Translations under genes and position numbers: made by a program
Shown: piece after piece, positions 1 through 64,000 of the stretch
Layout of the letters: each line of letters opens with the position of its first letter
Position numbering within the stretch: the first letter of the stretch is position 1
IMG/VR virus record: IMGVR_UViG_3300010352_000625
Span: 96,001 to 160,000 of that record
DNA: 64,000 nt
Source of the DNA: a virus
Taxonomy: Duplodnaviria > Caudoviricetes
Strand: one strand, 5' to 3'
The notes under the pieces: generated by a model
Database searches by the model: none
Told to the model about the DNA's origin: nothing
What the model saw: the letters and a program-made list of their open reading frames with translations, nothing else

Positions 1-2805
1 GACTATTATTTATTACAAGATGAGAATGGATATTATATTAAGTTTTTATCTACTAGCACAAACGTTTTAAAAACTGGGTTAACATTTAAGGTTAATTATT
101 CATGGTATTTACCACGAATAGATTTAGTATATATTAGTAATCATGGTATACCAACAGTTAAAAATGGTATAGCAAATGATGAGAATAATTTAACAGAACC
201 TGTAGTGCCGGCTGGTTCTTTACCGTTAGCTGTAATATATGTTTTGCCTGATACAGAAGCATATAATTATTATATTAGAAGTTTTAATTTATATAGAGTA
301 CCAGTTGGTCAATTACAAGATATTAAAAAAAGAGTTAATAATTTAGAATATAATGTGGTAATGTCAGATTTAGAAACACAAGTACAAAATAAACATTTAT
401 CTACTGATACAAATGGTGCATATAGTTTAAGAAATATATATACTGATCCAGTTGTTGATTATACTAAATCTGATACACTATCAGAAGATTTTTCAGCCAC
501 AGTAGATATTTTTAGAAAAGCAATTTATTTACCTATGAATATCGACCAGTTAGGTTATGATAAAGCTAAATTTTCTATGTCATATATGCTTGGTAGTAAT
601 ACAATAACAGAAGAAATTGATCCAATAAATAAAAGTGTAATTTCTGCTAGAGATTCTGGTGAAATGATTGCAACCAGTAGTCAAACACATGCAACACATG
701 ATATTGATATTACTCCATATTATTATAAAGGATTAAAACCTACATTAGAATGTGACCCAAATAAACTAGTGTATGTTGAAGATGATCCTAATACTACTGT
801 TATTTGGTTACCTAATAGAGTTATATATAGTACTCATTATGTTGATTCTATAATTAAAGAAACAAATAAAGTTGTATCAAGGATAACAACTGGTACAAGT
901 ACAGTTAGAAATAACAATGGTTCAGGTAATGGAATAAGAAATACATGGGTGTCTACTGGAATTCAATATACTGGCAAAACAGATTATTTATATAATATAG
1001 CAAGAACTTCAACTGAAATAACATCTTCTTCTGTAGAAACAGTTGAGGTTACAAAGAGTGCAATTAGTTTAATTACTCAGCCTTATATGAAAGCGGGACA
1101 AAAAGTAATAGTAAAAGGTAAAGATTTTACTCCTAATACTGAAGTAAGAATTTATTTAGATGAAAAAGTTGTTACAACTGAATTTACAAATACTAGATAT
1201 AATGACACTACACCTCCTATTACAGCACCTTATATTAATGATACACAAATAGATCCAACTTTTGAAACTATTAATTATGTACCTAGACCATGGCAATGGG
1301 CATATCATTTTAATTATAATATAGGTTTATGGAGATTATGGCATCCACTCTGGAACGATAAAGGTATAGAATATTATTATAAATATAATGGTAGAGATTC
1401 TTATGGTATTTATCGCAAAGGTCTTTGGTATTATAAAATATTAGGATTTCATGATACCTTACAAACATTAGATAATCCTCCAAATTGGTGTAAATTTATC
1501 ACAAGAAGTCCGTGGATAGAAGATTCAATCAATGATATAACTGATGAACAGATTAAAGCTGAAATAACATCTGTTAATAATACAGACCCAATAACAGAAG
1601 TAGAATATGAAACAAAATATGCAGAAGCTAAAGTTGCAATTATAACAGATCAAAACGGAGAATTTGAAATAGAAATTGCAATACCAGAAAATACCCCTAC
1701 TGGAACTCATACTGTAACTGCTGAAACTGTACTACCTGAAAATTTTGACCTTGATTACTACAAAGAAGCAACTAGTAGTTTTAAAGGAGAATCATATTTA
1801 AGACATTGGGACACAACTGTTTATAAGCGCATAGTTGAAAATGTAAAACAAACTGTGTATAGAGACGTTACACTTGTTAGATACGTTAATGAAATAGGTA
1901 GAAATGTTAGAGTAATAAACAGAAATGATGGTAATGGTAGAGATAATGGACCAGACCCAGTATTACAAACATTTAAAGTATCATCTGACCAATATTTAAT
2001 TGGAATAGATTTATATTTTAGTAGAGTTGTTGATATTACTGATACAATTACACAACCATGGATTGCAATACGAGAAGTTGAGAATGGTGTGCCAAGTGAT
2101 AGTTTATTATATACACAATTGATTGATAAAAGTATAATAGTTGATGCAGATGATCCTATTACAGGTATTAAAGCATCAAGACCTACATTTATTAAATTTA
2201 ACACACCTATATTTGTTGAAGCAAATAAAACTTATGCATTTACAATTGGTGCAAATCAAGATGGATATCATATTTATTATTCAACTATAGGTAATAGAGA
2301 TTTATCAACGGGAGAAGCCGTATTATATCAAAAACAACAATCAGAAGATGGTGTTATGATGGTATCTTCTAACAATAGTTCATGGACTCCAATGCAAGAT
2401 TCAGACATTAAATATACATTATATAGAGCAGATTATGATGTTAATAATGCAGTAACATTATATATATCTGATGTAGATTCAAAATTACCCAATTTCAGTT
2501 CATTAAATTTAACATTAGGTACAGCAATTTTTGAAAATACTGGAATTGATGTTTATTATACAATTAATCCAGTTGATGTATATAGTAATGCAACTCAATG
2601 GGTTCCAATGACTTTAGAAGAATTGATAGAATTTAATTATTCTGATACTTATAATAATGGAATGAAAGTTGCATTTAAAATTATATTATGGACAGATAAT
2701 CCTATGGTATCACCAGTAGTTAATATTAATAATTTTGAATTGTTCCTGGCTAAGTATTTAACAAGAGGTACATATTCTCAATTAGCATTTGAAATTAGTT
2801 ATTAG
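1..2805 (+). CDS. Large baseplate/tail structural protein (DUF4815-like), 5'-truncated
   Basis: Frame 1 is open from base 1 (DYYLLQDENG...) into the 866-aa ORF. Motifs DPVLQTF..GIDLYF, IREVENGVP, SSNNSSWT..QDSDIK resemble large-myovirus DUF4815 proteins. Confidence 0.7.
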   Translation, partial: DYYLLQDENGYYIKFLSTSTNVLKTGLTFKVNYSWYLPRIDLVYISNHGIPTVKNGIANDENNLTEPVVPAGSLPLAVIYVLPDTEAYNYYIRSFNLYRVPVGQLQDIKKRVNNLEYNVVMSDLETQVQNKHLSTDTNGAYSLRNIYTDPVVDYTKSDTLSEDFSATVDIFRKAIYLPMNIDQLGYDKAKFSMSYMLGSNTITEEIDPINKSVISARDSGEMIATSSQTHATHDIDITPYYYKGLKPTLECDPNKLVYVEDDPNTTVIWLPNRVIYSTHYVDSIIKETNKVVSRITTGTSTVRNNNGSGNGIRNTWVSTGIQYTGKTDYLYNIARTSTEITSSSVETVEVTKSAISLITQPYMKAGQKVIVKGKDFTPNTEVRIYLDEKVVTTEFTNTRYNDTTPPITAPYINDTQIDPTFETINYVPRPWQWAYHFNYNIGLWRLWHPLWNDKGIEYYYKYNGRDSYGIYRKGLWYYKILGFHDTLQTLDNPPNWCKFITRSPWIEDSINDITDEQIKAEITSVNNTDPITEVEYETKYAEAKVAIITDQNGEFEIEIAIPENTPTGTHTVTAETVLPENFDLDYYKEATSSFKGESYLRHWDTTVYKRIVENVKQTVYRDVTLVRYVNEIGRNVRVINRNDGNGRDNGPDPVLQTFKVSSDQYLIGIDLYFSRVVDITDTITQPWIAIREVENGVPSDSLLYTQLIDKSIIVDADDPITGIKASRPTFIKFNTPIFVEANKTYAFTIGANQDGYHIYYSTIGNRDLSTGEAVLYQKQQSEDGVMMVSSNNSSWTPMQDSDIKYTLYRADYDVNNAVTLYISDVDSKLPNFSSLNLTLGTAIFENTGIDVYYTINPVDVYSNATQWVPMTLEELIEFNYSDTYNNGMKVAFKIILWTDNPMVSPVVNINNFELFLAKYLTRGTYSQLAFEISY

Positions 2806-2823
2806 TAAAGGAAGGCTGAATAA

Positions 2824-4785
2824 ATGTCTTTAAATATAACAACAATGAAAACAAGACTTATTTGGAACGAATATCTACCTCATGCTGAGAGTTTAATATA
2901 TCCTTATATAAGTTTCGATAACGGAATATCTTGGATGGATATTAAAGATGAGGTTGATTATTTAAGAAATGTTGGAGAGAGACATCTAAATAATATATCA
3001 ACAAAAAATGGTATTACCGAAATGGATATATCTGTTGGTTTTACTCCTTATTCAATACCAACAATAGAGAAATTAGAATATGTTATGGCTGGTGATGGAG
3101 TATCAACTGAAACTAATTTTATAAGTTCTACCGCAACAACTTATTATTTTGCGATAGGTGCTATAAATTATGATACTCCCGGATTATATAAAGCTGATGA
3201 AACTGAACATATAAGTTATTCCGGTCCTATTAATCCAGATACTAGTGTTCCTTATATGTCTAATGTTAAATCTATAGATATTCCTAATGATGGAAAATAT
3301 TATAATATTAATATTTATGTTAATTATCCTGAATTTGTTGAAGGATTAGCAATTTATTATGGATTAGCTAATACATCTTTAAATTTAATGTCTATTACAA
3401 ATTTACATCAAAAATTAGATGGTAGTCCTAGTTCTACTGTGATTACAGCAGGTGTTACAACATCTGTAGTTTTAGCAAATATTTTTCCATTTCCAACAGC
3501 TACAGGTACAGTAAAAATAGATAATGAATATTTAGAATATACTGCACAAGAATTTGATGGTACTAATTGGATACTAACATTAAATGCTCCTGCAACTGAA
3601 AACCATAGTGGTGAATCTACGGTTATATACTGTTTACCTGATGATACAAGACAAGTACCAGAAAAAATATACTTTTTTCCAAACACAAACAACATGATTG
3701 AATATATTAATTTTGATGCTAGTAATGTTATTGATTTGGTAGATCACTCTAGTGAAATGGATTATGTATCCCCATCAACCGTAGGAACAATAGAATATTC
3801 AACTTTCATGAGTAAATTTAGACAAAGTTATAAATTAGTTGGTAACACATGTATAAGAACAAATTTATCAGCTACTAATAGAAATGCAATTAAAGATACT
3901 GGCTCAATACATTTTTATTTAGCATTATCTTCTTTTGATGATAGTAATACAGACCCTTACATATTTGGAACTTATGATACAACAGGATTATATTGTAGAA
4001 TAAGTAAATTTAATTCTAAACCTTATTTAGGTTTTAGATTTGTTGAAGGTACTGAAATAGTTGATACTACTATATTTAGTTTTGAAGATTTTAGAATTCC
4101 TGTATTGAAAAAAAGTGAATTTAGTGATATAGGAATAGCATGGTCAAAAGACACTGATAATAATATGATATTCTATCTTGTAATTGATGGTATAACTAGT
4201 ATTCAAACTAAGACAACTATTTCATCTACAGATTTTGATTTAGGTGCAATAGATATAGGTGGTTTATATAATGGGTCAAGTGTTGTAAATAGCTTTGTAG
4301 GTTATTTAGATGATTGGAGAATATATAATAAGAATTTAGCTGACGGTAGTTATAATATTATGTTTGCTGATATAAACAAAAATCATTACCAAGATATTAA
4401 TAGATTTGCAGGTAAAATAAAATTAGGAACTGAATTTATTGATGTTGATGCAACATTAGCTAGCTATGATACAGCTTCAGCAATGAATTTATTATCTGAC
4501 GAAACTGCAAGTGGTGGAGATACATATTATACCCCTGCATTTTATACTAATGTTTCTTTACCTTATAGTGCTACATATGAAATCGATGAGCCTTTAGTTA
4601 AATATGATAATTGGGTAATATCTAGTTATATAGCAGGTGGTTGGACTAGTTTAGTTACTAATATTACATATCCAGTGAGACCGGAAACAATTAAAATTAA
4701 ATATGAATTATTAGATGATAATACTGGATTTTATACTCCTATTTTAGGCAATCCATCAGTAATAATCTCAGAAATGACAGTGTAG
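2824..4785 (+). CDS. Virion structural protein with LamG-like domain
   Basis: 653 aa; IGG...FVGYLDDWRIYN LamG-type motif; lies in the structural operon. Confidence 0.6.
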   Translation: MSLNITTMKTRLIWNEYLPHAESLIYPYISFDNGISWMDIKDEVDYLRNVGERHLNNISTKNGITEMDISVGFTPYSIPTIEKLEYVMAGDGVSTETNFISSTATTYYFAIGAINYDTPGLYKADETEHISYSGPINPDTSVPYMSNVKSIDIPNDGKYYNINIYVNYPEFVEGLAIYYGLANTSLNLMSITNLHQKLDGSPSSTVITAGVTTSVVLANIFPFPTATGTVKIDNEYLEYTAQEFDGTNWILTLNAPATENHSGESTVIYCLPDDTRQVPEKIYFFPNTNNMIEYINFDASNVIDLVDHSSEMDYVSPSTVGTIEYSTFMSKFRQSYKLVGNTCIRTNLSATNRNAIKDTGSIHFYLALSSFDDSNTDPYIFGTYDTTGLYCRISKFNSKPYLGFRFVEGTEIVDTTIFSFEDFRIPVLKKSEFSDIGIAWSKDTDNNMIFYLVIDGITSIQTKTTISSTDFDLGAIDIGGLYNGSSVVNSFVGYLDDWRIYNKNLADGSYNIMFADINKNHYQDINRFAGKIKLGTEFIDVDATLASYDTASAMNLLSDETASGGDTYYTPAFYTNVSLPYSATYEIDEPLVKYDNWVISSYIAGGWTSLVTNITYPVRPETIKIKYELLDDNTGFYTPILGNPSVIISEMTV

Positions 4786-4800
4786 GATGGTGTTATATTT

Positions 4801-5052
4801 ATGATAAAACAAAGAGATAAAAAAACGGGAGCAATTAGTTTTATACCTACAGCTGAAGATTTAGAAAAAAATAGATTAAATATCAGATTAGATGAAATGG
4901 AAAGAAAAATAAAGTATCTTGAAAATTTAATTATAGATATTAAAAAAGAAGATATTGTTGATGAACCTAAAGTTGAATCTGTTGAATCAACAACTAAAAC
5001 AAAAAGAAAAAATAAAACAAAATCTATAGTTGGAGATATTAATAATGACTAA
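4801..5052 (+). CDS. Small coiled-coil protein (RDxxTGAI motif) of baseplate operon
   Basis: 83 aa; QRDKKTGAI followed by a coiled coil. Confidence 0.5.
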   Translation: MIKQRDKKTGAISFIPTAEDLEKNRLNIRLDEMERKIKYLENLIIDIKKEDIVDEPKVESVESTTKTKRKNKTKSIVGDINND

Positions 5053-6181
5053 TTTACAAGTGAAAATAAAAAAAGACGTTTCTTTTCGTGATGTATTAAA
5101 TGATTTTGATAAAGTATTAACATCTATATCTGATATTATTAAATTAGATTTAAGTAATACTCTTGAATACCCAACATTAGAAGTTACTGGTGATATGTCT
5201 AGTGTTGGTATTGTTGCTATATCTACAGAAAAATTAGCAACGCCAAGAAATATTAATATTGTTGGAGAACTTTTAGGAACATCTTCATTTGATGGAACTA
5301 GTGATGTTAATATTAATACAAGAGTAGTTAAATTATATAATACAAATATAGATAATATATTTGAAAATATTGATGGAAATATATATAGCAAATATGCGGT
5401 AAATGCCACTACTAGTGGATTAGCAACAAGTGCCACATCTGCTCTTAGTGCTGAATCATCAACTAATAATATATTCACTATACCTAAAGATGGTGTTACA
5501 GTTGGTGGGGCTTTACATTTAGAAGGTACTGGCACAAATAAAACAATTGCTATAGAGAACAATAATCAAGTATTACAAATATATGGTGTTGATTTAACTG
5601 GTGGAAATACATTAACATATAATCCAAATAGCGGAGAATTGTCAGCATTAACTTTTAATGGTACAGCAACTAATTCAAATAAAATAGCAGGGGTTACATG
5701 TAACAATGAATTAACACCACCTACTGGTACAGATAGATTAAATGTTGAGGGTTATATATATGCAACTAGAACTTATGTAACCGAAAGTTCCGACTATGCT
5801 GAATGTTTTGATAGTAATGGATTAAAATATGATGAAGTTAAAAATAGAATAGTTGAAGTTGATGAGAATGGTAATTTACAATTAGGAACATTTGCTAGTA
5901 AACGTGTTATAGGTATAGTATCAGATAATTATGGACATCTATTGAATGGTTCAGAAGATGAAATTAAAAATGGAACTAAAATACCTATAGGATTAGCTGG
6001 GGTACTTTATGTGGATTCCAAAGATAAAGTTGAAAAAGATAATATTGGAAATCTAATATGTTCTGATAATGATGGTTATGCTAAGATTCTATTCTATCCA
6101 ACTTTTGGAATAAACGTAGGTAAAATTATAGGTGTAGACGAAGAAAATAATAGATATAAAGTTTTGATAAGTTTATTATAA
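5030..6181 (+). CDS. Tail fibre protein with C-terminal intramolecular chaperone-like domain
   Basis: KLATPRNI...FDGTSDV fibre repeat; SDYAECF...IGIVS...PIGLAG chaperone motif; paralog of 14699-15922. Confidence 0.7.
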   Translation: MEILIMTNLQVKIKKDVSFRDVLNDFDKVLTSISDIIKLDLSNTLEYPTLEVTGDMSSVGIVAISTEKLATPRNINIVGELLGTSSFDGTSDVNINTRVVKLYNTNIDNIFENIDGNIYSKYAVNATTSGLATSATSALSAESSTNNIFTIPKDGVTVGGALHLEGTGTNKTIAIENNNQVLQIYGVDLTGGNTLTYNPNSGELSALTFNGTATNSNKIAGVTCNNELTPPTGTDRLNVEGYIYATRTYVTESSDYAECFDSNGLKYDEVKNRIVEVDENGNLQLGTFASKRVIGIVSDNYGHLLNGSEDEIKNGTKIPIGLAGVLYVDSKDKVEKDNIGNLICSDNDGYAKILFYPTFGINVGKIIGVDEENNRYKVLISLL

Positions 6182-6197
6182 GGTGGATTAATAATAA

Positions 6198-6647
6198 ATG
6201 GCTAAATTAACAAATACAATTATAGAAGGAACATTACAAGTTGAACAAGATGCTTTAGTAACAGGTGATTTAACTTGTATGGAATATATTAATACTAAAG
6301 GTATCAGATATAGTTATTTAGATTTAGGTGCTAAATCTGATAATTTTATTATAGATTGTGATACTGCTAGTGCTGTAAAATTCACTGTAGCGGCGGATTT
6401 AACAGTAGGATTAACAACTACATCACCTGAATCAATGACAAAAGAGATGTTGTTGATTATAAATAATGGTGGGGCATATACTCTAACTTGGCCCGCTAGT
6501 ATTACATGGGTTAAAGGTGTTGAACCTGTTTTAAGTGCTAGTGGAACAGATGTTATATCATTGATTTTATTAGGTGATAGTGTAACTTGGTTGGGCAGTT
6601 TAAATACATCAGGTTCTATATTTATCGATGGTGGTACATGGGATTAA
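6198..6647 (+). CDS. Tail-fibre-associated beta-sandwich protein
   Basis: GGAYTLTWPASITW..G.EP.LSASGTDVISL motif common in phage fibre domains. Confidence 0.55.
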   Translation: MAKLTNTIIEGTLQVEQDALVTGDLTCMEYINTKGIRYSYLDLGAKSDNFIIDCDTASAVKFTVAADLTVGLTTTSPESMTKEMLLIINNGGAYTLTWPASITWVKGVEPVLSASGTDVISLILLGDSVTWLGSLNTSGSIFIDGGTWD

Positions 6648-6674
6648 TATGATATGTTAGGTTGTGATTAATTA

Positions 6675-9290
6675 ATGGCATTACATGAAATATATACTGC
6701 ACAGGATTTAAAAGATTTTAGAGATTTAGTAAATGCTGGCAATTTAACTGAATCAGCTATATTAATGAATGATATAGATTTAGCTGGCAATGATTCAGAT
6801 CAATGGATTCCGATTGCAAGTCAAGCTAGTAGACAATGGCCAGAATATACTGGAACTTTTGATGGGAACGGTTATAAGATAAGCGGATTGTATATTAACA
6901 GATCAACAGTTTTAGATGAATATGGAGAACCAGATTATGATATAGATGATTGTGCGTTTATTGGTCAATTAGTTGATGAAGGGATTGTTAAAAATCTTAC
7001 ACTTGAAGGTTATATTTTAGGTGGATGGTGGTCAGTTGCAGGATTCGTAGGAGAATTATGGGGCGGTAAAATAATAAATTGTATAAACAAAGTTATTATA
7101 ACTGGTCCTGAAGATGGAGACACTCTAGGTGGAATAGCCGGTTGTTGTGGGTGGGGAAACACTATCCCTAGAAATTCTGAAATAGCAAATTGCACAAATG
7201 ACGCTAATGTTGGAATTGAAATAGGTAGTGGTGCTTTTGGTGGAATTATTGGTTTTGGTAATGGTTGTAGTATAACTAATTGCATTAATAACGGAAATGT
7301 TTTTGGTGGAAGTTATGCTGTAGCTGGTATTTCTGGAGATAATAATAGAAGTGTCATCGACAATTGTGTTAATACAGGTAATATAACAGGTACATTTGGT
7401 ACTTACGATTGTGAAGTTGCAGGCATAGCTAGTTATTGTGATGATGAGAGTATCATTAGTAATTGTGTTAATACGGGTACTATAACTGGACTAGATTATG
7501 TAGCTGGGATAACTGATCGTATTCGTGGTGATGCTCAAATAAAAAATTGTGTTAATGAAGGTACAATTGTTTGTGAAGGGACATATTATGGTTCAATTTG
7601 TGGTGAATTAGATATCCCTATTACTACAACCTACGGTGATGATTTTTCTGTATCCTTTACATTAAATGACGGTAATATTGATATGGGAACAGTTTATCCA
7701 AATTATAAACATTATTATGAAGATGTAACACCAACTGGAACGATTCATGAAATTTATACAGCTCAAGATTTAATTGATTTTAGAGATTATGTTAATGCTG
7801 GTCATTTTACAGAATCAGCTATTTTGATGAATGATATAGATTTGAATGGATCTAGTTCTAACCAATTTTGGCCCACCATTGCAGGATATATAATTGATTC
7901 CCCTTATAACGGAACTTACTATAATGGAACTTTTGATGGTAATTATCATTCAATTAGTGGGATTTACATTGATGATACCTTATCCCATGGATATGAGTGT
8001 GTGGCATTTATATGTTTAGCAGGAGATCAAGCAATTATTAAAAATTTAACATTATGGGGGAATGTAACACTTAGTGGATACTTATCTGCTGGTTTTGTAA
8101 GTGTTGGTAAAGGTTGCAATATTATAAATTGTGTTAATAATATTAATATAACCTGTAGTGGTAGTGATATTTATGTTGCAGGAATTGTTAGTTCTTTATT
8201 CCCCCCAGTATCAAACAAATTACCGTTAATACTTAATTGCGTGAATAATGGTGATATAAATGCTCCTAATGGTTCTGGTGTTAGTGGTATCGTATGTCAG
8301 GTACGACAAAATAATTTAAACATTATAAATTGTGTAAATACTGGTAGACTAACAGGTTACGCATATGTTGCTGGCATCTATGCAGAAGATATTGGTGATT
8401 ATATAATAAAATCTATAAACATTATAAATTGTGGAAATACTGGTCATATAATATCTAACGGTACATCATGGAGCCCATGCGCCGGTATTGCTATATCAGG
8501 ACACGCTTACAATTGTGTAAACACTGGTATAATAGATGGTAATGAATATTTGGGTGGTATTCTTTGTTGGGGTACAGCCGCAAATTGTATCAGCACAGGA
8601 TTAATTAGATATCATGGGACTGATAATATAGGATACGGTAATATATTTGCATACGTAACAAATTTAAATCCATCTCTAAATTATAATAATTATTATTTAC
8701 CTATAGAAAATCCTTCTGATACAATACAGGGTACGAATTTTGGTTATGTTGATAGCGTTACAAATACAGGCGTTGCTACTGTAGCTGGGATTATAGAAAT
8801 AATTCTACGTGATGGTATTGATGGACCCGCTATTATACCATTGGCTACATGTCATCTTTATGATGATCCTGGTAATACATATTATGAAATTTTAAATTCT
8901 GAGTATACTAATGGTGCTACAACTGTTGTAATGGACAATGTATCTTCTAATGGGGATTACCCAGATAATAATTTCTATTTGAATACGTCTTGTAATAGAG
9001 CTGGAATAAATAAAAATACAGGAAATTCCATTATGACAACAATAGAAAATGCGTTTGAAACATATACAGAAGGAAACGCTCCGAATGTTGCATCATCAAT
9101 AGAAGATTTTAGAACAAATAAAAAAGTTATAACACCAAAAATATACCCAGATATTAATACTGATATTACAGATATAACTTTTAGTAATTGGTCTGTATCA
9201 GATAATACTAGGGCTAGAATAGAAAATGATACTGTAGTATTATTACCACCTACAGTACCTAAAAAAGAAATTATAATTGATAAGTTATAA
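6675..9290 (+). CDS. GLUG/beta-helix repeat adhesin-like virion protein with two internal repeats
   Basis: HEIYTAQDL.DFRD.VNAG..TESAILMNDIDL occurs twice; many NCxNxG.I repeats. Confidence 0.7.
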   Translation: MALHEIYTAQDLKDFRDLVNAGNLTESAILMNDIDLAGNDSDQWIPIASQASRQWPEYTGTFDGNGYKISGLYINRSTVLDEYGEPDYDIDDCAFIGQLVDEGIVKNLTLEGYILGGWWSVAGFVGELWGGKIINCINKVIITGPEDGDTLGGIAGCCGWGNTIPRNSEIANCTNDANVGIEIGSGAFGGIIGFGNGCSITNCINNGNVFGGSYAVAGISGDNNRSVIDNCVNTGNITGTFGTYDCEVAGIASYCDDESIISNCVNTGTITGLDYVAGITDRIRGDAQIKNCVNEGTIVCEGTYYGSICGELDIPITTTYGDDFSVSFTLNDGNIDMGTVYPNYKHYYEDVTPTGTIHEIYTAQDLIDFRDYVNAGHFTESAILMNDIDLNGSSSNQFWPTIAGYIIDSPYNGTYYNGTFDGNYHSISGIYIDDTLSHGYECVAFICLAGDQAIIKNLTLWGNVTLSGYLSAGFVSVGKGCNIINCVNNINITCSGSDIYVAGIVSSLFPPVSNKLPLILNCVNNGDINAPNGSGVSGIVCQVRQNNLNIINCVNTGRLTGYAYVAGIYAEDIGDYIIKSINIINCGNTGHIISNGTSWSPCAGIAISGHAYNCVNTGIIDGNEYLGGILCWGTAANCISTGLIRYHGTDNIGYGNIFAYVTNLNPSLNYNNYYLPIENPSDTIQGTNFGYVDSVTNTGVATVAGIIEIILRDGIDGPAIIPLATCHLYDDPGNTYYEILNSEYTNGATTVVMDNVSSNGDYPDNNFYLNTSCNRAGINKNTGNSIMTTIENAFETYTEGNAPNVASSIEDFRTNKKVITPKIYPDINTDITDITFSNWSVSDNTRARIENDTVVLLPPTVPKKEIIIDKL

Positions 9291-9339
9291 CTACAACTTA
9301 ATTATAGAATAAATAATGTCAGGCTGTGATGAATAACAT

Positions 9340-12300
9340 ATGACAAATTTAAATTACATAGATATCAATTATGATGCAACATTTACAAAAATAGATGATT
9401 CTACAGATTTGGGTACTGTATCTGTAAATAAAACTGTTTATATTGATACTTTATTTGAAGCACCAGTAAATAGAGATTTTTATAGATATATTTTAGATGG
9501 TAATACATTAAATTATAATAAATTTGGTAATGATGCATATATAAGTAATATTAATACTAGAGATATTAATGCAAACTTAGTTAATAGTTTATCTCATTTT
9601 GTTATAAATAAAAATAATTATTATTTCTGTAATTCAGATAATAAAATAAATGCGTATACAAATACTGGAACATTATATTATACAACTGAAAATGATTATA
9701 TTAATATTAAGTCAATGATATTAGGTGTAGGTAATAATATATATGTTAAGTATGATACTAATAAAATTGATTGTTTAGTTGTTTTAGCAAACATGTTAGA
9801 TATTAATTGGACTATTAGCAACGATGATTTTGGTGATTATTTAGCTTCTGATGATAATTATATATATGTTAATAGTATTTCAAATAAAAATCAAATTTAT
9901 GTTATTAATCCTAGACTAGTAAATGAAGGAGATTATATCGATAGAATAATTACTATAACAGGGTTTAGTGCTGAATATGATAGTAATGAACATAAAACTG
10001 TTAAATATATTAAGTGTTATAATAATTATATGTTTTGTTTATTTGGTACAGATAATGATACAAGACCTTCTTATATTTGTAAAATAGATTTAAATGATGA
10101 TAGTATAATATTTAATATTATAATTAGTGATAATTACACTATAGCAACTAGTAATTTATACACTGTTAATAATACAATCTATTTTGCTAAACATAATATA
10201 TTATATAAAATGGATTTAGATATAGTTACTGATAGTCAAAAAATATTTAATGATAATTCAAATATAATTAAAATTGGTAAATATAATGAAGAAGAATTAT
10301 ATATTTTAACTGATAATAATAGATTAGTTATACTTAAATTGAATGATAATGATAATAAAATAGGTAATATTATATATAATTATAATGATAGTAATGATAC
10401 TGATAAAATTTTACTTGATATTGAATTAGATAATAAAAACAATTCATTATATTTTATTTATAATAATTCTATTGAAAATAAATTCCCAAGTCTAATAATA
10501 GATGATAATGGATTAATTGGTAGTCCATGTTATAAATTAGATGGCGGCGGAAGTTATATTGAATTTGAATCAATGCCAATGTCTAATAAAAATTTTAGTA
10601 CTTCTATTAGTTTTAAACCAACTAAAATAAACAATAATAAGAGTGTATTGTTTGGTGGTAGTGATAATTATAATTGGAAAGCAATATGTTGGTCAGATTA
10701 TTTAAATGTATTTTGTTCTATCACTGAAAACGATAATGTTACATCTATAATGCCAGATGATGGTTCAGAAAATTGGTATACTAATGATACTAGAACATTA
10801 CCTGTAGCTAGTTGGAACTCTATTTGTTGGGATAATGTTCATAATTTATTCTATATTGTTTCAAATGATAATAAATTTGCTTATTCTTCAGATGGATTAA
10901 ATTGGTCTTTATTATCAAATGTTCCAAATGATTATGAATGGAATAAAGTATATTTTGCTGAATATATAAATAATATATATGTGATACAAAAAAATTCAAA
11001 TAAATTAATATATAATATGGATGTTAATGGTACATGGAGAGAAATAACATTACCTATTACTTCTGATTGGAAAGATATAACTTATAGAAATTCAGATAAA
11101 TTGTTATTGTTAGTTGATGGAACTAATATAATACAAAATATAAAAAATCATAATGTATTTAATATTATAACTGTTGGTGATACAACACATAAATGGACTA
11201 ATATTATTTATAATAAATATTTAAATAAATTTATTGCTATAGGTAAAAACACAAATAAAATAGCTTACTCATCTAATGGTATAATCTGGGAAATAAAAGA
11301 ATTACCATACATAGATGTTTGGGTTTCTCTTGTCTATGACCCTCATATATTAAATAAATATTTATTATTTAGTGAAAACAATGATACATATTTAATATCA
11401 GATGATTTAATTAACTGGACAACAATTACAGAATTAGATTATTATTATAATATAAAAGATGTTGCAGTTAGTAATAGTAGAATATGTGTATTATTAGGTG
11501 ATGTTGATTTAACCTTTTACCCTACTGGTGGATCAGATGTAGTGATAGATAAGAAACATTGTCTATCACAAAAAAATATATTCAATAGAAATGTAACTAA
11601 ATCAACATTTCAATTATATTTTAGTGAGTATGATAATTTCTTATATGTTTTATATGGTAATTATAAATTTAAATGCTATTTTAAATTAGATAGTAGTAAA
11701 TTAGATGAATGGCAAATCATCTCAGCTATAGTTAATAATAATAATGTTAAAGTTTATTTAGGTGATAAATTAATATCTAATCATAATATTACTGATGATT
11801 TAGATGTTTATAATTATGATATAAATACAGATGATAAAATCTATTTTATTCATAATGGTAATGATACTTTCTATAATATTTATACATTTAGAATAGGTAA
11901 TTCTACATTTAATAATAATGATGATAAAGATTTATATGGTTATGTTAATGATTTCATATTATATAATTATAGTATAACAGAAAAAGAAATAGATGATATT
12001 TCTAAAGTTAAAGTATTACATTGTAGATTTAATTATGATTACACTGAACCTGTTTATGATAATTTAATTCATGATATTAGTTGTTATAAACATAATTTAA
12101 CAGGTAATTCAGATTATATAACCGAAGAAGATTCTTTTAAATTTGATAGTAATAAAAGTTTAACTGTTGCGAATAAAAATTATAATTTCAATAATGATAA
12201 ATTTACATTATCTTTTTGGTATAAAAATAAAACTGATATTAATGATATTGGTAGTAAAATATTAGTGAGTAATTACAATACATTAGACCCTTATATGATG

Positions 12301-13686
12301 TTAATGGCTGATCAATTTAAACCAACCACGGATATTCCAGTTAAATTAATACAAAGTAGATACATGTATAATGAATTTAATATTATGTTATTTGCTGATA
12401 GATGGATTAGCGATGATGATTATTACTATTATACTATTAATAATACTAATATTACTAGTGATACTATTATAGACATATTACCTAGTATTAATATTTCTGA
12501 ATTTGCATTAAACAATTTAATAGAGTGTGGTGTTGAAGGTCATAGTCAAACCGAAGGTTCTTTTATTGTTAAATGTTATAAAACAAAACCAGTTGTTGAT
12601 GTTCCTATAAGAGTAATAACAAGAACATGGGTACCTGAAGAAATGATTTTACAAAATATAACTTTATTAGCTAGTAAATGGAATAATAATTTATATACTA
12701 TAGAATTAGATAATATTAAATCCACAGACACTATAGAAATGATTATAAACGAATCAATAACATATAAACAATATAATGCTATAATATCAGCTGATCTAAC
12801 TGGGTATTCTCAAACAGATGGGTCTTTTGTTATTAAAGCTAACGGAACAGTTCCGACTATTAATGTTTCAATTCTATTTTATATTAATTCAACAACATCT
12901 AAAATAACTAATATGACATTAGACAGAAATTATTGGTTGGGTGAATCAAAACCATTTAATTATAGACTAGAATTGGAAGATATGAATGATAATTTTGTTA
13001 ATATAATACCAGCTGATGATATTAATTCTGTTGAAATGAATATGTTACAAACTGTAGGAATACGTGATGGTGGAATATTTGGTATAGAATCTAGTGGTTG
13101 GGTAATATCATATATGCCGACAGATGAAGATTCTGATATATATTCTTTACATTTTGTAATGATGGATAAAAATAGAAATCTAGTAAAATTTAAATTAACT
13201 AATGACAATCATGATTATAATGAATGGAACAATTATACTATTACTTACAATAATGGAATATTTAACTCTTATGTAAATGGTATTCCTCAAAAAGTTGAAA
13301 ATTATAAGAATTATATAACAAGTAATAATATAGTTGTAGGAACAAATATTAGTTTAATAAATGATATAGATGTTGGAGTGCTAAGTGGTGAGTATTTCAT
13401 GAAAGAATTTAGAATATATCACGAAGTCTTAAATCATAATTATATACTAGAATTATATAATAGAGGAAACATGTTAAATTCGAACGGTGCTTTATATACT
13501 ACAGATGTAATAGAAGATAATGAAATTGTTGATATTTATAAAGAAGGATTAAAAGTTAAAACTATAACAGAATTAACTAACACAGACCCAGATTCAACGA
13601 TTGAAAAAGATATATTAATCAATTTAAATTATGGAATTGATAGTAATGAAGTATTATTAAAAGATGAAATATATGAAACTTTATAA
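9340..13686 (+). CDS. Large tail/receptor-binding protein (beta-propeller and LamG-like domains)
   Basis: 1448 aa; YSSDGLNW/YSSNGIIW propeller repeats; LamG-like motifs. Confidence 0.6.
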   Translation: MTNLNYIDINYDATFTKIDDSTDLGTVSVNKTVYIDTLFEAPVNRDFYRYILDGNTLNYNKFGNDAYISNINTRDINANLVNSLSHFVINKNNYYFCNSDNKINAYTNTGTLYYTTENDYINIKSMILGVGNNIYVKYDTNKIDCLVVLANMLDINWTISNDDFGDYLASDDNYIYVNSISNKNQIYVINPRLVNEGDYIDRIITITGFSAEYDSNEHKTVKYIKCYNNYMFCLFGTDNDTRPSYICKIDLNDDSIIFNIIISDNYTIATSNLYTVNNTIYFAKHNILYKMDLDIVTDSQKIFNDNSNIIKIGKYNEEELYILTDNNRLVILKLNDNDNKIGNIIYNYNDSNDTDKILLDIELDNKNNSLYFIYNNSIENKFPSLIIDDNGLIGSPCYKLDGGGSYIEFESMPMSNKNFSTSISFKPTKINNNKSVLFGGSDNYNWKAICWSDYLNVFCSITENDNVTSIMPDDGSENWYTNDTRTLPVASWNSICWDNVHNLFYIVSNDNKFAYSSDGLNWSLLSNVPNDYEWNKVYFAEYINNIYVIQKNSNKLIYNMDVNGTWREITLPITSDWKDITYRNSDKLLLLVDGTNIIQNIKNHNVFNIITVGDTTHKWTNIIYNKYLNKFIAIGKNTNKIAYSSNGIIWEIKELPYIDVWVSLVYDPHILNKYLLFSENNDTYLISDDLINWTTITELDYYYNIKDVAVSNSRICVLLGDVDLTFYPTGGSDVVIDKKHCLSQKNIFNRNVTKSTFQLYFSEYDNFLYVLYGNYKFKCYFKLDSSKLDEWQIISAIVNNNNVKVYLGDKLISNHNITDDLDVYNYDINTDDKIYFIHNGNDTFYNIYTFRIGNSTFNNNDDKDLYGYVNDFILYNYSITEKEIDDISKVKVLHCRFNYDYTEPVYDNLIHDISCYKHNLTGNSDYITEEDSFKFDSNKSLTVANKNYNFNNDKFTLSFWYKNKTDINDIGSKILVSNYNTLDPYMMLMADQFKPTTDIPVKLIQSRYMYNEFNIMLFADRWISDDDYYYYTINNTNITSDTIIDILPSINISEFALNNLIECGVEGHSQTEGSFIVKCYKTKPVVDVPIRVITRTWVPEEMILQNITLLASKWNNNLYTIELDNIKSTDTIEMIINESITYKQYNAIISADLTGYSQTDGSFVIKANGTVPTINVSILFYINSTTSKITNMTLDRNYWLGESKPFNYRLELEDMNDNFVNIIPADDINSVEMNMLQTVGIRDGGIFGIESSGWVISYMPTDEDSDIYSLHFVMMDKNRNLVKFKLTNDNHDYNEWNNYTITYNNGIFNSYVNGIPQKVENYKNYITSNNIVVGTNISLINDIDVGVLSGEYFMKEFRIYHEVLNHNYILELYNRGNMLNSNGALYTTDVIEDNEIVDIYKEGLKVKTITELTNTDPDSTIEKDILINLNYGIDSNEVLLKDEIYETL

Positions 13687-13703
13687 AGAGTGGGTGAAAT
13701 AGA

Positions 13704-14678
13704 TTGGTTATTAAAACAAATTTTGGAACAAGACAAGCAACAGAAGCTAATATGGGATTAGTTAAATTTGCTTCTGAAGATGAAATTATAGCAGGAATAA
13801 GTACTAATACTGTTGTCAATCCTAAGGGTATTAAATCTGCTATCAATTCTATTAATGGTTTAATATATGATGTAACTTTATTGTCTACTAATTGGGTAGG
13901 CACAACTGCTCCTTATACTTATACGATAAATAGTATTACTGGAATAACAGCTAATACTAATATGCATACTATATTAAGTTCAAATATTAATATCAATCAA
14001 TTATCAGCATTTCAGGAAGCAATGATTGTTGATGGTGGATTAGATACTGATACTATAATTTTTAAAGCATTAGGAATTAAACCAACTGTTAATATACCTT
14101 TAAAAATAATTGTAAGTAAATCATTATATATTGAAGATGATTATGAACCTCAATATGAAGTAGAAACTTTACCTAGAGCCACAACAGACATTTACGGTAC
14201 TGTCAGATTAGCTACACCTTTAGATGTAGAAGAAGCTACTAATGATATAAGAGTTATAACACCTTTTCTATTGGGTAAAAATGTAGCAAATGGTGTTGCT
14301 GGTTTAGACGCTAATTTATTAATTGATGATTCTTTTATTTCTGATAATATAGCTAGATTAGTTTCTCCTACATTAACTGGTACTCCTACAGCACCTACAG
14401 CTGAAGTTGGTACAAATACTGAACAATTAGCAACCACCGAATTTGTTAATAATAGTATAACTAATGTTGATAATACGTATACTATGATAGATAATCAAAC
14501 TATTGTTGATATCTCTGATATATGGATTGATACTAACTATAAATTAACTGTATATATAAATAGATTATATTCCATTGAAAATGTTCATTACATCAAAAAT
14601 ACTATGAATAAAACTATTACTTTAACTAATACATCTGCTGAAAATGATTTAGTCACAGTTATAGTTAGACCTATATAA
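13704..14678 (+). CDS. Tail fibre protein
   Basis: ATE...GLVKFA fibre repeat; SPTLTGTPTAPTA..GTNT.QLATT.FV motif. Confidence 0.7.
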   Translation: MVIKTNFGTRQATEANMGLVKFASEDEIIAGISTNTVVNPKGIKSAINSINGLIYDVTLLSTNWVGTTAPYTYTINSITGITANTNMHTILSSNININQLSAFQEAMIVDGGLDTDTIIFKALGIKPTVNIPLKIIVSKSLYIEDDYEPQYEVETLPRATTDIYGTVRLATPLDVEEATNDIRVITPFLLGKNVANGVAGLDANLLIDDSFISDNIARLVSPTLTGTPTAPTAEVGTNTEQLATTEFVNNSITNVDNTYTMIDNQTIVDISDIWIDTNYKLTVYINRLYSIENVHYIKNTMNKTITLTNTSAENDLVTVIVRPI

Positions 14679-14698
14679 ATGTAAAGGAATGAAAATAA

Positions 14699-15922
14699 AT
14701 GGCAAATAACGTACATTATGGTCCTGATATCAAATCTAGAATATTTGATGTTATACTACTACCACTAAGTTGGATAGGGTCAACTTCACCATTTACATAT
14801 ACTATTAGTACTATAACAAATGTAAACCCAACATCAATAATTCATATTATACCAAGTATTAATATTACTTCTGAAGAATATACAGCATATATAAACGCTA
14901 ATCTTATTGATGGAGGAATTGTTAATAATACTGTAACAGTTAAGTCAGTAGGAGCAAAACCTACAATCAATATACCAGTGAGAATAATTGTAAGTAATTC
15001 TATTTTTGTTGAATCTAAATATGAATTAAGCAGTTATCCAGTAGCTAATGAAACAGAAGTTGGATTATTAAGATTAGCTACAAATGAAGAAATAAATACT
15101 GGGTTAGATAATACTACAGCTGTGTCACCTTTAGGATTATATAATAATTATCTTAAATTAACAGGTGGAACTTTAACTGGTCAATTAAATGGTACAACAA
15201 TAACAGCAACTTCTTTTGTTGGTAATGCATCATCAGCTACAAAATTAGCTACTGCTAGAAATATAGCATTAACAGGTGGAGTAACTGGCTCAGTTGCTTT
15301 TGATGGTTCAGCGAATGTTTCACTTACAACAACAATAGCTAATAATAGTCACACACATACTGGTGATAATATAACTAGTAAAGTCGCATCCAGTACTTTA
15401 TCTGATTCAACAAATGCTATAGCTGGAATTTCGGTATATACAGGTACGACTAATCCAACAAGTTCAACTAGAGTTAATGTTAATGGTTATTTATATGCTA
15501 CTAGAATGTATAATGCTGTATATAATGACTATGCCGAATGTTTTGACACAACAATACATTATAATGATTGTAAAAATAGAATAATTGAATTTAATAATGG
15601 TAAAGCATATTTAGCTGAAGCAGAATCAGATAAAGTTATAGGTATTGTTTCTGATACTTACGGTTTTATACTATATGGTTCAGAAGAAAGTATTAAAGAA
15701 GGTTTGAAAGTACCTGTTGGTATGGCTGGTACATTAAAAGTAGATTCAGAAACGAAAGTATCAATTAATGATATTAATAAATTTATCATATCTGGAATAG
15801 AAGGTAAAGCTAGAGTTATTGAAAAAAATGACATAGTTAATCATTTTGGATGTATAGTTGGAAAAATAATTGATATAGATGAAGAAAAAAATCAATATAA
15901 AGTAATTATATCACTTAAATAG
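14699..15922 (+). CDS. Tail fibre protein with C-terminal chaperone-like domain
   Basis: ATKLATARNI.LTGGVTGS..FDGSANV; NDYAECF. Confidence 0.7.
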   Translation: MANNVHYGPDIKSRIFDVILLPLSWIGSTSPFTYTISTITNVNPTSIIHIIPSINITSEEYTAYINANLIDGGIVNNTVTVKSVGAKPTINIPVRIIVSNSIFVESKYELSSYPVANETEVGLLRLATNEEINTGLDNTTAVSPLGLYNNYLKLTGGTLTGQLNGTTITATSFVGNASSATKLATARNIALTGGVTGSVAFDGSANVSLTTTIANNSHTHTGDNITSKVASSTLSDSTNAIAGISVYTGTTNPTSSTRVNVNGYLYATRMYNAVYNDYAECFDTTIHYNDCKNRIIEFNNGKAYLAEAESDKVIGIVSDTYGFILYGSEESIKEGLKVPVGMAGTLKVDSETKVSINDINKFIISGIEGKARVIEKNDIVNHFGCIVGKIIDIDEEKNQYKVIISLK

Positions 15923-15927
15923 ATAAT

Positions 15928-15960
15928 AAAAAAGAGAGATATTAATTTATCTCTCTTTTT
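15928..15960. terminator. Bidirectional intrinsic terminator between convergent modules
   Basis: aaaaaagagagata-ttaatt-tatctctcttttt hairpin with A and T tracts. Confidence 0.8.
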
Positions 15961-15963
15961 GTT

Positions 15964-16584
15964 TTATTTATCTTCGCTTTCGATGGTAGGAATAGCTACT
16001 GTAGTATATTTAGGGTCTTCATCGAATATATTTTTAAATATCATTCCAACTAATATTGAATAGTTATAATTTATTTTATTCTGATAATCCATACTGTTAG
16101 CACCTAAATAACCAGCATTAGCTAATTTAATATTACCTTTATTTTTTCTTCTGTAGTTATCCCATACTTTAAATCCCGCATATATATTTTTATAAGTGTT
16201 TGTATATAATTCTTCTCTTGTTATACCGTAATTCTTTCTTATTGTAGTTGCCCAAACACTAGGCATTATTTGACTTATACCTACAGCACCAGCACTACTT
16301 CTAGCACTCATCTTAAAATGTGATTCAACTGCACATAAAGCTATATAATACAATACGTGTTGTTTATCTTTTTCTTCTTCAAATAATTTCATGTATGCTT
16401 GCGTAACTTCATCAATATATTGAGGGTCATCATCATTAAAAATAAGTCTAATAAAATTAGATATTTTTTGCTCAACATCATTAACAGATAATTCATAATA
16501 ATAAGAGTATTCATATCTTTCATTTTTAAATATATGATTAATAGGTGTTTTAGTTATAAATGAAGTATTATATTCCACTAGCAT
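15964..16584 (-). CDS. Lytic transglycosylase (SLT family); true start may be further upstream
   Basis: VES.F...A.S.AGAVGISQIM SLT motif; a hydrophobic in-frame stretch lies upstream. Confidence 0.75.
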   Translation of the reverse strand: MLVEYNTSFITKTPINHIFKNERYEYSYYYELSVNDVEQKISNFIRLIFNDDDPQYIDEVTQAYMKLFEEEKDKQHVLYYIALCAVESHFKMSARSSAGAVGISQIMPSVWATTIRKNYGITREELYTNTYKNIYAGFKVWDNYRRKNKGNIKLANAGYLGANSMDYQNKINYNYSILVGMIFKNIFDEDPKYTTVAIPTIESEDK

Positions 16585-16800
16585 ACCTATAATAAATGCT
16601 ACAGTTAATATTAGACTAAGAAATATTAATCCTACAATACCTTTAGTTAATTTTTTTAGTTTAAAAAAACTTTTAATTTTTTTAATATAATGATTTTTTC
16701 TATGTTTATTATCTGCTTTCTTAATAATATCTTCTTTCTTTTTGTTATTATCTTTTATAGTATTAATAATAAAACAACTCCTCTTTTTATTATGAAAAAT

Positions 16801-16840
16801 AAAAGCAGTAATTAAGTTATTAGCTTCACTACTGCTTTTT
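16801..16840 (-). terminator. Probable intrinsic terminator
   Basis: aaaagcagta...tactgctttt inverted repeat. Confidence 0.5.
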
Positions 16841-17159
16841 CTATATTATATAATATTCTTTTTCTTACCATTCAGAATTTCTGTTGACTTCAACTAATTC
16901 TCTTATGGCCCATTTCAAATCTATTAAAGAATATTCTGTTATTGTTCTTTCGAACCCATCTCCCCATTTTAACACGACATGATAATTTTTATCATGCACT
17001 GAGTAATCGATACCCACAATATATTTATGGAATTTTTTCGGTATCTTTTGTAAAATTAAATTGTCAATAACTTTAATATCTTTCATTTTTTGCACCTTCT
17101 TATTTAAACTTATACTAATTATAAATTATATAAACTTATTAAGTATAAGTTTAATTGTA

Positions 17160-17323
17160 GTGAACTAATTACAGCCTAAAGGATGTAATCTTCCTGCTTC
17201 AACGGCTACAAGGTTCATAGTCTCCACAGGCTTGAATTCCCTAGGTTCCCTAGGTATTTGATTTTTAATTATTTTAGTCATTCATATTACCACCTAAAGG
17301 CAGTAATCTTTCTGTCTATTGTA
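17160..17323 (-). mobile_element. Non-autonomous IS200/IS605-family mini-element, copy A (164 bp)
   Basis: Subterminal hairpins at both ends; right end ...TAGTTCAC; left flank TTAC; tnpB-3'-like core GGGAATTCAAGCCTGTGGAG. Confidence 0.8.
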
Positions 17324-17350
17324 GTAAATGTTTTTACATTATTTCTATTT

Positions 17351-17611
17351 TTATCTAGCTTTAATTTCTTCTTCTGGTTCTTCAACTTCCGGTGCTTGAA
17401 CTTCTGGTGATGTTTCAGATTCTTCAGGTTTAACTTCTGTCAAATATCCTAACTTCATACCTAGTTCTATGGTAACTCTGTATTCACCTTGAAGTCTCTT
17501 TTGTTCATCTTTCCCTTCTTCTACTTGTTTTGTTATAGCATCAAACTTATTTTTAATATCATCAAGTTTCTTTAAAAATTCGTTTGGTATTGCATTATTT
17601 TCTGTTGTCAT
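17351..17611 (-). CDS. Small acidic coiled-coil protein (possible prefoldin-like)
   Basis: 86 aa with a good RBS. Confidence 0.45.
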   Translation of the reverse strand: MTTENNAIPNEFLKKLDDIKNKFDAITKQVEEGKDEQKRLQGEYRVTIELGMKLGYLTEVKPEESETSPEVQAPEVEEPEEEIKAR

Positions 17612-17926
17612 TTTCTAAACCATACTCCTTTTTATCTTTGCTTATTTATTATTTAACTTATAACATTTTATATAAATTAATAATTAATTCTTAATTTTAC
17701 TCACAACATTAGAAAAAAGAAATGTTTTGTGTAATATCAGAAATTATATAATTTCTAGTTCTTCCCAACAATCTCTGCATGTAGGTTTACAATCTCTTTC
17801 ACTTTTATCCATTAGATGTGGACAATATGTATTATCGATAATCCATTCTTTTAATTCTTCATTTGTCATTTTTCTTATATCATTAATTAAATTATCAATT
17901 TTTGTCATTTGATATATCATCTTTCA

Positions 17927-18250
17927 TTATTCGATTTTTTTAATTCCAAATACAACATAATCACTGTTTATTCCTAGAGCAGATAATGGTAAAACATAGC
18001 TAATTATAAAACTCATTGTATCAGCTTCTTTCATCGTTTTAACAAATTCATTATCTCTGAGATATTGATAATCATTTTTGCCATCATAATAACTAGTATA
18101 ACCTCTGGGTTCTCTAGCACATCGATAAAATTTTACTACATCACCATCTTGATAACCTCTATAGTTCTGTCTTAATTCAAAAGTTTTATGACCTGTTTTA
18201 ACTGCGTTCCAATATTCATCTAGTAGTTTCAAATGATGTGTTTGATTCAT
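17927..18250 (-). CDS. ASCH/DUF3850-family protein
   Basis: HHLK...YWNAV.TG.KTFELR...RGYQ.GD...YVVFGI. Confidence 0.75.
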   Translation of the reverse strand: MNQTHHLKLLDEYWNAVKTGHKTFELRQNYRGYQDGDVVKFYRCAREPRGYTSYYDGKNDYQYLRDNEFVKTMKEADTMSFIISYVLPLSALGINSDYVVFGIKKIE

Positions 18251-18256
18251 TTTTTA

Positions 18257-18850
18257 TTATCCTCTAATTATTTCATATAATTCATCTGGGGATAGTGACA
18301 TATTATTCATTAATTTTTCTATTGCTCTATCTCGTTGATTCTTCATTTTTTCAAGATCCGTTTGAAGTATAGATATATATTTTGTGTTTTTTTCATTATC
18401 TTCTAATAGTTGAGCAAGTTGAGTATTTAATTCCATCTGTTCATCTTCCTTATCATAAATATTTCCGATAATTTCAAATTTATCTTCATCTAATATATCA
18501 TTACCAACATAATGTTTTAGATTATAGTGTACCCAGTTATATTTTTGTACTAAATTTAATGGTATTGCTCTAAATGCGCCATCTTCGAATTCAACATAAT
18601 ATTTCCAATATCCTTGTTTATATAAAATATCTCCTTCAAATACTCTAGTTTTATTTTTATCTGTAAATCCAGAATATTCCTGAATTGTATTTGGGTCAAC
18701 TTCAACTTTATCAATATTATACAACATATCTGACCTATCAATATAAGATAATACATTACCATCAATTGTTTTTTCTTTTAAATAAAAACCATAATGCCAT
18801 TTTTTATGTTTATCTTTTCCTCTATAGATTATATCTCTCAACTTTACCAC
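18257..18850 (-). CDS. YopX-family protein
   Basis: YRGK...W.YG; VDPNTI..YSG..DKN...FEGDI; EIIGNIYD. Confidence 0.85.
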   Translation of the reverse strand: MVKLRDIIYRGKDKHKKWHYGFYLKEKTIDGNVLSYIDRSDMLYNIDKVEVDPNTIQEYSGFTDKNKTRVFEGDILYKQGYWKYYVEFEDGAFRAIPLNLVQKYNWVHYNLKHYVGNDILDEDKFEIIGNIYDKEDEQMELNTQLAQLLEDNEKNTKYISILQTDLEKMKNQRDRAIEKLMNNMSLSPDELYEIIRG

Positions 18851-18852
18851 CC

Positions 18853-19368
18853 TTATTTATCAACATACTGTAAATTAATACATATTTCTCTCAATGACAT
18901 ATTATTCTTCATATAATTTGTTAGATTTTCTATATCTTCATCTTCTAAATCATATTCATCTTTTAGTATATCATGATATTTCTTATCACCACTATCTATA
19001 TTCAATTTATACCAAGACATGTATTTAGGAAATCTAACTCCATTATCTGACATAAATTTAACATAAAAATAAATATATTCTTTTGGTTTAAGCCAATAAT
19101 TAGTAGTAACAAACATTTCAATATTCTTTCTTGTAAAATCATTATATACTAGATAATGATTTAAAGCCCAAGCTAAAAAATAATATTCATTTTCATCCAT
19201 ATCAGACAACAAATCATCTAAAGCTGTATTTGTGTCTGATACTCTATTATTTATTATATTATATATTTCTTTAATATAATAAAAAACCGTTGGCTTTTGC
19301 TTTTCTTCTTTTACTATTATATCTTCTGTTTTGTTTTTATTAGTAATAAAATTAAATAATTCACTCAT
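18853..19368 (-). CDS. Hypothetical protein
   Basis: 171-aa ORF, translationally coupled to neighbours. Confidence 0.5.
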   Translation of the reverse strand: MSELFNFITNKNKTEDIIVKEEKQKPTVFYYIKEIYNIINNRVSDTNTALDDLLSDMDENEYYFLAWALNHYLVYNDFTRKNIEMFVTTNYWLKPKEYIYFYVKFMSDNGVRFPKYMSWYKLNIDSGDKKYHDILKDEYDLEDEDIENLTNYMKNNMSLREICINLQYVDK

Positions 19369-19428
19369 TATTATCTATCTTTCTAATGCAACGTAGCAAT
19401 CTCGATTTTGTATATATATGCCATTTAA

Positions 19429-20937
19429 TCAATGAATATCCTCCACATTAATTCTTTTATAACTTATATTACTAATTATATCATCTTTATTTGGAATTGT
19501 CAACACCAATTCTATATCTTTATACAATACTTTTACTTTAAATATATCTTTTTTCTTTATTACATCACTAACTGTAAATTGATTTTTAAAATGATTATAC
19601 TTCTTTGCTATTTCACTTATGGTTTTCTTTTTATAATCAATATTTTGTTTTTTTAGTATTCCTAAAATATCTTTCATGTAATCAGTAAAATTTATAACAA
19701 ATTTATTAGTATCAGCATTTAAACAATCTCCAACATATGCAGTATAACCATCAGCATCAAATTCAGGAGTATAAATTTTATCAATATTTAATATATTAAT
19801 ATTATCATTTTTGTTAATTTTTTCGTTGATTTTATTAGTTTTTATATCTTTTTTATTCTCTTTTATTTCATTAGTATTTTTATTGTCATATATTTGACTA
19901 ATCATTTGATTAACTAAATGTATATCAATTTCACTAGGTTCTTTTTGATTAATATAATTATATAGAGATTCATACACAGCACCGTCTGGTATTGTATTAT
20001 TTTTATTTACCTCTGTTTTATTACTGATTAATTGAAATATATTAGTGGTCTCTTTAGCTATATAATTTAAACTGGCCTGTAAATTAAAATCTAATTCATT
20101 ATCAAGAGACACTTCTTTAGAGGGTTGATTATCTTCTTCATTATTTTCTGAATATTCATCTATAATATTATCAGTATTATTATATTCATCATCTTCATTT
20201 ATTATAGCTATATTATATTCATTTTTAAGCAATAATCTTCTAAATTCACCAAAATCATTCAAATTTATATTATTATCAGGTATAATTTCATCTATCTTAC
20301 TATTTTTAACCATTTGCACTTTATCAATATTTTGTACCCAAAGTCCTGATACAATAACAGCCAAATGTATCTTAATGACTTTAGCATCATAATCAAAAAT
20401 TTCATTCATAGTGTTAATTATATTTAATGCTGTATTTATATTTTGAACCTGTTTTTTATTATCAGATATTATTATTGGTTCAATTATAGCAACCATTCCA
20501 TTTTTAAACTGCATTTCTTCTTCTTCATAATTTATAATATGATTAAATATAGGTGCTGGTGTTACACAAAAATCATCTATACCATCATAAATTAACAATA
20601 ACATTTGATTTATAAATAATGATATTGCAATATGTAATTGATTATGAAAATTAAAGTCTGATAGTATTATTAATATAACAGACATTACTTCATCTATAAT
20701 TTTTTGCATATCTTCTCTATTTTTTATTTTATTATTTTTATGTAATATTGAAATATATCTAGTAATAACAGCTGACATATACAATCTAAGATAATATAGA
20801 TTTAAATAATATGAATTATTAGCCATATTAGTTAATACAAGTTTATCTATTTTTTCATTTATTTTATGACAAACATCGATATCTATTAAATAAGATTCTG
20901 ATTCAGAAAAATTAAATTTACTCAAAAGATATTCCAC
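19429..20937 (-). CDS. Hypothetical protein
   Basis: 502-aa ORF with a low-complexity acidic centre. Confidence 0.55.
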   Translation of the reverse strand: MEYLLSKFNFSESESYLIDIDVCHKINEKIDKLVLTNMANNSYYLNLYYLRLYMSAVITRYISILHKNNKIKNREDMQKIIDEVMSVILIILSDFNFHNQLHIAISLFINQMLLLIYDGIDDFCVTPAPIFNHIINYEEEEMQFKNGMVAIIEPIIISDNKKQVQNINTALNIINTMNEIFDYDAKVIKIHLAVIVSGLWVQNIDKVQMVKNSKIDEIIPDNNINLNDFGEFRRLLLKNEYNIAIINEDDEYNNTDNIIDEYSENNEEDNQPSKEVSLDNELDFNLQASLNYIAKETTNIFQLISNKTEVNKNNTIPDGAVYESLYNYINQKEPSEIDIHLVNQMISQIYDNKNTNEIKENKKDIKTNKINEKINKNDNINILNIDKIYTPEFDADGYTAYVGDCLNADTNKFVINFTDYMKDILGILKKQNIDYKKKTISEIAKKYNHFKNQFTVSDVIKKKDIFKVKVLYKDIELVLTIPNKDDIISNISYKRINVEDIH

Positions 20938-20952
20938 CTTAATATTTAAATT

Positions 20953-22260
20953 TTAATATACATCAACTATCATAAAACTATCATAAAATATATTCTCATC
21001 CTCAATAACTACAGAACCTATGCTGTTTTTCCCATCCCCCATATGTCCCCCGCCATCAAAAATATTCTTAGCTATATCAAATGCGTTTGTGCCATTAATA
21101 GTTAATTTTCTCAGCATCTTGTTATAGCAGGCGTAATTTCTATTATTGTCAATTATATCATCAATAGTTTTAACTCCTGAATTAACCCAATCTGTAGCTT
21201 TGTAATACCAAGGACTTACATTAGTGGAACTAATTTTTGTTAATTTATTATAAGATGTGTTGTATTTCCATATAATACTTCTACCACTATCAAAAGGTGA
21301 ATCAATAATAAGAAGTTTATATATGTTTTTACTTTCGTCTTTTTTAAATATAATTTTCATTTCCATACATGGTATTACTGGTTCCATATAATTAATTAAT
21401 AATTTTTCAGATTCTTCATTGTAAAGTTCGACAATTTTATTAATTACAGTATTTTGTGCTAATACGTTCATTAGTATCAGTACACTTTTTGCATTTACAT
21501 TTTTAATATTACTGATATCTCTATATATATCATTAATAGTATCTACAACATCTTCAAATGTTAATCCACAAGGTTGTAGTTTCAAATTATAAGCTGACAA
21601 TAAGTTACTTGACACACAATTGTTCTGATACTCAATTAATCCAGTTCTTATAGCTTTCATAAATCTAGCTATACTACTACAATATTTAGATATTTTTTTA
21701 TCGTATATATCCAGTTCTGTTGCTGATTCTGTGTTGAGAAATTTATCCAAATCTAGTTTAGCATTATCAACTATATCACCATAATTACCTAAAGCCAACA
21801 CTAAATTTAAATCATCTATATATGAAATATCTTTAATATTTTTATGATTAATAATATTCATTAAAGCGTGTTGTATAATAAGTCCACTACATAAACCATC
21901 TATATCAGCATGCATATATACATCTATATATTTAAATTTATATGCTAGTTCAGCTAATACACTATAAATAACTTCATACTTTTCAATCATTAAATATGTA
22001 TTACTTTTGTAAATTTTATTAAATTTAGTCTCCATTAGATGATGGTCGACTATTACTACATTATCGTCTTCATTAATGTCAAAATTTTGGTCCACTATTA
22101 TATTTAAATGTGAACTATCGAAATTCACAGGTCTAATAAAGGTACCAAAAGAATATTTAATTTCAATATCATTCTTGTCAAATATTTCAGTATCTTCTGT
22201 TTCGATATAGTTTATAGCTATAGTTTTATCTTCACCAGTTCCAAAAAATTCTAATTCCAT
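20953..22260 (-). CDS. DHH-family phosphoesterase (RecJ-like, permuted motif order)
   Basis: IVDHH, HADIDG and C-terminal GGGH motifs. Confidence 0.65.
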   Translation of the reverse strand: MELEFFGTGEDKTIAINYIETEDTEIFDKNDIEIKYSFGTFIRPVNFDSSHLNIIVDQNFDINEDDNVVIVDHHLMETKFNKIYKSNTYLMIEKYEVIYSVLAELAYKFKYIDVYMHADIDGLCSGLIIQHALMNIINHKNIKDISYIDDLNLVLALGNYGDIVDNAKLDLDKFLNTESATELDIYDKKISKYCSSIARFMKAIRTGLIEYQNNCVSSNLLSAYNLKLQPCGLTFEDVVDTINDIYRDISNIKNVNAKSVLILMNVLAQNTVINKIVELYNEESEKLLINYMEPVIPCMEMKIIFKKDESKNIYKLLIIDSPFDSGRSIIWKYNTSYNKLTKISSTNVSPWYYKATDWVNSGVKTIDDIIDNNRNYACYNKMLRKLTINGTNAFDIAKNIFDGGGHMGDGKNSIGSVVIEDENIFYDSFMIVDVY

Positions 22261-22703
22261 ATTTTCAAATCCTTTATAATATTATACATTCTTCTATTCA
22301 AGTAATAATCAGCTTTATTAATATTAATATATTTAAATGAATTCATTTCAGGTTTATTAATTCCATTCAATTGAAAGAAACTTGTACACTTCATATTTTT
22401 AATGTTTATCGCTTCATCAGCTTCAACTTGATATTCAAATACTACTAAATATTTGTTATAAGTTGGTAAATATAGCTGATTAGTTAAAAAGACTAATTTA
22501 CTCTCCTGTAGTACTATAGAAGTTTCTTCTTTCATCTCTCTGACAGCAGTAGTACTATAATTTTCTCCTTCTTCATTTACCCCTTTAGGTATGCTCCACA
22601 AATATCGACCGCCATTTCTAGCACCAGTTACTCTACCAACTAAAAATTCATTAGTATTTTTAATACGATATATCACACCACAACTATAAAGACTATCGCT
22701 CAT
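22251..22703 (-). CDS. NUDIX hydrolase
   Basis: PKG....GE....TAVREMKEETS Nudix box. Confidence 0.85.
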   Translation of the reverse strand: MSDSLYSCGVIYRIKNTNEFLVGRVTGARNGGRYLWSIPKGVNEEGENYSTTAVREMKEETSIVLQESKLVFLTNQLYLPTYNKYLVVFEYQVEADEAINIKNMKCTSFFQLNGINKPEMNSFKYININKADYYLNRRMYNIIKDLKIWN

Positions 22704-22732
22704 TTGAAAACTCCTTTACACTCATTATAATA

Positions 22733-22764
22733 TATATTATAACATATTTATCTATTTATGTCAA
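22733..22764 (-). promoter_or_regulatory. Sigma70/sigmaA-type promoter
   Basis: Minus strand TTGACA-N17-TATAAT with extended -10. Similar promoters lie near 25800-25832, 30742-30776, 38075-38109, 40860-40895, 42988-43021, 46765-46993 (x3), 51140-51167, 56003-56033 and 62618-62648. Confidence 0.75.
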
Positions 22765-22810
22765 GTTAATTATTAATATTAATTTTATAATCAAAAGGGT
22801 TTGATTTTTA

Positions 22811-23404
22811 ATGTATTATATCGGTATTGACGTTGGATTAAACGGCTCTATATGTATCTTAAATAATCAAGGTAAATTAGAAAAATCACTTAAAATGCCC
22901 GTAGTAAAGATAGAAGAAGGTGCTTATAAACACTGGTACAATGTTAATGAGATTATCGATATATTTAATAATTATAAAGACAGTAAAATTATTTTAGAAT
23001 ATCAAAGACCTATGCCAGGACAAGGTTCAGCGTCTATGTTTCGTTTAGGTAGAGGATTTGGATTGTTAGAAGGTATTACTACCACTATATATAAAGATAA
23101 CGTTACAATTACTGATCCTAAGATTTGGCAAAATTATCTAAGTAATAAATATTTAACTAAAGATATATCAAATGCTTTTAAGAAAAAAACTTTAAATTAT
23201 AATATTGTTATAGACACAATAGCTGATGATACTTATAAAACATGGTTTTTAAAGTATATCACCATGAAATCTATATCACCAGCTAAGATTAAAAGTTCTT
23301 ATTTATATTATATTATTACCAATACAGATAAAGATATATTAGATTTTAAAGATAATAATATTGTTGATGCTTATTTAATATCTAAATATTGTTATCTTAC
23401 CTAG
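22811..23404 (+). CDS. RuvC-like Holliday junction resolvase
   Basis: YIGIDVG..G; LE; SMF..GRGFG..EG; P..WQ; VDAYLI. Confidence 0.75.
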   Translation: MYYIGIDVGLNGSICILNNQGKLEKSLKMPVVKIEEGAYKHWYNVNEIIDIFNNYKDSKIILEYQRPMPGQGSASMFRLGRGFGLLEGITTTIYKDNVTITDPKIWQNYLSNKYLTKDISNAFKKKTLNYNIVIDTIADDTYKTWFLKYITMKSISPAKIKSSYLYYIITNTDKDILDFKDNNIVDAYLISKYCYLT

Positions 23405-24146
23405 CTTTTTTCTTTTTAACATTAGGAAATTCAACGGACATAATTATATCGATAGCTGTATACACACTATCAAGAGTATCTTCATTTTTAATTACATAAT
23501 CAAATTTAAAATTATCTAACCCTGTTTCAGATATATCATTTTTGGTGTCTGAATCCATTTCTCTATGAGCATAATTAGGGCCCTTTATGCATATATTTAG
23601 TTGCTTATTTAGATTAAAATCTGGATAGAACATATGCAATTTTTCAGCAAATTTTGTTATTTCATTTTCATGTCTGCAATCAACCAAGCATATATTTTTA
23701 TACATTCTGCCTTGAATTATAGAAGAACTAAATTCACGATTATAATTAATAAGTCTATCTATCCAAAAATCTGGGGCAAAAGTTCTAAATGCTAATCCTA
23801 CTTGTTGTAGTAATTTTCTCCCTTTTAAATCTTTATTGCCATCCCAACCATATTCTAATAATAAATATTTTAGTTCAGTAGCAAAACTAAAATTAGGAAA
23901 ATCATAATTTTCAAAAAGATACTTAGCAACCGTGTCTTTACCAGAACCTACTTTACCAGATAAACATATCAAATTATAATTAGTATTACCAGTACCGATG
24001 TAATTATTTTTTAATTCTAAATTATCTATATGATGTACACATTTTTCACATCGATAAAATTCATCAGTGTCGTGATAATATAAACAATCATTAAATGTAC
24101 AATAGGGAATTTTATTAGGCATATATTTTATTCTTCCATTTCTCAT
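23397..24146 (-). CDS. Deoxynucleoside monophosphate kinase
   Basis: LSGKVGSGKDT P-loop; R.LLQ.VG; DCRHENE; SE.GLD. Confidence 0.85.
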   Translation of the reverse strand: MRNGRIKYMPNKIPYCTFNDCLYYHDTDEFYRCEKCVHHIDNLELKNNYIGTGNTNYNLICLSGKVGSGKDTVAKYLFENYDFPNFSFATELKYLLLEYGWDGNKDLKGRKLLQQVGLAFRTFAPDFWIDRLINYNREFSSSIIQGRMYKNICLVDCRHENEITKFAEKLHMFYPDFNLNKQLNICIKGPNYAHREMDSDTKNDISETGLDNFKFDYVIKNEDTLDSVYTAIDIIMSVEFPNVKKKKAR

Positions 24147-24696
24147 AAAAATTTGGGTCTTTTAATTTTTCTTTAACATCATCTAATTCATAATACATTG
24201 TCACTTCAATTGGATATCCCATTTGTTTTTGATGTAATGCATAAGCTACAATCCACCAGTGTCTCGCATTAATTGATAAATTTCCTAAATTACCGTGATA
24301 TTGATAAAAAATATGACACTGTTTACATGAATTAATGGCGTGCATTATTTCACCACAAGAACCTGTTGAAGGTTTATTGGATAATACGCATACAACAACA
24401 TCTGAACTATCAATTTCATCAATCTCACTTTTCATCATGCCCATACAATCAGTTGTAGTATGATTACCAAAACTATCATGTTCACACCAAAATGGTCCTG
24501 TATATATAATATCTAGACCATGATTAACAATTACTTCTTCTTGTCTTTTAAATAATTTATTAACATCTTCTAATATTGATATTCTATAATCTTTTTTAAG
24601 TGCTTCAATTACATCATCGTCATTATCCCAATTAAAACCAAACGTGTCTTCACCAAATGTACCACTAAAAAATACTTTCAATCTGTTGTCATTCAT
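24115..24696 (-). CDS. Nucleoside 2-deoxyribosyltransferase-like protein
   Basis: IDSSDVVV.......STGS.GEI..A motif. Confidence 0.55.
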   Translation of the reverse strand: MNDNRLKVFFSGTFGEDTFGFNWDNDDDVIEALKKDYRISILEDVNKLFKRQEEVIVNHGLDIIYTGPFWCEHDSFGNHTTTDCMGMMKSEIDEIDSSDVVVCVLSNKPSTGSCGEIMHAINSCKQCHIFYQYHGNLGNLSINARHWWIVAYALHQKQMGYPIEVTMYYELDDVKEKLKDPNFYEKWKNKIYA

Positions 24697-24710
24697 AACA
24701 TCAACTCTCT

Positions 24711-25769
24711 TTACTTCTTTTTTATTTTAGAATTTAATATTGCGTATTTAAGATAAGGTGTTACTTTTCTTGTTAATTCTTCTTTTAATTTAAATACTCC
24801 ATATTTATCCAATATATCAGATGGATCTTCATTAGATAATTCAATTATATTAACAGATGGAAAATATTTAATAAGATGTTCCGCTAACATTCGGTTAGAA
24901 ATATAAATATCATTATCTTTCTTTTTACTGTCTAACGTTATATATATTTTAGTGTTAGTTGGAAATTTATCTGATATAAAATTAACTACTGACTTACCTT
25001 TATTCTTACCGAACATACACATAGAAACATAGTTGCCCATTGCATAATTGATAGCATAACTATCAAAATAACCTTCAGTAAGATATATACTGTTTGTTGA
25101 CATATTATTAATAACTTCATCATAAAAACCAATCAAACAAGGTGATTTTCGAACAACTTTCATATTATATCGTGCATAATTATCATTCTTATTATATAGT
25201 CTTCCCATATAAGCTACGATAAGATCATTCATAATTATAGGAATATATATATAATGTTCATCTGTCATGTAATTTTCTATTTCATTTGCATTGTTATACA
25301 CTCTTTTAAGAGCATATTTTTTAGCTTCTGTGATATTATGAATACTAACCATATTATTCTGAGTAATGAAATTTTTAACTATATTATCATTACTAATTTC
25401 ATCAACTTTTACTTCTAAAGTTTCCTGTTCAGCATTATTGTTTCTTAATATAGTTTTAATATTATAAATTGATATATCATTTAACGATGCTAATAAATCC
25501 AAAAATTTATCATATAGATTAAATATTTTCATCAACTTAGATATTGAACCTTGTTCTTCGCACTTATAACAACGATAATTACCCCAATCTAAATTAATAA
25601 TCATCTTATGTTTATGTTTGTCTTTATCACAATATGGACAATTAATTAATATTTTATATGGATTTTTATCAACTTTACAATTTGATATATTACTAGTAAT
25701 AAATTGTTTAATATCATTAATATTATTAAGTATAATTTTATTAAACTTTTTTTTATTAGCTACCATCAT
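24711..25769 (-). CDS. DNA primase (zinc finger plus TOPRIM)
   Basis: CPYC...CYKC zinc finger; YLTEGYFD; LD; DPSD. Confidence 0.8.
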   Translation of the reverse strand: MMVANKKKFNKIILNNINDIKQFITSNISNCKVDKNPYKILINCPYCDKDKHKHKMIINLDWGNYRCYKCEEQGSISKLMKIFNLYDKFLDLLASLNDISIYNIKTILRNNNAEQETLEVKVDEISNDNIVKNFITQNNMVSIHNITEAKKYALKRVYNNANEIENYMTDEHYIYIPIIMNDLIVAYMGRLYNKNDNYARYNMKVVRKSPCLIGFYDEVINNMSTNSIYLTEGYFDSYAINYAMGNYVSMCMFGKNKGKSVVNFISDKFPTNTKIYITLDSKKKDNDIYISNRMLAEHLIKYFPSVNIIELSNEDPSDILDKYGVFKLKEELTRKVTPYLKYAILNSKIKKK

Positions 25770-25863
25770 CTTATATCATTCCTTAGTTGTTTGTTATTAT
25801 ATATTATAACACATATACTATCGGTTGTCAATGTTAATCTAACAATTTATTTTTTGTTCTTTC

Positions 25864-26415
25864 TTATATTCTTCTCAACATTTCTTTTTTTAGCTGTCTT
25901 TTCTTTGCTCTACTTAATGGATTAACATTTTTAGTGTGCTTATCGGCTATACAACTTGCTGTATATGCTTCTGGTTTAATTTTAACATTATAACCTGAAC
26001 CTCTAATCATACCAACTGCACCTTGAATAACAGCACGACTTTCACCATCTACGCCAACATCTACGTGAATTTCTAGACTTTTTAAATTAATAAAAGTATT
26101 CAGATGTTCTCCATGATTAGTTATTTCTGTCATAAATTTACTTGCAAATTCAAGACTTAATGAAGCTTCAGTATATAATCTTTCTTGTAATGATACTTTA
26201 CTAGCTATCTTAGATTTATCATAGAAATAGATTCCTCCATGACCAACACAACAACAAGCTACAACTGTAACATACACAATATTATTACCATATACTTGTG
26301 AATCAGTACCTATAATAAATTTATACTTAACATTATTACCGTTCTTATTTATATAATCAGCTATTTTATTAACTACTTCTTTTAATTCTAATTGTCCATA
26401 CGTAGGACTTATCAT
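25864..26415 (-). CDS. RNase H-like YkuK/DUF458 protein
   Basis: IGTDSQ; GGIYFY; EA..S; EIHVD.G..G.S; KP.A..AS..AD. Confidence 0.85.
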   Translation of the reverse strand: MISPTYGQLELKEVVNKIADYINKNGNNVKYKFIIGTDSQVYGNNIVYVTVVACCCVGHGGIYFYDKSKIASKVSLQERLYTEASLSLEFASKFMTEITNHGEHLNTFINLKSLEIHVDVGVDGESRAVIQGAVGMIRGSGYNVKIKPEAYTASCIADKHTKNVNPLSRAKKRQLKKEMLRRI

Positions 26416-26434
26416 ACTTACACCAACTTTTTAT

Positions 26435-27041
26435 TTAATTTATTCTAGTGTATAATGTATCAAATTGTAAAGGTGAATATACATTTATAGTATTATCACG
26501 ATTAATAACTATATAATCATTTTCATTAATATTAATAGTATCTCCAGTGGATGTTATATATTCACCTGCTATAACTTCACCACCGTATTGGCTCCACAAA
26601 GTTACAGTATTTTCCTTAATTTCAATTGAATTATTAATTATTTTACGTATAAAACTTGGTACACCATAATTATAATTTATTCTTGTGAATTGCCAATATT
26701 CAACAACACTATCATTTTTATAGCATTTCATGTTTATATCAACCTTTTTATTTAATTTTATCAAACATACTGTTAAATAGATTTGGTTTTAATACATCTA
26801 CATTTCCTTTTCTATTCACAACAATATAATCATTTTCATTTATTGCAACTTCTCTACCATCTATTCTTTTGAGAACACCATAAAATTCTTTATTATAAGA
26901 AGTCATAAAGATAGATATACCTGTATACTTGTTATTATAATACCCTATGCTTTTAATAAAATTAGGTATATCATGTTTCATATAATTCTCTCTAGTAAAC
27001 TGCCATATATTATATCCGTCAGATTTTTTATAACATTTCAT
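26435..27041 (-). CDS. Two tandem paralogous small proteins (26435-26764 and 26748-27041)
   Basis: Both share MKCYK...WQFTR.NY...P.FI...INENDYIV.NR. Confidence 0.65.
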
Positions 27042-27191
27042 TTTATTTTTTACTCCATACCCATATAGGTTCTACAAATACTCAATAATTTATTAACATC
27101 TTTAGTGATTAATATTTTATACCCTATATATTTCATCCACGACAAATCAAATACAGGGTCACCACGTTCTGTTATTCCAATATTCATTCTA

Positions 27192-27740
27192 TTATCCTCT
27201 ATTACATATTTTTAAAATTTCTTTTACTACTTTATCATAATCTTCTTCTATACCTTTTATTTCTATATAAGGTATATTATTATCATTTAATATTTCTTGT
27301 TTAATTCTATCAGCAATTTGTTTACTTTCATCTTCACTATGTAGTCTACCATTAGGATTATACGGTTTTGCTCTGTTTATATATATATTTAAATTATATT
27401 CCTGTTTATGATATGCTAATACTAAATCATTAAAATGTTTAACGATATCTGGGTTTTTGTTTGAGTTATAAAATATAGACAACAACAAGGGCGAATCAGT
27501 AACTATGACATCAACTTTACCTTTAACTCTTGATTGTCTAAATAATTGTTTAGCAAAAATATACGGTTGACATTTAAATACTTCTGTAGATTCTTCCCAA
27601 ACCTTATCTTTTGCAAATTCGGTAACTAACTCACAGTCAACATTATTCATTTTTAATTTAGAAAATATATAAGCTGAACCCGTAGATTTACCACTACCTG
27701 GGGCTCCAAATAAATTAACAATTAATGTTTTTTTATCCAA
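27192..27740 (-). CDS. P-loop kinase (AAA_28/NadR-like)
   Basis: NLFGAPGSGKST; EFAKD.VW; TDSPLL; GR...E. Confidence 0.8.
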   Translation of the reverse strand: MDKKTLIVNLFGAPGSGKSTGSAYIFSKLKMNNVDCELVTEFAKDKVWEESTEVFKCQPYIFAKQLFRQSRVKGKVDVIVTDSPLLLSIFYNSNKNPDIVKHFNDLVLAYHKQEYNLNIYINRAKPYNPNGRLHSEDESKQIADRIKQEILNDNNIPYIEIKGIEEDYDKVVKEILKICNRG

Positions 27741-27792
27741 TATGATTAATCTCCTTTTTGTTCATTCATTTAACCACCTTATATACTATTAT

Positions 27793-28122
27793 TTATATGA
27801 TACTATATAATCTATCTATAACATCTTGTGCAGTATGACCGTCATATTCAAAAAAGGCTTTTGGATATTCAGGAATATTAAATAAATCCCAATCTTCTAT
27901 TTTATAATGATTTGAAATCTGCCCTGTAGGTAATAAAGCTACCACTATAAAATATTTACCATCAAAACATAATTCTCCATTATTATGTTTTTTAGATTTA
28001 TGAACATTATATTTATGATGTTTAGCCCATTCATTAAATAATAAAGCATTGTATAACTTTCTAAATTCATATAATTCATTAAATGTATGATAGCCATCTG
28101 AAATATTACCTGTATTATTCAA
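27793..28122 (-). CDS. WDGH-domain-like phage protein
   Basis: SDGYHTFNELY...LPTGQIS.HY...YDGHT. Confidence 0.7.
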   Translation of the reverse strand: MNNTGNISDGYHTFNELYEFRKLYNALLFNEWAKHHKYNVHKSKKHNNGELCFDGKYFIVVALLPTGQISNHYKIEDWDLFNIPEYPKAFFEYDGHTAQDVIDRLYSII

Positions 28123-28233
28123 TTATTATCTACTCCATTACTATTCAATTATTTTTAATTCTTCATATTCTTCATCTGTTAAATCGATTTCACTTTTAAT
28201 TTTATAAATTAAATTATTTATCATTTAGATTTT

Positions 28234-29079
28234 TCACATTTCATGAAATTTTATATATAAACTATCATATACTATGTTATTTTTATTATTCTTCAATCTT
28301 CTAAAACTACTATTCCCACTTCTTATATATATGTGTTCATTATATAAATCTATTGGTATATCTAAATAAGTATTATTCATATTACCGCTTATACCATTAA
28401 ATGATAAAATATAATTACATTTAATTGTTTTTAACCAACTCCAAAATATATTATAATTTATTGTTCCAAAATACATACCTTTAGTATTATAATACGGAGG
28501 GTCTAAATACAAAAAATCATCTTTATTAGTAGGATGAATGTTTATATAATCTATGCAGTCAAAATGAACATTATATTTTTTTAATATTTCACTCCAATTA
28601 AATACTATGTCATAAAATTTCTTAGGTGATATTCCAGGTCTAGTAAAATGACATGAAGCATTAAATTCACCTTTTTTGTTATATCTAGATATTCCGTTAA
28701 AGGCAGTTCTGGTAATAAATAAATAGTCTAAAGGATTATGCTCAATATTGTATCTATCACGTATTTCATTGAAAAATATTTTTCTATATTGTATATCTTT
28801 GCTATTAAATTCAGTATATAAATTACTATAATGCTGATATACCGTTTCCGGATTATTTTTAATAATGTTAAACAACTGAATTAAATCATTGTTAATATCA
28901 CTACAATAATAATTATTGACGTTGATATTAATATTATTATCTAATAATCCTTTTAACACACTAGCTCCACCGCAAAACGGTTCATAATAATTATTAATAT
29001 TTTTATTAAAATATTTTAGTATTTCGTTAGTTTGAGTTCGTTTACTGCCACTATATTTAATTATTGGTGAATTGAATAT
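28234..29079 (-). CDS. dam: Dam-like DNA adenine methyltransferase (D12 class); N-terminus extends 40 codons past the listed start
   Basis: In-frame upstream IKYSGSK...YYEPFCGGASV; YLDPPY catalytic motif. Confidence 0.85.
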   Translation of the reverse strand: MFNSPIIKYSGSKRTQTNEILKYFNKNINNYYEPFCGGASVLKGLLDNNININVNNYYCSDINNDLIQLFNIIKNNPETVYQHYSNLYTEFNSKDIQYRKIFFNEIRDRYNIEHNPLDYLFITRTAFNGISRYNKKGEFNASCHFTRPGISPKKFYDIVFNWSEILKKYNVHFDCIDYINIHPTNKDDFLYLDPPYYNTKGMYFGTINYNIFWSWLKTIKCNYILSFNGISGNMNNTYLDIPIDLYNEHIYIRSGNSSFRRLKNNKNNIVYDSLYIKFHEM

Positions 29080-31199
29080 TTAAATCGACCTCTCAATTTC
29101 TTTCTCTACATATTCTATTATATTACCAGTTTTTTCATCAATATAATTAGTAACTTCCATCGTAACAACTTTAGTTGTTTTTTCTATTTTAACTTTTCTT
29201 GGTTGATAATGAAATGAATTTTCTTGATATTCAGTTAAACCTTTTTCCCATTCTAAAATATAAGTTTGATTATTAAACTCAATTATAGAAGAAACAAATC
29301 TACTCCAACGACCGTCATCACCTTCAATATCTTTAATTGAATACTCCTGTAAATAAGATAATTCACTTTCAAATAGATTTGTTCCATCATTAAGTTTTTG
29401 TATTATTTCCATATCTTCTTCATTCATTTTTCATTCCCCCTTACTATTTTATACAGTGAATATATTATAGAAAATACTATTGATATAAATGATATTAACA
29501 CAATTCCACAATTAAATAACATATTTAATTCCACATAGACGTTAAATGTGTACCTAACAAATTAAGACCAACATTCACTTTATCAATATAATCTTTGTTT
29601 TCTTTATTTTTTTCTATATTATCTAAACTAATTTCTTCTAAAGCAAATATTATAGTATTCATAATACTACAATACATTTCAAAAGACATATTTCCCGGCA
29701 TCCCAAGTTTATTTTTATTATATTTTTTAATTGTTGGTAATATAGCATTAGCAATATCTTTAGTCATAAAATTACTAAAAATACATAAACCATAATCTAA
29801 TTTTAATAAATTATAATCATCATTCACACAATTATCATTATATCGATTACTAGCAATTTCGTCTAATGACCAAATAGCATTATCTAACATTTTATCAAAT
29901 ATAAAATCTTGAATATCTTTTGGATATTCAGTTCTATTTTCTCTACGTTTTTTGATTAATGGTAGTGCTAATTGTGCTACTATTTCAAACTCATCGTAAT
30001 ATTCTCGTTCAATATTTTCCATCATATTACAAATTCACCATCTTTTTTGATATTATATTTTTTATACAATAAACAATGTTCACAATAAATTTCACACATA
30101 GTGCAACAAGTACATCCACTATTTAATATTTCTTCTATAGATGGTTTGTTATTTGTTTCAATCATTTTATAATTTATTCTAATTTTATCTATAATAAGTA
30201 TAGATATTATTGCAATGTATATCTATTTCGATGATCATTTCCATTTCACCAAACAAAACATATTCTATTTTTCTAGCTAATGGTAAACTTTTCTTTTTAA
30301 TTATATATTTATTATCAATATCTAGATTATATTTTTTAAGTATTTTATTTAGTTTCTTTATATTTTCTTCTAACAATACTATATTAGCTTCAGCTTTGAT
30401 TGGTTTAATAAAATAGTATATCAAATTATATATGAATTTAAAAGGATATATAAGTATATTAAATATATAATTAAATATTCTATCTAGATTAAAAATCATA
30501 TTATTTATCCAACAATCTTCTAACCAACTATATGGTACTATATATTTCATGAATACATTACTGAAAACGTTTTCGATTAGATATTCAACTGATGTATATA
30601 TGGGAATAGTAATAGTCTTACTATTGGTATTATCAAAATCTTTATATTCATATACAGTTACATTACAAGCAGGATTGTCGCACTCACAATAAAATATCTT
30701 AGTTTTACATTTATTCATATATTTTATTCTCCTATTTAATTATATATATTATAACACAATCTCTGTTATATGTCAATTAGTAATTTAGTAAGTCAACAAT
30801 TTTTTTAAGTGTTTTATATTCAGTTTCATAAATATGAGAATAACTAGTTATATCAACAATATGTTCATCATAATAACTCATTGAAACTAAATACCAATCT
30901 GGACCTTGAAAAATATAATCGTGACAATTTTTCTCATATTCAGGAAGTATTTTTAATAATGCATTAAATTCTTTTTGATTATTAATGTAATAAGCTATAT
31001 CATAATCGTAATTATAAGAGTTTTCTGTTATATCTGTTAATTCAATATGTTTTGTTCTTTCATGAAACTTTCTATATTCTTCTTTTTCATCCATTTTATT
31101 TTCATAAATGTTACATTTATCATAAGTATCAAATTCAGTACCATCTTCTACAATATAGATTTTACTTTTTGTAACTGTTATATTATTAACTATCTTCAT
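29080..31199 (-). CDS. Hypothetical proteins (29080-29427, 29525-30025, 30185-30718, 30777-31199)
   Basis: Co-oriented ORFs with RBS-like sites; no recognisable motifs. Confidence 0.5.
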
Positions 31200-32200
31200 T
31201 ATAATCTCTTTCCTTCGTATAATCCAAGTAAAGATGATAGAGTATCTTCTTCTGATATTACTTGACCATCTAATACCTGACTTAATATATTTCTTTTACT
31301 GTCAATCATTATTTTCTACATTAGGTTTTTGATAATTATAATTAAATATATTCATATTAAATTCTGGCTGTTTTATTTCTATTCTTTTACTATCAGCTAT
31401 TCTTTTATAAAATTTCAAATCTTTTTCTTTAGGATTAGCTAAATTTTTATATTTATCAAATAAATTAAGTATCACACTAGCTTTTTTATTTAATGGATAT
31501 ATATATCTGAACATTAATCCATAAACTTTAGAATATTCTTATATTCGCAGTAATTATAAGTGAGCCAAAATAATTTATCTTTATTTTCATATTTTTCATT
31601 TTCTCTTAATAATAAACGAGAACTTCTAGGATGAATCTTCTCACCAGTATTATTATCTATATAAACAGAAGTTAGAAAATTGCCTATATATCTAAAATTA
31701 CTAGCTTGATAAACATAACCACATTTGCCCATTATACCATCAGCTAGTGTATATAAAAATAAACAATCAGTATTTTGTTTCATCCATTTAATTAATGCTG
31801 ATATAACTTGACTACCAAAATTTTTAGTATTATTATATTTAGGTAAAAAACACATCTTTCCTATTTCATAATAATCTTTTGTTTTTAAATCATAATCAGG
31901 AAATATTTTTTGTATAGTTTTTAATGGTTGAGTTCCCCATCCTAAAGTAACTACACCACTTAATTCATTATCCAGATACACACCAATATAATATTTAGTT
32001 AATCGTGGTAGAATTTTGCTGTAATGATACTGTCTAATAAAGTCTATAGCTATTTTTTTGTCAATTTCTTTCAGTTTAATTTTATTCATTATAATCCCTT
32101 TCCTTCGTATAATCCAAGTAAAGATGATAGAGTATCTTCTTCTGATATTACTTGACCATCTAATACCTGACTTAATATATTTCTTTTACTGTCAATCATT
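31195..32200. repeat. 116-bp direct repeat (31195-31310 and 32085-32200) of the helicase 3' end flanking the mom-like gene
   Basis: Copies are identical except for 1 mismatch. Confidence 0.9.
31302..32089 (-). pseudogene. Mom-like adenine-modification (GNAT) gene split by a frameshift
   Basis: A..FI..YHYS, GVVT.GWG, EI..M, TLAD....G.VYQASNF.Y.G; the frame switches at ~31530 into KVYGLMFRYIYPL. Confidence 0.65.
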
Positions 32201-33879
32201 TTAGCTAGTTCCATTTCTATTGTATTCTCAGCTAAGAGATACCAAATGTTTACAGCATTTTTCTGACCCATTCGGTGGCAGCGATCTTCCGCTTGTTCTA
32301 GTTCACCGGGTGTCCACGGTAATTCTAGAAAAACAATATTGCTACTTGCAGTTAAAGTTATACCAACTCCCGCCGCTTTGATATTACCAACAAACAATCT
32401 TATATTTTTATCATTCTGAAATTTTTCTACTATAGTCTGTCTCACTTCACCGGTAGGTACACTGCCATCTATCTTAACAGCTATATCACCAAATTCTTCC
32501 ATTAACGCACTTATTATTTCTTTGTGTACAGCAAACACTACTAATTTACCATCGTAGTCAGCTAGAAAATTCTTAATCCATTGTATACTATTAGCTAATG
32601 CCCCACGTACAGCAAGCAATCTAAGTGTACCTACTTTAACTAATTTCTCAGCACTACTAGCTCTTTCAGCCGCTCTCTTACCTTTATTTTCTCTTATCCA
32701 TTCAATAAAATCATTTTCCGCTTTATTATAATCAGATATGTTAGTTAAATCTAATGATACAAATGTTCTTCTTTTTTCTGGTAAATCTTCGATAACATCT
32801 TCTTTTTTTCTTCTTATCATTATATTACTAAGTATATCATATAGTTCTTCTAGATTACTTCCACCTTTATATTCCCATCCATATCCATTAAAATAAGCAT
32901 CGCAATATCTTTGTGCATATGATTGAAATGAACCAAATAATTCTGGCTCAACTAATTTAATACTGTTGTATAATTCAGCAGGTCTGTTAATAGCAGGTGT
33001 ACCACTCATAGGAATAATATGTTTAGTTTTCTTTGCTATATGTTTAACACCTTTAGTTCGTTTAGTTGTAGATGTTTTAATAGCATGACATTCATCTAAT
33101 ATCAATACTTTGGGATTAATATTAGCTATTTCTTTTCTCCATGCGTATACTATATCATAATTTACTATTATTATATCAGATGATTTTTTTAGTTTTTTAG
33201 TTTTTTTACCTTCAAGTATTTGTATATCTCGTTTTGTTAATAGCCATTTATCTGCTTCTTTTTTCCAGTTATATTTAAGTGTAGCTGGTACTACAATAAC
33301 AACAGGAGTTAATTCGGGATGATTAGATATGTAGGTAAGTACAGTTATTGTTTTACCAGTACCCATTTCGTCACCTACAATAACATTACCATTTCTAGAT
33401 TCAATAAATCCAACACCTTCTTTTTGAAATTCCATTAATGATAATCCTTTAGGTACTTTAATATTATCAGTATTATATTTTTTTGGAGTATTTCTTTTAG
33501 TTACAACTTTAATTAACTGCTCATGTTTAATCTTTAGTTTACTATCTAGATTAAAATTTAAAGTAACTAAACTATTAATATTATTTAAAGTACATGTACA
33601 AGTCCAGTATTTACCATCAAGTATATATTTTCTACCATCCAGATTTTTTATTTGTGCTACTAATTCAGCATCGTAGTTAAATTTAATTATAATTTTTTTA
33701 CCATCTAATGTAGCTTTTCTAGACTTATCTTTTATTGTAATTTCAGGTATAGAAATATCAACTATTTCTTTTTTAGAAACAGTTGATTTTTTATCTGTAT
33801 TACTGATTTTTTTTGTATTAGATAAATTATCTTTTTTATCTTTTAGTAATTTACTATACTTATCTTTAATAGTTGACAA
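32089..33879 (-). CDS. SNF2/HARP-like helicase
   Basis: GDEMGTGKT, DECH, SGTP, GVGITLT, QAEDRCHRMGQ. Confidence 0.9.
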   Translation of the reverse strand: MSTIKDKYSKLLKDKKDNLSNTKKISNTDKKSTVSKKEIVDISIPEITIKDKSRKATLDGKKIIIKFNYDAELVAQIKNLDGRKYILDGKYWTCTCTLNNINSLVTLNFNLDSKLKIKHEQLIKVVTKRNTPKKYNTDNIKVPKGLSLMEFQKEGVGFIESRNGNVIVGDEMGTGKTITVLTYISNHPELTPVVIVVPATLKYNWKKEADKWLLTKRDIQILEGKKTKKLKKSSDIIIVNYDIVYAWRKEIANINPKVLILDECHAIKTSTTKRTKGVKHIAKKTKHIIPMSGTPAINRPAELYNSIKLVEPELFGSFQSYAQRYCDAYFNGYGWEYKGGSNLEELYDILSNIMIRRKKEDVIEDLPEKRRTFVSLDLTNISDYNKAENDFIEWIRENKGKRAAERASSAEKLVKVGTLRLLAVRGALANSIQWIKNFLADYDGKLVVFAVHKEIISALMEEFGDIAVKIDGSVPTGEVRQTIVEKFQNDKNIRLFVGNIKAAGVGITLTASSNIVFLELPWTPGELEQAEDRCHRMGQKNAVNIWYLLAENTIEMELAKMIDSKRNILSQVLDGQVISEEDTLSSLLGLYEGKGL

Positions 33880-33905
33880 AGATAATCAAATCCTTATTAT
33901 AAATT

Positions 33906-35476
33906 TTAAATATTTTTTTCGTTTAAATCATATATCCCAGTGTTTTTTTCCATAGCTGTGATTGCATTATTGATAGTCTGTTTTTTATAAGGATCCCCTA
34001 AACTATTAAAAATCATATATTCAACATCTTCAACAACAAGTTCATGCAAAGCTCTATGCAATTCAGTATTAATATCTCTTAATTTATAATTCCAATTTAT
34101 ATCTACGTTAGTCTCAGTTTTATTATTTTCATGATAATATTCTGTAAATGAAAACCACTTATCTTTAATTAAATGACCAATACGTATTATACTATTATTT
34201 TCTATTTCACATCGAACAAAAGTGTTTTCTAATTCTTCCCAACTATTCAACTCTAAGGTTTCAAGTAATTTTATGATGGCACCTAAACCAACAGCTGTGG
34301 GAACTCTTTTCTTTTTATCTTTATCATATTTATCTAAAGCATAAGTACCATACCCACATCCAGTACCATCAAATGTTATATCAAGAAGAAAGGTGAAAAA
34401 TCCAAAATCTTTTGTTCCTAACATTGTCTTTCTTATTTTACCATTTAGTATACTCATATTTTATTATTCCTCATTTATTAATTCATTTATTTTTACTCTA
34501 CCATGCCAAACAATTTCGACAGTATCAAATATAGTTTCTTCTGTTTCATCTTCTTTAAATTCAAACTGATATATAATATCTTTATCATTATTCTGTTTTA
34601 AATATTTAAATACATCAATAGCTAATCTATCCCAACAATCTTCTTTTTCTTTATTAATTGATATCATATCAGATATATTTTTCTTACAATCTTTAGTATA
34701 TCTTGTAGCTATATTATATTGTTTAAGATTTTTTTTAATCATTCGATATCCCAATTCATTTCCTTCATGGTTTCTATTATTTTATCAGCATCTAAGTATA
34801 CATCTGCATAATCTGTTCTTTTTTTATCTGTAACATCTTCTACATACATTTCAGTATCAGCATAAGAATTTTCATGCTCAATATCAAACTCATCAGATTG
34901 ATACAACTGATAAACTATTTCTTTAATATCATCATCTGTAAGTGGTTCTTTAAGATTATCAGGAACTTCAACTATTACCATATGTGAAAATGTTTGTACT
35001 ATTTCTACTTCTTTCTTCATACTCATTATCTCTCCTTACTTATTATGTTTTCTTTCTTCTCTTAGTTGTTCTCTCCAAATTTTACGTTTGCTACGTGGTA
35101 AAGGTTCTATATTAGGATTATAATCTTTCGTTGTTTTAGGATAATTTCTAACTTTAGTTTTATTTACGGATGTTCCTAAATATTCATCTATTCCCATTCC
35201 ATTGAATTCTGTAAAAAATTCATTATATACTCCTGCTGTGTTAGGTAGTTCAAGATGTTCTGGTATTGTATTAGGGTCTGGCATATTATTTTATTATTCT
35301 CCTTCTTTTTTATTCTCCTCTAATAATTCATCTAATATAGGTTTTTTGTGCTTACACCAATCTATATAAACAATAATAAAACCAATAACTATAAATATAT
35401 AGAATGAGATTTTAACTAGTGCTACTTTCAAACAACACTTTATCCTTACCAATGATTTTAGGTCTACCATCTTCAA
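33906..35476 (-). CDS. Cluster of small hypothetical proteins (33906-34457, 34464-34754, 34739-35026, 35036-35284, 35294-35476)
   Basis: Co-oriented, tightly packed ORFs. Confidence 0.5.
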
Positions 35477-35577
35477 TATTAGCCATAACTATCACTCCTT
35501 ACTTTTAATCCAAATTACAAATGCCAAGAAGCTGAACGTAATCGCAAGCATTAACACTATTGTTATATCTTCACTGC

Positions 35578-36279
35578 TCATTCCTCATCCTCCGGCAGAT
35601 TGAGCGAACGCCATGCTATTATTTCCTTATTGATGCGAGTTTGAGCTATATCAAAATACCCTTCGTCAAGTTCCATCCCTATGAATTGCCTATTAGTTCT
35701 AATACAAGCAACTCCCGTAGTTCCTGACCCCATACATGGGTCTAAAACTACGCCACCCTCGCCAGTGCAATCTGTTATCAATTCCTTAAACAGAAGAACA
35801 TTCTTTTCAGTTGGGTGTAATTTACTTTTTCCACACGGATATTTGAAAACTGTATTTTTGCAGTGTGGATTAAATATTTTATAGCCTGCTTTCTTAAACC
35901 AGACTGCCGTTTCTACCCCACTTAAATAGACATGTTGCCCGTTCATTGGAGATGGATTACTCTTTTGCCATACCAAAAGACGCACTGTGCCTTTCTGTGT
36001 TTCAAAGAACTGATAGATAGGACTAATCTGCCCTTTGCCACAAAATATAACTATGCACCCTTTAGATATTCGCAAACATTCAGTCAAGAAGTTATCTAGA
36101 TTAAATGTTAGAACGTCCGCATTGCCTTTATCTAGTTGTCTTATCCCATTAGAACTTCGATTAACTTCGTTGTATGGTATATCAGTGAGTATCATATCAA
36201 CAGAAGCATTCTCTATGTCCCTCATAAGAGACATGCAATCTCCTTGGATTAACTCAACTTGTTTGTCGAGTTCTGTCAT
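35578..36279 (-). CDS. Beta-class N4/N6 DNA methyltransferase
   Basis: TDIPY, HPTEK, LDPCMGSGTT. Confidence 0.9.
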   Translation of the reverse strand: MTELDKQVELIQGDCMSLMRDIENASVDMILTDIPYNEVNRSSNGIRQLDKGNADVLTFNLDNFLTECLRISKGCIVIFCGKGQISPIYQFFETQKGTVRLLVWQKSNPSPMNGQHVYLSGVETAVWFKKAGYKIFNPHCKNTVFKYPCGKSKLHPTEKNVLLFKELITDCTGEGGVVLDPCMGSGTTGVACIRTNRQFIGMELDEGYFDIAQTRINKEIIAWRSLNLPEDEE

Positions 36280-36295
36280 TCCGAGACCTCCTTCA

Positions 36296-36544
36296 CTATC
36301 TCCACGCCCTGTTATAAGCCTCTACTGCCTTTTCCGGGGTCTCGCCGAATCCACAAATGCCCTCTTGTATACTCTCGCCATATAAGGCACACCACATATT
36401 GCCATCTTTATAAATTTTAGGCTTGAAATTAGTGCTTGGCAGAAGTTGTTGCTCACATACAGTGTCGTAATAAATTCTCATGTGATGTTGTTCTATGTTA
36501 AATCGCTCGTTCCAGTATGCTTCTTCTGTGTTTATTCCGCTCAT
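36296..36544 (-). CDS. Hypothetical phage protein
   Basis: 82 aa; DGNMWCAL.GE..QEG..GFG.TP..A motif. Confidence 0.55.
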   Translation of the reverse strand: MSGINTEEAYWNERFNIEQHHMRIYYDTVCEQQLLPSTNFKPKIYKDGNMWCALYGESIQEGICGFGETPEKAVEAYNRAWR

Positions 36545-36663
36545 TCCGCTTTCTCCTCCTCTAACTCCTTAATTCTTTGTCTTAGTTCGCTATCTAAAAG
36601 ATCAGCCATTGTTAGCCTCCTTTGTATCCGCGCCGTTAATGTTGCAGATGTTTAGTAAGTGTT

Positions 36664-37416
36664 TCATTCGCCCACTTCCTTTTCGGCAAGGGCTTTCTGT
36701 ATGCGCTCGTTGGCTATATCGCAGTATTGCGCATCCAATTCAAAACCTATGTAATTGCGGTTGGTGTTGATGCAGGCGATTGCGGTTGTGCCGGAACCCA
36801 TACAGTTGTCGAGGACTGTCTCGTTTTCGTTGGTATATGTACAGATAAGGTATTCCATTAACTCAACGGGTTTCTGCGTCGGATGTCCACCCTTGAATCT
36901 CTTTTGCGGTATCTCAATAATTGATTTAGGGTAATACCATTCTGAATAATGAGGTTTATATGTAAACTTGCCATAATTTGTAGAGTCTCCACCTGTTGAC
37001 TTTAAAACTCTTTTCCCTTTAACCATTTTAGGGTTATATGTTGGTTGCTTTTGATAAAACACTAATATATCTTCGTGGCTTCTAAGTGGTTGCTTTTTAG
37101 CGTTTAAAAACCCCGTAACCTGACTTTTGCTCCAAACAAGCGAATACTTAAATAGCTTTCTGTTGCTTTGAATCAAATCTGTTGTAAACGGTTGCGTAGC
37201 AGTAAGTACAATCACGCCGTTTTCTTTTATAATCCTCTCATAATGCTTCCACAACTTTTCAAACGGTATAACGCAATCCCATTTATTCCTTGCAGTTACA
37301 CCATAGGGCAAATCACATAAAATCATATCGACAGACTTATCCGGTATCCTTTTCATTCCCACTAAGCAATCCTCATTGTAAATCTTATTTATCAATAATT
37401 CGTCAAAAGTCATCAC
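36664..37416 (-). CDS. Beta-class N4/N6 DNA methyltransferase
   Basis: CDLPYG, HPTQKP, LDNCMGSGTT. Confidence 0.9.
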   Translation of the reverse strand: MMTFDELLINKIYNEDCLVGMKRIPDKSVDMILCDLPYGVTARNKWDCVIPFEKLWKHYERIIKENGVIVLTATQPFTTDLIQSNRKLFKYSLVWSKSQVTGFLNAKKQPLRSHEDILVFYQKQPTYNPKMVKGKRVLKSTGGDSTNYGKFTYKPHYSEWYYPKSIIEIPQKRFKGGHPTQKPVELMEYLICTYTNENETVLDNCMGSGTTAIACINTNRNYIGFELDAQYCDIANERIQKALAEKEVGE

Positions 37417-37639
37417 TCCGCACCCTCCTTCCCCGCCAGTCCGCAGTAGCCCTCGTTTTTTACCTCCGTGTCAAACCAACGCCACGCCATACATAAATAA
37501 GCGTTACATCCATCGTTTAGCATAGGACACCATTTTATTTTTGCTTCTTCAACCTTCATTAATTCGTACCCCCGATCTTGATCTCATCTCTCTTGTAAAT
37601 CTCATAGGCCATATGTGATTTCAAGGCGTAATATATTAT

Positions 37640-39315
37640 TTATTTTATTCCATATTGGTGGTCTAAATTATATCTAAGATAATTAAAATCAATACCAAGT
37701 TTGTTATGATATATTTCAGCTCTATTGTAGGCCGATAAAAGAGATTTTTCGTCATCGTTATCGTTGCATAACATTTCGGGGTATCTCAATCCCAACAGAA
37801 AAATATCTTTATCTTTCAGTTTTTCATTATTATCATATTTTTCAAAAGATTCGGCTATAGCATGAATAATCATACTTTTATCAAATTTAATCAAATCTTT
37901 GCAATTTCTGATTTCTTTTTCTATATTCATTAGAAAAACCTCCAGAAGTATAATTATTTTTTAACTATATATATTATATCATACTTTAGAGATAAATACA
38001 AGTCGGCTGAAAGTATGGATTTCAGTTATACACTTACTTAATCAAAACTTAAAATTCGAATCTTTCAACTCACTGTATATATTATATCATATTTATAACT
38101 GATTGTCAATAGACAAAAAACCAGCTATACATGTATAACTGATTTTAAATTATTTCATATTAAAAATTAGTTTAATTTAAAAAGTAATCGTTAAAACTAT
38201 CATGTTTACTATCTATATCTTCCTTAATTTCTGATTACTTAAAAATTCTGTTATCTTCATTCTTTATCGTCTTCTGTTCTATTTCCACAATTGAATATCT
38301 GTCATTATTTCATTTAAGGCATATGCTCTAGGGTCACTTATATACAAAAAAACATCATATGAAATAAACAATATTGGTAAACAAACTATTACAAATATAA
38401 TCATAGGAAACAAAAACAATTCAGGGTTTTTGTTAGTTTTAATTTCTCTTATATATACGTATAATGTAATAATAAGCATCACAACTGCTAATCCCACGAA
38501 TAGAAATAGCATATATTTCATAGCTAAGCCTTGTGCTGAATATGATTCAATCAATTGTTCGGGGGTTATATACAACGATTGTGCTAAATAATTTATTGCA
38601 TTTTGATATATATTATTTTCCATTTAATATCGTCCTTTTTATTTCAGTCTTTGTCTATTCATGATTTTTTTAAAAATTCATCATAATCATTTCAGCTTCA
38701 ATTATTAACTCACATTCTATTAAATTTATCAATCACACCAGCGATAATATCAACATCTTCAATAGTGTTTCGATTAGCTTTTACTAATATTGGTGTTAAT
38801 ATCTCCACATAATTTTCATCAACAAAACAAACTCTAAAATTAACCTTTTCATTTAGCAATGCTTTAACAGCTTTAATAATATTTTCTTTGTTGTTGCATA
38901 CACCTTTAACTATATAAAGTATATTATATGATTCATTTATATTCTCTGTCATTTTATTATTCTCCTTTTAAATTGAAATGAAAATATAAAGCAATACTAA
39001 AAATATAAAACATATAACTGTTGAATTAATTTTATATAAATAATATGTTATATCCATTGATTCAGCAATATATTTAACATCATCAGTTAATCTTATATAT
39101 GCTTCTTTAATATTATATCCTAGTCTGGCACTTTCCAATAGATTAACAAAAACATAAAACACAGGCAAAACAAAAAACAAAACATAAAATAGACCTAAAA
39201 ATATTCTAGCACAATCATTAGGTATATCAGTATGTATTATATAAACATACATTATAAATTGAATAGCTATTATTGATATTGCTAACATTAGTGTTTTAAT
39301 ATTATATTTATTCAT
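37640..39315 (-). CDS. Hypothetical proteins, two with predicted TM helices (37640-37930, 38279-38623, 38710-38952, 38968-39315)
   Basis: Co-oriented ORFs; hydrophobic stretches in 38279-38623 and 38968-39315. Confidence 0.5.
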
Positions 39316-39355
39316 TATTTATCAACCCTTATTATAATATGCATTATTTATTTTC

Positions 39356-39889
39356 CTATTCAAATAAATTTAAATCAATTTTCTTTCTTTCATCACTAAT
39401 CAACTTCTGAATTACCTCCATTTTAACTGGAGTATAATTATTAACTTCAACTGAAGTGCAATAACCACATGAACTATAATGTTTATAGTTATCATTATTA
39501 TGTACATGAGCATAAATATTAACGAAAGGACTATTATTATTAACAAAGTACGGCTCATGAGTAATTAAAAGATATTCATACATGATAGGATAATCATACA
39601 CCTTGAAAATACCATTACTGGTATATACATCGTCATTCATGTTATCGTGATTACCACGAATAAGTATCTTCTTATCATTTAATTTTGAAATAAATTGATA
39701 ATCATTTTCATTCTCATAGCGACTTAAATCACCATTAATAAAAATAGTGTCTTTATTTCTAACTACATTATTCCACTGTTGAATCATATATCTATTCATT
39801 TCATCTACTGTAAAGAATTTATCATTTCTACAATACCTAAGAATTCTAGCATCACCGAAATGATTATCTCCAATTACAAAATATGTCAT
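39356..39889 (-). CDS. Calcineurin-like metallophosphoesterase
   Basis: GDNHFG, NGD, GNHD, THEP, HVH. Confidence 0.85.
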   Translation of the reverse strand: MTYFVIGDNHFGDARILRYCRNDKFFTVDEMNRYMIQQWNNVVRNKDTIFINGDLSRYENENDYQFISKLNDKKILIRGNHDNMNDDVYTSNGIFKVYDYPIMYEYLLITHEPYFVNNNSPFVNIYAHVHNNDNYKHYSSCGYCTSVEVNNYTPVKMEVIQKLISDERKKIDLNLFE

Positions 39890-40107
39890 ATATTATCCTT
39901 TCACTTTATTCTGAATCAAAATAAGCAATTAAAATATTTATTTATTTGATAAATATTCAATACTTATAATAATTATCGTAGTTATAGCTACAGCTATAGA
40001 TGTAGATAATATTATCTGAGAGATAGTTACTTTTTCTATATCTGATAGACTAAAAATTAATGACATATTATTAATAAATCTAATTTGATTCAATAGAGTT
40101 ATCATTA

Positions 40108-40548
40108 TTATTTTTCCCCCAATGTTATAAGAAACTCTTTAGCTTCTTTCCAGCTATCAAAATATTTTGAACCATCAAAATATTTTGAACCATCACTCAC
40201 AAATACTTCTGTTTTACCTTTATATCTCTTATCATTAAACCCCAATTTAGGAGCAATCCATACAATTAGTGTGCCTGTTTCAATATCAACTATACCAAAT
40301 GAATCAAAGATTTTACCATCCATAGGACAGTTATTTTTCATGAAAACATATGTTTTATCTGTATCAAAAAAACCAATCTTACTAATATCTTTTATTTTCT
40401 TACCTAATGTTTTTGTTTTGTTCTTCAAAGCACTATCTTTACAAAACCAATCATACCAACCTGCACTCATCTGAGCTTTAAGACTATCAACATCAAAATC
40501 ACCATTATCAAACTTTGTTATGAACTGTCTTACTGTAAGCTTATCCAT
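40108..40548 (-). CDS. Hypothetical phage protein (likely start MDKLTV)
   Basis: AGWYDWFC and KNNCP motifs; RBS GGGG upstream of 40548. Confidence 0.55.
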   Translation of the reverse strand: MDKLTVRQFITKFDNGDFDVDSLKAQMSAGWYDWFCKDSALKNKTKTLGKKIKDISKIGFFDTDKTYVFMKNNCPMDGKIFDSFGIVDIETGTLIVWIAPKLGFNDKRYKGKTEVFVSDGSKYFDGSKYFDSWKEAKEFLITLGEK

Positions 40549-40971
40549 TATATTTTTCCCCCTGTTTAATATAAGATTTAATTTCTGTTTTTGCTTCTCT
40601 ACGTTCCAGAATATTAGCGTGTTTATGAGAAATCTTACGACCTCTTTTACCATCATATTTCCAGCTTGTTGATTTGTTTTTCATTCTCATAGACATTTTA
40701 AACTAAACTCCTTTATATTTCTCTATTTAAAATGAACTATCCTTTATAGCCTGACATTAGAAACAGTATAAACCACAAACCCAGTAACCAGAAGTATTTT
40801 CTATCATTTTTAAACATTTTAATTAATCCTCTCTGATTGCTATTTTTCTTTCAACTCACTATATATATTATATCATATTTTACTCTATCTGTCAATAGCT
40901 ATTTAGTTTAAAAACAAAAAAAATAACAGTTTAAACTGTTATTTTTAAGTTATATTAATTTTTAATTTAAA

Positions 40972-41430
40972 TTAGATATTTTGCAAAAAGTAAAATACAG
41001 CATCACATAAATCGCTGGATATAGCACCTTTTATTACTGGTTCAAAGTTATTTTTATCAAATCCTATATCTAAAACTTTAATAATATTACCATTTGAATC
41101 TACTAAAGCCATAGATGTTATTTGAAATTTTTTAATTCTGGTGTTAGTAAAAACAATTCTAGTCATTACAAATTCAGTCTTGTTGTTTTGAATTAATTTA
41201 CGAATATGATTTCGCCCTCTATCTGAGGTTGGAAACATAGCATATTCGGCTACAACATAATTATCAATCATTTCTATAGAATCTACATCTAGTTTATAAG
41301 CTATATCATTATTATCTTCTGCAACATGTATAATATTACTTTCAGCAAAACTAGTTGTAACACCAAATATACATATTGTTGCAACTATTAAAACTATTAC
41401 GAACATATTAAATTTTCTAATTTTAATCAT
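40972..41430 (-). CDS. Secreted protein with signal peptide
   Basis: N-terminal KIRK, then a hydrophobic core and SFA cleavage site. Confidence 0.55.
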   Translation of the reverse strand: MIKIRKFNMFVIVLIVATICIFGVTTSFAESNIIHVAEDNNDIAYKLDVDSIEMIDNYVVAEYAMFPTSDRGRNHIRKLIQNNKTEFVMTRIVFTNTRIKKFQITSMALVDSNGNIIKVLDIGFDKNNFEPVIKGAISSDLCDAVFYFLQNI

Positions 41431-41441
41431 TCTCCTTTATA

Positions 41442-42731
41442 TTATCTGTCCATTTTTAATCTACGATATATTGGAAATCTCAAACTAAAATTACCATCAC
41501 TGTTTTGTGAAATCTCTTGATATTTAATCTCAGCTAATTTTCCGATAAATGTATCTTTATTTTTCCAGAAATAGTCTCTATCTTCATCACTAAATCCAGA
41601 CCCGCACTCTGTTTTAATAATTTTACCACCATCTGAATACCCTTCGCATATAATATTACCCATGGTATTACTATACTTTCCTTCACCTGCTACCATACCA
41701 ACAATAGTTAAATCCATTTCACTGAAAAATTTAAATTTAATCAAATTATTACTACGTTTAAAATCATAATATACATCAGGATTTCTTAGCATTATACCTT
41801 CATATCCCTGTTCTACAAACTGTCTAGCCAAATCCTTAATTCTCTCTGTATTGTTATCAATCTTAACAGCCTGAACAAAATCTAAAGTATCAAATAGTTT
41901 GTGTTTACTATTATCATTTATAAAATCTTCAATAGTTTTCTGCATATCTTCAGTTATTTTAAAATTATCACTACCACAAGCAAAGATATTAAATCTAATT
42001 TTGTTTTTTTCATCTGAATTATAATTAACTGTTGCCATAACTACTCTCTGGATTTCATTAAATTCAATATCTTTACTATACAATTCACCATCAATAAAAG
42101 TGATATCAGGGTATAGATTACGTATTTTATTTAAATCTTCAATGATATGTTTCATACCTACAAATTTTTTACCTTGTCTACTATGCAAAGAATCGGGGCA
42201 ATTACAATTCCAAAAAGCTCTGATGCCATCTAGTTTAGGAGTAGCGTACCAATATTTGTTTTTATATTTTTTATTTTCATCATATTTATTTGCTAATTGA
42301 ACTTTAAAATCTGGAAGGAAATTTTTCCCAAATGCTTTATTTATTAGACTAACTCCAATGTTACAACGTAAATCTCGTTTAAGTATATTAATAAAAATTT
42401 CCTGAGATTCTTTATCTAATTTACAACCAACAATATCTACAGATTCTCTAGCTGTATTACCAGTGATAACTCTATTCATTAGATTATTCAATAAATCAAA
42501 TATATCAGACCACATATCAACTATATTACTAGTTCCAATTGTTGAGAAACTATCTACATTAGCAATATAAAAATTAAAGTCTGTGTTATAAGTCATGTTA
42601 ATAATATCTTTAAATAACTCATTATTGATATTCTCTTTGATTATTTTAATTTTATCATTAGTGCTGGAAGTGTTAGTTATTTTCTGTATAATATTATAAA
42701 TTTCATTTTTATCCATCTTATAACCTCCCAT
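41442..42731 (-). CDS. ATP-dependent DNA ligase
   Basis: KLDGIR, FIDGEL, EGIML, KFK, GSGF, LRFP. Confidence 0.92.
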   Translation of the reverse strand: MGGYKMDKNEIYNIIQKITNTSSTNDKIKIIKENINNELFKDIINMTYNTDFNFYIANVDSFSTIGTSNIVDMWSDIFDLLNNLMNRVITGNTARESVDIVGCKLDKESQEIFINILKRDLRCNIGVSLINKAFGKNFLPDFKVQLANKYDENKKYKNKYWYATPKLDGIRAFWNCNCPDSLHSRQGKKFVGMKHIIEDLNKIRNLYPDITFIDGELYSKDIEFNEIQRVVMATVNYNSDEKNKIRFNIFACGSDNFKITEDMQKTIEDFINDNSKHKLFDTLDFVQAVKIDNNTERIKDLARQFVEQGYEGIMLRNPDVYYDFKRSNNLIKFKFFSEMDLTIVGMVAGEGKYSNTMGNIICEGYSDGGKIIKTECGSGFSDEDRDYFWKNKDTFIGKLAEIKYQEISQNSDGNFSLRFPIYRRLKMDR

Positions 42732-43178
42732 ATATTAAAATTTTAAATTTTAAATATTATAATTATCACAATGATGCTTGGTTATATCCATCACAATCTT
42801 TGACACGAAAACTCTTTTATCTTCTTCTTGTATCTTTTGTTTCGCAAACTTTATAGCATTATCTATGTCAGAAAAGGTCTTATATTGAACTTCATCATTC
42901 TTATTTAGAATTGTTGCTATGTACATTATAATATCATCCTCTCGATTAAATTAGTTGATTATTCATAATTTAGTGTTTCATTCACTGTATATATTATATC
43001 ATATTTTGTTTTAGATGTCAATAGTTATTTAATTCAAAACTCAAAAAAAAATAACATAAATTATTACTAAAATAAAAACCCTACACACTAGCTAGATATG
43101 TAGGGGTATAGTCCCATATTTCTCAATATGAGGGGCTTAACTAAATATTAGTACTAAATATTAGTTAAGGGATTAATT

Positions 43179-44813
43179 TTAAATATTACCTTTACTAAAC
43201 TCAGCGATAATATTAGGAACACTAGCATCAAAACCAGCTATATCTAGCATACCCTTATCTTCTGGGTCAGCAATACTAAAATTGGTTGCCTCTGTAGCAC
43301 AAACTATCAACTTAGTATCCAGCTTCATCTTTTCTCTGTAATTCTTTAGCCCGGCAAATGGGTGAGTTCTTCCACACCAAGTGTCATTGTCAGTCCATAC
43401 GTTGAATACGTCAACTTCTATATTATTCTTCAAGGCCCAGTTAATAGCCGCTGAACAATCTGTACCACCCCAATTACTTCTTACAACCTTCTTACAAACT
43501 GAATCTAGTTTATCTGTCTTTGTTATACCTAGGTCAACAACTTCATCACAAAAACCAACTACATGTACATTAGGTTCAGTCTTTAGTAGTATCATAGACA
43601 TTGCCGCAGTTACTTCACAACTTCTAAGATTAGTGTTATTTATTGTTGAACTCATTGAACCAGATACATCAAGAGCTACCAGATATCTCTTGTTAGTTGG
43701 TTCAACATTATCAAACGCAAGATAAAAAGCATCTTCCAAAGCTGATTCAATTGCTGGTACTGGTGTCCAACTATTACTACCTCTAAATCCTTCACCAGCT
43801 GAATAAGTCTTCAATGCTATTAATATATTAATAGGATGTATTCTTGACTTGCGTATAACTTCCTTATTGCTCAAAGTCTTACATACCATCATAGTACCCT
43901 TGCTTAGTGGTGCCAAATAACCAATCATAGTCATTTTAGCTAGATTTCTAACTAGTGCTGTTATAGGCATAGTACAGTTTTCACCATCATTAGACATCAA
44001 AGCTTCCCATATATCAACTTCATTAAGCAACTGAGTTGGTACAGTTTCTCTAGGCATATTATATTTCTTTATCAGCTTAACAGCGTTCTTAACTGTATCA
44101 CCAGACATTTCTGACAGATACTTTTCAAAATTCATACCAAGATTAAACTGGTCTATTGCTGAATTAGTATCATCCAATACAGGAAGTACTTCATCATAAC
44201 CCTTTACAATCTTGTTGAATATATAAGCCATATCATTATTCGTAGCTACTGGATGTGAAAGAGCTATGGTATCCTTATGTGTCCAACCTTCACGATTCTT
44301 GTACTTAATTACCTGATATACCAACTGACTAGTATTCTTATCCAAATACCAATTAGCTATACACTTTCTAAGACCTCTACCCCAACCACGAAACTTCTGT
44401 ACGTCTTCTACAAACTGAAACAGATGTGTAGCAGTACGACATACCTTATTAAGATTTCTAAAAGCATAAGCCTTAACATCAGCATTACCAAAGGCACTAG
44501 CCAATGCCATCACAAATATTGCTGAGTCATTCTTAGGTGCTCTACCTGCATCACTTATCTTAACAGTTTCATATACTACTCTACAACCATCCTGTTCAAT
44601 AAGCTTCAATACATTTTCAGCATTTTCCTTAGACAACACTGAACCCTTAACATAATAAGAATTCTTTTCTGAACCCAATATTAGGAATCTATTTAGTCTA
44701 TCCCAATCACTAATTGTAAATACATATCCACCAGCGTTATTCTTAACCTGATTCTTACCAAATACTGATTCTGTTTGTGGAACATTTGTGATTATATCTG
44801 AATACTTTGTCAT
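43179..44813 (-). CDS. Ro60 / TROVE-vWA RNA-binding protein (Rsr ortholog)
   Basis: QVKNNAGGYVF, RFLILGS, GWGRGLR, KY.NR.GW.HKD, MP.TALVRNL, HPI, vWA DVSGSM, TDNDT, D..MLDIAGFD. Confidence 0.93.
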   Translation of the reverse strand: MTKYSDIITNVPQTESVFGKNQVKNNAGGYVFTISDWDRLNRFLILGSEKNSYYVKGSVLSKENAENVLKLIEQDGCRVVYETVKISDAGRAPKNDSAIFVMALASAFGNADVKAYAFRNLNKVCRTATHLFQFVEDVQKFRGWGRGLRKCIANWYLDKNTSQLVYQVIKYKNREGWTHKDTIALSHPVATNNDMAYIFNKIVKGYDEVLPVLDDTNSAIDQFNLGMNFEKYLSEMSGDTVKNAVKLIKKYNMPRETVPTQLLNEVDIWEALMSNDGENCTMPITALVRNLAKMTMIGYLAPLSKGTMMVCKTLSNKEVIRKSRIHPINILIALKTYSAGEGFRGSNSWTPVPAIESALEDAFYLAFDNVEPTNKRYLVALDVSGSMSSTINNTNLRSCEVTAAMSMILLKTEPNVHVVGFCDEVVDLGITKTDKLDSVCKKVVRSNWGGTDCSAAINWALKNNIEVDVFNVWTDNDTWCGRTHPFAGLKNYREKMKLDTKLIVCATEATNFSIADPEDKGMLDIAGFDASVPNIIAEFSKGNI

Positions 44814-44854
44814 TTCTTATTACCATCCTTTATTTTTGATTTATTTTTAGATAT

Positions 44855-44897
44855 AAAAAAACACCTTATAGCTATAAAACTAATCAGGTGTTTTTTT
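44855..44897 (-). terminator. Terminator-like hairpin between the RNA cluster and the Ro60 start
   Basis: Minus strand AAAAAACACCTGATTAG...CTATAAGGTGTTTTTT. Confidence 0.55.
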
Positions 44898-44920
44898 ATC
44901 TTGTTATATATTTAAATAAT

Positions 44921-45054
44921 ATTTTGGATAATTATTGCAGATTGGCTTAAAAATCATTCGATTTTTTATTGCTCAATTACAATTTGTGGAACAAGGTTAC
45001 ATATATTCATTCTGTATGTTAGAATTAGATAACCAACCTGCTCCGACCCAAAAT
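44921..45054 (-). ncRNA. Y-RNA-like RNA 1
   Basis: AUUUUGGGU-C-GG..GCAGGUUGG-UUAUC ... CCAAUCUGC..UU-AUCCAAAAU: terminal stem with bulged C, adjacent to Ro60. Confidence 0.75.
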
Positions 45055-45064
45055 GTATTATGAT

Positions 45065-45155
45065 ATATATTAGATAAAAAAGCGAAAAACAATTTATAAA
45101 TTAAATTGTATTATTAATCATCCTATGATAATTGTTCTTCAGCGACCCAATATAT
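45065..45155 (-). ncRNA. Y-RNA-like RNA 2
   Basis: AUAUAUUGGGU-C-G..GAAGAACAA-UUAUC ... UUGUUUUUC..UU-AUCUAAUAUAU. Confidence 0.75.
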
Positions 45156-45217
45156 TAAGTTTTCAATGTTACATATATTAACTTATATTAATTTATAAAT
45201 TTTAAACATTATTTTAT

Positions 45218-45318
45218 GTGAACTAATTACAGTCTAAAGACTGTAATCTTCCTGATTCATCGACTACAGATTTCGCATAGTCTCCACAGGCTTGAATTCC
45301 CTAGGTATTTGATTTTAT
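45218..45318 (-). mobile_element. IS200/IS605 mini-element copy B (internally deleted)
   Basis: Same right end and core as copy A; left flank TTAC. Confidence 0.75.
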
Positions 45319-45362
45319 GTAACTTAAAATCTAATAAATAGATTTTATTATACAAAAATTAA

Positions 45363-45442
45363 GTTAGATAATTGTTGAAAAACAGATGTTTTCTGTTTAT
45401 AATTTATAAGATTATATGATAACTGTTTTTCTTCGACCCAAC
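45363..45442 (-). ncRNA. Y-RNA-like RNA 3
   Basis: GUUGGGU-C-GAA-GAAAAACAG-UUAUC ... CUGUUUUUC..UU-AUCUAAC. Confidence 0.75.
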
Positions 45443-45459
45443 ATATTTATTAAAATTGG

Positions 45460-45670
45460 CTGGGAAACATTTAAGTTTTACGGGGAAAAACTATCCCCAA
45501 CCCAAATTTACTAAGTTAATGATTGGCGTTATATAGAATGGTAACATAGATAAGACTATATAACATTTGATAGCATAGTACCCGTAAATTCCTGAAGCCA
45601 ACCAATTCAGTATTCCTATTGGTATTGGTGTAAACGATATTATGTCTATGCCCATAATAGGATAAAAAAT
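45460..45670 (-). ncRNA. Unassigned structured RNA, copy 1 (pseudoknot module plus stem module)
   Basis: Homologous to 45788-46005 with compensatory substitutions. Confidence 0.6.
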
Positions 45671-45681
45671 ATTTAAATTAA

Positions 45682-45751
45682 TGGCAGTCGAATGAAGATT
45701 CGAACTCATTATAAATCGCACTTGATTGATAATCGATTACTACGACCCAAC
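45682..45751 (-). ncRNA. Y-RNA/tRNA hybrid (Y-type 5' end, T-arm, 3' CCA)
   Basis: UUGGGUCG-UAGUAAUCGA-UUAUC...GAGUUCGAAUCUU...UCGACUG-CCA. Confidence 0.6.
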
Positions 45752-45787
45752 TTATATTATTAACTTATATAAATTTAAAAATTAACT

Positions 45788-46005
45788 AACTTGGGATAAC
45801 TTCAATGAAGTTTTACAATCATTCAGGCGGGGGAGCCAGACCAACCCAAGTTTTTAAAGAACGCTGACATTATATAGAATGATTCATCTAGATAAGACTA
45901 TATAACATTTGATAGTATAGTACCCATAAACTTCTGAGGTCAGCTAACCCAGTACTCTATTATAATAACGATATCATAGCTATACCTACGATAGGATGAA
46001 AAACA
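45788..46005 (-). ncRNA. Unassigned structured RNA, copy 2
   Basis: See copy 1. Confidence 0.6.
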
Positions 46006-46198
46006 TCAATAATTCAATATAGCTGAGTATAGTACACAAAGGAAATGATTTGTAAAAATAAAATGATTGAATTTTTTCGCATTACATAATAATTTACTTT
46101 TTAATTTCTTTATTAATAAAAATAATATTTGATAAGTTTAAAAATTATTTAATATATTCTCTCAGCTATATTGAATTGTCAATGTTCATAATTATAAT

Positions 46199-46282
46199 TG
46201 GTGGGAGCGAAGGGAGTCGAACCCTCAAGCCTTGCGGCGAGACATTTTAAGTGTCTTATGTATACCATTCCATCACGCTCCC
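46199..46282 (-). tRNA. tRNA-Leu(TAA)
   Basis: Cloverleaf, long variable arm, CCA. Confidence 0.9.
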
Positions 46283-46372
46283 AATATATAATAAAGATTT
46301 ATGTGGGCTAACCAATTTTTGGTTTTACAGGATTTATTACCAAACCCACAAATTTAAGGAATTTAATTATTT

Positions 46373-46714
46373 TTATCCCCAGTATTTATCAGTTCCGTTA
46401 GCAACTACTCTTTTATAATTTTCACATGGGCAAATATTTTTAAGTGACAATGAGGAATTAATATAGCTTTTAAGAAATTTTTCGATATACAGATTACTTC
46501 TCTTATCAGCGTTCATTTTTTCAATAACTTGTTTAATCCAAGAAATTTTCTTTTCTTTAGTTATTGAAAAATCATGATTCAACCAAGATGTTATATTGCT
46601 TACAACATTTTTGTTTATTTCAGTTGATGCAAAATCGATTTTCTTAATAGCATCCCAATTACCGCTTTTAACAAACTTATTGTTTTCATCTCTAAAATTA
46701 AATCTGTAATTCAT
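46373..46714 (-). CDS. Hypothetical protein, first ORF after triple promoter
   Basis: 113 aa; GAGGAA RBS. Confidence 0.6.
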   Translation of the reverse strand: MNYRFNFRDENNKFVKSGNWDAIKKIDFASTEINKNVVSNITSWLNHDFSITKEKKISWIKQVIEKMNADKRSNLYIEKFLKSYINSSLSLKNICPCENYKRVVANGTDKYWG

Positions 46715-46837
46715 ATCAAATTCCTCCTCATTTCGATTTTTTGTTTGTTCTTGCTTGATATAAAGAGTATATCATGATATTGTTGGTTTGTCAAGTATTA
46801 ATTTAAAAATTAATTAAAAAATATTTTTTAATTAACT

Positions 46838-46994
46838 GAGAGTTTTAGTTGTTCTCAGCAACAAACATATTATATCATGTTTTTACTGTTTTGTCAAGTG
46901 TTAATTTTTGTTTATTTTTAATCTTTTTTCGTTTGAGAGTTTTAGTTGTTCTCAGCAACAAACATAGTATATCATAGTTTATATAATTTGTCAA
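46838..46994 (-). repeat. Tandem duplicated promoter plus leader unit
   Basis: tgagagttttagttgttctcagcaacaaacata.tatatcat...ttgtcaag occurs at 46838 and 46934. Confidence 0.8.
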
Positions 46995-47018
46995 GCACTT
47001 TATTTTTGTAGAGTTTTA

Positions 47019-47792
47019 TTAATTTTTTAAACTAAATTTAATATTCTTTTTTGCTTCTTCAATTCTATTTTGTGCTATATTAAAATAATTTTCATCTAAT
47101 TCAATACCTATAAAATTTCTGTTAGTATTAACGCAAGCTACGCCAGTTGTGCCAGAACCCATACAATTATCTAAAACCAAATCTTCTTCATTGGTATAGG
47201 TCTTAATTAGATATTCCATTAGTGCTACGGGTTTTTGTGTTGGATGAATGGTACTGCCCAATTTTTCTCTATTTATATTTAATATATCACAAGGGTATCT
47301 ATATCCAGTGTCTTCATAGGGCTTAATTGACAAAATAGGAGAATTAGATGCAACCACAGATTTAAACTTGGCATTTTTTTCACTTGGTTTATTTGTTACC
47401 TTTTTACCATTATGTTTAACCATTTGCGGATTATAAGTACATTGCTTTTTATAAAACACACATATATTTTCAGTTAGTTTTCCCACTCTCTTTTTTACTT
47501 GCATAAAATTAGTAGGTTTTTCTTTTACCCAATATATGTCATATTTGTAATCAGATTTATTACTTAATCTTAGTTCACTACTAAATGGCTCTGTTCCAAA
47601 AAGAATGATTGCACCTTTATCTTTAATCACTCTGTTGTATTGCTCCCATAACGGCTCAAAAGGAATTATGATATCCCATTTACATGCTGTAGTTCCGTAT
47701 GGTAAATCACATAAAATCATATCTATTGATTCATCAGAAATATCTTTCATTTTCTCTAGACAATCACCATGCATTAATCTAATCTCAGACAT
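47019..47792 (-). CDS. Beta-class N4/N6 DNA methyltransferase
   Basis: CDLPYG, HPTQKP, LDNCMGSG. Confidence 0.9.
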   Translation of the reverse strand: MSEIRLMHGDCLEKMKDISDESIDMILCDLPYGTTACKWDIIIPFEPLWEQYNRVIKDKGAIILFGTEPFSSELRLSNKSDYKYDIYWVKEKPTNFMQVKKRVGKLTENICVFYKKQCTYNPQMVKHNGKKVTNKPSEKNAKFKSVVASNSPILSIKPYEDTGYRYPCDILNINREKLGSTIHPTQKPVALMEYLIKTYTNEEDLVLDNCMGSGTTGVACVNTNRNFIGIELDENYFNIAQNRIEEAKKNIKFSLKN

Positions 47793-47800
47793 TACTTACC

Positions 47801-48553
47801 TCACTTAAATTTAATATTCTTTTTTGCTTCTTCAATTCTATCTTTAGCTATATTAAAATACTTTTCATCTAATTCAATACCGATAAAATTTCTGTTAGTA
47901 TTAACACAAGCTACCCCTGTACTACCTGAACCCATTGTAAAATCAAGAACTAGTTCATTTTCGTTAGTATAGATTTTTATTAGATATTCCATTAGTGTCA
48001 CTGGTTTTTGTGTTGGATGTAAATGACCCTTTCCACTTGGGTTTGAAAAGTTCAACAGACTATCTTGCCAACCAGTATGTGTGGTTTTATGTTCTGTTTT
48101 CCCTGCAACTCCTAGTCTGTGTTGTTCATCATTTCTTAATCTTGCTCTACCAGATTTTATTGGAGTATCAAGTTCTATAAGATTTTGTTGATTAAAAGTT
48201 GGTTGTTTTTCATAGAAAACAAGAATTTCCTCGTGTTTTCTCATGGGCATTTTTTTAGCGTTTTGAAAACCGCTTGATTTTGTTTTTATCCAAGAATAAT
48301 CATACTTAAACATCTTAATATTACTCATAATCAAAGCACTTGTAAAAGGCTGTGAACCGAATAAAACTATAGCCCCGTTAGGTTTAATAACTCTTTTCAA
48401 CTGCTCCCACATCGACTCAAAAGGAATAACACTATCCCATTTACACGCAGTTGTGCCATAAGGTGGGTCTGTTATAATGGCGTCAATTGATACATCAGGG
48501 ATATCTTTCATCTTATCAAGACAATCACCTTGTATCAATCTAACCTCAGACAT
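47801..48553 (-). CDS. Beta-class N4/N6 DNA methyltransferase (tandem paralog)
   Basis: TDPPYG, HPTQKP, LDFTMGSG. Confidence 0.9.
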   Translation of the reverse strand: MSEVRLIQGDCLDKMKDIPDVSIDAIITDPPYGTTACKWDSVIPFESMWEQLKRVIKPNGAIVLFGSQPFTSALIMSNIKMFKYDYSWIKTKSSGFQNAKKMPMRKHEEILVFYEKQPTFNQQNLIELDTPIKSGRARLRNDEQHRLGVAGKTEHKTTHTGWQDSLLNFSNPSGKGHLHPTQKPVTLMEYLIKIYTNENELVLDFTMGSGSTGVACVNTNRNFIGIELDEKYFNIAKDRIEEAKKNIKFK

Positions 48554-48584
48554 TACTTATCTACCTCACTATTAAATTTAATAT

Positions 48585-48659
48585 TGGAGCACCTTCCCCG
48601 AATTGAACGGGGATCTAATCCTTACCATGGATTTGTAATAACCTTTATACGAAAGATGC
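48585..48659 (-). tRNA. tRNA-Thr(GGT)
   Basis: Anticodon loop ATGGTAA; CCA. Confidence 0.8.
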
Positions 48660-48663
48660 TTAT

Positions 48664-48738
48664 CGGATCTGCATAGCTGATTCGAACAGCTGACTAATAC
48701 TTACGAGGTATTTGTTTTTCCAGTTAAACTAATGCAGA
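48664..48738 (-). tRNA. tRNA-Thr(CGT)
   Basis: Loop CTCGTAA; ends CCG rather than CCA. Confidence 0.7.
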
Positions 48739-48750
48739 ACATTAACTTAA

Positions 48751-48824
48751 TGGAGCCACTTGGAGGAATCAAACCCCCATCCGAGGTGTACAAAACCCCT
48801 ATAATGTCATTATACGAAAGTGGC
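48751..48824 (-). tRNA. tRNA-Thr(TGT)
   Basis: Loop TTTGTAC; CCA. Confidence 0.8.
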
Positions 48825-48835
48825 AAAAATTTTAA

Positions 48836-48911
48836 TGGCACCAGAGGCTGGATTCAAACCAACATTTCTCAAATTTGGAGTTTGATAGTTTTTCATTTAA
48901 CTTACTCTGGC
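48836..48911 (-). tRNA. tRNA-Trp(CCA)
   Basis: Loop CTCCAAA; CCA. Confidence 0.75.
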
Positions 48912-48929
48912 ACATAATTTGAATACATT

Positions 48930-49004
48930 TGGAGAGGATAACCAGAATCGAACTGGCACTCATAATTTGGAAGAATATGCGACTACCGATTATCTTATAT
49001 CCTC
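48930..49004 (-). tRNA. tRNA-Gly(TCC)
   Basis: Loop CTTCCAA; imperfect anticodon stem. Confidence 0.7.
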
Positions 49005-49346
49005 ATCATAAACAATTCTATCTAAATCTATTTTTTCTCTATGATTTTTTAGCATATCTCGGTATAATTCTTGTTGTCTTTCATCTAAATCTAACATTTT
49101 GTGATTTAAAAAATAAAATGTATTATTCTCATTCATTTAATATTTCACTCTCTTTTATTTAACCCAATTTTAAACACTTACGCCTATATATTCTATAGTG
49201 CTAAAAATAACCATTATGATACGCAAAGCGTTTATCTTTAATATTTACCTAGGATAGTTATTTTATCATTGTACGCCAGTATTTAGGAATCGAACCTCAA
49301 TAAGTGCATTGCTCTATAAAAATACATAGGCGTAAATATTTAATTA

Positions 49347-49420
49347 TGGAGCGGGTAGAGAGAATCAAACTCTCATCTACTGACAGGCAATCAGTCATAA
49401 TATCATTATACTATACCCGC
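49347..49420 (-). tRNA. tRNA-Gly(GCC)
   Basis: Loop TTGCCTG; CCA. Confidence 0.8.
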
Positions 49421-49427
49421 ATAAAAT

Positions 49428-49504
49428 TGGGAGCGGTGGTCAGACTTGAACTGACAATCAAATGGGTATGAGCCATTTCGCATTAACCATTAGCGTACAC
49501 CGCA
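49428..49504 (-). tRNA. tRNA with CAT anticodon (Met/fMet/Ile2)
   Basis: Loop CTCATAC; 1:72 mismatch. Confidence 0.75.
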
Positions 49505-49807
49505 ATAATTAATTATAATTTATATACATTAATATTACTTTCTTAATTATAAAATGATATTAACGCATAAAAAAATGTTGAAAATATAAAAATAAAAATT
49601 GCAATTATAAATTTATACCATATTAAAACGGTTGGTTCAAATAACAATAAAATACATGTTATAAATAATACACTAGATATTATAATAAATGCTAGCATTA
49701 AAAGTATTTTACCCCATGATATAAATATATCTTTCCATAATTTAAAAAACTTAATTATATCATTCATTAAAATTTATTTCTCCTTAGTTGAATGAATTAT
49801 TAAAAAA

Positions 49808-49998
49808 TGGGGTGAAGTGAACTAATTACAGTCTAAAGGCTGTAATCTTCCTGATTCATCGACTACAGATTTCATAGTCTCCACAGGCTTGAATTCCCTA
49901 GGTTCCCTAGGTATCTGTCTTAATATTAGTAAGGGAATTAAACCCTCGCCGTTCTGGTTCACAGCCAGACTGTACTTGTCAATTATACGAACAACACC
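49808..49998 (-). pseudogene. tRNA-His(GTG) interrupted in the 3' acceptor strand by mini-element C
   Basis: Removing 49817-49928 restores G-1...CCCTTAC|TTCAC-C-CCA; loop CTGTGAA. Confidence 0.8.
49817..49928 (-). mobile_element. IS200/IS605 mini-element copy C
   Basis: Inserted 3' of TTAC inside tRNA-His. Confidence 0.85.
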
Positions 49999-50009
49999 AT
50001 GTATTAAAT

Positions 50010-50083
50010 TGGCAGAGCTATGGGGAATCAAACCCCAGCCTAGTGATAGAAAGTCACTTGTGCTATCATTACACAATAGCTCC
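50010..50083 (-). tRNA. tRNA-Glu(TTC)
   Basis: Loop CTTTCTA; CCA. Confidence 0.8.
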
Positions 50084-51057
50084 ATAATAAATTTTTATTC
50101 TTCTATACTAAGTTTATAACGATATTGTTCTATATCTATAGATTCATTCAAAACAAACGAATCAGCTTTATTATTATCAAAACTTTTAAAATCAATAAAC
50201 ATATCCATATTCATTATATATACCTCAATATTTATTCTTCTATAACTCTAATTACATTAGTTAAATATATATTTTTCCTACAGGTTATTCTTTTGGATCA
50301 GTTAATGAAAAATCATCATTATCTATAAAATGATCGATAACCATTTTACATCTTTTTAAATCATTCACAACACTTTCTATCTCTTTGTATTCATAAGATG
50401 AGTTATCAACTCTAGGTTTTAAATCAATATCAAGAAAATGTCTTAAGCAATCTAATTGATTAACATACTCGCTAAGAACCTTTTTAACAAACTCAATTTG
50501 GCCTTCACTATCATATTCAGCTGAACTTAATATCACATCTAAGTCATTTGGTCCAATACTCATGTTATCATCTCTTTATTTTAAACAAGTTCCACAATAC
50601 TCACTTCCAAATGGCAATTTCACCATATTTCCATTTTCACGCAAAACTTTACCATTAACTTTAACACATACTGCTAACATTTCGTTATACCTCCCTTAAA
50701 TTCCCCATAGAATATTTGTTAGTTATATTCATATTTATATTATATTTTTCTGAATTATAAGGTAATTCTGTAACTAACTGATTATTCTCAATATTATCAA
50801 TAACAAATTCAACATCTTTAATATCGTTTATATTTTTAATATAATCACTTAATGATTCAATATCAGCAAATATATCATCCGAATATTCAGATTCATTATC
50901 AGATATATAACTCAATGTATCCGATAAACTATTAATTATACTAGTAGCTTCTGTGATATTACTTAAACTATTAATATGAGATTTAATTATATCTAACTGT
51001 TTCTGGCTTATCAAATATACTTTATCCATTCTTTCGTTCCTTCTTTCAACATATTAA

Positions 51058-51129
51058 TGGAGGGAAGTGAGAGAATTTAACTCTCCTTGTACCCTTTGCA
51101 GGGGTATTACATCAACAGATGAACTTCCC
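51058..51129 (-). tRNA. tRNA-Cys(GCA)
   Basis: Loop CTGCAAA; CCA. Confidence 0.75.
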
Positions 51130-51268
51130 ATTAATACTAGTATATCATATTATATATAATTTGTCAAGTGTTAATTCTAACTTGTGCTTAGGTTGAAGCA
51201 CAAGTTAGAAATATCAATTTTGTGACATCACGAAATTAACGTTAAGAGATATCATAAAGGTGTATCAA

Positions 51269-51895
51269 TTATTTCATATCAAATAAATAATAACCCTTTG
51301 CTTTAAAATATACTGCTGAAGCATAATTAGAAACTATAGGAGCATATACACAAGAAAAAATAAAATTCTTATTTTTAATTTTAGAATATATTTCTTCAAA
51401 TTCTTTATATGTTACATGTACAGCATTACCAATACTAAATTCTTCATCCTTTGATACAACATAAATCTCCTTACCATCACCATAAAGAATTGATTCTTGA
51501 TTATACTTATCTCTTAATTCAATCCCTAACTGTTTAAATTGTTCATTGTCTAAACTTTTACCATCCCAAGTTTTGTTAGGAATAAAATAAGAAATTTCTA
51601 CAACTTTAAGTTCATCTGGAGTACCAGCGTTTTCTGTCCAATGCCCTTCTAATTGAATAGCACCTAGATTATTTTCTTTAATATCAGATAGTAATTGTTT
51701 GTTTCTGATAATATTCTTATTTTTAGAATATTCTCCTCTAAATGCTGTTATTATAATAAAACTTATTCCACTTTGTACATGACTTATAATTCTAGATAAA
51801 CCAGCACTAGCTTCAATAACTTTAAAATTGTTACTATCAGATATGTTTGGTGAAGTTTGTTCAATGATACTATCAAATTTTTTAAATATATTCAT
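51269..51895 (-). CDS. DUF3293-like protein, paralog of 52956-53831
   Basis: LSRI..H...IITAFR...N..RN..L..DI...G.W.E...E.SY...YNQESIL. Confidence 0.5.
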   Translation of the reverse strand: MNIFKKFDSIIEQTSPNISDSNNFKVIEASAGLSRIISHVQSGISFIIITAFRGEYSKNKNIIRNKQLLSDIKENNLGAIQLEGHWTENAGTPDELKVVEISYFIPNKTWDGKSLDNEQFKQLGIELRDKYNQESILYGDGKEIYVVSKDEEFSIGNAVHVTYKEFEEIYSKIKNKNFIFSCVYAPIVSNYASAVYFKAKGYYLFDMK

Positions 51896-52166
51896 TTTAA
51901 AATCTCCTTATCTCTATTATATAATGTAAAAATCTTTTATTACTTTTATTAATTTCAATATTCAATATCTTATTATTATTTAATCGATTAATCATATCTT
52001 TGTATTCTTCAGTATCTTCGACAACTATCCTATGTCTACCATTAGTCATAGTATATTTAATACCATTATATTCTGGTGTATTAACAATTACAGATAAATT
52101 ATCTATGTTATCTAAAAATAATTCATAAAAATCTTTAAATAGTATAATATTATTCATCATTATTAT

Positions 52167-52598
52167 TTACTTTAATATAAAAAACCCAGCATCTTTTTTC
52201 CACTCAGGCCAGGAATCTATTTCATTTTGTATTTCTTTAAATCTACGTTCAGCTTCTTCTATTTCTTTTTTTCGTTCTTCTTTTATTTTATTAACTTTGT
52301 ATAAATATTGTATTCTATCTAATTCATCATTAGTACTAAAAGCAACTGTCCATTCATTTTCTTCATCTGTAGGTAATTCATCAAATTCATATTTAGGAGT
52401 TTCTATTTTATTATATTTAATAGTTGTGTTAACTATCTCTCTTACTCTACCGAGACCATCACAAAAATCACACTTAATAAAACGATAATCAACAAAACCA
52501 CTAAATGTTGATTCAGCTTTTTCCATTTTTAAATATCCTCTACCCTTACATTTAGGGCAAATTATAATTTCATCTGTGTTTTTGATTTTTTCATCCAT
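52167..52598 (-). CDS. DnaJ-type zinc-finger protein
   Basis: CPKCKGRG and CDFCDGLG repeats. Confidence 0.65.
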   Translation of the reverse strand: MDEKIKNTDEIIICPKCKGRGYLKMEKAESTFSGFVDYRFIKCDFCDGLGRVREIVNTTIKYNKIETPKYEFDELPTDEENEWTVAFSTNDELDRIQYLYKVNKIKEERKKEIEEAERRFKEIQNEIDSWPEWKKDAGFFILK

Positions 52599-52734
52599 TT
52601 CTCATTCTTCCTTATCTTCTACATATATAAATTTATGATATATAAATTTATGAATTAAATACACACAAAAACAATAAAAAAATCTTGAATAAAAAGTATC
52701 ATCAATATTAAAATAATTAAATATGGGTGCATAT

Positions 52735-52898
52735 GTGAACTAATTACAGTCTAAAGACTGTAATCTTCCTGATTCATCAACTACAAATTTCATAGTCTCC
52801 ACAGGCTTGAATTCCCTAGGTTCCCTAGGTATTTGATTTTTAATTATTTTTGACATTCATATTACCACCTAAAGACAGTAATCTTTCTGTCTATTTTT
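52735..52898 (-). mobile_element. IS200/IS605 mini-element copy D (164 bp) interrupting a 37-aa membrane ORF (52655-52932)
   Basis: Both ends present; left flank TTAC; excision restores the reading frame. Confidence 0.85.
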
Positions 52899-52955
52899 GT
52901 AAAATAACAAACCAATCTAAAAATATTTTCATATAATTTTATCTCCTAATTTAAA

Positions 52956-53831
52956 TTAATCATCTAATCTATACATTCCAGTTAAATTTTTAAACCATTT
53001 TTCAGATTTATCATAGTATATATTATAATTACTTTCAATTGTTTTATTTTTAAATAATGTATCGATAAATTCTGATTTATCTTTATTATTCATCACAAAA
53101 GCACTGTTTGATTTTTTATTTTTCTGACTATAACCAAATCCATAATTATCTTCATCAGCTATCTTTTTATATGCTACATATTTATCATGCACATTTTTAA
53201 TATTATCAGGAGTGCTAAAATGAATCTGTATAAAAGTATCAGCTAGACTTACATTAGAATCACCATCATTTATATATAATTCAAATTTTACACTACCATC
53301 AGTTGTTTTTTCTACAGCTTTACCAACAATTACTGCCATTTGATTATATTTAATACACCACTCAAAAGCTAATTTTTTAAATTCATCATAATTCATTATT
53401 TTATTGCCATGTCTGTTATAACCAAGTATCATAAAACTTATTTCTTCTGAAGCTGGTTCATAACCTATATCATTCTGTTTCTTATCTGACCAACTACCAG
53501 CTATTTTAACAAAAGATAAATCATTATTAATAATATCAACGACTAATCTTTTTCTCTGCAACTCATTCTGATTTCTGGTATTCTCACTTCGTTCAGCACT
53601 AATAAACATAACAGGTACACCAGAATAAATATGTTCAGCAATTCTAGACATATTAGCAGATAACAAAGATTTTTTAGCTATATAAATATTATCATCTTTA
53701 GTATCAGCAGTTATATTGTTAATAATAGTAAATCTAGAGTTATTAGCTAAATCGTCATTAAGTGATTTCAACTCTTTATATATATTTGCTGTTGCTATAG
53801 TAACATTTAAATTTTTAATGATATCACTCAT
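52956..53831 (-). CDS. Hypothetical protein, paralog of 51269-51895
   Basis: MSRIAEH...FISAER...N...L..DI...G.W...EISF...YNQ.AV. Confidence 0.55.
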   Translation of the reverse strand: MSDIIKNLNVTIATANIYKELKSLNDDLANNSRFTIINNITADTKDDNIYIAKKSLLSANMSRIAEHIYSGVPVMFISAERSENTRNQNELQRKRLVVDIINNDLSFVKIAGSWSDKKQNDIGYEPASEEISFMILGYNRHGNKIMNYDEFKKLAFEWCIKYNQMAVIVGKAVEKTTDGSVKFELYINDGDSNVSLADTFIQIHFSTPDNIKNVHDKYVAYKKIADEDNYGFGYSQKNKKSNSAFVMNNKDKSEFIDTLFKNKTIESNYNIYYDKSEKWFKNLTGMYRLDD

Positions 53832-53859
53832 TGAACAATCAACTCTCTATTTAAATTAT

Positions 53860-53946
53860 TGGTGGGCGTGACAGGACTTGAACCTGCAAGACCTTTCGGT
53901 CAGTAGCTTCTAAGACTACCGTGTATTCCAGTTCCACCACACACCC
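53860..53946 (-). tRNA. tRNA-Leu(TAG)
   Basis: Long variable arm; loop CTTAGAA; CCA. Confidence 0.88.
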
Positions 53947-53952
53947 ACATCA

Positions 53953-54474
53953 TTATTTCTTTTCCCAAAAATTAATTATATCATCATAAGCTTCAATCAT
54001 ATGTTCCCACATAATACCATTATTAGGGTCTGTCTGAATAAATCTACATGGAAAAAATTCGATAATATTACTAGGAGTATCATCAAATATAATAAAATCT
54101 GAATATTTTTCCCCATATTTATCCATGTAATCTTTTATTTCATTACCACGTTCCATATAATTTTTAGATTCATTGATATCATTAGTCTTCCAAGGATTAG
54201 CAAATTTACCTCTAAATCCTGAATTAGCAAAAGCACTATTAACCCAGTGATATGCTGTCATATCAGTTTCTTTCACAAAATTTTTCCAACTTGATGTAAT
54301 TATAAATTCAACATCATACTCATCATGTATCTTATTAAAAAAATCTATTGCAACAGGGTCAAATCTAGCCCACATTTTATAACTCGCATTATGAGCAAAA
54401 TGTACTCTCCAACTTGTCAGCACACCATCAATATCAACAAAGATAGCATATTTCTTTTTATATTCTTTATCCAT
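53953..54474 (-). CDS. HAD phosphatase, 'Swiss Army Knife' RNA-repair type
   Basis: FVDIDGVL, ITSSW, RG.EI, IFDD, QTD...G. Confidence 0.75.
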   Translation of the reverse strand: MDKEYKKKYAIFVDIDGVLTSWRVHFAHNASYKMWARFDPVAIDFFNKIHDEYDVEFIITSSWKNFVKETDMTAYHWVNSAFANSGFRGKFANPWKTNDINESKNYMERGNEIKDYMDKYGEKYSDFIIFDDTPSNIIEFFPCRFIQTDPNNGIMWEHMIEAYDDIINFWEKK

Positions 54475-54790
54475 TTCGTTTTCATTCCTTCATATTATAA
54501 TATTATTTATATTTTATTATTAATCATAACACTTCAAATAAGGAATGTCTTCATTTACATGTTCTATATCATAATCTGGCATTGGAAGCATTTCAGCTAC
54601 TATTTCACATAATATTAAATCACATTCTTTAGGATTATATACATTATCTGTACTTCCATACTCACTAATATCTTCATTAATTCCATTTATTATTTCTTCA
54701 ACAAATTCTAATGCTGAATTTTTATCATTAAAATAGTCATTAATACCCATATCATAGCTATAAACAAAATATTTACTCATAAAAATAGCC

Positions 54791-55834
54791 TCATTTCATT
54801 GGTTTAATCTTTTCTTCGATGCAACTGATTTCTTCTTCAGTCAAGCCGTATTTTGCATAAAACTGACTGTCGATTTCAGAAATGCTCTTGCTCCAGTCGA
54901 TGTCGGATTTTGTGGTTAAGTCTTGTAACGGTACGAACTGGTACACATTCTGGTACACATTCTGGGACACTTTTAATATACCTACCATAAATCTAAAGAA
55001 TTTTCCGCTCATGTATTTTTGAAGATTTTCGGCTTCTAATTGCGTGTCAAATGCACCTATAGGAATTAATGAATCTGTACATACGGATTGAGGATATCCA
55101 ATATACGCTTTCCCAAGAATAGCAACCGGTTTATCATTGCTCAAAATACCGGCACCACCATTGCCTTTCGAAGTAAATACTTTGTATTTATCAATTACAT
55201 CTATATTTTTTGTGATATTTTCTCTCTTTGTATAACGGATTTTTTCATATGCACAACGAACTTCAATTGCACAATCAAAAGGTTTTTCTGTTGTGATTTT
55301 ATCGAGTTCTGACTTTTTACCTACTATTCCAAATGCATTACGTCCAGAGGTTATAGTGGTCATCGATACAAATCCATTGGCAGTGCGAACTTTATCTAAT
55401 ATACTAACCAAACAATTCATAGAGATAATAATATCCAATCCCTCTTCAAATAAAGGCCTTGTTGCTATATTTCTGCTGTCAGCATAGCACTCTGTGAAAA
55501 CGACATTGCCAATGTGACTTTTATCAAACAGATAATAATTAACACCACCTGCAATTTCAACCCCCTTAAACAACAGTTTATTGTCGGGATAATTAAAAAT
55601 TTTCGAAAAATGATTATTGTCCTTGATAAACTCTCTAAGTTTGATAAAGGATTTATCTTGCGCATCTGCAGTAAACCATCTTGAAGGTGTAATGAGAGAT
55701 GTGTAAACTGCGTTTAATTTAATAGTATTTTGAATAAACATAGGAAACAATTGCTTTGATAACGCAGTATTCTCTCCTGTATTGCTAATATTTTCCTGAT
55801 ATGGAGGATTTCCCACTACAGCGTTAAACTTCAT
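54791..55834 (-). CDS. Eco57I-like methyltransferase catalytic plus TRD module
   Basis: Starts MKFNAVVGNPPYQ; no SAM-binding motif I; higher GC than flanks. Confidence 0.75.
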   Translation of the reverse strand: MKFNAVVGNPPYQENISNTGENTALSKQLFPMFIQNTIKLNAVYTSLITPSRWFTADAQDKSFIKLREFIKDNNHFSKIFNYPDNKLLFKGVEIAGGVNYYLFDKSHIGNVVFTECYADSRNIATRPLFEEGLDIIISMNCLVSILDKVRTANGFVSMTTITSGRNAFGIVGKKSELDKITTEKPFDCAIEVRCAYEKIRYTKRENITKNIDVIDKYKVFTSKGNGGAGILSNDKPVAILGKAYIGYPQSVCTDSLIPIGAFDTQLEAENLQKYMSGKFFRFMVGILKVSQNVYQNVYQFVPLQDLTTKSDIDWSKSISEIDSQFYAKYGLTEEEISCIEEKIKPMK

Positions 55835-56036
55835 TTTCTTAACTTCTCCTTTTTCCCAATAGCTTGGCTCCAGACCAGACGCATTTGCCTTTATGCTACA
55901 TTCCGATATTTACAAATTAAAAAATATGTTAGATGAAAAGCATATATTGAATTTTCTTCAAAGAGATAATCAATATATAACGCCCCAACATCTTTTATAA
56001 TACTATTATATCACAACTTACTAATGTTGTCAAGTA

Positions 56037-56417
56037 TCAAATTTTATTTCTAAGTATCGTAACTATATCTTCAGTTTTCATTTTATTTTGTGCTACACTC
56101 ATTCCTATATTTACTAATTCGTCTGTTTCAAATTTAACATTATAGTTATTAATTTTAAGTAATACCAACATTATATGTATACCAATTCTTTTGTTACCAT
56201 CAGTGAAAGGATGATTAGTAATAAAAGAATAACACGCTCTAGCTATTTTTTCAATATCACTTTTGTATATTTCTTCATTGAAAGCACCAGCATAAGGCGA
56301 AAAATAAGCTGTCCAAAAAGACATGTTATCTCTAACTTTACCGCTGAACCCACCCGTTTTAGCAGTAATTACTTTATTAAGATTAACAACTTGTTCTTGT
56401 GTTAAATATTTCATCAC
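56037..56417 (-). CDS. Fic/Doc-family protein
   Basis: HPFTDGNKR motif. Confidence 0.88.
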   Translation of the reverse strand: MMKYLTQEQVVNLNKVITAKTGGFSGKVRDNMSFWTAYFSPYAGAFNEEIYKSDIEKIARACYSFITNHPFTDGNKRIGIHIMLVLLKINNYNVKFETDELVNIGMSVAQNKMKTEDIVTILRNKI

Positions 56418-56476
56418 TATTCTCCCAATATAGTATAAGCTTCTATATTATCATCCTTGAGTTTCTAGTCTTTTGT

Positions 56477-57646
56477 TTATTCAAAGGATTTAATTCTGGA
56501 TTCGATATAATCTATTTCATCTTGATCCAAATCGTATTTCGCATAAAGTTGCGTGTCTATATCTGTAATCGTTTTTCCCCAGTCAATATCTGAGTTAGAT
56601 CTGAAATTCTGCTGTGGGACAAAGGAATAAATATTACTTGTTATCACTTGGGCAATTTTTTTGATTCCAAGCATAAATCTGAAGAACTTTGTATTCATAT
56701 ATTTGTTAAGATTCTCTGCCTCTAATCGGTTGTCAAAATCACCAACAGCGATAAGTGTGTTTGAACAAATCGAATTTGGCCTCATAAGAAAAGTTCTTCC
56801 CAAAATCGCTACAGCCTTATCATCAAGCAGGGTTCCTGCGCCGCCATTCATTTTTGATGTAAAAACCTTCCAATGTTTTGACAGTTCTCTATTTCGCTTA
56901 ATTTCATCACTTGATATATATTTCATTTCCCCATAAGCGCAAAGAATCATTGTGTTATGCGTCACATCTGGTGAGGTTGTAGTAATTCTATCTAAAGATG
57001 CATCTATTGCAGGAATACCGAATGGGTTACGTCCAGTCACAATTTTTTCCATTGACTTAAAGTTTTCAGCGGTAACTTTATGTAGAATACTTATCATTCT
57101 ATTCATTGGGAGGACAACATCTAAACCTTTTTCAAAAAGAGGTCTTTCAACAACTGTTTCATTCTTGTTAGAAATCTCAGTAAAAATAATATCTCCTGAA
57201 TACCCATTGTGGTACAGGAAGTAATTTACGCCACCAGGAACACTAACATCACCAAATACATCACTACTGTTTAAATAGTTTACAATGTGGGAAAAATGGT
57301 TGTTATTTCTTAAAAAATTCCTAAGTGTCACAAAAGAACGGTCCTGAGCGTTTCCAGTAAACCACCTTGATGGCGTAATTAATGATAAATATCTGGGTTG
57401 CATCTTAATTACAAGGGTAATAAATGAAGGGTATAGTTGCTTGCTTAGTGACTTATTTTCTTGACCCCCAATATTTTCTTGATATGGTGGATTGCCAACA
57501 ATGGCATCGAATTTTAGCATGTTTTCTTCATCTCTTAGGACTACTTCGTCCTCCATAGTAATTTCATTAAACGACTTATTTTGATTCAACAATAATCTGA
57601 TTTTTTTATAATTAATTTCGTTATCATCGGTTTTGATATTGAGCAA
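56477..57646 (-). CDS. Eco57I-like methyltransferase catalytic plus TRD module (paralog of 54791-55834)
   Basis: KFDAIVGNPPYQ; TPSRWF; no motif I. Confidence 0.75.
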   Translation of the reverse strand: MLNIKTDDNEINYKKIRLLLNQNKSFNEITMEDEVVLRDEENMLKFDAIVGNPPYQENIGGQENKSLSKQLYPSFITLVIKMQPRYLSLITPSRWFTGNAQDRSFVTLRNFLRNNNHFSHIVNYLNSSDVFGDVSVPGGVNYFLYHNGYSGDIIFTEISNKNETVVERPLFEKGLDVVLPMNRMISILHKVTAENFKSMEKIVTGRNPFGIPAIDASLDRITTTSPDVTHNTMILCAYGEMKYISSDEIKRNRELSKHWKVFTSKMNGGAGTLLDDKAVAILGRTFLMRPNSICSNTLIAVGDFDNRLEAENLNKYMNTKFFRFMLGIKKIAQVITSNIYSFVPQQNFRSNSDIDWGKTITDIDTQLYAKYDLDQDEIDYIESRIKSFE

Positions 57647-57689
57647 ATAGATTATCGAGTAATTCTAAATTTCTCATGAGATCCTTCAT

Positions 57690-58679
57690 TTATTTTTTAT
57701 TGAGTAAAGAAACAAATTTAATTTCTTTACTTACACCCCAATCCATAACCTTGCAATAAATCCCTGAATGAAGGAGCGGGTCGTTTTTTGCACATCCCTC
57801 ACAAGGCGTGTTCTCTATGGGTGCATCGAAAAGACTCAATTGAACAAAATTACTGTTTTTATTTTTACAACTATTTGGGACTACAAATTTTAATCCGTCC
57901 ATTTGCCAGATGTTCCACGAAATGACAAAGGCAATATTTAATAGTAGTTCTTCACATGGCTCATAATGGAATTTATTTATATAATAGTCGATAAATGTAC
58001 ACAATAAATTTTCTCTTGCTAATAGAACATTATCTCCCTGCCAGTCATAGCCATAAATACTTTTATACGCCTTGTATGCCCAATTTAGCCATTCTTCTTT
58101 ATCACTTACATTTTCAGATAACACACGCAATTTTCTATCAAGAAGGCCTATTCGTTCAGATATTTCAATATATTGTCCGATTACAGTATCATAGCGACTA
58201 ACCAAATACGGTGCTTCTCCACAACATATTTCAAGCCGTGACTCGAGTACATAATCTTTCCAAGTCTTCCCGCTTTTGGTTGGAAATTTAATTGGCTCAT
58301 GTATCGAATCCCAAGAATTTTCTTTCCCGATATTAAAAACATGCTTTTGTCCAAACCACTCATAATCTATAAGATTATTCTGTTTGTTACATACCCAAGA
58401 AGGTGTAAAGACTTCGGCTTTTTCACGAATACGCATAATTTGGTTTTCTTTCGTTTTTTCAGTCCTCGGTTTCACTATGTCACGATAGAATCCAGTTACA
58501 GAGTCAATTGTGATTTGATCATCGAAATTAAATTGATTACCATGAACAGAATAATTATTTGTAGCCCAAATAATGTTCTTTTTTGTGGTCTCATCTTTAA
58601 GGAGAATTTCCAGTACGTTTGGACTGAATTCTTTATTCTTTTCTTCAATAAAATTCATTGTATAATTCAGCATTTTCAA
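57690..58679 (-). CDS. Type IIG RM-associated methyltransferase-like subunit (SAM-binding half)
   Basis: AEVFTP, LEICCGEAPY, YGYDWQ, WQMDGL; no NPPY. Confidence 0.7.
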   Translation of the reverse strand: MKMLNYTMNFIEEKNKEFSPNVLEILLKDETTKKNIIWATNNYSVHGNQFNFDDQITIDSVTGFYRDIVKPRTEKTKENQIMRIREKAEVFTPSWVCNKQNNLIDYEWFGQKHVFNIGKENSWDSIHEPIKFPTKSGKTWKDYVLESRLEICCGEAPYLVSRYDTVIGQYIEISERIGLLDRKLRVLSENVSDKEEWLNWAYKAYKSIYGYDWQGDNVLLARENLLCTFIDYYINKFHYEPCEELLLNIAFVISWNIWQMDGLKFVVPNSCKNKNSNFVQLSLFDAPIENTPCEGCAKNDPLLHSGIYCKVMDWGVSKEIKFVSLLNKK

Positions 58680-58722
58680 TCCTCCAGCTTTATCTGAATC
58701 AAAAGTTGCTCACATAGGTGAA

Positions 58723-58782
58723 TATGAAATCTGTAGTCGATGAATCAGGAAGATTACAGTCTAAAGACTGTAATTAGTTCAC
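58723..58782 (+). mobile_element. IS200/IS605 mini-element copy E (right end only, inverted)
   Basis: tatgaaatctgtagtcgatgaatcaggaagattacagtctaaagactgtaattagttcac. Confidence 0.8.
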
Positions 58783-58919
58783 TATTCTCCCAATATAATA
58801 TAGACTTCTATGTTATTATCAATTATTTCATTAGATATAATATCAATTTTTATATCATCTAAGAATTCTGTTTCATAAGCTACTATCAAATGCATTTCCA
58901 TATCATTTACAGATACCAT
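58782..58919 (-). CDS. 45-aa acidic peptide, possible Doc antitoxin
   Basis: MVSVND...IIDNNIEVYIILGE*; its 3' end is duplicated directly upstream of the Fic/Doc gene. Confidence 0.4.
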   Translation of the reverse strand: MVSVNDMEMHLIVAYETEFLDDIKIDIISNEIIDNNIEVYIILGE

Positions 58920-58947
58920 TTTTTTATACCTACTTTATATTTATTAT

Positions 58948-59021
58948 TGGAAGGGATAATTGGAATCTAACCAATAACTAAAGTGTCAGAAACTTTTGTT
59001 TTAACATTAAACTATATCCCT
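58948..59021 (-). tRNA. tRNA-Gln(CTG)
   Basis: Loop TTCTGAC; CCA. Confidence 0.75.
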
Positions 59022-59036
59022 ATATTATAAATAAAA

Positions 59037-59564
59037 TTACTCCCACATTAAATCTAATGTTTTATAAATTTCATCTATCTGTTTATCAGTAAATTTCCAT
59101 CTTTTATTAATTGTTTTTTTAGCCCAATCATAAGGTGTATTTTTACCTAGTTCTTCAGACATTGCACACCAATCAGCACCCATTTCATGAATTGCAAGTG
59201 TTGGCATTTTAGAAGCATCAACTAACATGTTATCTAGTTCATTATCTCTAGTAAAATTTTTAATGTTTTTATCCCAATATTCAGGATGATGTACATTATT
59301 TTTAATATGTTTAAACGTAGCTTCATCAATCAATTTAGAATCAAAAGGATACTCATATTCTGGATTAGCATATTTCCATGTTAAAAATATATACCAAGTG
59401 TTAATATCAGTATCTTCCAATTTATCTAAATCATGATATGTGTAATCTTTATTCATTTTTTTACCATATTTATTAACTAAGCTAATATGTTTATTAGTTC
59501 TACGATAAAAAAATGATATCATATCATTCATTAATTTTGTTGGTAATACACTATTTATATTCAA
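59037..59564 (-). CDS. HD-domain protein (DUF5662-like)
   Basis: H...HD.DK...H...N.HHPEYW...MP...EM.ADW.A. Confidence 0.7.
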   Translation of the reverse strand: MNINSVLPTKLMNDMISFFYRRTNKHISLVNKYGKKMNKDYTYHDLDKLEDTDINTWYIFLTWKYANPEYEYPFDSKLIDEATFKHIKNNVHHPEYWDKNIKNFTRDNELDNMLVDASKMPTLAIHEMGADWCAMSEELGKNTPYDWAKKTINKRWKFTDKQIDEIYKTLDLMWE

Positions 59565-60469
59565 TTAAACATCTCTTTAGGCTGGTTCATAATTAGAACC
59601 ATTATTATGAAGACAAACAGTCATAGAAAACCAACAATTCTGCTGTCCACAAGGACCAGCTATATAACCGCTAGATTTTGCTGGGTCTTGCTCTATATTA
59701 TATTCACATGAATCACAATCATGTTCATCACGACAATTACAGTTACAGTCTTTACATATATCTTCCATTTTAATTTCCTTCTTTCTAAAAGAAATCCTTC
59801 ATGTCTACTCTTTTTATGGTTCTAAGATAGTTACCCAAATCTATTACTGAACTTTTGTTAAAGAAGAAATTATATTTTAACATAATATCATCTTTAGTAA
59901 TAATATCAAAATTAACTATATTATCATGCTCATAAACTGTAATGATTGCAACAAACTTAGGTGTATCAACATATGTTGTTTCGCCATCTGTTGCTACTGC
60001 TGTTGCTTTATAAAGATCAGAATAAAATTTTTCTCTAAGTTCTTCCTCACCACCGCAAGCCCCGTTAATAGGTGTAGAGTCCATAAACAGTTTTGCTAAC
60101 ATCAAAGAATTAAATTTACTCATTGTATACATCCTCTCTCAATCAAGTGTTTTTCATTCACTATATATATTATAACACAGAATTAAGATGTTGTATAGTA
60201 TCTAAAAGTATACAATGTAAAATAGATGTAAACTAAGTCTATAATTAATTTACTTTGTAATAATTATAATTAAACTTAGTTTCATTTTTTATTAAATATT
60301 AAATTGTTGTAATAATTAAATAATAAACTTTAATATATTTTATGCGGACCCACTGAACTCGAAGCAGACCTTTTTCGTTTCGTCAATTTAAACTACAGTC
60401 CCGATGTGTTAATTTTTAAACATAATTGGCTCCGACGGAGAGAATCGAACTCCCATATGATGTTTTTAT

Positions 60470-61618
60470 TCAATCAAGTAACCAAGGAGCCCATCTTTTT
60501 AACCAAGGTCTACTACCATTACTTGTTATATCAACTATATTAGCAACTTTCTTAACCCAACCAAATTCGTTGGTATCAATATTAGCATCAATTACTTTAT
60601 TTACTTTAATAGCTATTTCGTGTAATTTATCTATTTCTTTCTGTTTAGCTATTATTTTTCTTTCTTCTATTATATTACCACGTTTAAATGTATTCTCTAA
60701 TAACCAAGGACACCATCTTTTTACCCATCTTCTACCATTAGATTGCCCTGTAATCTTATTCACTTGTTCCGACCAACCAAACTTAGTAAAATTAATATTA
60801 GCATCAATTACTTTATTTACTTTAATAGCTATTTCGTGTAATTTATCAATTACATCTAATTCTTGTTGTTTTTTGATTCTTTCTAATTCTTTTATTTCGT
60901 CATAATATTTTTTTAAATTATCTTCTAAATGTTCAATATCATTATCTATAAAATCTTTAGCTATATTAATATATCTCTGAGTGTCATTAAATATATCTTT
61001 CCATCTAATTCTAAGTACTTGCCAGTCTCTTTGTTTTAATAAATTATCTTTTCTAATATCTCTTTCATGATAATCTTCAAATCTATAATGCTGTTCACCA
61101 TCTATTTCTATACATTTTTTAAGATGCACCCAAGCAAAATCTAATTTATATGTACTGAACTGATATTGATAAACATAATTTTTATCATCAAATTCATTCT
61201 CTATAACTTTTGTAAAGAACTTTTCGGGATAAGAAGGTTCCTCTATATGATTATTATATCCAATGTTATATGCTCTACCTTCTCTATGAGCTTTTTTTAA
61301 TTTTTTTGATATTTTCTCTTTGTGTTCATCAGATAAAGATTTACCTTGACACCAAATAGTTAATTCACCATTAGCAAATTTTTCTTTCATTAATTTTGAT
61401 TGTTTTTTTATTGATTCGCAATTTTCTTTTGTTTTACCCTTTTTATTTGATGTTTTTCCTATAAGTAAACTAATATATCCAAAATGATACTTTAAATGAT
61501 TACCTATTCCGTAAACACTATATTCTTTATTACAAATAGGGCATTTATATAATCCATTACTTTGTAACCAAGTTCTCCAATTCTTTTTACATTCTAAATA
61601 TTTTTCTTCGTCAAACAT
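60470..61618 (-). CDS. Free-standing homing-type endonuclease (Zn finger, NUMOD3-like, DUF559/PD-(D/E)XK, C-terminal repeats)
   Basis: CPIC..H; GKSLSDEHKEKIS; LDFA...IEIDGEQH...D..KD..L...W.VLRI.W. Confidence 0.75.
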   Translation of the reverse strand: MFDEEKYLECKKNWRTWLQSNGLYKCPICNKEYSVYGIGNHLKYHFGYISLLIGKTSNKKGKTKENCESIKKQSKLMKEKFANGELTIWCQGKSLSDEHKEKISKKLKKAHREGRAYNIGYNNHIEEPSYPEKFFTKVIENEFDDKNYVYQYQFSTYKLDFAWVHLKKCIEIDGEQHYRFEDYHERDIRKDNLLKQRDWQVLRIRWKDIFNDTQRYINIAKDFIDNDIEHLEDNLKKYYDEIKELERIKKQQELDVIDKLHEIAIKVNKVIDANINFTKFGWSEQVNKITGQSNGRRWVKRWCPWLLENTFKRGNIIEERKIIAKQKEIDKLHEIAIKVNKVIDANIDTNEFGWVKKVANIVDITSNGSRPWLKRWAPWLLD

Positions 61619-61715
61619 AATAATCTCACCTTATTAATAGTATAAAATTACAGTCTACTATTAATTTGGCTTTTCATATGAAATTTAAACCTTTACCACG
61701 GTCAAATATAAAGTC

Positions 61716-61794
61716 TGGCTCCGAGGGTGGGGGTCGAACCCACATATGACACTGTTTAACAGACAGCCGGCTTGCCTAGTTAGCCTACCTCGGA
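61716..61794 (-). tRNA. tRNA-Asn(GTT)
   Basis: Loop CTGTTAA; CCA. Confidence 0.85.
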
Positions 61795-62131
61795 ATAAAA
61801 TAAACTTTATTTTATAAATTGAATTAACATTATCTGTGTCAAAGCCAGTCGTTCTGCCTTTGAACTACACCGGAATAATAAATAACTTTAATTACTTTTC
61901 ACTAAATTTTTTACATCTACCTCTTTTATTATACCACTCACAAAGCGAAAACTGCTTTACTTCTGCTATATAATCTATATGTATTCTTGATTCATATGTA
62001 CAAACATTAATATCTAAGAATTTTTTTTGATATTTACAATTGACACATAAATGTTTTTCTCGTTTAAAATAATTAATTATTTTCTTATATATGTTATACA
62101 TAATTATGCACCCTTAAACAATATTTTTAAA

Positions 62132-62209
62132 TGGTCGGGAATCCCAGATTTGAACTGGGGTCCAATGCTCCCAAAGCACCGATGCTAGGCCAGACTACAA
62201 CAATTCCCG
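62132..62209 (-). tRNA. tRNA-Pro(TGG)
   Basis: Loop TTTGGGA; CCA. Confidence 0.85.
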
Positions 62210-62228
62210 ACATAAATACTACATTAAT

Positions 62229-62302
62229 TGGTAGAGATACGAGGAATCAAACCCCGGACTAGTGGTAGAAAGCCACTCGTGTTATCATTACATCATATCT
62301 CC
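62229..62302 (-). tRNA. tRNA-Glu(TTC)
   Basis: Loop CTTTCTA; CCA. Confidence 0.8.
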
Positions 62303-62304
62303 GT

Positions 62305-62381
62305 TGGCAGGGATAGCTAGAATCGAACTAAACTTTTTTCGGGTCAAAGCCGAATGTAATAAGCCATTATACGATATCCCC
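62305..62381 (-). tRNA. tRNA-Gln(TTG)
   Basis: Loop CTTTGAC; CCA. Confidence 0.8.
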
Positions 62382-62395
62382 GTTTTAAAAAATAA

Positions 62396-62615
62396 TGTCG
62401 TGAAGGATTGTTTGACCTGTACTACAAATAACATCCGATTCATTATTGTAGTTTTTTGCTCCAGCATCTTACTGGTTCGTTAGCATTTCAGCTAATCTGT
62501 ACAGGACTATCCCCATGTTTAATAATTAAACAAGTCGTTCACTTGGGCTCTCTGTTACATTAACAATCTGGCTTCACTTGAACTAATTGAGCTACACCTT
62601 ATTTCTTCACAACAT
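62396..62615 (-). ncRNA. Unassigned ~220-nt multi-stem RNA directly after a promoter
   Basis: Terminal stem AUGUUGUGAAG/CUUCACGACAU; internal CCUGUAC/GUACAGG and several hairpins. Confidence 0.55.
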
Positions 62616-62667
62616 AAATATTATATCACATATTTTATAACTTGTCAAGTATCAATTTTTTATATAA

Positions 62668-62751
62668 TGGCGGAGGATAATTGAGTTTAACAATCACCAT
62701 TGCTGGGGGCTGGTTTTCAAGACCAGTTATGCCACGGGCATCCTATCCTCC
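62668..62751 (-). tRNA. tRNA-Ser(TGA)
   Basis: Loop CTTGAAA; variable arm; CCA. Confidence 0.75.
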
Positions 62752-62767
62752 AAATTAATAAAAATAA

Positions 62768-62843
62768 TGGCCGCTTCAAGGAGAATTGAACTTCTACCTT
62801 ATCCGTGACAGAGATATATTCTTAACCATTAAACTATGAAGCG
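62768..62843 (-). tRNA. tRNA-Asp(GTC)
   Basis: Loop CTGTCAC; CCA. Confidence 0.8.
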
Positions 62844-62846
62844 GTA

Positions 62847-62923
62847 TGGCCTGCCTGAGAGGATTTGAACCCCTAACCTGGTGGGTAGAAACCACCTGCT
62901 CTTGTCCATTGAGCTACAGGCAG
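62847..62923 (-). tRNA. tRNA-Arg(TCT)
   Basis: Loop TTTCTAC; CCA. Confidence 0.85.
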
Positions 62924-62930
62924 AAAATTT

Positions 62931-63004
62931 TGGTGACTATAAAAAGAATCGAACTTTTATAAATCGCCTATGAAACGATTGCTTTACCATTAAGCTATAT
63001 AGTC
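62931..63004 (-). tRNA. tRNA with CAT anticodon (Met/Ile2)
   Basis: Loop TTCATAG; CCA. Confidence 0.75.
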
Positions 63005-63273
63005 TAAAAAAATTACTATTACTACATGAGCGATATTCTATTCCTTTTTAGGTCTTGGACCATCCAAATCTTCCCACTCATATAATTTATTATATTTATC
63101 TTCATATTCTTTACGGTAACAATCTCTACAACAGTATTTACCAGATAACCAGCGCATTTCACCATAATACTCTAAGTTACCACAATATTTGCATTTTACT
63201 ATTTCTTTCATTTCTGAATTCATAGTACTATCAACTCCTGAATTAATATCAATCCATATAATAATTTATGAAT

Positions 63274-63349
63274 TGGTGTCCACGAAAGGATTTGAACCTA
63301 TGTCTGTGGCTTATCGGGCCACTGCTCTAGCCTATTGAGCTACGTTTCG
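63274..63349 (-). pseudogene. tRNA-Ile(GAT) with corrupted 5' acceptor strand
   Basis: Loop CCGATAA, intact D and T arms and CCA; only 3 acceptor pairs remain, abutting the stop of the upstream ORF. Confidence 0.65.
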
Positions 63350-63621
63350 TTATTGTTCAGAAAAATATGTTTCAATACCTGCTTGATTAAGAATACGACA
63401 CATAAATATTTTTTCATTATCATTGTTGCAAATATCATGTAAATCATCGTCATCCATACGTTCAATTTCTTCTTTAAATTCTTTGACCGCCTTATTATAA
63501 TAGTCTTTTGCTTCTTTTTCAGAATCAAATACTTCAAAAATACTACCGCAAACACTTAAATTACAAACAACCAGATATCTTTCCTTTTCCATTATTATAA
63601 TCCCCTTTATAATTTAATAAA

Positions 63622-63708
63622 TGGCGGAGGGTACAGGAATCGAACCTGCAAGGGCTATTAACCCGCTGGTTTAGCAAACCAGTGTCTTATCAATTAGACT
63701 AACCCTCC
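63622..63708 (-). tRNA. tRNA-Ser(GCT)
   Basis: Loop TTGCTAA; long variable arm; CCA. Confidence 0.85.
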
Positions 63709-63756
63709 ATATTAATAGAATTTCTCTCTAAATTTATAATTTGTCAAATGTTTTAT

Positions 63757-64000
63757 TTAATTTTCTCTAATTCTTTTATGAATTATCAATTTTTCTTTTG
63801 GTATAATATCATGATACTCAAAAGAATATCCGCTGTTATCAATAATATTAGAATCTAGAAATAATTTAGATTTATCTAAATCTTTTATATCTATTTTTAA
63901 GATAGTAATATCATCAAACAATTCGTCATTAATATCTTCATTATCTATACTCATAATAAAATCGTAAGCCATTTCAGCATCAATTGTTAAATACACTCTG
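63757..64000 (-). CDS. Partial ORF, possible ART-fold (KptA/DUF952-like) protein
   Basis: VYLT...A.....ILKID...D.N.....IP motif spacing; truncated by the window edge. Confidence 0.35.
   Translation of the reverse strand, partial: RVYLTIDAEMAYDFIMSIDNEDINDELFDDITILKIDIKDLDKSKLFLDSNIIDNSGYSFEYHDIIPKEKLIIHKRIREN

Follow-up and report, generated by a model that had tools for sequence, protein, structure and literature searches.

Five short repeats dispersed over the window (the whole 64,000-nt stretch of phage DNA that was analysed) are protein-free descendants of a TnpB element, and three of them, A, C, and D, would, on balance probably, serve the TnpB of the same phage as guides in trans. A search of the window with a 35-nt right-end pattern, allowing up to three mismatches, gave exactly five matches, A to E, with none expected from 100 shuffles, and nhmmer profiles of the right and left ends revealed no further copies in the window, so that the five dispersed copies reported in the first-pass annotation are real. 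Its coordinates for A to D were retained; that of E, placed at 58723, was moved to 58717, since the homology begins about 6 nt earlier. All five copies end in ...GATTACNNNCTTTAGNNNGTAAT-TAGTTCAC, the hairpin-TAGTTCAC terminus described before and now seen in each of them by direct reading and alignment, and TTAC lies directly 5' of the left boundary in the four copies (A, B, C, and D) for which this had been claimed.

Copies A (17160–17323, minus strand; direct reading and alignment) and D (52735–52898, minus strand) are complete mini-elements of 164 nt, 93% identical to each other and of the same layout: a left end with its hairpin, a deletion junction, a 113-nt segment of the tnpB 3' part and right end, and the TAGTTCAC terminus. 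The TTAC of copy A, its target and transposon-adjacent motif (TAM), is located at 17324–17327 (minus strand) and that of copy D at 52899–52902, and the predicted guide regions are TACAATTAAACTTATACTTA at 17140–17159 for A and ATATGCACCCATATTTAATT at 52715–52734 for D, both on the minus strand. All three scaffold hairpins are present in copy A, with a single T·C mismatch within the right-end hairpin. Copy B (45218–45318, minus strand; TTAC at 45319–45322) comprises the right end only, its left-end hairpin being gone and scaffold stem 1 collapsed by a 9-nt deletion. In copy C (49817–49928, minus strand; TTAC at 49929–49932) the left-end hairpin is deleted and about 15 nt of the left-end start are joined to the full 96-nt scaffold. 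Copy E (58717–58782, plus strand) is reduced to a stub of 66 nt from the right end and runs antisense to the neighbouring genes, with no TTAC on its left side; its right flank (58779–58820) repeats a promoter/ribosome-binding-site-like stretch found at 56414–56455. Both ends, in a non-coding form that occurs at several sites, are found in A and D; B, C, and E do not have both ends and are regarded as eroded derivatives of minis of the PATE/MITE type. A further copy, F, of 50 nt, the seventh when the full-length element described below is counted, is located in the same genome outside the window.

Copy C splits a tRNA-His(GTG)-like gene within the 3' acceptor arm; the 5' part of the gene occupies 49929–49997 and the 3' part 49808–49816, directly after the copy (both on the minus strand). 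With copy C removed in silico, ARAGORN recognises a tRNA-His only at the 95% threshold, and two U·U mismatches remain in the acceptor stem; no other tRNA-His was found in the phage genome. Copy D truncates a small ORF (start at 52932) coding for a hydrophobic peptide of 37 aa. Besides the tRNA-His gene and the small ORF, the elements also interrupt a phage tmRNA.

The statement that the repeats occur without TnpB holds within the window and fails for the genome, in which a full-length element (G000:C1:179745-181140), composed of a left end, a tnpB gene of 422 codons, and a right end, is located 21 kb past the window end. A genome-wide search placed the left end at 179746–179791 and the right end at 181013–181140, on the two sides of the tnpB ORF; the element shares its ends and the TTAC target with the mini-copies and is the only full copy in the 207-kb phage genome. 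The 422-aa product matches the Pfam families OrfB_IS605 (PF01385; 1.5e-10) and Cas12f1-like_TNB (PF07282; 1.2e-11), both above the cut-offs, and its matches in the PDB are TnpB structures. The repeat core, previously noted to translate like a TnpB tail, corresponds to the C-terminus of this very protein (...IPREPREFKPVETMNLVAVEAGRLQSLDCN, followed by the stop codon). The genome search proposed earlier for tnpB and tnpA with the same ends thus yielded the former, intact and with identical ends, but not the latter: Y1_Tnp (PF01797) has no match in the phage record, which is rated 100% complete, a motif scan found no HUH-motif ORF in any phage-related locus, and no TnpA able to mobilise these AT-rich ends was found in any searched sequence. 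Because no Y1 HUH transposase TnpA was found, the element is filed, by its gene content, as a non-autonomous, tnpB-only (IS1341-type) member of IS200/IS605.

Five intact phage-borne tnpB copies show pairwise dN/dS values of 0.16–0.42, and the phage gene is evidently under purifying selection; the cognate TnpB on which the first-pass annotation had made the guide reading depend is therefore encoded, intact and apparently selected, in the same phage genome. The motif YMQDE and residues D219 and D375 are invariant in 24 of 24 homologues. The zinc-finger cysteines of TnpB are invariant too, and the protein is full length, including the C-terminal tail. The position of the canonical RuvC-II glutamate is taken by glutamine (Q299) across the clade, and E301, two residues on, is invariant. 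Conserved RuvC-II rearrangements are described and predicted to be active in passages of PMC10691335, and the putative catalytic activity of the phage TnpB rests on the invariant E301 and on this precedent.

The element ends carry a left hairpin, ATTACTGCC/GGTGGTAAT, and a right hairpin, ATTACAGTC/GACTGTAAT, in the same orientation, and there are no terminal inverted repeats. TTAC lies 16 nt 5' of the left hairpin, AAAG and GAAG stand immediately 5' of the left and right hairpins, respectively, and TCAC forms the element end. Among the insertions with a readable full left junction, tabulated from this phage and from related viral, MAG, and metagenome contigs, TTAC is located 5' of the element in all 20, and also at a 21st site (contig L014), where the left end is truncated; at one site contig L095 has TTAT where L105 has TTAC. 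An identical left-end start is shared by four copies at four unrelated sites. The earlier view of the repeats as derived from IS200/IS605, with insertion 3' of TTAC and retention of the region of the TnpB guide-RNA scaffold, was thus upheld. The absence of a consistent target duplication, also claimed, does not apply to A and B, in which TACAAT and ATAAAAT, respectively, occur twice, after TTAC on the left and again after TTCAC on the right; in A the repeat forms the initial 6 nt of the guide region. The initial 4–8 nt of the right flank are repeated directly after TTAC in 6 of the 20 insertions (matched by none of 20,000 permutations), and at the 73.3-kb site a 7-nt stretch is single in the empty allele and double in the occupied one. 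Such short flank duplications are not expected from the IS200/IS605 mechanism.

The same elements are found at 14 further TTAC sites in related phage contigs, and this phage has four clean empty sites, with occupied and empty alleles at 21.4, 72.2, 73.3, and 112.8 kb of its genome (G000). One empty site, at 16788–16811 (minus strand; TTAC at 16808–16811 plus flank), is occupied in contigs L014, L094, and L108 by a full-length tnpB element. The two-ended mini form, 155–173 nt long, occurs at 10 further sites in the related contigs. In a phage of 91% identity, a tnpB element that is 98.4% identical occupies another site, and the element has evidently been mobile in the recent past. Clean pairs of empty and occupied alleles, which the first-pass annotation had proposed to look for in relatives, thus exist for the sister insertions; for A to E themselves no empty alleles were found in other phages.

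The last ca. 96 nt of the element comprise stem 1, a middle stem, and the right-end hairpin, supported by covariation across 50 homologues. In 30 divergent homologues, among them Synergistaceae copies with a wholly different hairpin sequence, 91.9% of cells pair and 70 cells are compensatory, a level reached by none of 500 shuffles, and in 21 copies of the phage family 97.6% of cells pair (again, none of 500 shuffles as high). Stem 1 covaries though the encoded peptide differs (PREPRE vs PAGRRE), and G·U replacements, which pair in RNA and not in DNA, are seen in the stems. This conserved three-hairpin RNA, which coincides with the 3' end of tnpB and stops at the right transposon boundary, is interpreted as the omega-RNA scaffold for TnpB. 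The covariation of the right-end hairpin is equally expected from the binding of DNA by TnpA. The five guide strings quoted in the first-pass annotation are true 3' flanks. All three hairpins are kept in A, C, and D, but not in B or E, so that at most three of the strings would be guides.

On the preferred reading, the five repeats are internally deleted offspring of a single TnpB-only (IS1341-type) element resident in the phage lineage. Such elements would move in a single-stranded form and insert 3' of TTAC, with a Y1 TnpA presumably supplied in trans by the host or by another element, because movement needs TnpA and the phage encodes none. Their last ca. 96–113 nt overlap the dispensable C-terminal tail of TnpB and carry the putative scaffold, the guide of which would be the 16–20 nt of flank 3' of ...TTCAC. 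A and D, with both ends present, should still be mobilisable, C is probably immobile owing to the loss of its left hairpin, with the whole scaffold kept, and B (no stem 1) and E (a stub) are decayed. Their most likely function would be that transcription reading through A, C, and D gives RNAs that are processed and loaded by the phage TnpB in trans. The extra guides would then target TTAC plus flank, the sequence of each site in its element-free allele, and in a mixed infection the empty alleles of related phages would be cut and the element copied in by recombination, the outcome being transposon homing or marker exclusion.

A possible, though doubtful, alternative is that the repeats are passive relics, i.e. 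non-autonomous copies of the MITE/PATE kind, together with the products of their decay, that a TnpA acting in trans moves occasionally, with TnpB using only its own omega-RNA and the scaffold appearing intact merely through the youth of the copies. The copies are indeed not old, being 84–96% identical to one another in pairwise comparison, and the compensatory changes could predate the minis, having been inherited from full-length parents, and are no proof of selection on the minis. Decay is visible in B, C, and E, and at one site in related contigs a two-ended mini in L109 has lost its left end in L090 and L104, which indicates erosion in place. Promoter-like sites do not exceed the frequency expected by chance, and insertions that damage the tRNA-His gene, the tmRNA, and the small ORF appear selfish rather than useful. 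However, the erosion is one-sided: the left end is missing from B, C, L090, and L101, all of which still have TTAC, the entire scaffold of the right end, and a precise TTCAC junction. Moreover, the minis L097a and L099 hold compensatory variants (GACTG/CAGTC) absent from every full-length copy sampled, and the use of stand-alone omega-RNAs in trans was shown experimentally in other OMEGA systems, as described in parts of PMC10691335.

The guide reading can be carried a step further, though this extension seems rather unlikely: a single TnpB with dispersed guide cassettes would form a multi-target system of RNA-guided homing or exclusion directed against co-infecting relatives. The left-end-less B, C, L090, and L101 would then be guides fixed in place, and the 4–8-nt flank duplications (6/20) the footprint of a non-canonical route distinct from TnpA peel-and-paste, candidate routes being copying by break repair once TnpB has cut, or a re-insertion into an empty allele that brings flank bases along.

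It is very improbable that the phage TnpB is a domesticated, TldR-like RNA-guided binder or repressor regulating phage or host genes without DNA cutting. The replacement of the RuvC-II glutamate by glutamine across the clade and the immobilisation of the left-end-less B and C beside fixed flanks would fit such a role, but D219, E301, D375, and the zinc-finger cysteines never vary, the protein is not truncated as TldR is, the transposon ends are kept and mobility is recent, and no TTAC-adjacent sequence elsewhere in the phage genome matches any of the guides with two or fewer mismatches. An origin other than from a transposon, as phage regulatory repeats, terminators, or tRNA-related repeats with a chance likeness to an IS end, is out in practice: the repeats do lie in intergenic, tRNA-rich DNA and their hairpins score as terminator-like on the opposite strand, but they align co-linearly with the two ends of the full tnpB element of the genome, show presence and absence at TTAC in related phages, and match no Rfam family.

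Precedents are established for TnpB-only elements, for PATE-like minis, and for stand-alone omega-RNAs that work in trans, so the basic reading of the repeats as TnpB-element descendants is ordinary for the field, and it is the phage setting of a known arrangement that is less usual; less expected are the elements within a phage tRNA-His gene and tmRNA and the short flank duplications. The locus offers a compact natural test bed: a phage of lytic type that encodes one tnpB but no tnpA, three further predicted guide cassettes that are intact, with decayed ones for comparison, and sequenced relatives in which the elements occupy other TTAC sites, the corresponding alleles of this phage being empty. 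It would permit a direct test of TnpB homing of the 'non-restorative' kind between co-infecting phages, a theoretical case in a review (PMC13565253).

In end geometry the element resembles IS608 of Helicobacter pylori (PMC3201880), with subterminal imperfect hairpins at both ends in the same orientation, no terminal inverted repeats, a TTAC target, AAAG 5' of the left hairpin, a 4-nt 'guide' (here GAAG) 5' of the right one, an end a few nucleotides 3' of the right hairpin (here TCAC), and scarless empty sites. It differs from IS608 in that neither the element nor the phage has tnpA, in the spacings (16 and 8 nt vs 19 and 10 nt), in the right cleavage motif (TCAC vs TCAA), and in the 4–8-nt flank duplication of 6/20 insertions, where the IS608 mechanism predicts none. 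The functional scaffold of ISDra2 from Deinococcus radiodurans is 116 nt long and the C-terminal tail of its TnpB is dispensable (PMC10097598), and A and D retain a comparable 113 nt. The two proteins share the RuvC and zinc-finger TNB domains, and in both elements the omega-RNA, a predicted one in the phage, shares sequence with the 3' end of tnpB and with a dispensable C-terminal tail, and the scaffold stops at the transposon boundary, with the flank as guide. The protein similarity is nevertheless distant (phmmer E = 7e-13), RuvC-II reads YMQDE here vs xxEDL, and the comparison covers the three hairpins supported here. The TAM of ISDra2 is TTGAT, whereas that of the phage element is TTAC.

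PATE elements often encode omega-RNAs according to passages in PMC10055086, and stand-alone omega-RNAs, those of Altae-Tran et al. 2021 being cited in parts of both PMC10691335 and PMC10055086, work in trans with compatible effectors according to the former. Like the PATEs of Haloquadratum and Geobacillus and the stand-alone omega-RNAs, the repeats are protein-free and dispersed, keep the ends and the omega-RNA-coding right end, have a compatible TnpB elsewhere in the genome, and present a different flank, a potential guide, in each copy. Unlike them, they reside in a 207-kb phage of a digester/sludge community and not in a cellular chromosome, with a single tnpB and no TnpA in the replicon; several copies have specifically lost the left end, and use in trans is here a prediction. 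Finally, the proposed action would resemble that of the free-standing homing endonucleases Seg and Mob of T-even phages, in that a phage nuclease would cut the element-free allele of a co-infecting relative and repair would copy in the element with adjoining markers, the difference being that recognition would depend on an RNA guide and TTAC, with several guides per nuclease.

Five mini-element copies of an IS200/IS605 family element, A to E, are dispersed over the window, and a complete, tnpB-carrying element is located elsewhere in the same phage record (G000, 206,669 bp, IMG/VR, completeness rating 100%). A 35-nt right-end pattern, with up to three mismatches allowed, occurs at exactly five places in the window, none being expected from shuffled sequences, and a profile search of the window found no copies beyond these five. 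Reading and alignment confirmed the coordinates proposed in the first-pass annotation, that is, A (17160-17323), B (45218-45318), C (49817-49928), and D (52735-52898), all on the minus strand, and E on the plus strand, the sole change being the start of E at about 58717 (58717-58782). TTAC lies directly before A, B, C, and D, which, as had been claimed, share the sense of the neighbouring genes, while E has no TTAC. All five are situated between ORFs.

The copies differ in what they retain of the element. By alignment, A and D are 164-nt two-ended minis, in which ca. 50 nt of left end is followed by the element's final 113 nt, with a short microhomology (AATATGA..ATG) at the left/right junction. 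C has ca. 15 nt of the left-end start followed by the full 96-nt scaffold, and in B deletion of one of two CCTAGGGAA units has abolished stem 1 of the scaffold; the left hairpin is absent from both. E comprises only the last 66 nt of the element. A seventh copy, F, outside the window (G000 166942-166991), follows TTAC and measures 50 nt; its single hairpin combines a 5' arm from the left hairpin with a 3' arm from the right one. Left-end loss recurs and takes place in situ: at the site corresponding to G000 21.4 kb, the related contig L109 carries a two-ended 164-nt mini, while L090 and L104 have the same TTAC with the left hairpin gone. Two other loci, L089 (5853-6078) and L106, contain a tandem pair of right-end/scaffold units 126 nt apart, in which the "flank" of the first unit is the start of the second, an arrangement resembling a two-unit omega-RNA array.

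The first-pass annotation described the copies as lacking both TnpA and TnpB. This holds for the window, and no Y1 transposase was found anywhere in G000, but TnpB is encoded outside the window. A whole-genome search revealed two further pieces 1.3 kb apart, one a left end (179746-179791) and the other a right end (181013-181140), which delimit the full element (G000:C1:179745-181140). The 422-aa ORF between them matches Pfam OrfB_IS605 and Cas12f1-like_TNB above the cut-offs as well as solved TnpB structures. Its C-terminus, ...IPREPREFKPVETMNLVAVEAGRLQSLDCN, is the TnpB-like tail that had been recognized in the repeats, and its stop codon is the TAG within TAGTTCAC. The full element is preceded by TTAC. 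AAAG adjoins the left hairpin on its 5' side, 16 nt past TTAC, and GAAG adjoins the right hairpin in the same way; the element terminates in TCAC, 8 nt beyond the right hairpin. A scan for TnpA motifs across every locus retrieved gave a single TnpA, in a Fretibacterium MAG, unlinked to the phage elements.

All five phage-borne tnpB genes are intact (422-428 aa), with pairwise dN/dS of 0.16-0.42; comparison of the genes establishes that TnpB is maintained in the phage lineage and that the cognate tnpB is under selection. Among 2,930 TnpB homologues in the databases, the closest genomic ones outside phage-like contigs come from rumen Synergistaceae and Fretibacterium MAGs (50-56% identity), where the elements are multi-copy and tnpB-only. 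D219 (RuvC-I), D375 (RuvC-III), and the zinc-finger cysteines are invariant in 24 aligned homologues, and the position of the canonical RuvC-II glutamate is occupied by glutamine, inside an invariant YMQDE motif. PMC10691335 describes conserved rearrangements of RuvC-II, including virus-specific ones, for which activity is predicted, and by analogy the phage TnpB would be an active nuclease. A second, unrelated tnpB-only element, with different ends and coding for a 432-aa TnpB, is present in related phages (L012:6222-7654 and L112, about 5700-7130), its site being empty in G000 at C1:~70970; at least two TnpB families have therefore invaded the lineage.

The right end of the element has the features of a conserved structured RNA. 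Across 48 homologous right ends, GGAAG and TAGTTCAC do not vary, but the hairpin that they enclose is wholly different, AT-rich in phage and GC-rich in Synergistaceae. RNAalifold, applied to a 30-sequence alignment, predicts both stem 1 and the hairpin of the right end, double changes being present at 10 pairs; in these sequences, 91.9% of cells are paired and 70 are compensatory, values which no shuffle or register shift approaches. The 21 phage-family copies have in addition a third, middle stem, which varies between GACTA/TAGTC and GACTG/CAGTC; there, 97.6% of cells pair. A long-range CCTG/CAGG helix around the middle stem is not claimed, since its pairs are invariant and show no genuine covariation, and 19 of the 30 sequences cannot form the fourth pair. 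Stem 1 lies within the coding tail, where the peptide varies (PREPRE, PAGRRE, PTEHRE) with the pairing retained and G.U states occur, which argues for a constraint on the RNA. Rfam contains no family matching the scaffold at either gathering or E-value thresholds. The functional scaffold of ISDra2 measures 116 nt and is followed by a 16-nt guide, the overlapping C-terminal tail being dispensable (PMC10097598). The retained length is 113 nt in A and D and ca. 97 nt in C, and sequence alignment establishes conservation of the structured right end in these three copies; by the ISDra2 yardstick they are plausible guide cassettes, while B and E are not.

Right-end scans of viral and metagenome contigs gave 26 loci, many of them 80-95% identical to other regions of G000. 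At further sites, two-ended minis of 155-173 nt are found at 10 and full tnpB elements at four. TTAC precedes each of the 20 insertions whose left junction is complete and readable, and also the element in L014, whose left-end start is lost. The left-end start ACTCATTA... is common to four minis at four unrelated sites, as predicted by transposition of the mini as a unit. The element in L113 is 98.4% identical to the full copy yet occupies another locus, in a phage that is 91% identical, which indicates recent movement. Taken at the level of sequence, membership in the IS200/IS605 family, the TTAC target, and recent mobility are well established.

G000 carries the empty allele for four insertions known from relatives. 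At 21.4 kb (occupied in L109), TTAC is intact and 14 of 16 guide positions match; at 72.2 kb (72165; occupied in L011, L012, and L112), the transposon-adjacent motif (TAM) is TTGC and the guide region has one mismatch; at 73.3 kb (73256; occupied in L113), the TAM is TTGT; and at 112.8 kb (window ~16810; occupied in L014, L094, and L108), TTAC is intact with a 1-nt deletion in the seed. The TAM is thus mutated at two of four empty sites in this tnpB-carrying genome and the seed has an indel at one. Alleles resistant to cleavage would have this appearance, but four sites are too few to distinguish it from an ordinary divergence of ~9%. Clean empty sites for the window copies themselves, to which the first-pass annotation had looked, were not obtained: empty alleles of A-E were not found in relatives, as a protein-anchored search of IMG/VR with the 291-aa and 544-aa neighbour proteins returned no relatives spanning the B-E region. 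The D site is occupied also in L093, a relative 80% identical. L096, considered as a full-length element at the D site, was rejected, since its left flank is that of the D site but its right flank that of the 16.8-kb site; judged by these flanks it is a chimera or a rearrangement, and it is excluded from the evidence. None of 50,697 isolate phage records matched the mini-element in a DNA search.

In canonical peel-and-paste transposition of IS200/IS605 elements, target duplication is not expected. In six of 20 insertions (A, B, L109, L110, L100b, and L113), the 4-8 nt after the left TTAC recur as the start of the right flank, and 20,000 permutations never gave six such matches. At 73.3 kb and 21.4 kb, the stretch is single in the empty allele and double in the occupied one, and the L113 element differs from the otherwise near-identical full copy at just the duplicated bases. 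Over 9 nt, the left-end start in L012 is the same as the right flank at the site of copy A.

Some insertions disrupt genes. The phage has a single tRNA-His(GTG)-like gene (window 49808-49997, minus strand), and C, following ...CCCTTAC, splits it in the 3' acceptor arm, so the C guide would match the 3' end of an intact tRNA-His. With C removed in silico, ARAGORN finds no tRNA-His at default stringency, since two U.U mismatches are left in the acceptor stem, and recovers it only when the threshold is lowered to 95%; an exact scan of viral contigs for the intact allele, TTAC joined to the C flank, gave none. F lies directly after TTAC inside the phage tmRNA gene (G000:C1:166812-167182, minus strand, corresponding to L008:1371-1741; Rfam RF00023, 97 bits, E = 6e-38), and D truncates a small hydrophobic ORF of 37 aa.

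The DNA has a G+C content of 22-31%, and the window (G000:C1:96001-160000) contains 18 tRNA genes, of which nearly all are encoded by the minus strand; identical or related contigs come from anaerobic-digester and activated-sludge metagenomes. A Ro60 orthologue with TROVE and Ro60 vWA domains (43179-44813, minus strand, E = 2e-63) lies beside the tRNA cluster, with copy B ca. 400 nt upstream of it. Two Eco57I-type methylase ORFs, 54791-55834 and 56477-57646, lie on either side of a Fic/DOC-family ORF (56037-56417; region 54791-56417, minus strand). A 42-nt direct repeat, 88% identical (56414-56455 and 58779-58820) and resembling a promoter/ribosome-binding site, brackets a 2.4-kb block comprising the second methylase (56477-57646) and a 329-aa ORF of no known family; its distal copy begins at the TCAC terminating copy E.

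By analogy with other OMEGA systems, the guide cassettes would be transcribed by read-through and the transcripts processed by TnpB, as published (PMC10278001); the omega-RNAs would be loaded in trans, for which PMC10691335 and PMC10055086 provide a basis, and cleavage would occur at TTAC plus flank. One step further, the relevant targets for a phage without TnpA might be empty alleles in co-infecting relatives ("non-restorative homing", a theoretical entry in PMC13565253). None of the guides has a second TTAC-adjacent target in the phage genome with up to two mismatches, and sites resembling sigma-70 promoters were no commoner around D and the full element than in shuffled sequence.

IS608 has TTAC and AAAG on the left and a cleavage site a few nucleotides 3' of the right hairpin (PMC3201880), the same layout as that of the phage full element. 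With homologues of TnpB known from 373 isolate phage records, a phage-borne tnpB is not a novelty, and omega-RNA-encoding PATE elements and stand-alone omega-RNAs acting in trans are already described in PMC10055086 and PMC10691335. The system is of a known type, and its phage setting makes the open idea of non-restorative homing testable.

What the first reader, a model, noticed from the sequence alone, without database searches (positions are those of the whole stretch)
43179..46282. Phage Ro60 gene with its own array of Y-RNA-like and other structured RNAs
Seen: a full-length TROVE/vWA gene sits downstream of ~1.4 kb with no credible ORF. The motif UUGGGUCG-N(9-11)-UUAUC occurs four times (5' ends near 45050, 45150, 45441, 45750). 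Three copies fold into a terminal stem with a single bulged C, an internal loop and a second 9-11 bp stem whose sequence differs yet always pairs (GCAGGUUGG/CCAAUCUGC, GAAGAACAAUU/AAUUGUUUUUC, GAAAAACAG/CUGUUUUUC), capped by variable loops. Known: Ro60 binds the bulged-C stem of Y RNAs, bacterial Y RNA genes lie beside rsr, and the second Y RNA module recruits effectors such as PNPase. Inference: this is a modular phage RNP system, one Ro60 with 4 or more interchangeable RNA adaptors, embedded among tRNA and RNA-repair genes and possibly countering host RNA-cleaving defences. The diversity of RNA types in one phage operon looks unusual.
Basis: partly seen in the sequence, partly recalled or inferred. 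Interest (0 to 1): 0.9.

Follow-up and report, generated by a model that had tools for sequence, protein, structure and literature searches.

The report
Phage Ro60 gene with Y-RNA genes
An uncultured 207-kb phage carries a textbook Ro60 RNA-binding ring protein and, just upstream on the same strand, several small "Y RNA" partner genes; this pairing is already known from bacteria and other phages, so the locus is a clear new example, not a new kind of system.

Summary
A full-length Ro60 gene (43179-44813, minus strand) follows 1,385 nt without a credible ORF. The motif occurs exactly four times, only here in the 207-kb genome.

A covariance model built only from other phages' Ro60 loci recognises three of the four copies as Y-RNA-like: units D, B and C (E 3e-8 to 1e-4).

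The fourth copy (45750) is the 5' remnant of a tRNA-mimic Y RNA. That RNA is intact in a close relative (L090).

The "other structured RNAs" are not Ro60 parts:
- 45218-45318 is an inserted IS200/IS605-type mini-element carrying a TnpB guide scaffold, absent in relatives.
- The two ~190-nt repeats are a separate double-pseudoknotted RNA, which another relative keeps although it lacks Ro60.

Y-RNA arrays are the rule. All 121 model hits in 80 phage loci lie on the Ro60 strand; 39 loci have two to six, and phages Cali and Beuffert have three and five. Ro60 with Y RNAs in phages is published (Chen 2014; Thermus phage phiLo 2025), and this scan has noted such arrays on many other genomes.

Verdict: a new member of a known kind. 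The function in infection is inferred, not shown.

The parts
43179..44813 (-). Ro60 orthologue, 544 aa (TROVE ring plus vWA/MIDAS domain). It is the only TROVE gene in the genome.
   Evidence: Pfam. PDB sequence search: E 4.6e-122 to human Ro60 and 2.5e-108 to D. radiodurans Rsr. PHROG 850. Single copy.
44853..44897 (-). Terminator-like hairpin with a U tract, between the last Y RNA and the Ro60 ribosome-binding site. It is conserved in L090.
   Evidence: Inverted repeat I1, MFE, L090 sequence. It is not called by the simple terminator scan because of its loop size.
44922..45053 (-). Y-RNA-like unit D, 132 nt. It has a bulged-C terminal helix, a second stem, UUAUC, and a branched module of two hairpins.
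   Evidence: R2: 44.1 bits, E 3.2e-8. Rfam nematode sbRNA family RF01656: 28.5 bits, E 0.0028, below gathering. Fold z -3.8. Compensatory change in the inner hairpin versus L090.
45068..45152 (-). Y-RNA-like unit C, 85 nt. Its terminal helix is identical to that of the tRNA-mimic unit of relatives L090 and L092, but the interior is different and shorter.
   Evidence: R2: 28.8 bits, E 1.3e-4. Fold. Three-way alignment.
45218..45318 (-). Left-truncated copy of a repeated IS200/IS605-type mini-element carrying a TnpB guide-RNA scaffold. It is an insertion after TTAC and is not part of the Ro60 system.
   Evidence: Rfam RAGATH-18: 32.1 bits, E 0.001. About 95 nt nearly identical to copies at 17160-17323, 49817-49928 and 52735-52898. 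Absent (empty site) in L090 and L092. RAGATH-18 is a TnpB guide scaffold (PMC11061315).
45362..45443 (-). Y-RNA-like unit B, 82 nt. It is the only unit with an exact GNCGAAG motif.
   Evidence: R2: 43.7 bits, E 4.2e-8. R1: 37.3 bits. Fold z -1.9. Conserved in L090 at 2710-2791.
45517..45664 (-). R-B, the diverged second copy of a double-pseudoknotted RNA core. It is not Ro60-linked.
   Evidence: Repeat D1. Across four sequences, 32 pairs are 100% paired and 6 show compensatory changes on both sides. No homologue in 80 other Ro60 loci.
45677..45752 (-). Unit A, the 5' remnant of a tRNA-mimic (YrlA-type) Y RNA. It keeps the handle 5' strand, UUAUC, a T-arm-like hairpin and part of the acceptor-like stem. 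It lacks the D-arm, the 3' strand of the second stem and the 3' handle strand.
   Evidence: 84.5% identical to L090:2895-2961. Alignment. R2 only 10.4 bits. Fold z -0.8.
45789..45998 (-). R-A, the double-pseudoknotted RNA core (45858-45998) plus its 3' hairpin domain. It is 93% identical to the single copy in relatives.
   Evidence: In L091 this RNA is followed directly by a terminator and the ligase gene.
46002..46186 (-). 26-bp long-range inverted repeat enclosing 133 AT-rich nt. Its function is unknown.
   Evidence: I2. The arms are conserved and the interior differs in L090.
46199..46282 (-). tRNA-Leu(UAA), heading the non-coding array.
   Evidence: ARAGORN. Rfam tRNA 53.5 bits.
46869..46897 (-). 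Perfect extended -10 promoter, the nearest consensus promoter upstream of the tRNA-Leu, RNA array and Ro60 stretch.
   Evidence: Pattern search: 10 perfect sites in the window, all on the minus strand, 0.34 expected.
55927..55990 (-). Y-RNA-like unit E, a stand-alone fifth gene 11 kb upstream on the same strand. Its handle has a G.A mismatch beside the bulged C, and a U tract follows the terminal helix.
   Evidence: R1 30.4 bits and R2 29.8 bits, E 5e-5 to 8e-5. Fold z -2.4. Sequence.
56005..56033 (-). Perfect promoter (12 of 12 hexamer matches, TG extension) ending about 14 nt before unit E.

Best explanation
This is an ordinary Ro60/Y-RNA ribonucleoprotein locus carried by a large AT-rich phage. 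The parts are:
- one canonical Ro60 protein;
- three intact Y RNA genes directly upstream (units B, C, D);
- one more Y RNA gene with its own consensus promoter 11 kb upstream (unit E);
- one truncated tRNA-mimic Y RNA (unit A).

Shown here: the protein's identity, the RNA fold with its conserved handle, and its conservation beside Ro60 genes of other phages.

Inferred from the characterised homologues:
- The array is probably transcribed with tRNA-Leu from the promoter at 46897-46869 and cut into small RNAs.
- Each RNA binds the Ro60 ring through the handle: the GGGU-C-G strand paired to UAUCC, with a bulged C.
- The variable interior gates the ring or tethers it to a partner such as host PNPase. 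In that way the phage would redirect decay or repair of structured and damaged RNA during infection.

The mobile-element copy and the two R RNAs interleaved with the array are unrelated passengers.
For: Protein: Pfam TROVE plus vWA_Ro60; full-length match to human, Xenopus and Deinococcus Ro60 structures with the MIDAS motif kept.

RNAs: models R1 and R2 were built only from other phages' loci. They score units D, B, E and C at 44.1, 43.7, 29.8 and 28.8 bits, and nothing else in 64 kb scores above 12 bits.

Conservation:
- All 121 hits at E<=0.01 in 80 phage Ro60 loci lie on the Ro60 strand, mostly within about 2.4 kb upstream or about 1 kb downstream.
- Handle pair 8-65 is C-G in GC-rich phages and U-A here.
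- The family reaches the gathering score of the nematode Y-RNA-homologue family RF01656 in L074 and 28.5 bits here.
- Close relatives L090 and L092 keep units B and D with compensatory changes.

Expression signals: a perfect promoter lies in front of unit E and another upstream of the array.

Literature:
- YrlA-type RNAs lie within 4 kb and on the same strand as Ro60 in 254 bacteria and 22 phages, with processing from one precursor in M. smegmatis (PMC4201824).
- Phage phiLo Ro60 binds two upstream Y-like RNAs and forms complexes with host PNPase (PMC12135203).
Against: - There are no expression or binding data; the phage is uncultured.
- Rfam Y_RNA and YrlA (RF02553) give no match in the array or the genome.
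- Only unit B has the exact GNCGAAG motif. Unit E has a mismatch in the handle.
- No intact tRNA-mimic Y RNA is present, although Chen 2014 found at least one per species.
- A terminator-like hairpin separates the array from the Ro60 start, so co-transcription of RNA and protein is uncertain.
- My regex pre-selection of training sequences required pairing, so the covariation statistics are partly circular. The strand and position bias is not.
- Fold z-scores of units B and C are modest (-1.9 and -1.4).
Confidence: 0.85

Rival explanations
1. The RNAs are Y RNAs by descent, but the set is not a designed panel of interchangeable adaptors. Units B, C and D would be redundant paralogues in an accessory cassette that is being shuffled and eroded by duplication, truncation, module loss and transposon insertion, with interiors that are largely neutral filler.
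For: - Unit A is truncated.
- Unit C looks like a handle whose tRNA-like interior was replaced by a short AU-rich hairpin.
- An IS mini-element sits inside the array.
- The R and Y segment is duplicated here but single in L090.
- Relative L091 lacks the whole cassette.
- The interiors of B and C are AU-rich with weak fold scores.
Against: - Units B and D are kept at about 89-91% identity in L090 and L092, with compensatory changes in unit D's inner hairpin.
- Across phages, arrays of distinct classes recur: 40 of 84 distinct regex-found units are <=100 nt without a T-loop motif, 14 are longer units without one, and 30 (28 of them longer) carry a T-loop motif, some also with a D-arm or GCGAAAGC motif.
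Confidence: 0.25
2. The handle-bearing RNAs act mainly without Ro60, for example as tRNA-like decoys or sponges for host nucleases, or as processing or termination signals of the tRNA operon. Their proximity to Ro60 would then be incidental.
For: - Unit E stands alone 11 kb from Ro60, with its own promoter and a U tract.
- The array follows a tRNA gene.
- The terminal helix followed by U residues resembles a terminator in units B and E.
Against: - Co-orientation with and adjacency to Ro60 genes in 55 of 80 unrelated phage loci, with no hit on the other strand.
- The handle matches the Ro60-contacted motif of eukaryotic Y and sbRNAs (PMC4201824).
- The only relative seen without Ro60 (L091) has neither Ro60 nor Y units between its R RNA and its ligase gene, though that contig covers only 1.9 kb.
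Confidence: 0.07

Closest known systems
Bacterial Rsr (Ro60) with YrlA/YrlB Y RNAs (Salmonella Typhimurium, Mycobacterium smegmatis; also 22 phages) - Chen et al. 2014, PMC4201824
   Same: A canonical Ro60 gene with several small RNA genes upstream on the same strand. The RNAs share a GNCGAA(N)G-type motif in a 5'/3' terminal helix. More than one Y RNA per locus, and tRNA genes nearby.
   Different: No RNA here matches the Rfam YrlA model RF02553. The only tRNA-mimic member is truncated. The intact members are short, YrlB-like forms with AU-rich interiors. The handle reads GGGUCG/UAUCC rather than GGGCCG/UGCCC.
Thermus phage phiLo Ro60 with Yrl1 and Yrl2 (PMC12135203)
   Same: A phage-encoded Ro60 with Y-like RNAs immediately upstream. 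It is the experimental precedent for binding and for complexes with host PNPase.
   Different: The phiLo protein is a very distant relative of this one (E 1.3e-4 versus 1e-121 to human Ro60). phiLo has two RNAs; here there are four intact ones plus a remnant.
Metazoan Ro60-Y RNA particles and nematode stem-bulge RNAs (Rfam RF00019, RF01656)
   Same: A bulged-C helix formed by the RNA ends, a second stem, and a UUAUC motif at the start of the loop. The protein is about as similar to human Ro60 as bacterial Rsr is.
   Different: RF00019 gives no hit, and RF01656 stays below its gathering score in the window (28.5 versus 38 bits). There is no La-type oligo-U biology here. The genes are transcribed from bacterial-type promoters.
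Deinococcus radiodurans Rsr-Yrn1-PNPase machine (RYPER)
   Same: It is the likely working model: the Y RNA tethers the Ro60 ring to an exoribonuclease for decay of structured RNA.
   Different: No PNPase-binding module can be recognised in these RNAs, and no such complex was tested.
TnpB guide RNAs of IS200/IS605-IS607 elements (RAGATH-18-derived reRNA, PMC11061315)
   Same: Explains the RAGATH-18-like hairpin at 45249-45290 and the following hairpin that ends in TAGTTCAC.
   Different: It is a left-truncated, protein-less copy that is unrelated to Ro60 function.

Membership tests
Ro60 / Rsr protein | TROVE (HEAT-repeat ring) domain followed by a vWA domain with a MIDAS motif, about 500-550 aa | tested here: met
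   Pfam TROVE 4.9e-41 and vWA_Ro60 1.9e-63. Residues 19-540 align to human Ro60 at 4.6e-122, with DVSGS aligned to DVSAS.
Y RNA (functional class) | 5' and 3' ends pair into a helix with a bulged C next to a conserved GG(U/C)C-C-G strand, followed by an internal loop and a second stem | tested here: met
   Met for units B, C and D. Met with one G.A mismatch for unit E. Not met for unit A, which has no 3' strand.
Y RNA (functional class) | Encoded close to Ro60 and on the same strand (within 4 kb in Chen 2014) | tested here: met
   Units A to D lie 109-939 nt upstream of the start codon, on the same strand. Unit E is on the same strand but 11 kb away. In other phages 121 of 121 hits are on the Ro60 strand.
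Y RNA (functional class) | Physically bound by Ro60 | not testable with these tools
   Needs RIP or EMSA.
Bacterial Y RNA motif GNCGAAN0-1G (Chen 2014) | Exact motif near the 5' end | tested here: inconclusive
   Exact in unit B (GUCGAAG). Unit D has GUCGGAG, unit A GUCGUAG, unit C GUCGCUGAAG and unit E GGCGUUA. The same position varies in other phages: A in 18, G in 6 and other bases in 9 of 33 sequences.
YrlA (Rfam RF02553) | tRNA-like domain with T-arm, acceptor-like stem-loop and D-arm inside the handle; score at or above the 69-bit gathering threshold | tested here: not met
   No hit in the array at E<=10. Unit A keeps only a T-arm-like hairpin. Relative L090:2900-3034 folds with a T-arm and a 7-bp UUCG-capped stem but also gives no RF02553 hit.
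Vertebrate Y_RNA (Rfam RF00019) and nematode sbRNA (RF01656) | Score at or above the gathering threshold | tested here: not met
   RF00019 gives no hit. RF01656 scores 28.5 bits against 38 for unit D. A GC-richer family member, L074:3696-3769, reaches 38.1 bits.
IS200/IS605-type mini-element with TnpB guide scaffold (for 45218-45318) | Multi-copy near-identical element, conserved right-end hairpin, insertion polymorphism | tested here: met
   Four copies aligned. RAGATH-18 scores 32.1 bits, below its 44.9-bit gathering score. The site is empty in L090 and L092 after TTAC. The left end is missing in this copy.

The most novel reading that the evidence does not exclude
Y RNA genes of this phage lineage evolve by cassette exchange inside a constant Ro60-binding handle. 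At one and the same position, with identical terminal helices and about 93% identical flanks, the window has a short AU-rich interior where relatives L090 and L092 have a full tRNA mimic. The 5' half of that mimic sits behind another handle copy in the window. If recombination at the conserved handle routinely reshuffles interiors, phage Ro60 arrays would be strain-specific adaptor repertoires under diversifying selection, for example from host RNA-targeting defences.
Probability: 0.3. Interest if true: 0.6.

Novelty: new member of a known kind. Interest (0 to 1): 0.33.

Why it matters
The locus adds a clean, canonical Ro60/Y-RNA set from an AT-rich, tRNA-rich large phage of a digester community, outside the actinophage and Thermus examples studied so far.

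The comparative work shows three things:
- Unannotated arrays of two to six Y-like RNA genes are the norm beside phage Ro60 genes, including in cultured phages such as Cali and Beuffert.
- The cassette is gained or lost among close relatives.
- RNA interiors can differ behind an unchanged handle.

These points give concrete constructs for testing what phage Ro60 particles do during infection, which is still unknown. The locus does not reveal a new kind of system.

Tried and rejected
The contigs of the 92%-identical Ro60 cluster P0001 (107 members) could therefore not be fetched.
- The search for related loci with the single protein found nothing. The alignment query worked.
- DNA similarity to cultured phages hit only the tRNA-Leu.
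- Rfam Y_RNA and YrlA gave no hits.
- A model of the R RNA found no homologue in 80 Ro60 loci. The R 27-mer is absent from IMG/VR.
- Two handle-plus-flank patterns in IMG/VR returned eight contigs with no Y-RNA model hit, so these were chance matches.
- The T4-type late promoter TATAAATA is not enriched.
- The simple promoter scan finds nothing above background inside the array.
- I considered pairing unit A's 5' strand with either CGACUGCCA (a tRNA-like acceptor with CCA) or the UUAUCC at the start of R-B. Neither is supported: the latter sequence is part of the R repeat, and fold z is -0.8.
- I considered that the R repeats carry degenerate Y handles (UUGGGUUGG). The model does not score them.
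Full report
**Setting.** The window is bases 96001-160000 of a 206,669-bp IMG/VR virus record judged complete. It is AT-rich and carries 18 tRNA genes, all on the minus strand. It also has ten perfect extended -10 promoters, all on the minus strand, against 0.34 expected.

**The observation.** ORF 43179-44813 (minus strand, 544 aa) has Pfam TROVE and vWA_Ro60 domains.
- It matches human, Xenopus and Deinococcus Ro60 chains over its whole length (E 5e-122 to 3e-108). The MIDAS-type motif and the KYKNR-GW-HKD block are kept.
- It is the only TROVE gene in the genome.
- The 1,385 nt between it and tRNA-Leu (46199-46282) hold no credible ORF.
None occurred in shuffles, and there are no other copies in the genome.

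**Independent test of the Y-RNA reading.** I therefore aligned the protein with 16 relatives and fetched 80 IMG/VR loci encoding Ro60 homologues; 396 viral stretches matched.
- A simple scan already showed the handle plus UUAUC upstream of Ro60, on its strand, in many loci and often in several copies.
- From 33 short units of other phages I built model R1. The window was not included.
- Across those 33 units the handle pair next to the bulge is C-G in 22 and U-A in 11. The window uses U-A.
- R1 found 121 matches at E<=0.01 in 55 of the 80 loci, and every one lies on the Ro60 strand. 39 loci have two to six.
- Model R2 was rebuilt from those 121 matches. Its scores in the window:

| Unit | Coordinates | Bits | E-value |
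|---|---|---|---|
| D | 44922-45053 | 44.1 | 3e-8 |
| B | 45362-45443 | 43.7 | 4e-8 |
| C | 45068-45152 | 28.8 | 1e-4 |
| E (unreported) | 55927-55990 | 29.8 | 8e-5 |

- Nothing else in 64 kb exceeds 12 bits.
- Rfam's nematode stem-bulge RNA family (homologues of Y RNAs) aligns to unit D at 28.5 bits, below gathering. It reaches its gathering score on a GC-richer family member.
- Rfam Y_RNA and YrlA do not match.
- One caution: my pre-selection of training units demanded pairing, so the covariation numbers are partly circular. The strand and position bias is not.

**Unit E.** It sits in the gap between a methylase-like ORF and a Fic gene.
- A perfect promoter (12 of 12 hexamer matches, with TG extension) ends about 14 nt before it.
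- A U run follows its terminal helix.
- Its handle has a G.A mismatch beside the bulged C.

**Unit A and the relatives.** A 22-nt pattern from the repeats recovered three metagenome contigs from close relatives.
- L090 and L092 carry the same Ro60 (about 89% DNA identity), units B and D, and one R copy. They have no mobile element.
- At the position of unit C they have a 135-nt unit with a T-arm, a 7-bp UUCG-capped stem and a D-arm-like hairpin. This is a tRNA-mimic Y RNA.
- The alignment shows identical terminal helices and about 93% identical flanks, but a different, shorter interior in the window's unit C.
- The window's unit A is 84.5% identical to the 5' half of that tRNA mimic. The similarity stops in the acceptor-like stem, where R-B begins.
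- Unit A is therefore a truncated gene. Chen et al. note that Ro60 mainly contacts the 5' strand, so residual binding is not excluded (PMC4201824).
- L091 has the R RNA followed at once by a terminator, a promoter and the DNA ligase gene. A close relative therefore lacks the whole Ro60/Y cassette.

**The other RNAs.**
- Positions 45249-45290 resemble RAGATH-18, now known as a TnpB guide scaffold (PMC11061315).
About 95 nt are nearly identical and end in the same hairpin. The site is empty in L090 and L092. This is a transposon remnant.
- The two roughly 190-nt repeats share a core with three hairpins and two loop-to-downstream pseudoknots. In four sequences all 32 pairs form, and 6 pairs have compensatory changes on both sides; slid controls give 21-48% pairing.
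- This R RNA has no Rfam match and no homologue in the 80 Ro60 loci, and it occurs without Ro60 in L091. It is real and unexplained, but it is a separate RNA.

**Context.**
- Neighbours are an ATP-dependent DNA ligase, a phosphoesterase, six DNA methylase-type genes, two SAM lyases, Fic, an SNF2 helicase and one HAD domain of the 'Swiss Army Knife' RNA-repair type 9 kb away.
- RtcB and an Rnl2-type ligase exist, but 41-46 kb away.
- The nearest consensus promoter upstream of the array is at 46897-46869. A terminator-like hairpin (44853-44897) lies between unit D and the Ro60 start.

**What is known.**
- Chen et al. 2014 reported YrlA-type RNAs within 4 kb and on the same strand as Ro60 in 254 bacteria and 22 phages. 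They found two or more Y RNAs per species and processing from one precursor.
- The Thermus phage phiLo study showed a phage Ro60 binding two upstream Y-like RNAs and forming complexes with host PNPase.
- A survey of jumbo phages lists TROVE proteins among RNA-repair adaptations.
- With R2, Mycobacterium phage Cali shows three unannotated units upstream of its Ro gene, and Streptomyces phage Beuffert shows five.
- Earlier notes of this scan describe similar arrays on many other genomes.

**Verdict.** The claims of unusual diversity, RNA-repair neighbours and a panel of 4 or more interchangeable adaptors are overstated.
- The mechanism (handle binds the Ro60 ring; interior gates or tethers, for example to PNPase) is inferred by homology.
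- I give the identity 0.85 and any specific infection role about 0.35.
- The most interesting residue is the interior swap behind an unchanged handle between close relatives.

Noticed in passing
window 45517-45664 and 45858-45998 (minus strand); L090:2457-2596; L092:2598-2737: A roughly 140-nt RNA core with three hairpins and two pseudoknots. All 32 pairs form in four sequences, and six pairs have compensatory changes on both sides. It has no Rfam match and no homologue beside other phage Ro60 genes. In relative L091 it is present without Ro60 and is followed by a terminator.
   Followed up: partly
window 46002-46027 with 46161-46186: A 26-nt inverted repeat (88% complementary) encloses 133 AT-rich nt between tRNA-Leu and R-A. 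The arms are conserved in L090, while the enclosed sequence is different and longer. It may be an RNase III-type processing helix or the ends of a small insertion.
   Followed up: no
window, ten sites, e.g. 42993-43021, 46869-46897, 56005-56033, 62620-62648 (all minus strand): Ten perfect TTGACA-N17-TATAAT promoters, all with a TG extension and all on the minus strand, against 0.34 expected by chance.
   Followed up: partly
L091:1560-1949: A close relative joins the R RNA directly to a terminator, a consensus promoter and the DNA ligase gene. The roughly 3-kb Ro60/Y-RNA cassette is therefore an insertion/deletion polymorphism in this phage group.
   Followed up: partly
L098 (Mycobacterium phage Cali) 2605-2950; L100 (Streptomyces phage Beuffert) 417-855 and 1569-1796: Three Y-RNA-like genes in Cali and five in Beuffert lie upstream of the annotated Ro genes. 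None is annotated in the GenBank records.
   Followed up: partly
G000:C1:185225-186334 and 181730-182236 (outside the window): The phage also encodes RtcB and an Rnl2-type RNA ligase, 41-46 kb from Ro60. In Salmonella these functions share one operon with rsr and the Y RNAs.
   Followed up: no
window 32089-37416 and 47019-57646: Dense set of anti-restriction-type genes around the locus: four N6/N4 DNA methylases, two Eco57I-like methylase fragments, two SAM lyases, Fic/DOC and an SNF2 helicase.
   Followed up: no
window 44922-45053 and L090:3049-3185: Unit D has a competing fold, in which a GGUUAU/GUAACC hairpin uses the UUAUC motif. A U-to-C change in L090 strengthens it, so the unit may switch between two conformations.
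   Followed up: no

What the first reader, a model, noticed from the sequence alone, without database searches (positions are those of the whole stretch)
45460..46005. Two copies of an unassigned pseudoknotted RNA with clear covariation inside the Ro60 RNA cluster
Seen: ~210-nt units at 45460-45670 and 45788-46005 align with compensatory changes (minus strand). GCAUAG/CUAUGC becomes GUAUAG/CUAUAC. Hairpin CUGAA/UUCAG becomes CUGGG/CUCAG. Its loop GGUUGGC pairs with downstream GCCAAUC in copy 1, and GCUGAC pairs with GUCAGC in copy 2, forming a pseudoknot. UUAUAUAG/CUAUAUAA is invariant, with linker UAUCAAAUG. Each unit ends in a stem module UGGGUUGG...GUAAAACUU...CCCA that resembles the Y stem with C changed to U. 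I could not match it to riboswitch or ribozyme consensus sequences I know. Inference: a new ncRNA class, possibly a self-cleaving or processing element that releases individual Y RNAs, or another Ro60 ligand.
Basis: partly seen in the sequence, partly recalled or inferred. Interest (0 to 1): 0.85.

Follow-up and report, generated by a model that had tools for sequence, protein, structure and literature searches.

The report
Pseudoknotted RNA pair beside phage Ro60
A 207-kb phage carries, between its tRNA genes and its Ro60/Y-RNA genes, two diverged copies of a non-coding ~200-nt RNA that probably folds into two interlocked pseudoknots and matches no known RNA family, but it occurs only in this one narrow phage lineage and its function is unknown.

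Summary
Two paralogous minus-strand units are present (core 45997-45862 with module 45848-45792; core 45663-45521 with module 45504-45461).

The units are non-coding. Rfam 15 gives no match even at E<=10.

The covariation is real but weaker than "clear". It rests on one paralog comparison: six double compensatory changes. A naive count is not significant in this AU-rich sequence (P 0.19). Requiring mutually compatible helices gives P about 0.005-0.01, and the RNAalifold column-shuffle z is -4.1.

Close relatives (Ro60 >=90% identical) carry one copy-2-type unit. It always lies downstream of the tRNA genes (23 nt after tRNA-Leu in one relative) and directly upstream of the Y RNAs. Their few variants mostly keep pairing through wobble pairs, with one mismatch.

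Nothing similar turned up in 80 other Ro60 phage loci, two complete related genomes, T4 rnaC/rnaD or a metagenome pattern scan.

The 3' "Y-like" module is a separable three-way junction. It occurs three times in the genome and lacks the Ro60-binding CGAA motif.

Best reading: a lineage-specific structured RNA of the tRNA/Y-RNA transcript, possibly a Ro60-linked adaptor. Self-cleavage is unsupported. The scan found it on no other DNA.

The parts
45862..45997 (-). Copy 2 core (136 nt). Hairpin H_A 45993-45987/45978-45972. PK1: H_A loop 45985-45980 with 45920-45915. Hairpin H_B 45952-45948/45938-45934. PK2: H_B loop 45944-45939 with 45868-45863. Hairpin H_C 45906-45898/45877-45869.
   Evidence: Sequence; alignment A4 and pair counts; CM R1 167 bits; RNAalifold picks H_A, PK2 and H_C on its own.
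45792..45848 (-). Copy 2 module: three-way junction. Closing stem (C)UUGGG/CCCAA(G), hairpin 1 GGC/GCC, junction GUA, hairpin 2 AACUUC/GAAGUU.
   Evidence: Pattern scan; alignment A7; closing stem predicted by RNAalifold.
45521..45663 (-). Copy 1 core (143 nt). H_A 45659-45653/45644-45638. PK1 45651-45646 with 45578-45573. H_B 45610-45606/45596-45592. PK2 45603-45597 with 45527-45521. H_C 45564-45556/45536-45528. It has 8 extra nt between H_A and H_B.
   Evidence: CM R1 142 bits. Found only in the window's genome and in identical contigs L096 and L097.
45461..45504 (-). Copy 1 module: UGGG/CCCA closing stem, hairpin 1 GGGG/CCCC, junction GUA, hairpin 2 AAAC/GUUU.
46304..46348 (-). Stand-alone third module (S3), between the 113-aa ORF and tRNA-Leu: GUGGG/CCCAC closing stem, junction GUA, hairpin 2 AACCAA/UUGGUU.
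   Evidence: The pattern TGGGTT..GTAAAAC..CCCA occurs only at these three sites in the 206,669-bp genome.
46199..46282 (-). tRNA-Leu(UAA), upstream of the units on the same strand. In relative L091 it ends 23 nt before the core.
   Evidence: ARAGORN and Rfam; sequence of L091.
45682..45751 (-). Y-d. Its 5' half is a YrlA-like Y RNA (UUGGGUCGUAG...). This is joined to a tRNA-like T arm, acceptor strand and CCA. The leader and copy 1 follow directly.
   Evidence: Sequence compared with the intact Y-d' of relatives L091 and L093.
45355..45441 (-). Y-a, a Y RNA (UUGGGUCGAAG matches GNCGAAN0-1G). It lies directly downstream of the unit in the window and in the relatives that lack the 117-aa ORF insertion (L091, L093, L105); in L090, L092 and L109 that ORF lies between them.
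   Evidence: motif definition from PMC4201824.
43179..44813 (-). Ro60 gene (TROVE plus vWA_Ro60), 650-1200 nt downstream of the units on the same strand.
   Evidence: Pfam E 1.9e-63 and 4.9e-41.

Best explanation
The two units are diverged paralogs of a lineage-specific, non-coding, stable structured RNA.

Each unit has two parts. The first is a ~140-nt core of three hairpins. The loops of the first two hairpins pair with segments further 3', giving two interleaved H-type pseudoknots. H_C, PK2 and H_B can stack into one long helix. The second part follows a ~13-nt linker: a separable 45-60-nt three-way-junction module whose terminal stem resembles that of the local Y RNAs.

The unit lies on the same strand as the phage tRNAs, Y RNAs and Ro60 and is probably co-transcribed with them. 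Its 5' side starts right after a tRNA or tRNA-like CCA end, so tRNA-processing enzymes would release it.

Inferred, not shown: it works with the Ro60 system as a Y-RNA-like adaptor. The module or the adjoining Y RNA would supply the Ro60 contact, and the pseudoknotted core would bind another partner, much as Yrn1 or Yrl RNAs tether Ro60 to PNPase.

Shown: repeat, strand, non-coding nature, shared fold, synteny. Inferred: transcription, processing, any Ro60 link.
For: - The two copies match only each other in the genome.
- 97.5% of cells pair and six pairs change on both sides; slid controls reach at most 47%.
- Compatible-stem permutation tests give P 0.005 and 0.011, and the alifold shuffle gives z -4.06.
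- RNAalifold recovers H_A, PK2, H_C and the module stem without guidance.
- Several G-U pairs would be A-C mismatches on the other strand, which fits a minus-strand RNA.
- In relatives, both changes in the H_B loop (C to U, A to G) keep PK2 through wobble pairs. G12 to A in L112 turns a G-U into A-U in PK1.
- There is no conserved ORF.
- In every relative the order is tRNAs, unit, Y RNAs, Ro60.
- The module pattern occurs only three times in 207 kb, all in this cluster.
- Phage Ro60 with upstream Y-like RNAs that recruit host PNPase is documented (PMC12135203).
Against: - Only two paralog types exist, so the six compensations represent a single divergence. A naive count is not significant (P 0.19).
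- Among close variants, L112 has a C x A mismatch in H_A. Overall 5 of 7 changes at paired sites preserve pairing, which is not significant by itself.
- The module lacks the GNCGAAN0-1G / CGAA Ro60 motif.
- Module S3 stands alone after an mRNA, which suits a generic stability or processing hairpin as well as a Ro60 handle.
- No homolog lies near any of 80 other phage Ro60 genes, so there is no conserved Ro60 association beyond one lineage.
Confidence: 0.42

Rival explanations
1. It is a stable structured RNA of the phage tRNA operon that has nothing to do with Ro60. It would be analogous in context to T4 rnaC/rnaD, which are small stable RNAs processed from the tRNA transcript and have no known function. 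Its place next to the Y RNAs would follow only from the tRNA and Y-RNA genes sharing one RNA-gene island.
For: The core starts 23 nt after tRNA-Leu in L091. Copy 1 follows a tRNA-like T arm, acceptor strand and CCA. tRNA arrays lie directly upstream in all longer relatives. The module lacks the Ro60 motif. T4 has two stable RNAs at the distal end of its tRNA cluster.
Against: There is no sequence or CM similarity to T4 rnaC/rnaD. The unit has no tRNA-like 3' end, whereas both T4 RNAs have one. The module's terminal stem copies the local Y-RNA stem (UUGGGU ... UUAUCCC).
Confidence: 0.25
2. There is no selected structure. The units are a duplicated AU-rich spacer. The apparent helices and compensations are what a search finds by chance in low-complexity sequence, and the long identical tract reflects gene conversion between the paralogs.
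For: The null model gives 3.7 compensatory pairs on average when stems are counted freely. MFE z-scores of the single sequences are weak (-2.3 and -0.2). The diversity is a single split. L112 has a mismatch in H_A.
Against: The compatible-stem tests give P 0.005 and 0.011, and the alifold shuffle gives z -4.06. Two separate loops each find a 6-7-nt complement at the same aligned place in both copies despite 2-4 substitutions on each strand. Substitutions avoid the linkers and fall in the helices.
Confidence: 0.13
3. It is a self-cleaving ribozyme or other cis-processing element that separates the RNAs of the cluster.
For: The fold is an interleaved double pseudoknot with invariant joining strands, in the style of small ribozymes. 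It sits between RNA genes that must be cut apart.
Against: No Rfam ribozyme family matches at E<=10. The strand order differs from HDV-like, pistol and twister topologies (my comparison from known architectures, not a test). A tRNA or tRNA-like CCA end on the 5' side would already give the host enzymes a cut site there. No candidate cleavage site is conserved in a recognisable way.
Confidence: 0.05
4. It is a guide-RNA scaffold or other RNA of a mobile element, such as a TnpB/IscB omega-RNA relative. The genome carries an IS607-type TnpB and solo right ends, one of them 150 nt downstream of copy 1.
For: A 92-bp solo right end with the RAGATH-18-like k-turn hairpin lies at 45306-45215. Copy number varies between relatives: one copy or two.
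Against: The units share no similarity with the TnpB 3' region or right end. There is no TnpB, IscB or other nuclease gene next to them. The second copy is explained by recombination in a T arm, not by transposition. Rfam HEARO and RAGATH models do not hit the units.
Confidence: 0.03

Closest known systems
Bacterial and phage Y RNAs (Yrn1, YrlA/YrlB, phiLo Yrl1/2)
   Same: Encoded within 1.2 kb upstream of Ro60 on the same strand, among true Y RNAs. Modular build. The 3' module has the local Y-RNA terminal stem (UUGGGU paired with ...CCCA).
   Different: No GNCGAAN0-1G / CGAA motif and no T or D arm. The Y-like stem is a self-contained 3' hairpin rather than the pairing of the RNA's two ends. 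The 140-nt pseudoknotted core has no counterpart in Y RNAs.
T4 rnaC / rnaD (species 1 and 2 stable RNAs of the tRNA cluster)
   Same: Small non-coding RNAs of unknown function at the distal end of a phage tRNA array, presumably cut from the tRNA transcript.
   Different: No sequence or covariance-model similarity. The T4 RNAs end in tRNA-like T arm/CCA structures; the units do not.
Small double-pseudoknot RNAs (HDV-like, twister and glmS ribozymes; flaviviral exonuclease-resistant RNAs)
   Same: Compact fold of short helices locked by two pseudoknots, with invariant joining strands.
   Different: The strand order is different: both pseudoknots are of the hairpin-loop-to-3'-segment type and are interleaved. 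No Rfam model matches. No catalytic or nuclease-blocking activity is shown.
TnpB reRNA/omega-RNA (RAGATH-18) right ends in the same genome
   Same: Structured non-coding repeats dispersed in the same RNA-gene island.
   Different: Unrelated in sequence. The true right-end copy is a separate 92-bp element at 45306-45215.

Membership tests
Y RNA / YrlA | GNCGAAN0-1G (CGAA) motif near the 5' end, tied to Ro60/Rsr binding (PMC4201824; PMC12135203) | tested here: not met
   Neither core contains CGAA. The modules read UUGGGUUGGGG and UUGGGUUGGUC, whereas neighbouring Y-a reads UUGGGUCGAAG.
Y RNA / YrlA | Terminal stem formed by the 5' and 3' ends of the RNA, enclosing an internal loop and a second stem | tested here: inconclusive
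   The module has a Y-like closing stem, but it encloses a small three-way junction and sits at the 3' end of a larger RNA. The true RNA ends are unknown.
Y RNA / YrlA | tRNA-like T and D arms (YrlA) | tested here: not met
   Rfam tRNA at E<=10 and ARAGORN hit only tRNA-Leu in 44000-48000. There is no UUCGAAU-type T loop in the units.
Y RNA / YrlA | Encoded within about 4 kb of Ro60 on the same strand | tested here: met
   The units lie 650-1200 nt upstream of Ro60 (43179-44813) on the minus strand.
Y RNA / YrlA | Physically bound by Ro60 | not testable with these tools
   Needs immunoprecipitation or gel shift.
Known self-cleaving ribozymes (hammerhead, HDV-like, twister, twister-sister, pistol, hatchet, hairpin, glmS) | Match to the family covariance model | tested here: not met
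   cmscan of 44000-48000 against all 4227 Rfam 15 families at E<=10 gives nothing inside 45455-46005.
Known self-cleaving ribozymes (hammerhead, HDV-like, twister, twister-sister, pistol, hatchet, hairpin, glmS) | Site-specific self-cleavage | not testable with these tools
   Needs an in vitro transcription and cleavage assay.
TnpB omega/reRNA (RAGATH-18-derived) | Similarity to the 3' end or right end of a TnpB element, ending at the element terminus (TCAC) | tested here: not met
   The units match only each other in the genome. The right-end repeats are the separate 92-103-bp elements at window 45306-45215, near 49.8 kb, and beside TnpB at G000 about 181.0 kb.
T4-type tRNA-cluster stable RNAs (rnaC/rnaD) | Sequence or structure similarity, and a tRNA-like 3' end | tested here: not met
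   R1 with filters off on the T4 region gives a best hit of 8.9 bits, outside rnaC/rnaD. The T4 sequences end in a T arm or CCA.
Protein-coding gene | Open frame conserved between copies, with substitutions biased to the third codon position | tested here: not met
   Copy 2 has 4-7 stops in each of the six frames. Substitutions fall 13/10/11 over codon positions of ORF 45491-45721. Relatives lack that ORF.

The most novel reading that the evidence does not exclude
The core is a new functional RNA fold with an activity of its own, deployed by a phage next to its Ro60/Y-RNA system. Candidate activities are a new self-cleaving ribozyme, an exoribonuclease-blocking knot that protects or shapes the neighbouring tRNA and Y-RNA transcripts, or a new high-affinity ligand that recruits a host RNA-decay enzyme to Ro60.
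Probability: 0.12. Interest if true: 0.8.

Novelty: new variant of a known kind. Interest (0 to 1): 0.48.

Why it matters
Phage Ro60 systems are barely understood. One 2025 study shows a phage Ro60 with two Y-like RNAs binding host PNPase.

If this RNA is a Ro60 partner, it would show that phage Y-RNA arrays carry effector domains well beyond the tRNA-like module known from YrlA. It would also give a compact (~140 nt), doubly pseudoknotted RNA to test for a binding partner.

If it is unrelated to Ro60, it is one more orphan stable RNA of a phage tRNA operon, like T4 rnaC/rnaD. Those two have stayed unexplained since they were first described.

The narrow distribution limits the general impact.

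Tried and rejected
Searches for homologs, all negative beyond close kin:
- Exact and degenerate DNA patterns of the conserved core in IMG/VR gave nothing or chance coding hits.
- A pattern scan of JGI metagenomes gave only near-identical relatives plus three chance hits.
- blastn against 50,697 phage records matched only tRNA-Leu.
- blastn of the units against 85 loci gave nothing.
- CM R1 over 80 IMG/VR Ro60 loci and other loci (973 kb) gave nothing better than E 0.33, and that hit lay inside a Ro60 ORF.
- R1 over two complete genomes of the nearest IMG/VR Ro60 relatives gave nothing.
- R1 on the T4 tRNA/rnaC/rnaD region gave nothing.
- Looking for intermediate relatives through the helicase gene gave only two short, near-identical contigs.

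Ideas rejected:
- A helix CCUAU/AUAGG closing the 5' part. The A-to-C change in L090 and L091 breaks it, and it competes with the covarying H_A.
- Homology with the TnpB right end (no similarity).
- A hammerhead-like reading of CUGAAUGA...GUAAAAC in the copy 2 module (absent from copy 1).
- Coding potential of ORF 45491-45721.

Not built: a covariance model of the module alone. MAFFT misaligned S3 by one column, and the model would have carried little information.

Full report
**Setting.** The window is positions 96001-160000 of a 206,669-bp AT-rich IMG/VR phage record. It has 18 tRNA genes on the minus strand. ORF 43179-44813 (minus) is a full Ro60 (TROVE E 4.9e-41, vWA_Ro60 E 1.9e-63).

Read on the minus strand, the region upstream of Ro60 runs in this order:
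- a 113-aa ORF (46714-46373);
- a small stem module, S3 (46348-46304);
- tRNA-Leu(UAA) (46282-46199);
- about 190 nt of AT-rich DNA with a weak promoter-like site (TTTACA-16-TACTAT, 9 of 12; promoter-like sites are no commoner here than in shuffles);
- unit copy 2;
- Y-d;
- unit copy 1;
- Y-a;
- a 92-bp insertion-sequence right end;
- Y-b and Y-c;
- a hairpin with a U run;
- Ro60.

**The observation.** The two units align at 78% identity. They are the only matches to each other in the genome (E 3e-22).

I split each unit into three pieces: a core (copy 2 45997-45862, copy 1 45663-45521), a ~13-nt linker, and a 3' module (45848-45792, 45504-45461).

The core has five helices:
It reads UAUUAUG/CAUAAUA in copy 1 and UAUCGUA/UAUGAUA in copy 2. 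Its loop is the GYAUAG strand.
- PK1, that loop paired with CUAURC about 65 nt downstream.
- H_B, the hairpin CUGAA/UUCAG or CUGGG/CUCAG.
- PK2, the H_B loop paired with the segment that directly follows H_C.
- H_C, an invariant 8-bp hairpin plus a ninth pair (G with U or C).

H_C, PK2 and H_B can stack into one long helix, and H_A with PK1 into another.

**Is it more than chance?** On the six-sequence alignment A4, 97.5% of cells pair, against at most 47% when partners are slid. Six pairs change on both sides.

All six come from the single split between the two paralog types, and the helices were read off these same sequences, so I built a null that includes the search. I kept copy 2, moved the 34 substitutions to random positions of the same base, and looked for all stems of at least 5 bp conserved in both sequences.
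- Counting compensatory pairs freely is not significant: observed 6, null mean 3.7, P 0.19.
- Requiring the stems to be mutually compatible gives P 0.005.
- Two disjoint stems with at least two compensations each gives P 0.011.
- The RNAalifold energy of the two paralogs is 4.06 sd below column shuffles, 0 of 300.

RNAalifold on whole units recovers H_A, PK2, H_C and the module closing stem unaided. The fold is therefore probable, but "clear covariation" overstates the evidence.

**Relatives.** The Ro60 protein belongs to a 90% cluster of 107 sequences. The next relatives are only 53% identical.

Contigs of cluster members (L090-L093, L105, L106, L109, L112, L114) carry one unit of the copy-2 type at 94-97% identity. 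Copy 1 occurs only in the window's genome and in identical contigs.

Variants at paired sites:
- A/G at two positions gives A-U or G-U.
- C to U and A to G together in the H_B loop both keep PK2 as wobble pairs.
- C to U in H_A gives U-G.
- G to A at column 12 makes A-U with U92, which extends PK1.
- U to C in L112 gives a C x A mismatch in H_A.

Five of seven changes preserve pairing. That is compatible with the fold but not significant alone. The H_C loop is the most variable part.

**Not coding, not a known family.** ORF 45491-45721 overlaps copy 1 only. Copy 2 has 4-7 stops in every frame, and substitutions fall 13/10/11 over codon positions. Rfam 15 gives nothing in 45455-46005 at gathering thresholds or at E<=10.

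**Distribution.** I built model R1 from A4 (135 positions, 20 bp). It finds:
- both window copies (167 and 142 bits);
- nothing credible in 80 IMG/VR Ro60 loci with 5-kb flanks, or in L003-L005;
- nothing in two complete genomes of the nearest IMG/VR relatives;
- nothing in T4's tRNA/rnaC/rnaD region.

Pattern scans of IMG/VR and of the JGI metagenomes return only close kin or chance hits. L005 (Ro60 53% identical) has rich arrays of Y RNAs and tRNAs but nothing like the unit. The RNA is confined to one isolated lineage.

**Context that bears on mechanism.**
- In L091 the core starts 23 nt after tRNA-Leu.
- In the window, Y-d is a chimera. It has the 5' half of the YrlA-like Y-d' of relatives, joined at the T arm to a tRNA-like T arm, acceptor strand and CCA. 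A leader similar to the one after tRNA-Leu follows, then copy 1.
- The second copy therefore arose by recombination in a T arm. The ancestral layout was tRNA, leader, unit, Y RNA.
- This fits one transcript cut by tRNA-processing enzymes, with no need for self-cleavage on the 5' side.

**The module.** The pattern UGGGUU...GUAAAAC...CCCA occurs only three times in 207 kb, all here. The three copies share a closing stem, a junction GUA and a second hairpin that starts AAAC and covaries (AAAC/GUUU, AACUUC/GAAGUU, AACCAA/UUGGUU).

Its stem resembles the Y-RNA terminal stem. It lacks the GNCGAAN0-1G / CGAA motif linked to Ro60 binding (PMC4201824; PMC12135203). S3 stands alone after an mRNA, so the module may equally be a generic protective or processing hairpin.

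**Verdict.** This is a real, duplicated, non-coding element with a probable doubly pseudoknotted fold and no known family.

- Most likely reading: a stable structured RNA of the tRNA/Y-RNA transcript. A Ro60-linked adaptor role is plausible by position and by the Y-like module, but it is untested (0.42).
- A Ro60-independent tRNA-operon RNA is the main rival (0.25).
- Chance structure remains possible (0.13).
- A ribozyme (0.05) or a mobile-element RNA (0.03) has little support.

Noticed in passing
window 45215-45306 (minus): A 92-bp solo right end of the genome's IS607/IS605-type TnpB element lies between Y-a and Y-b. It contains a k-turn hairpin that scores 32 bits on RAGATH-18 (below threshold) and ends in TTCAC. 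It is 90% identical to the region just after the TnpB gene at G000 about 181.05-181.14 kb, and 97% identical to a copy inside the tRNA-His region (window about 49.8 kb). Relatives lack it here: the Y-a to next-Y spacing is 189 nt in them and 291 nt in the window.
   Followed up: partly
window 45682-45751 (minus); L091:1928-2070: Y-d of the window is a chimera. The 5' half of a YrlA-like Y RNA is joined at the T arm to a tRNA-like T arm, acceptor strand and CCA. Relatives have the intact ~145-nt Y-d' with its own 3' strand. This marks the recombination that created unit copy 1.
   Followed up: partly
L090:3006-3385; also L092 and L109: Some relatives have a 117-aa ORF with its own ribosome-binding site (no Pfam or PHROG match) inserted just after the unit's module. 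A 37-39-nt repeat of the module's 3' half follows the ORF.
   Followed up: partly
window 46016-46027 and 46161-46172 (minus): A perfect 12-nt inverted repeat (AAUAUAGCUGAG / CUCAGCUAUAUU) brackets the ~130-nt AT-rich stretch between tRNA-Leu and copy 2. L091 lacks this stretch; there tRNA-Leu abuts the unit leader. It may be a small insertion.
   Followed up: no
L005:143-1362 and 4364-5940: A phage contig with Ro60 53% identical carries two arrays totalling seven GGGUCGAA-type Y RNAs. They are interleaved with tRNAs and YrlA-like T/D-arm RNAs. The first Y RNA of each array lies behind a tandem pair of near-consensus extended -10 promoters. An IS607 TnpB and a Gad2 gene are also present.
   Followed up: no
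window 41442-42731 (minus): An ATP-dependent ligase (DNA_ligase_A_M plus OB domain) lies about 450 nt downstream of Ro60 on the same strand.
   Followed up: no
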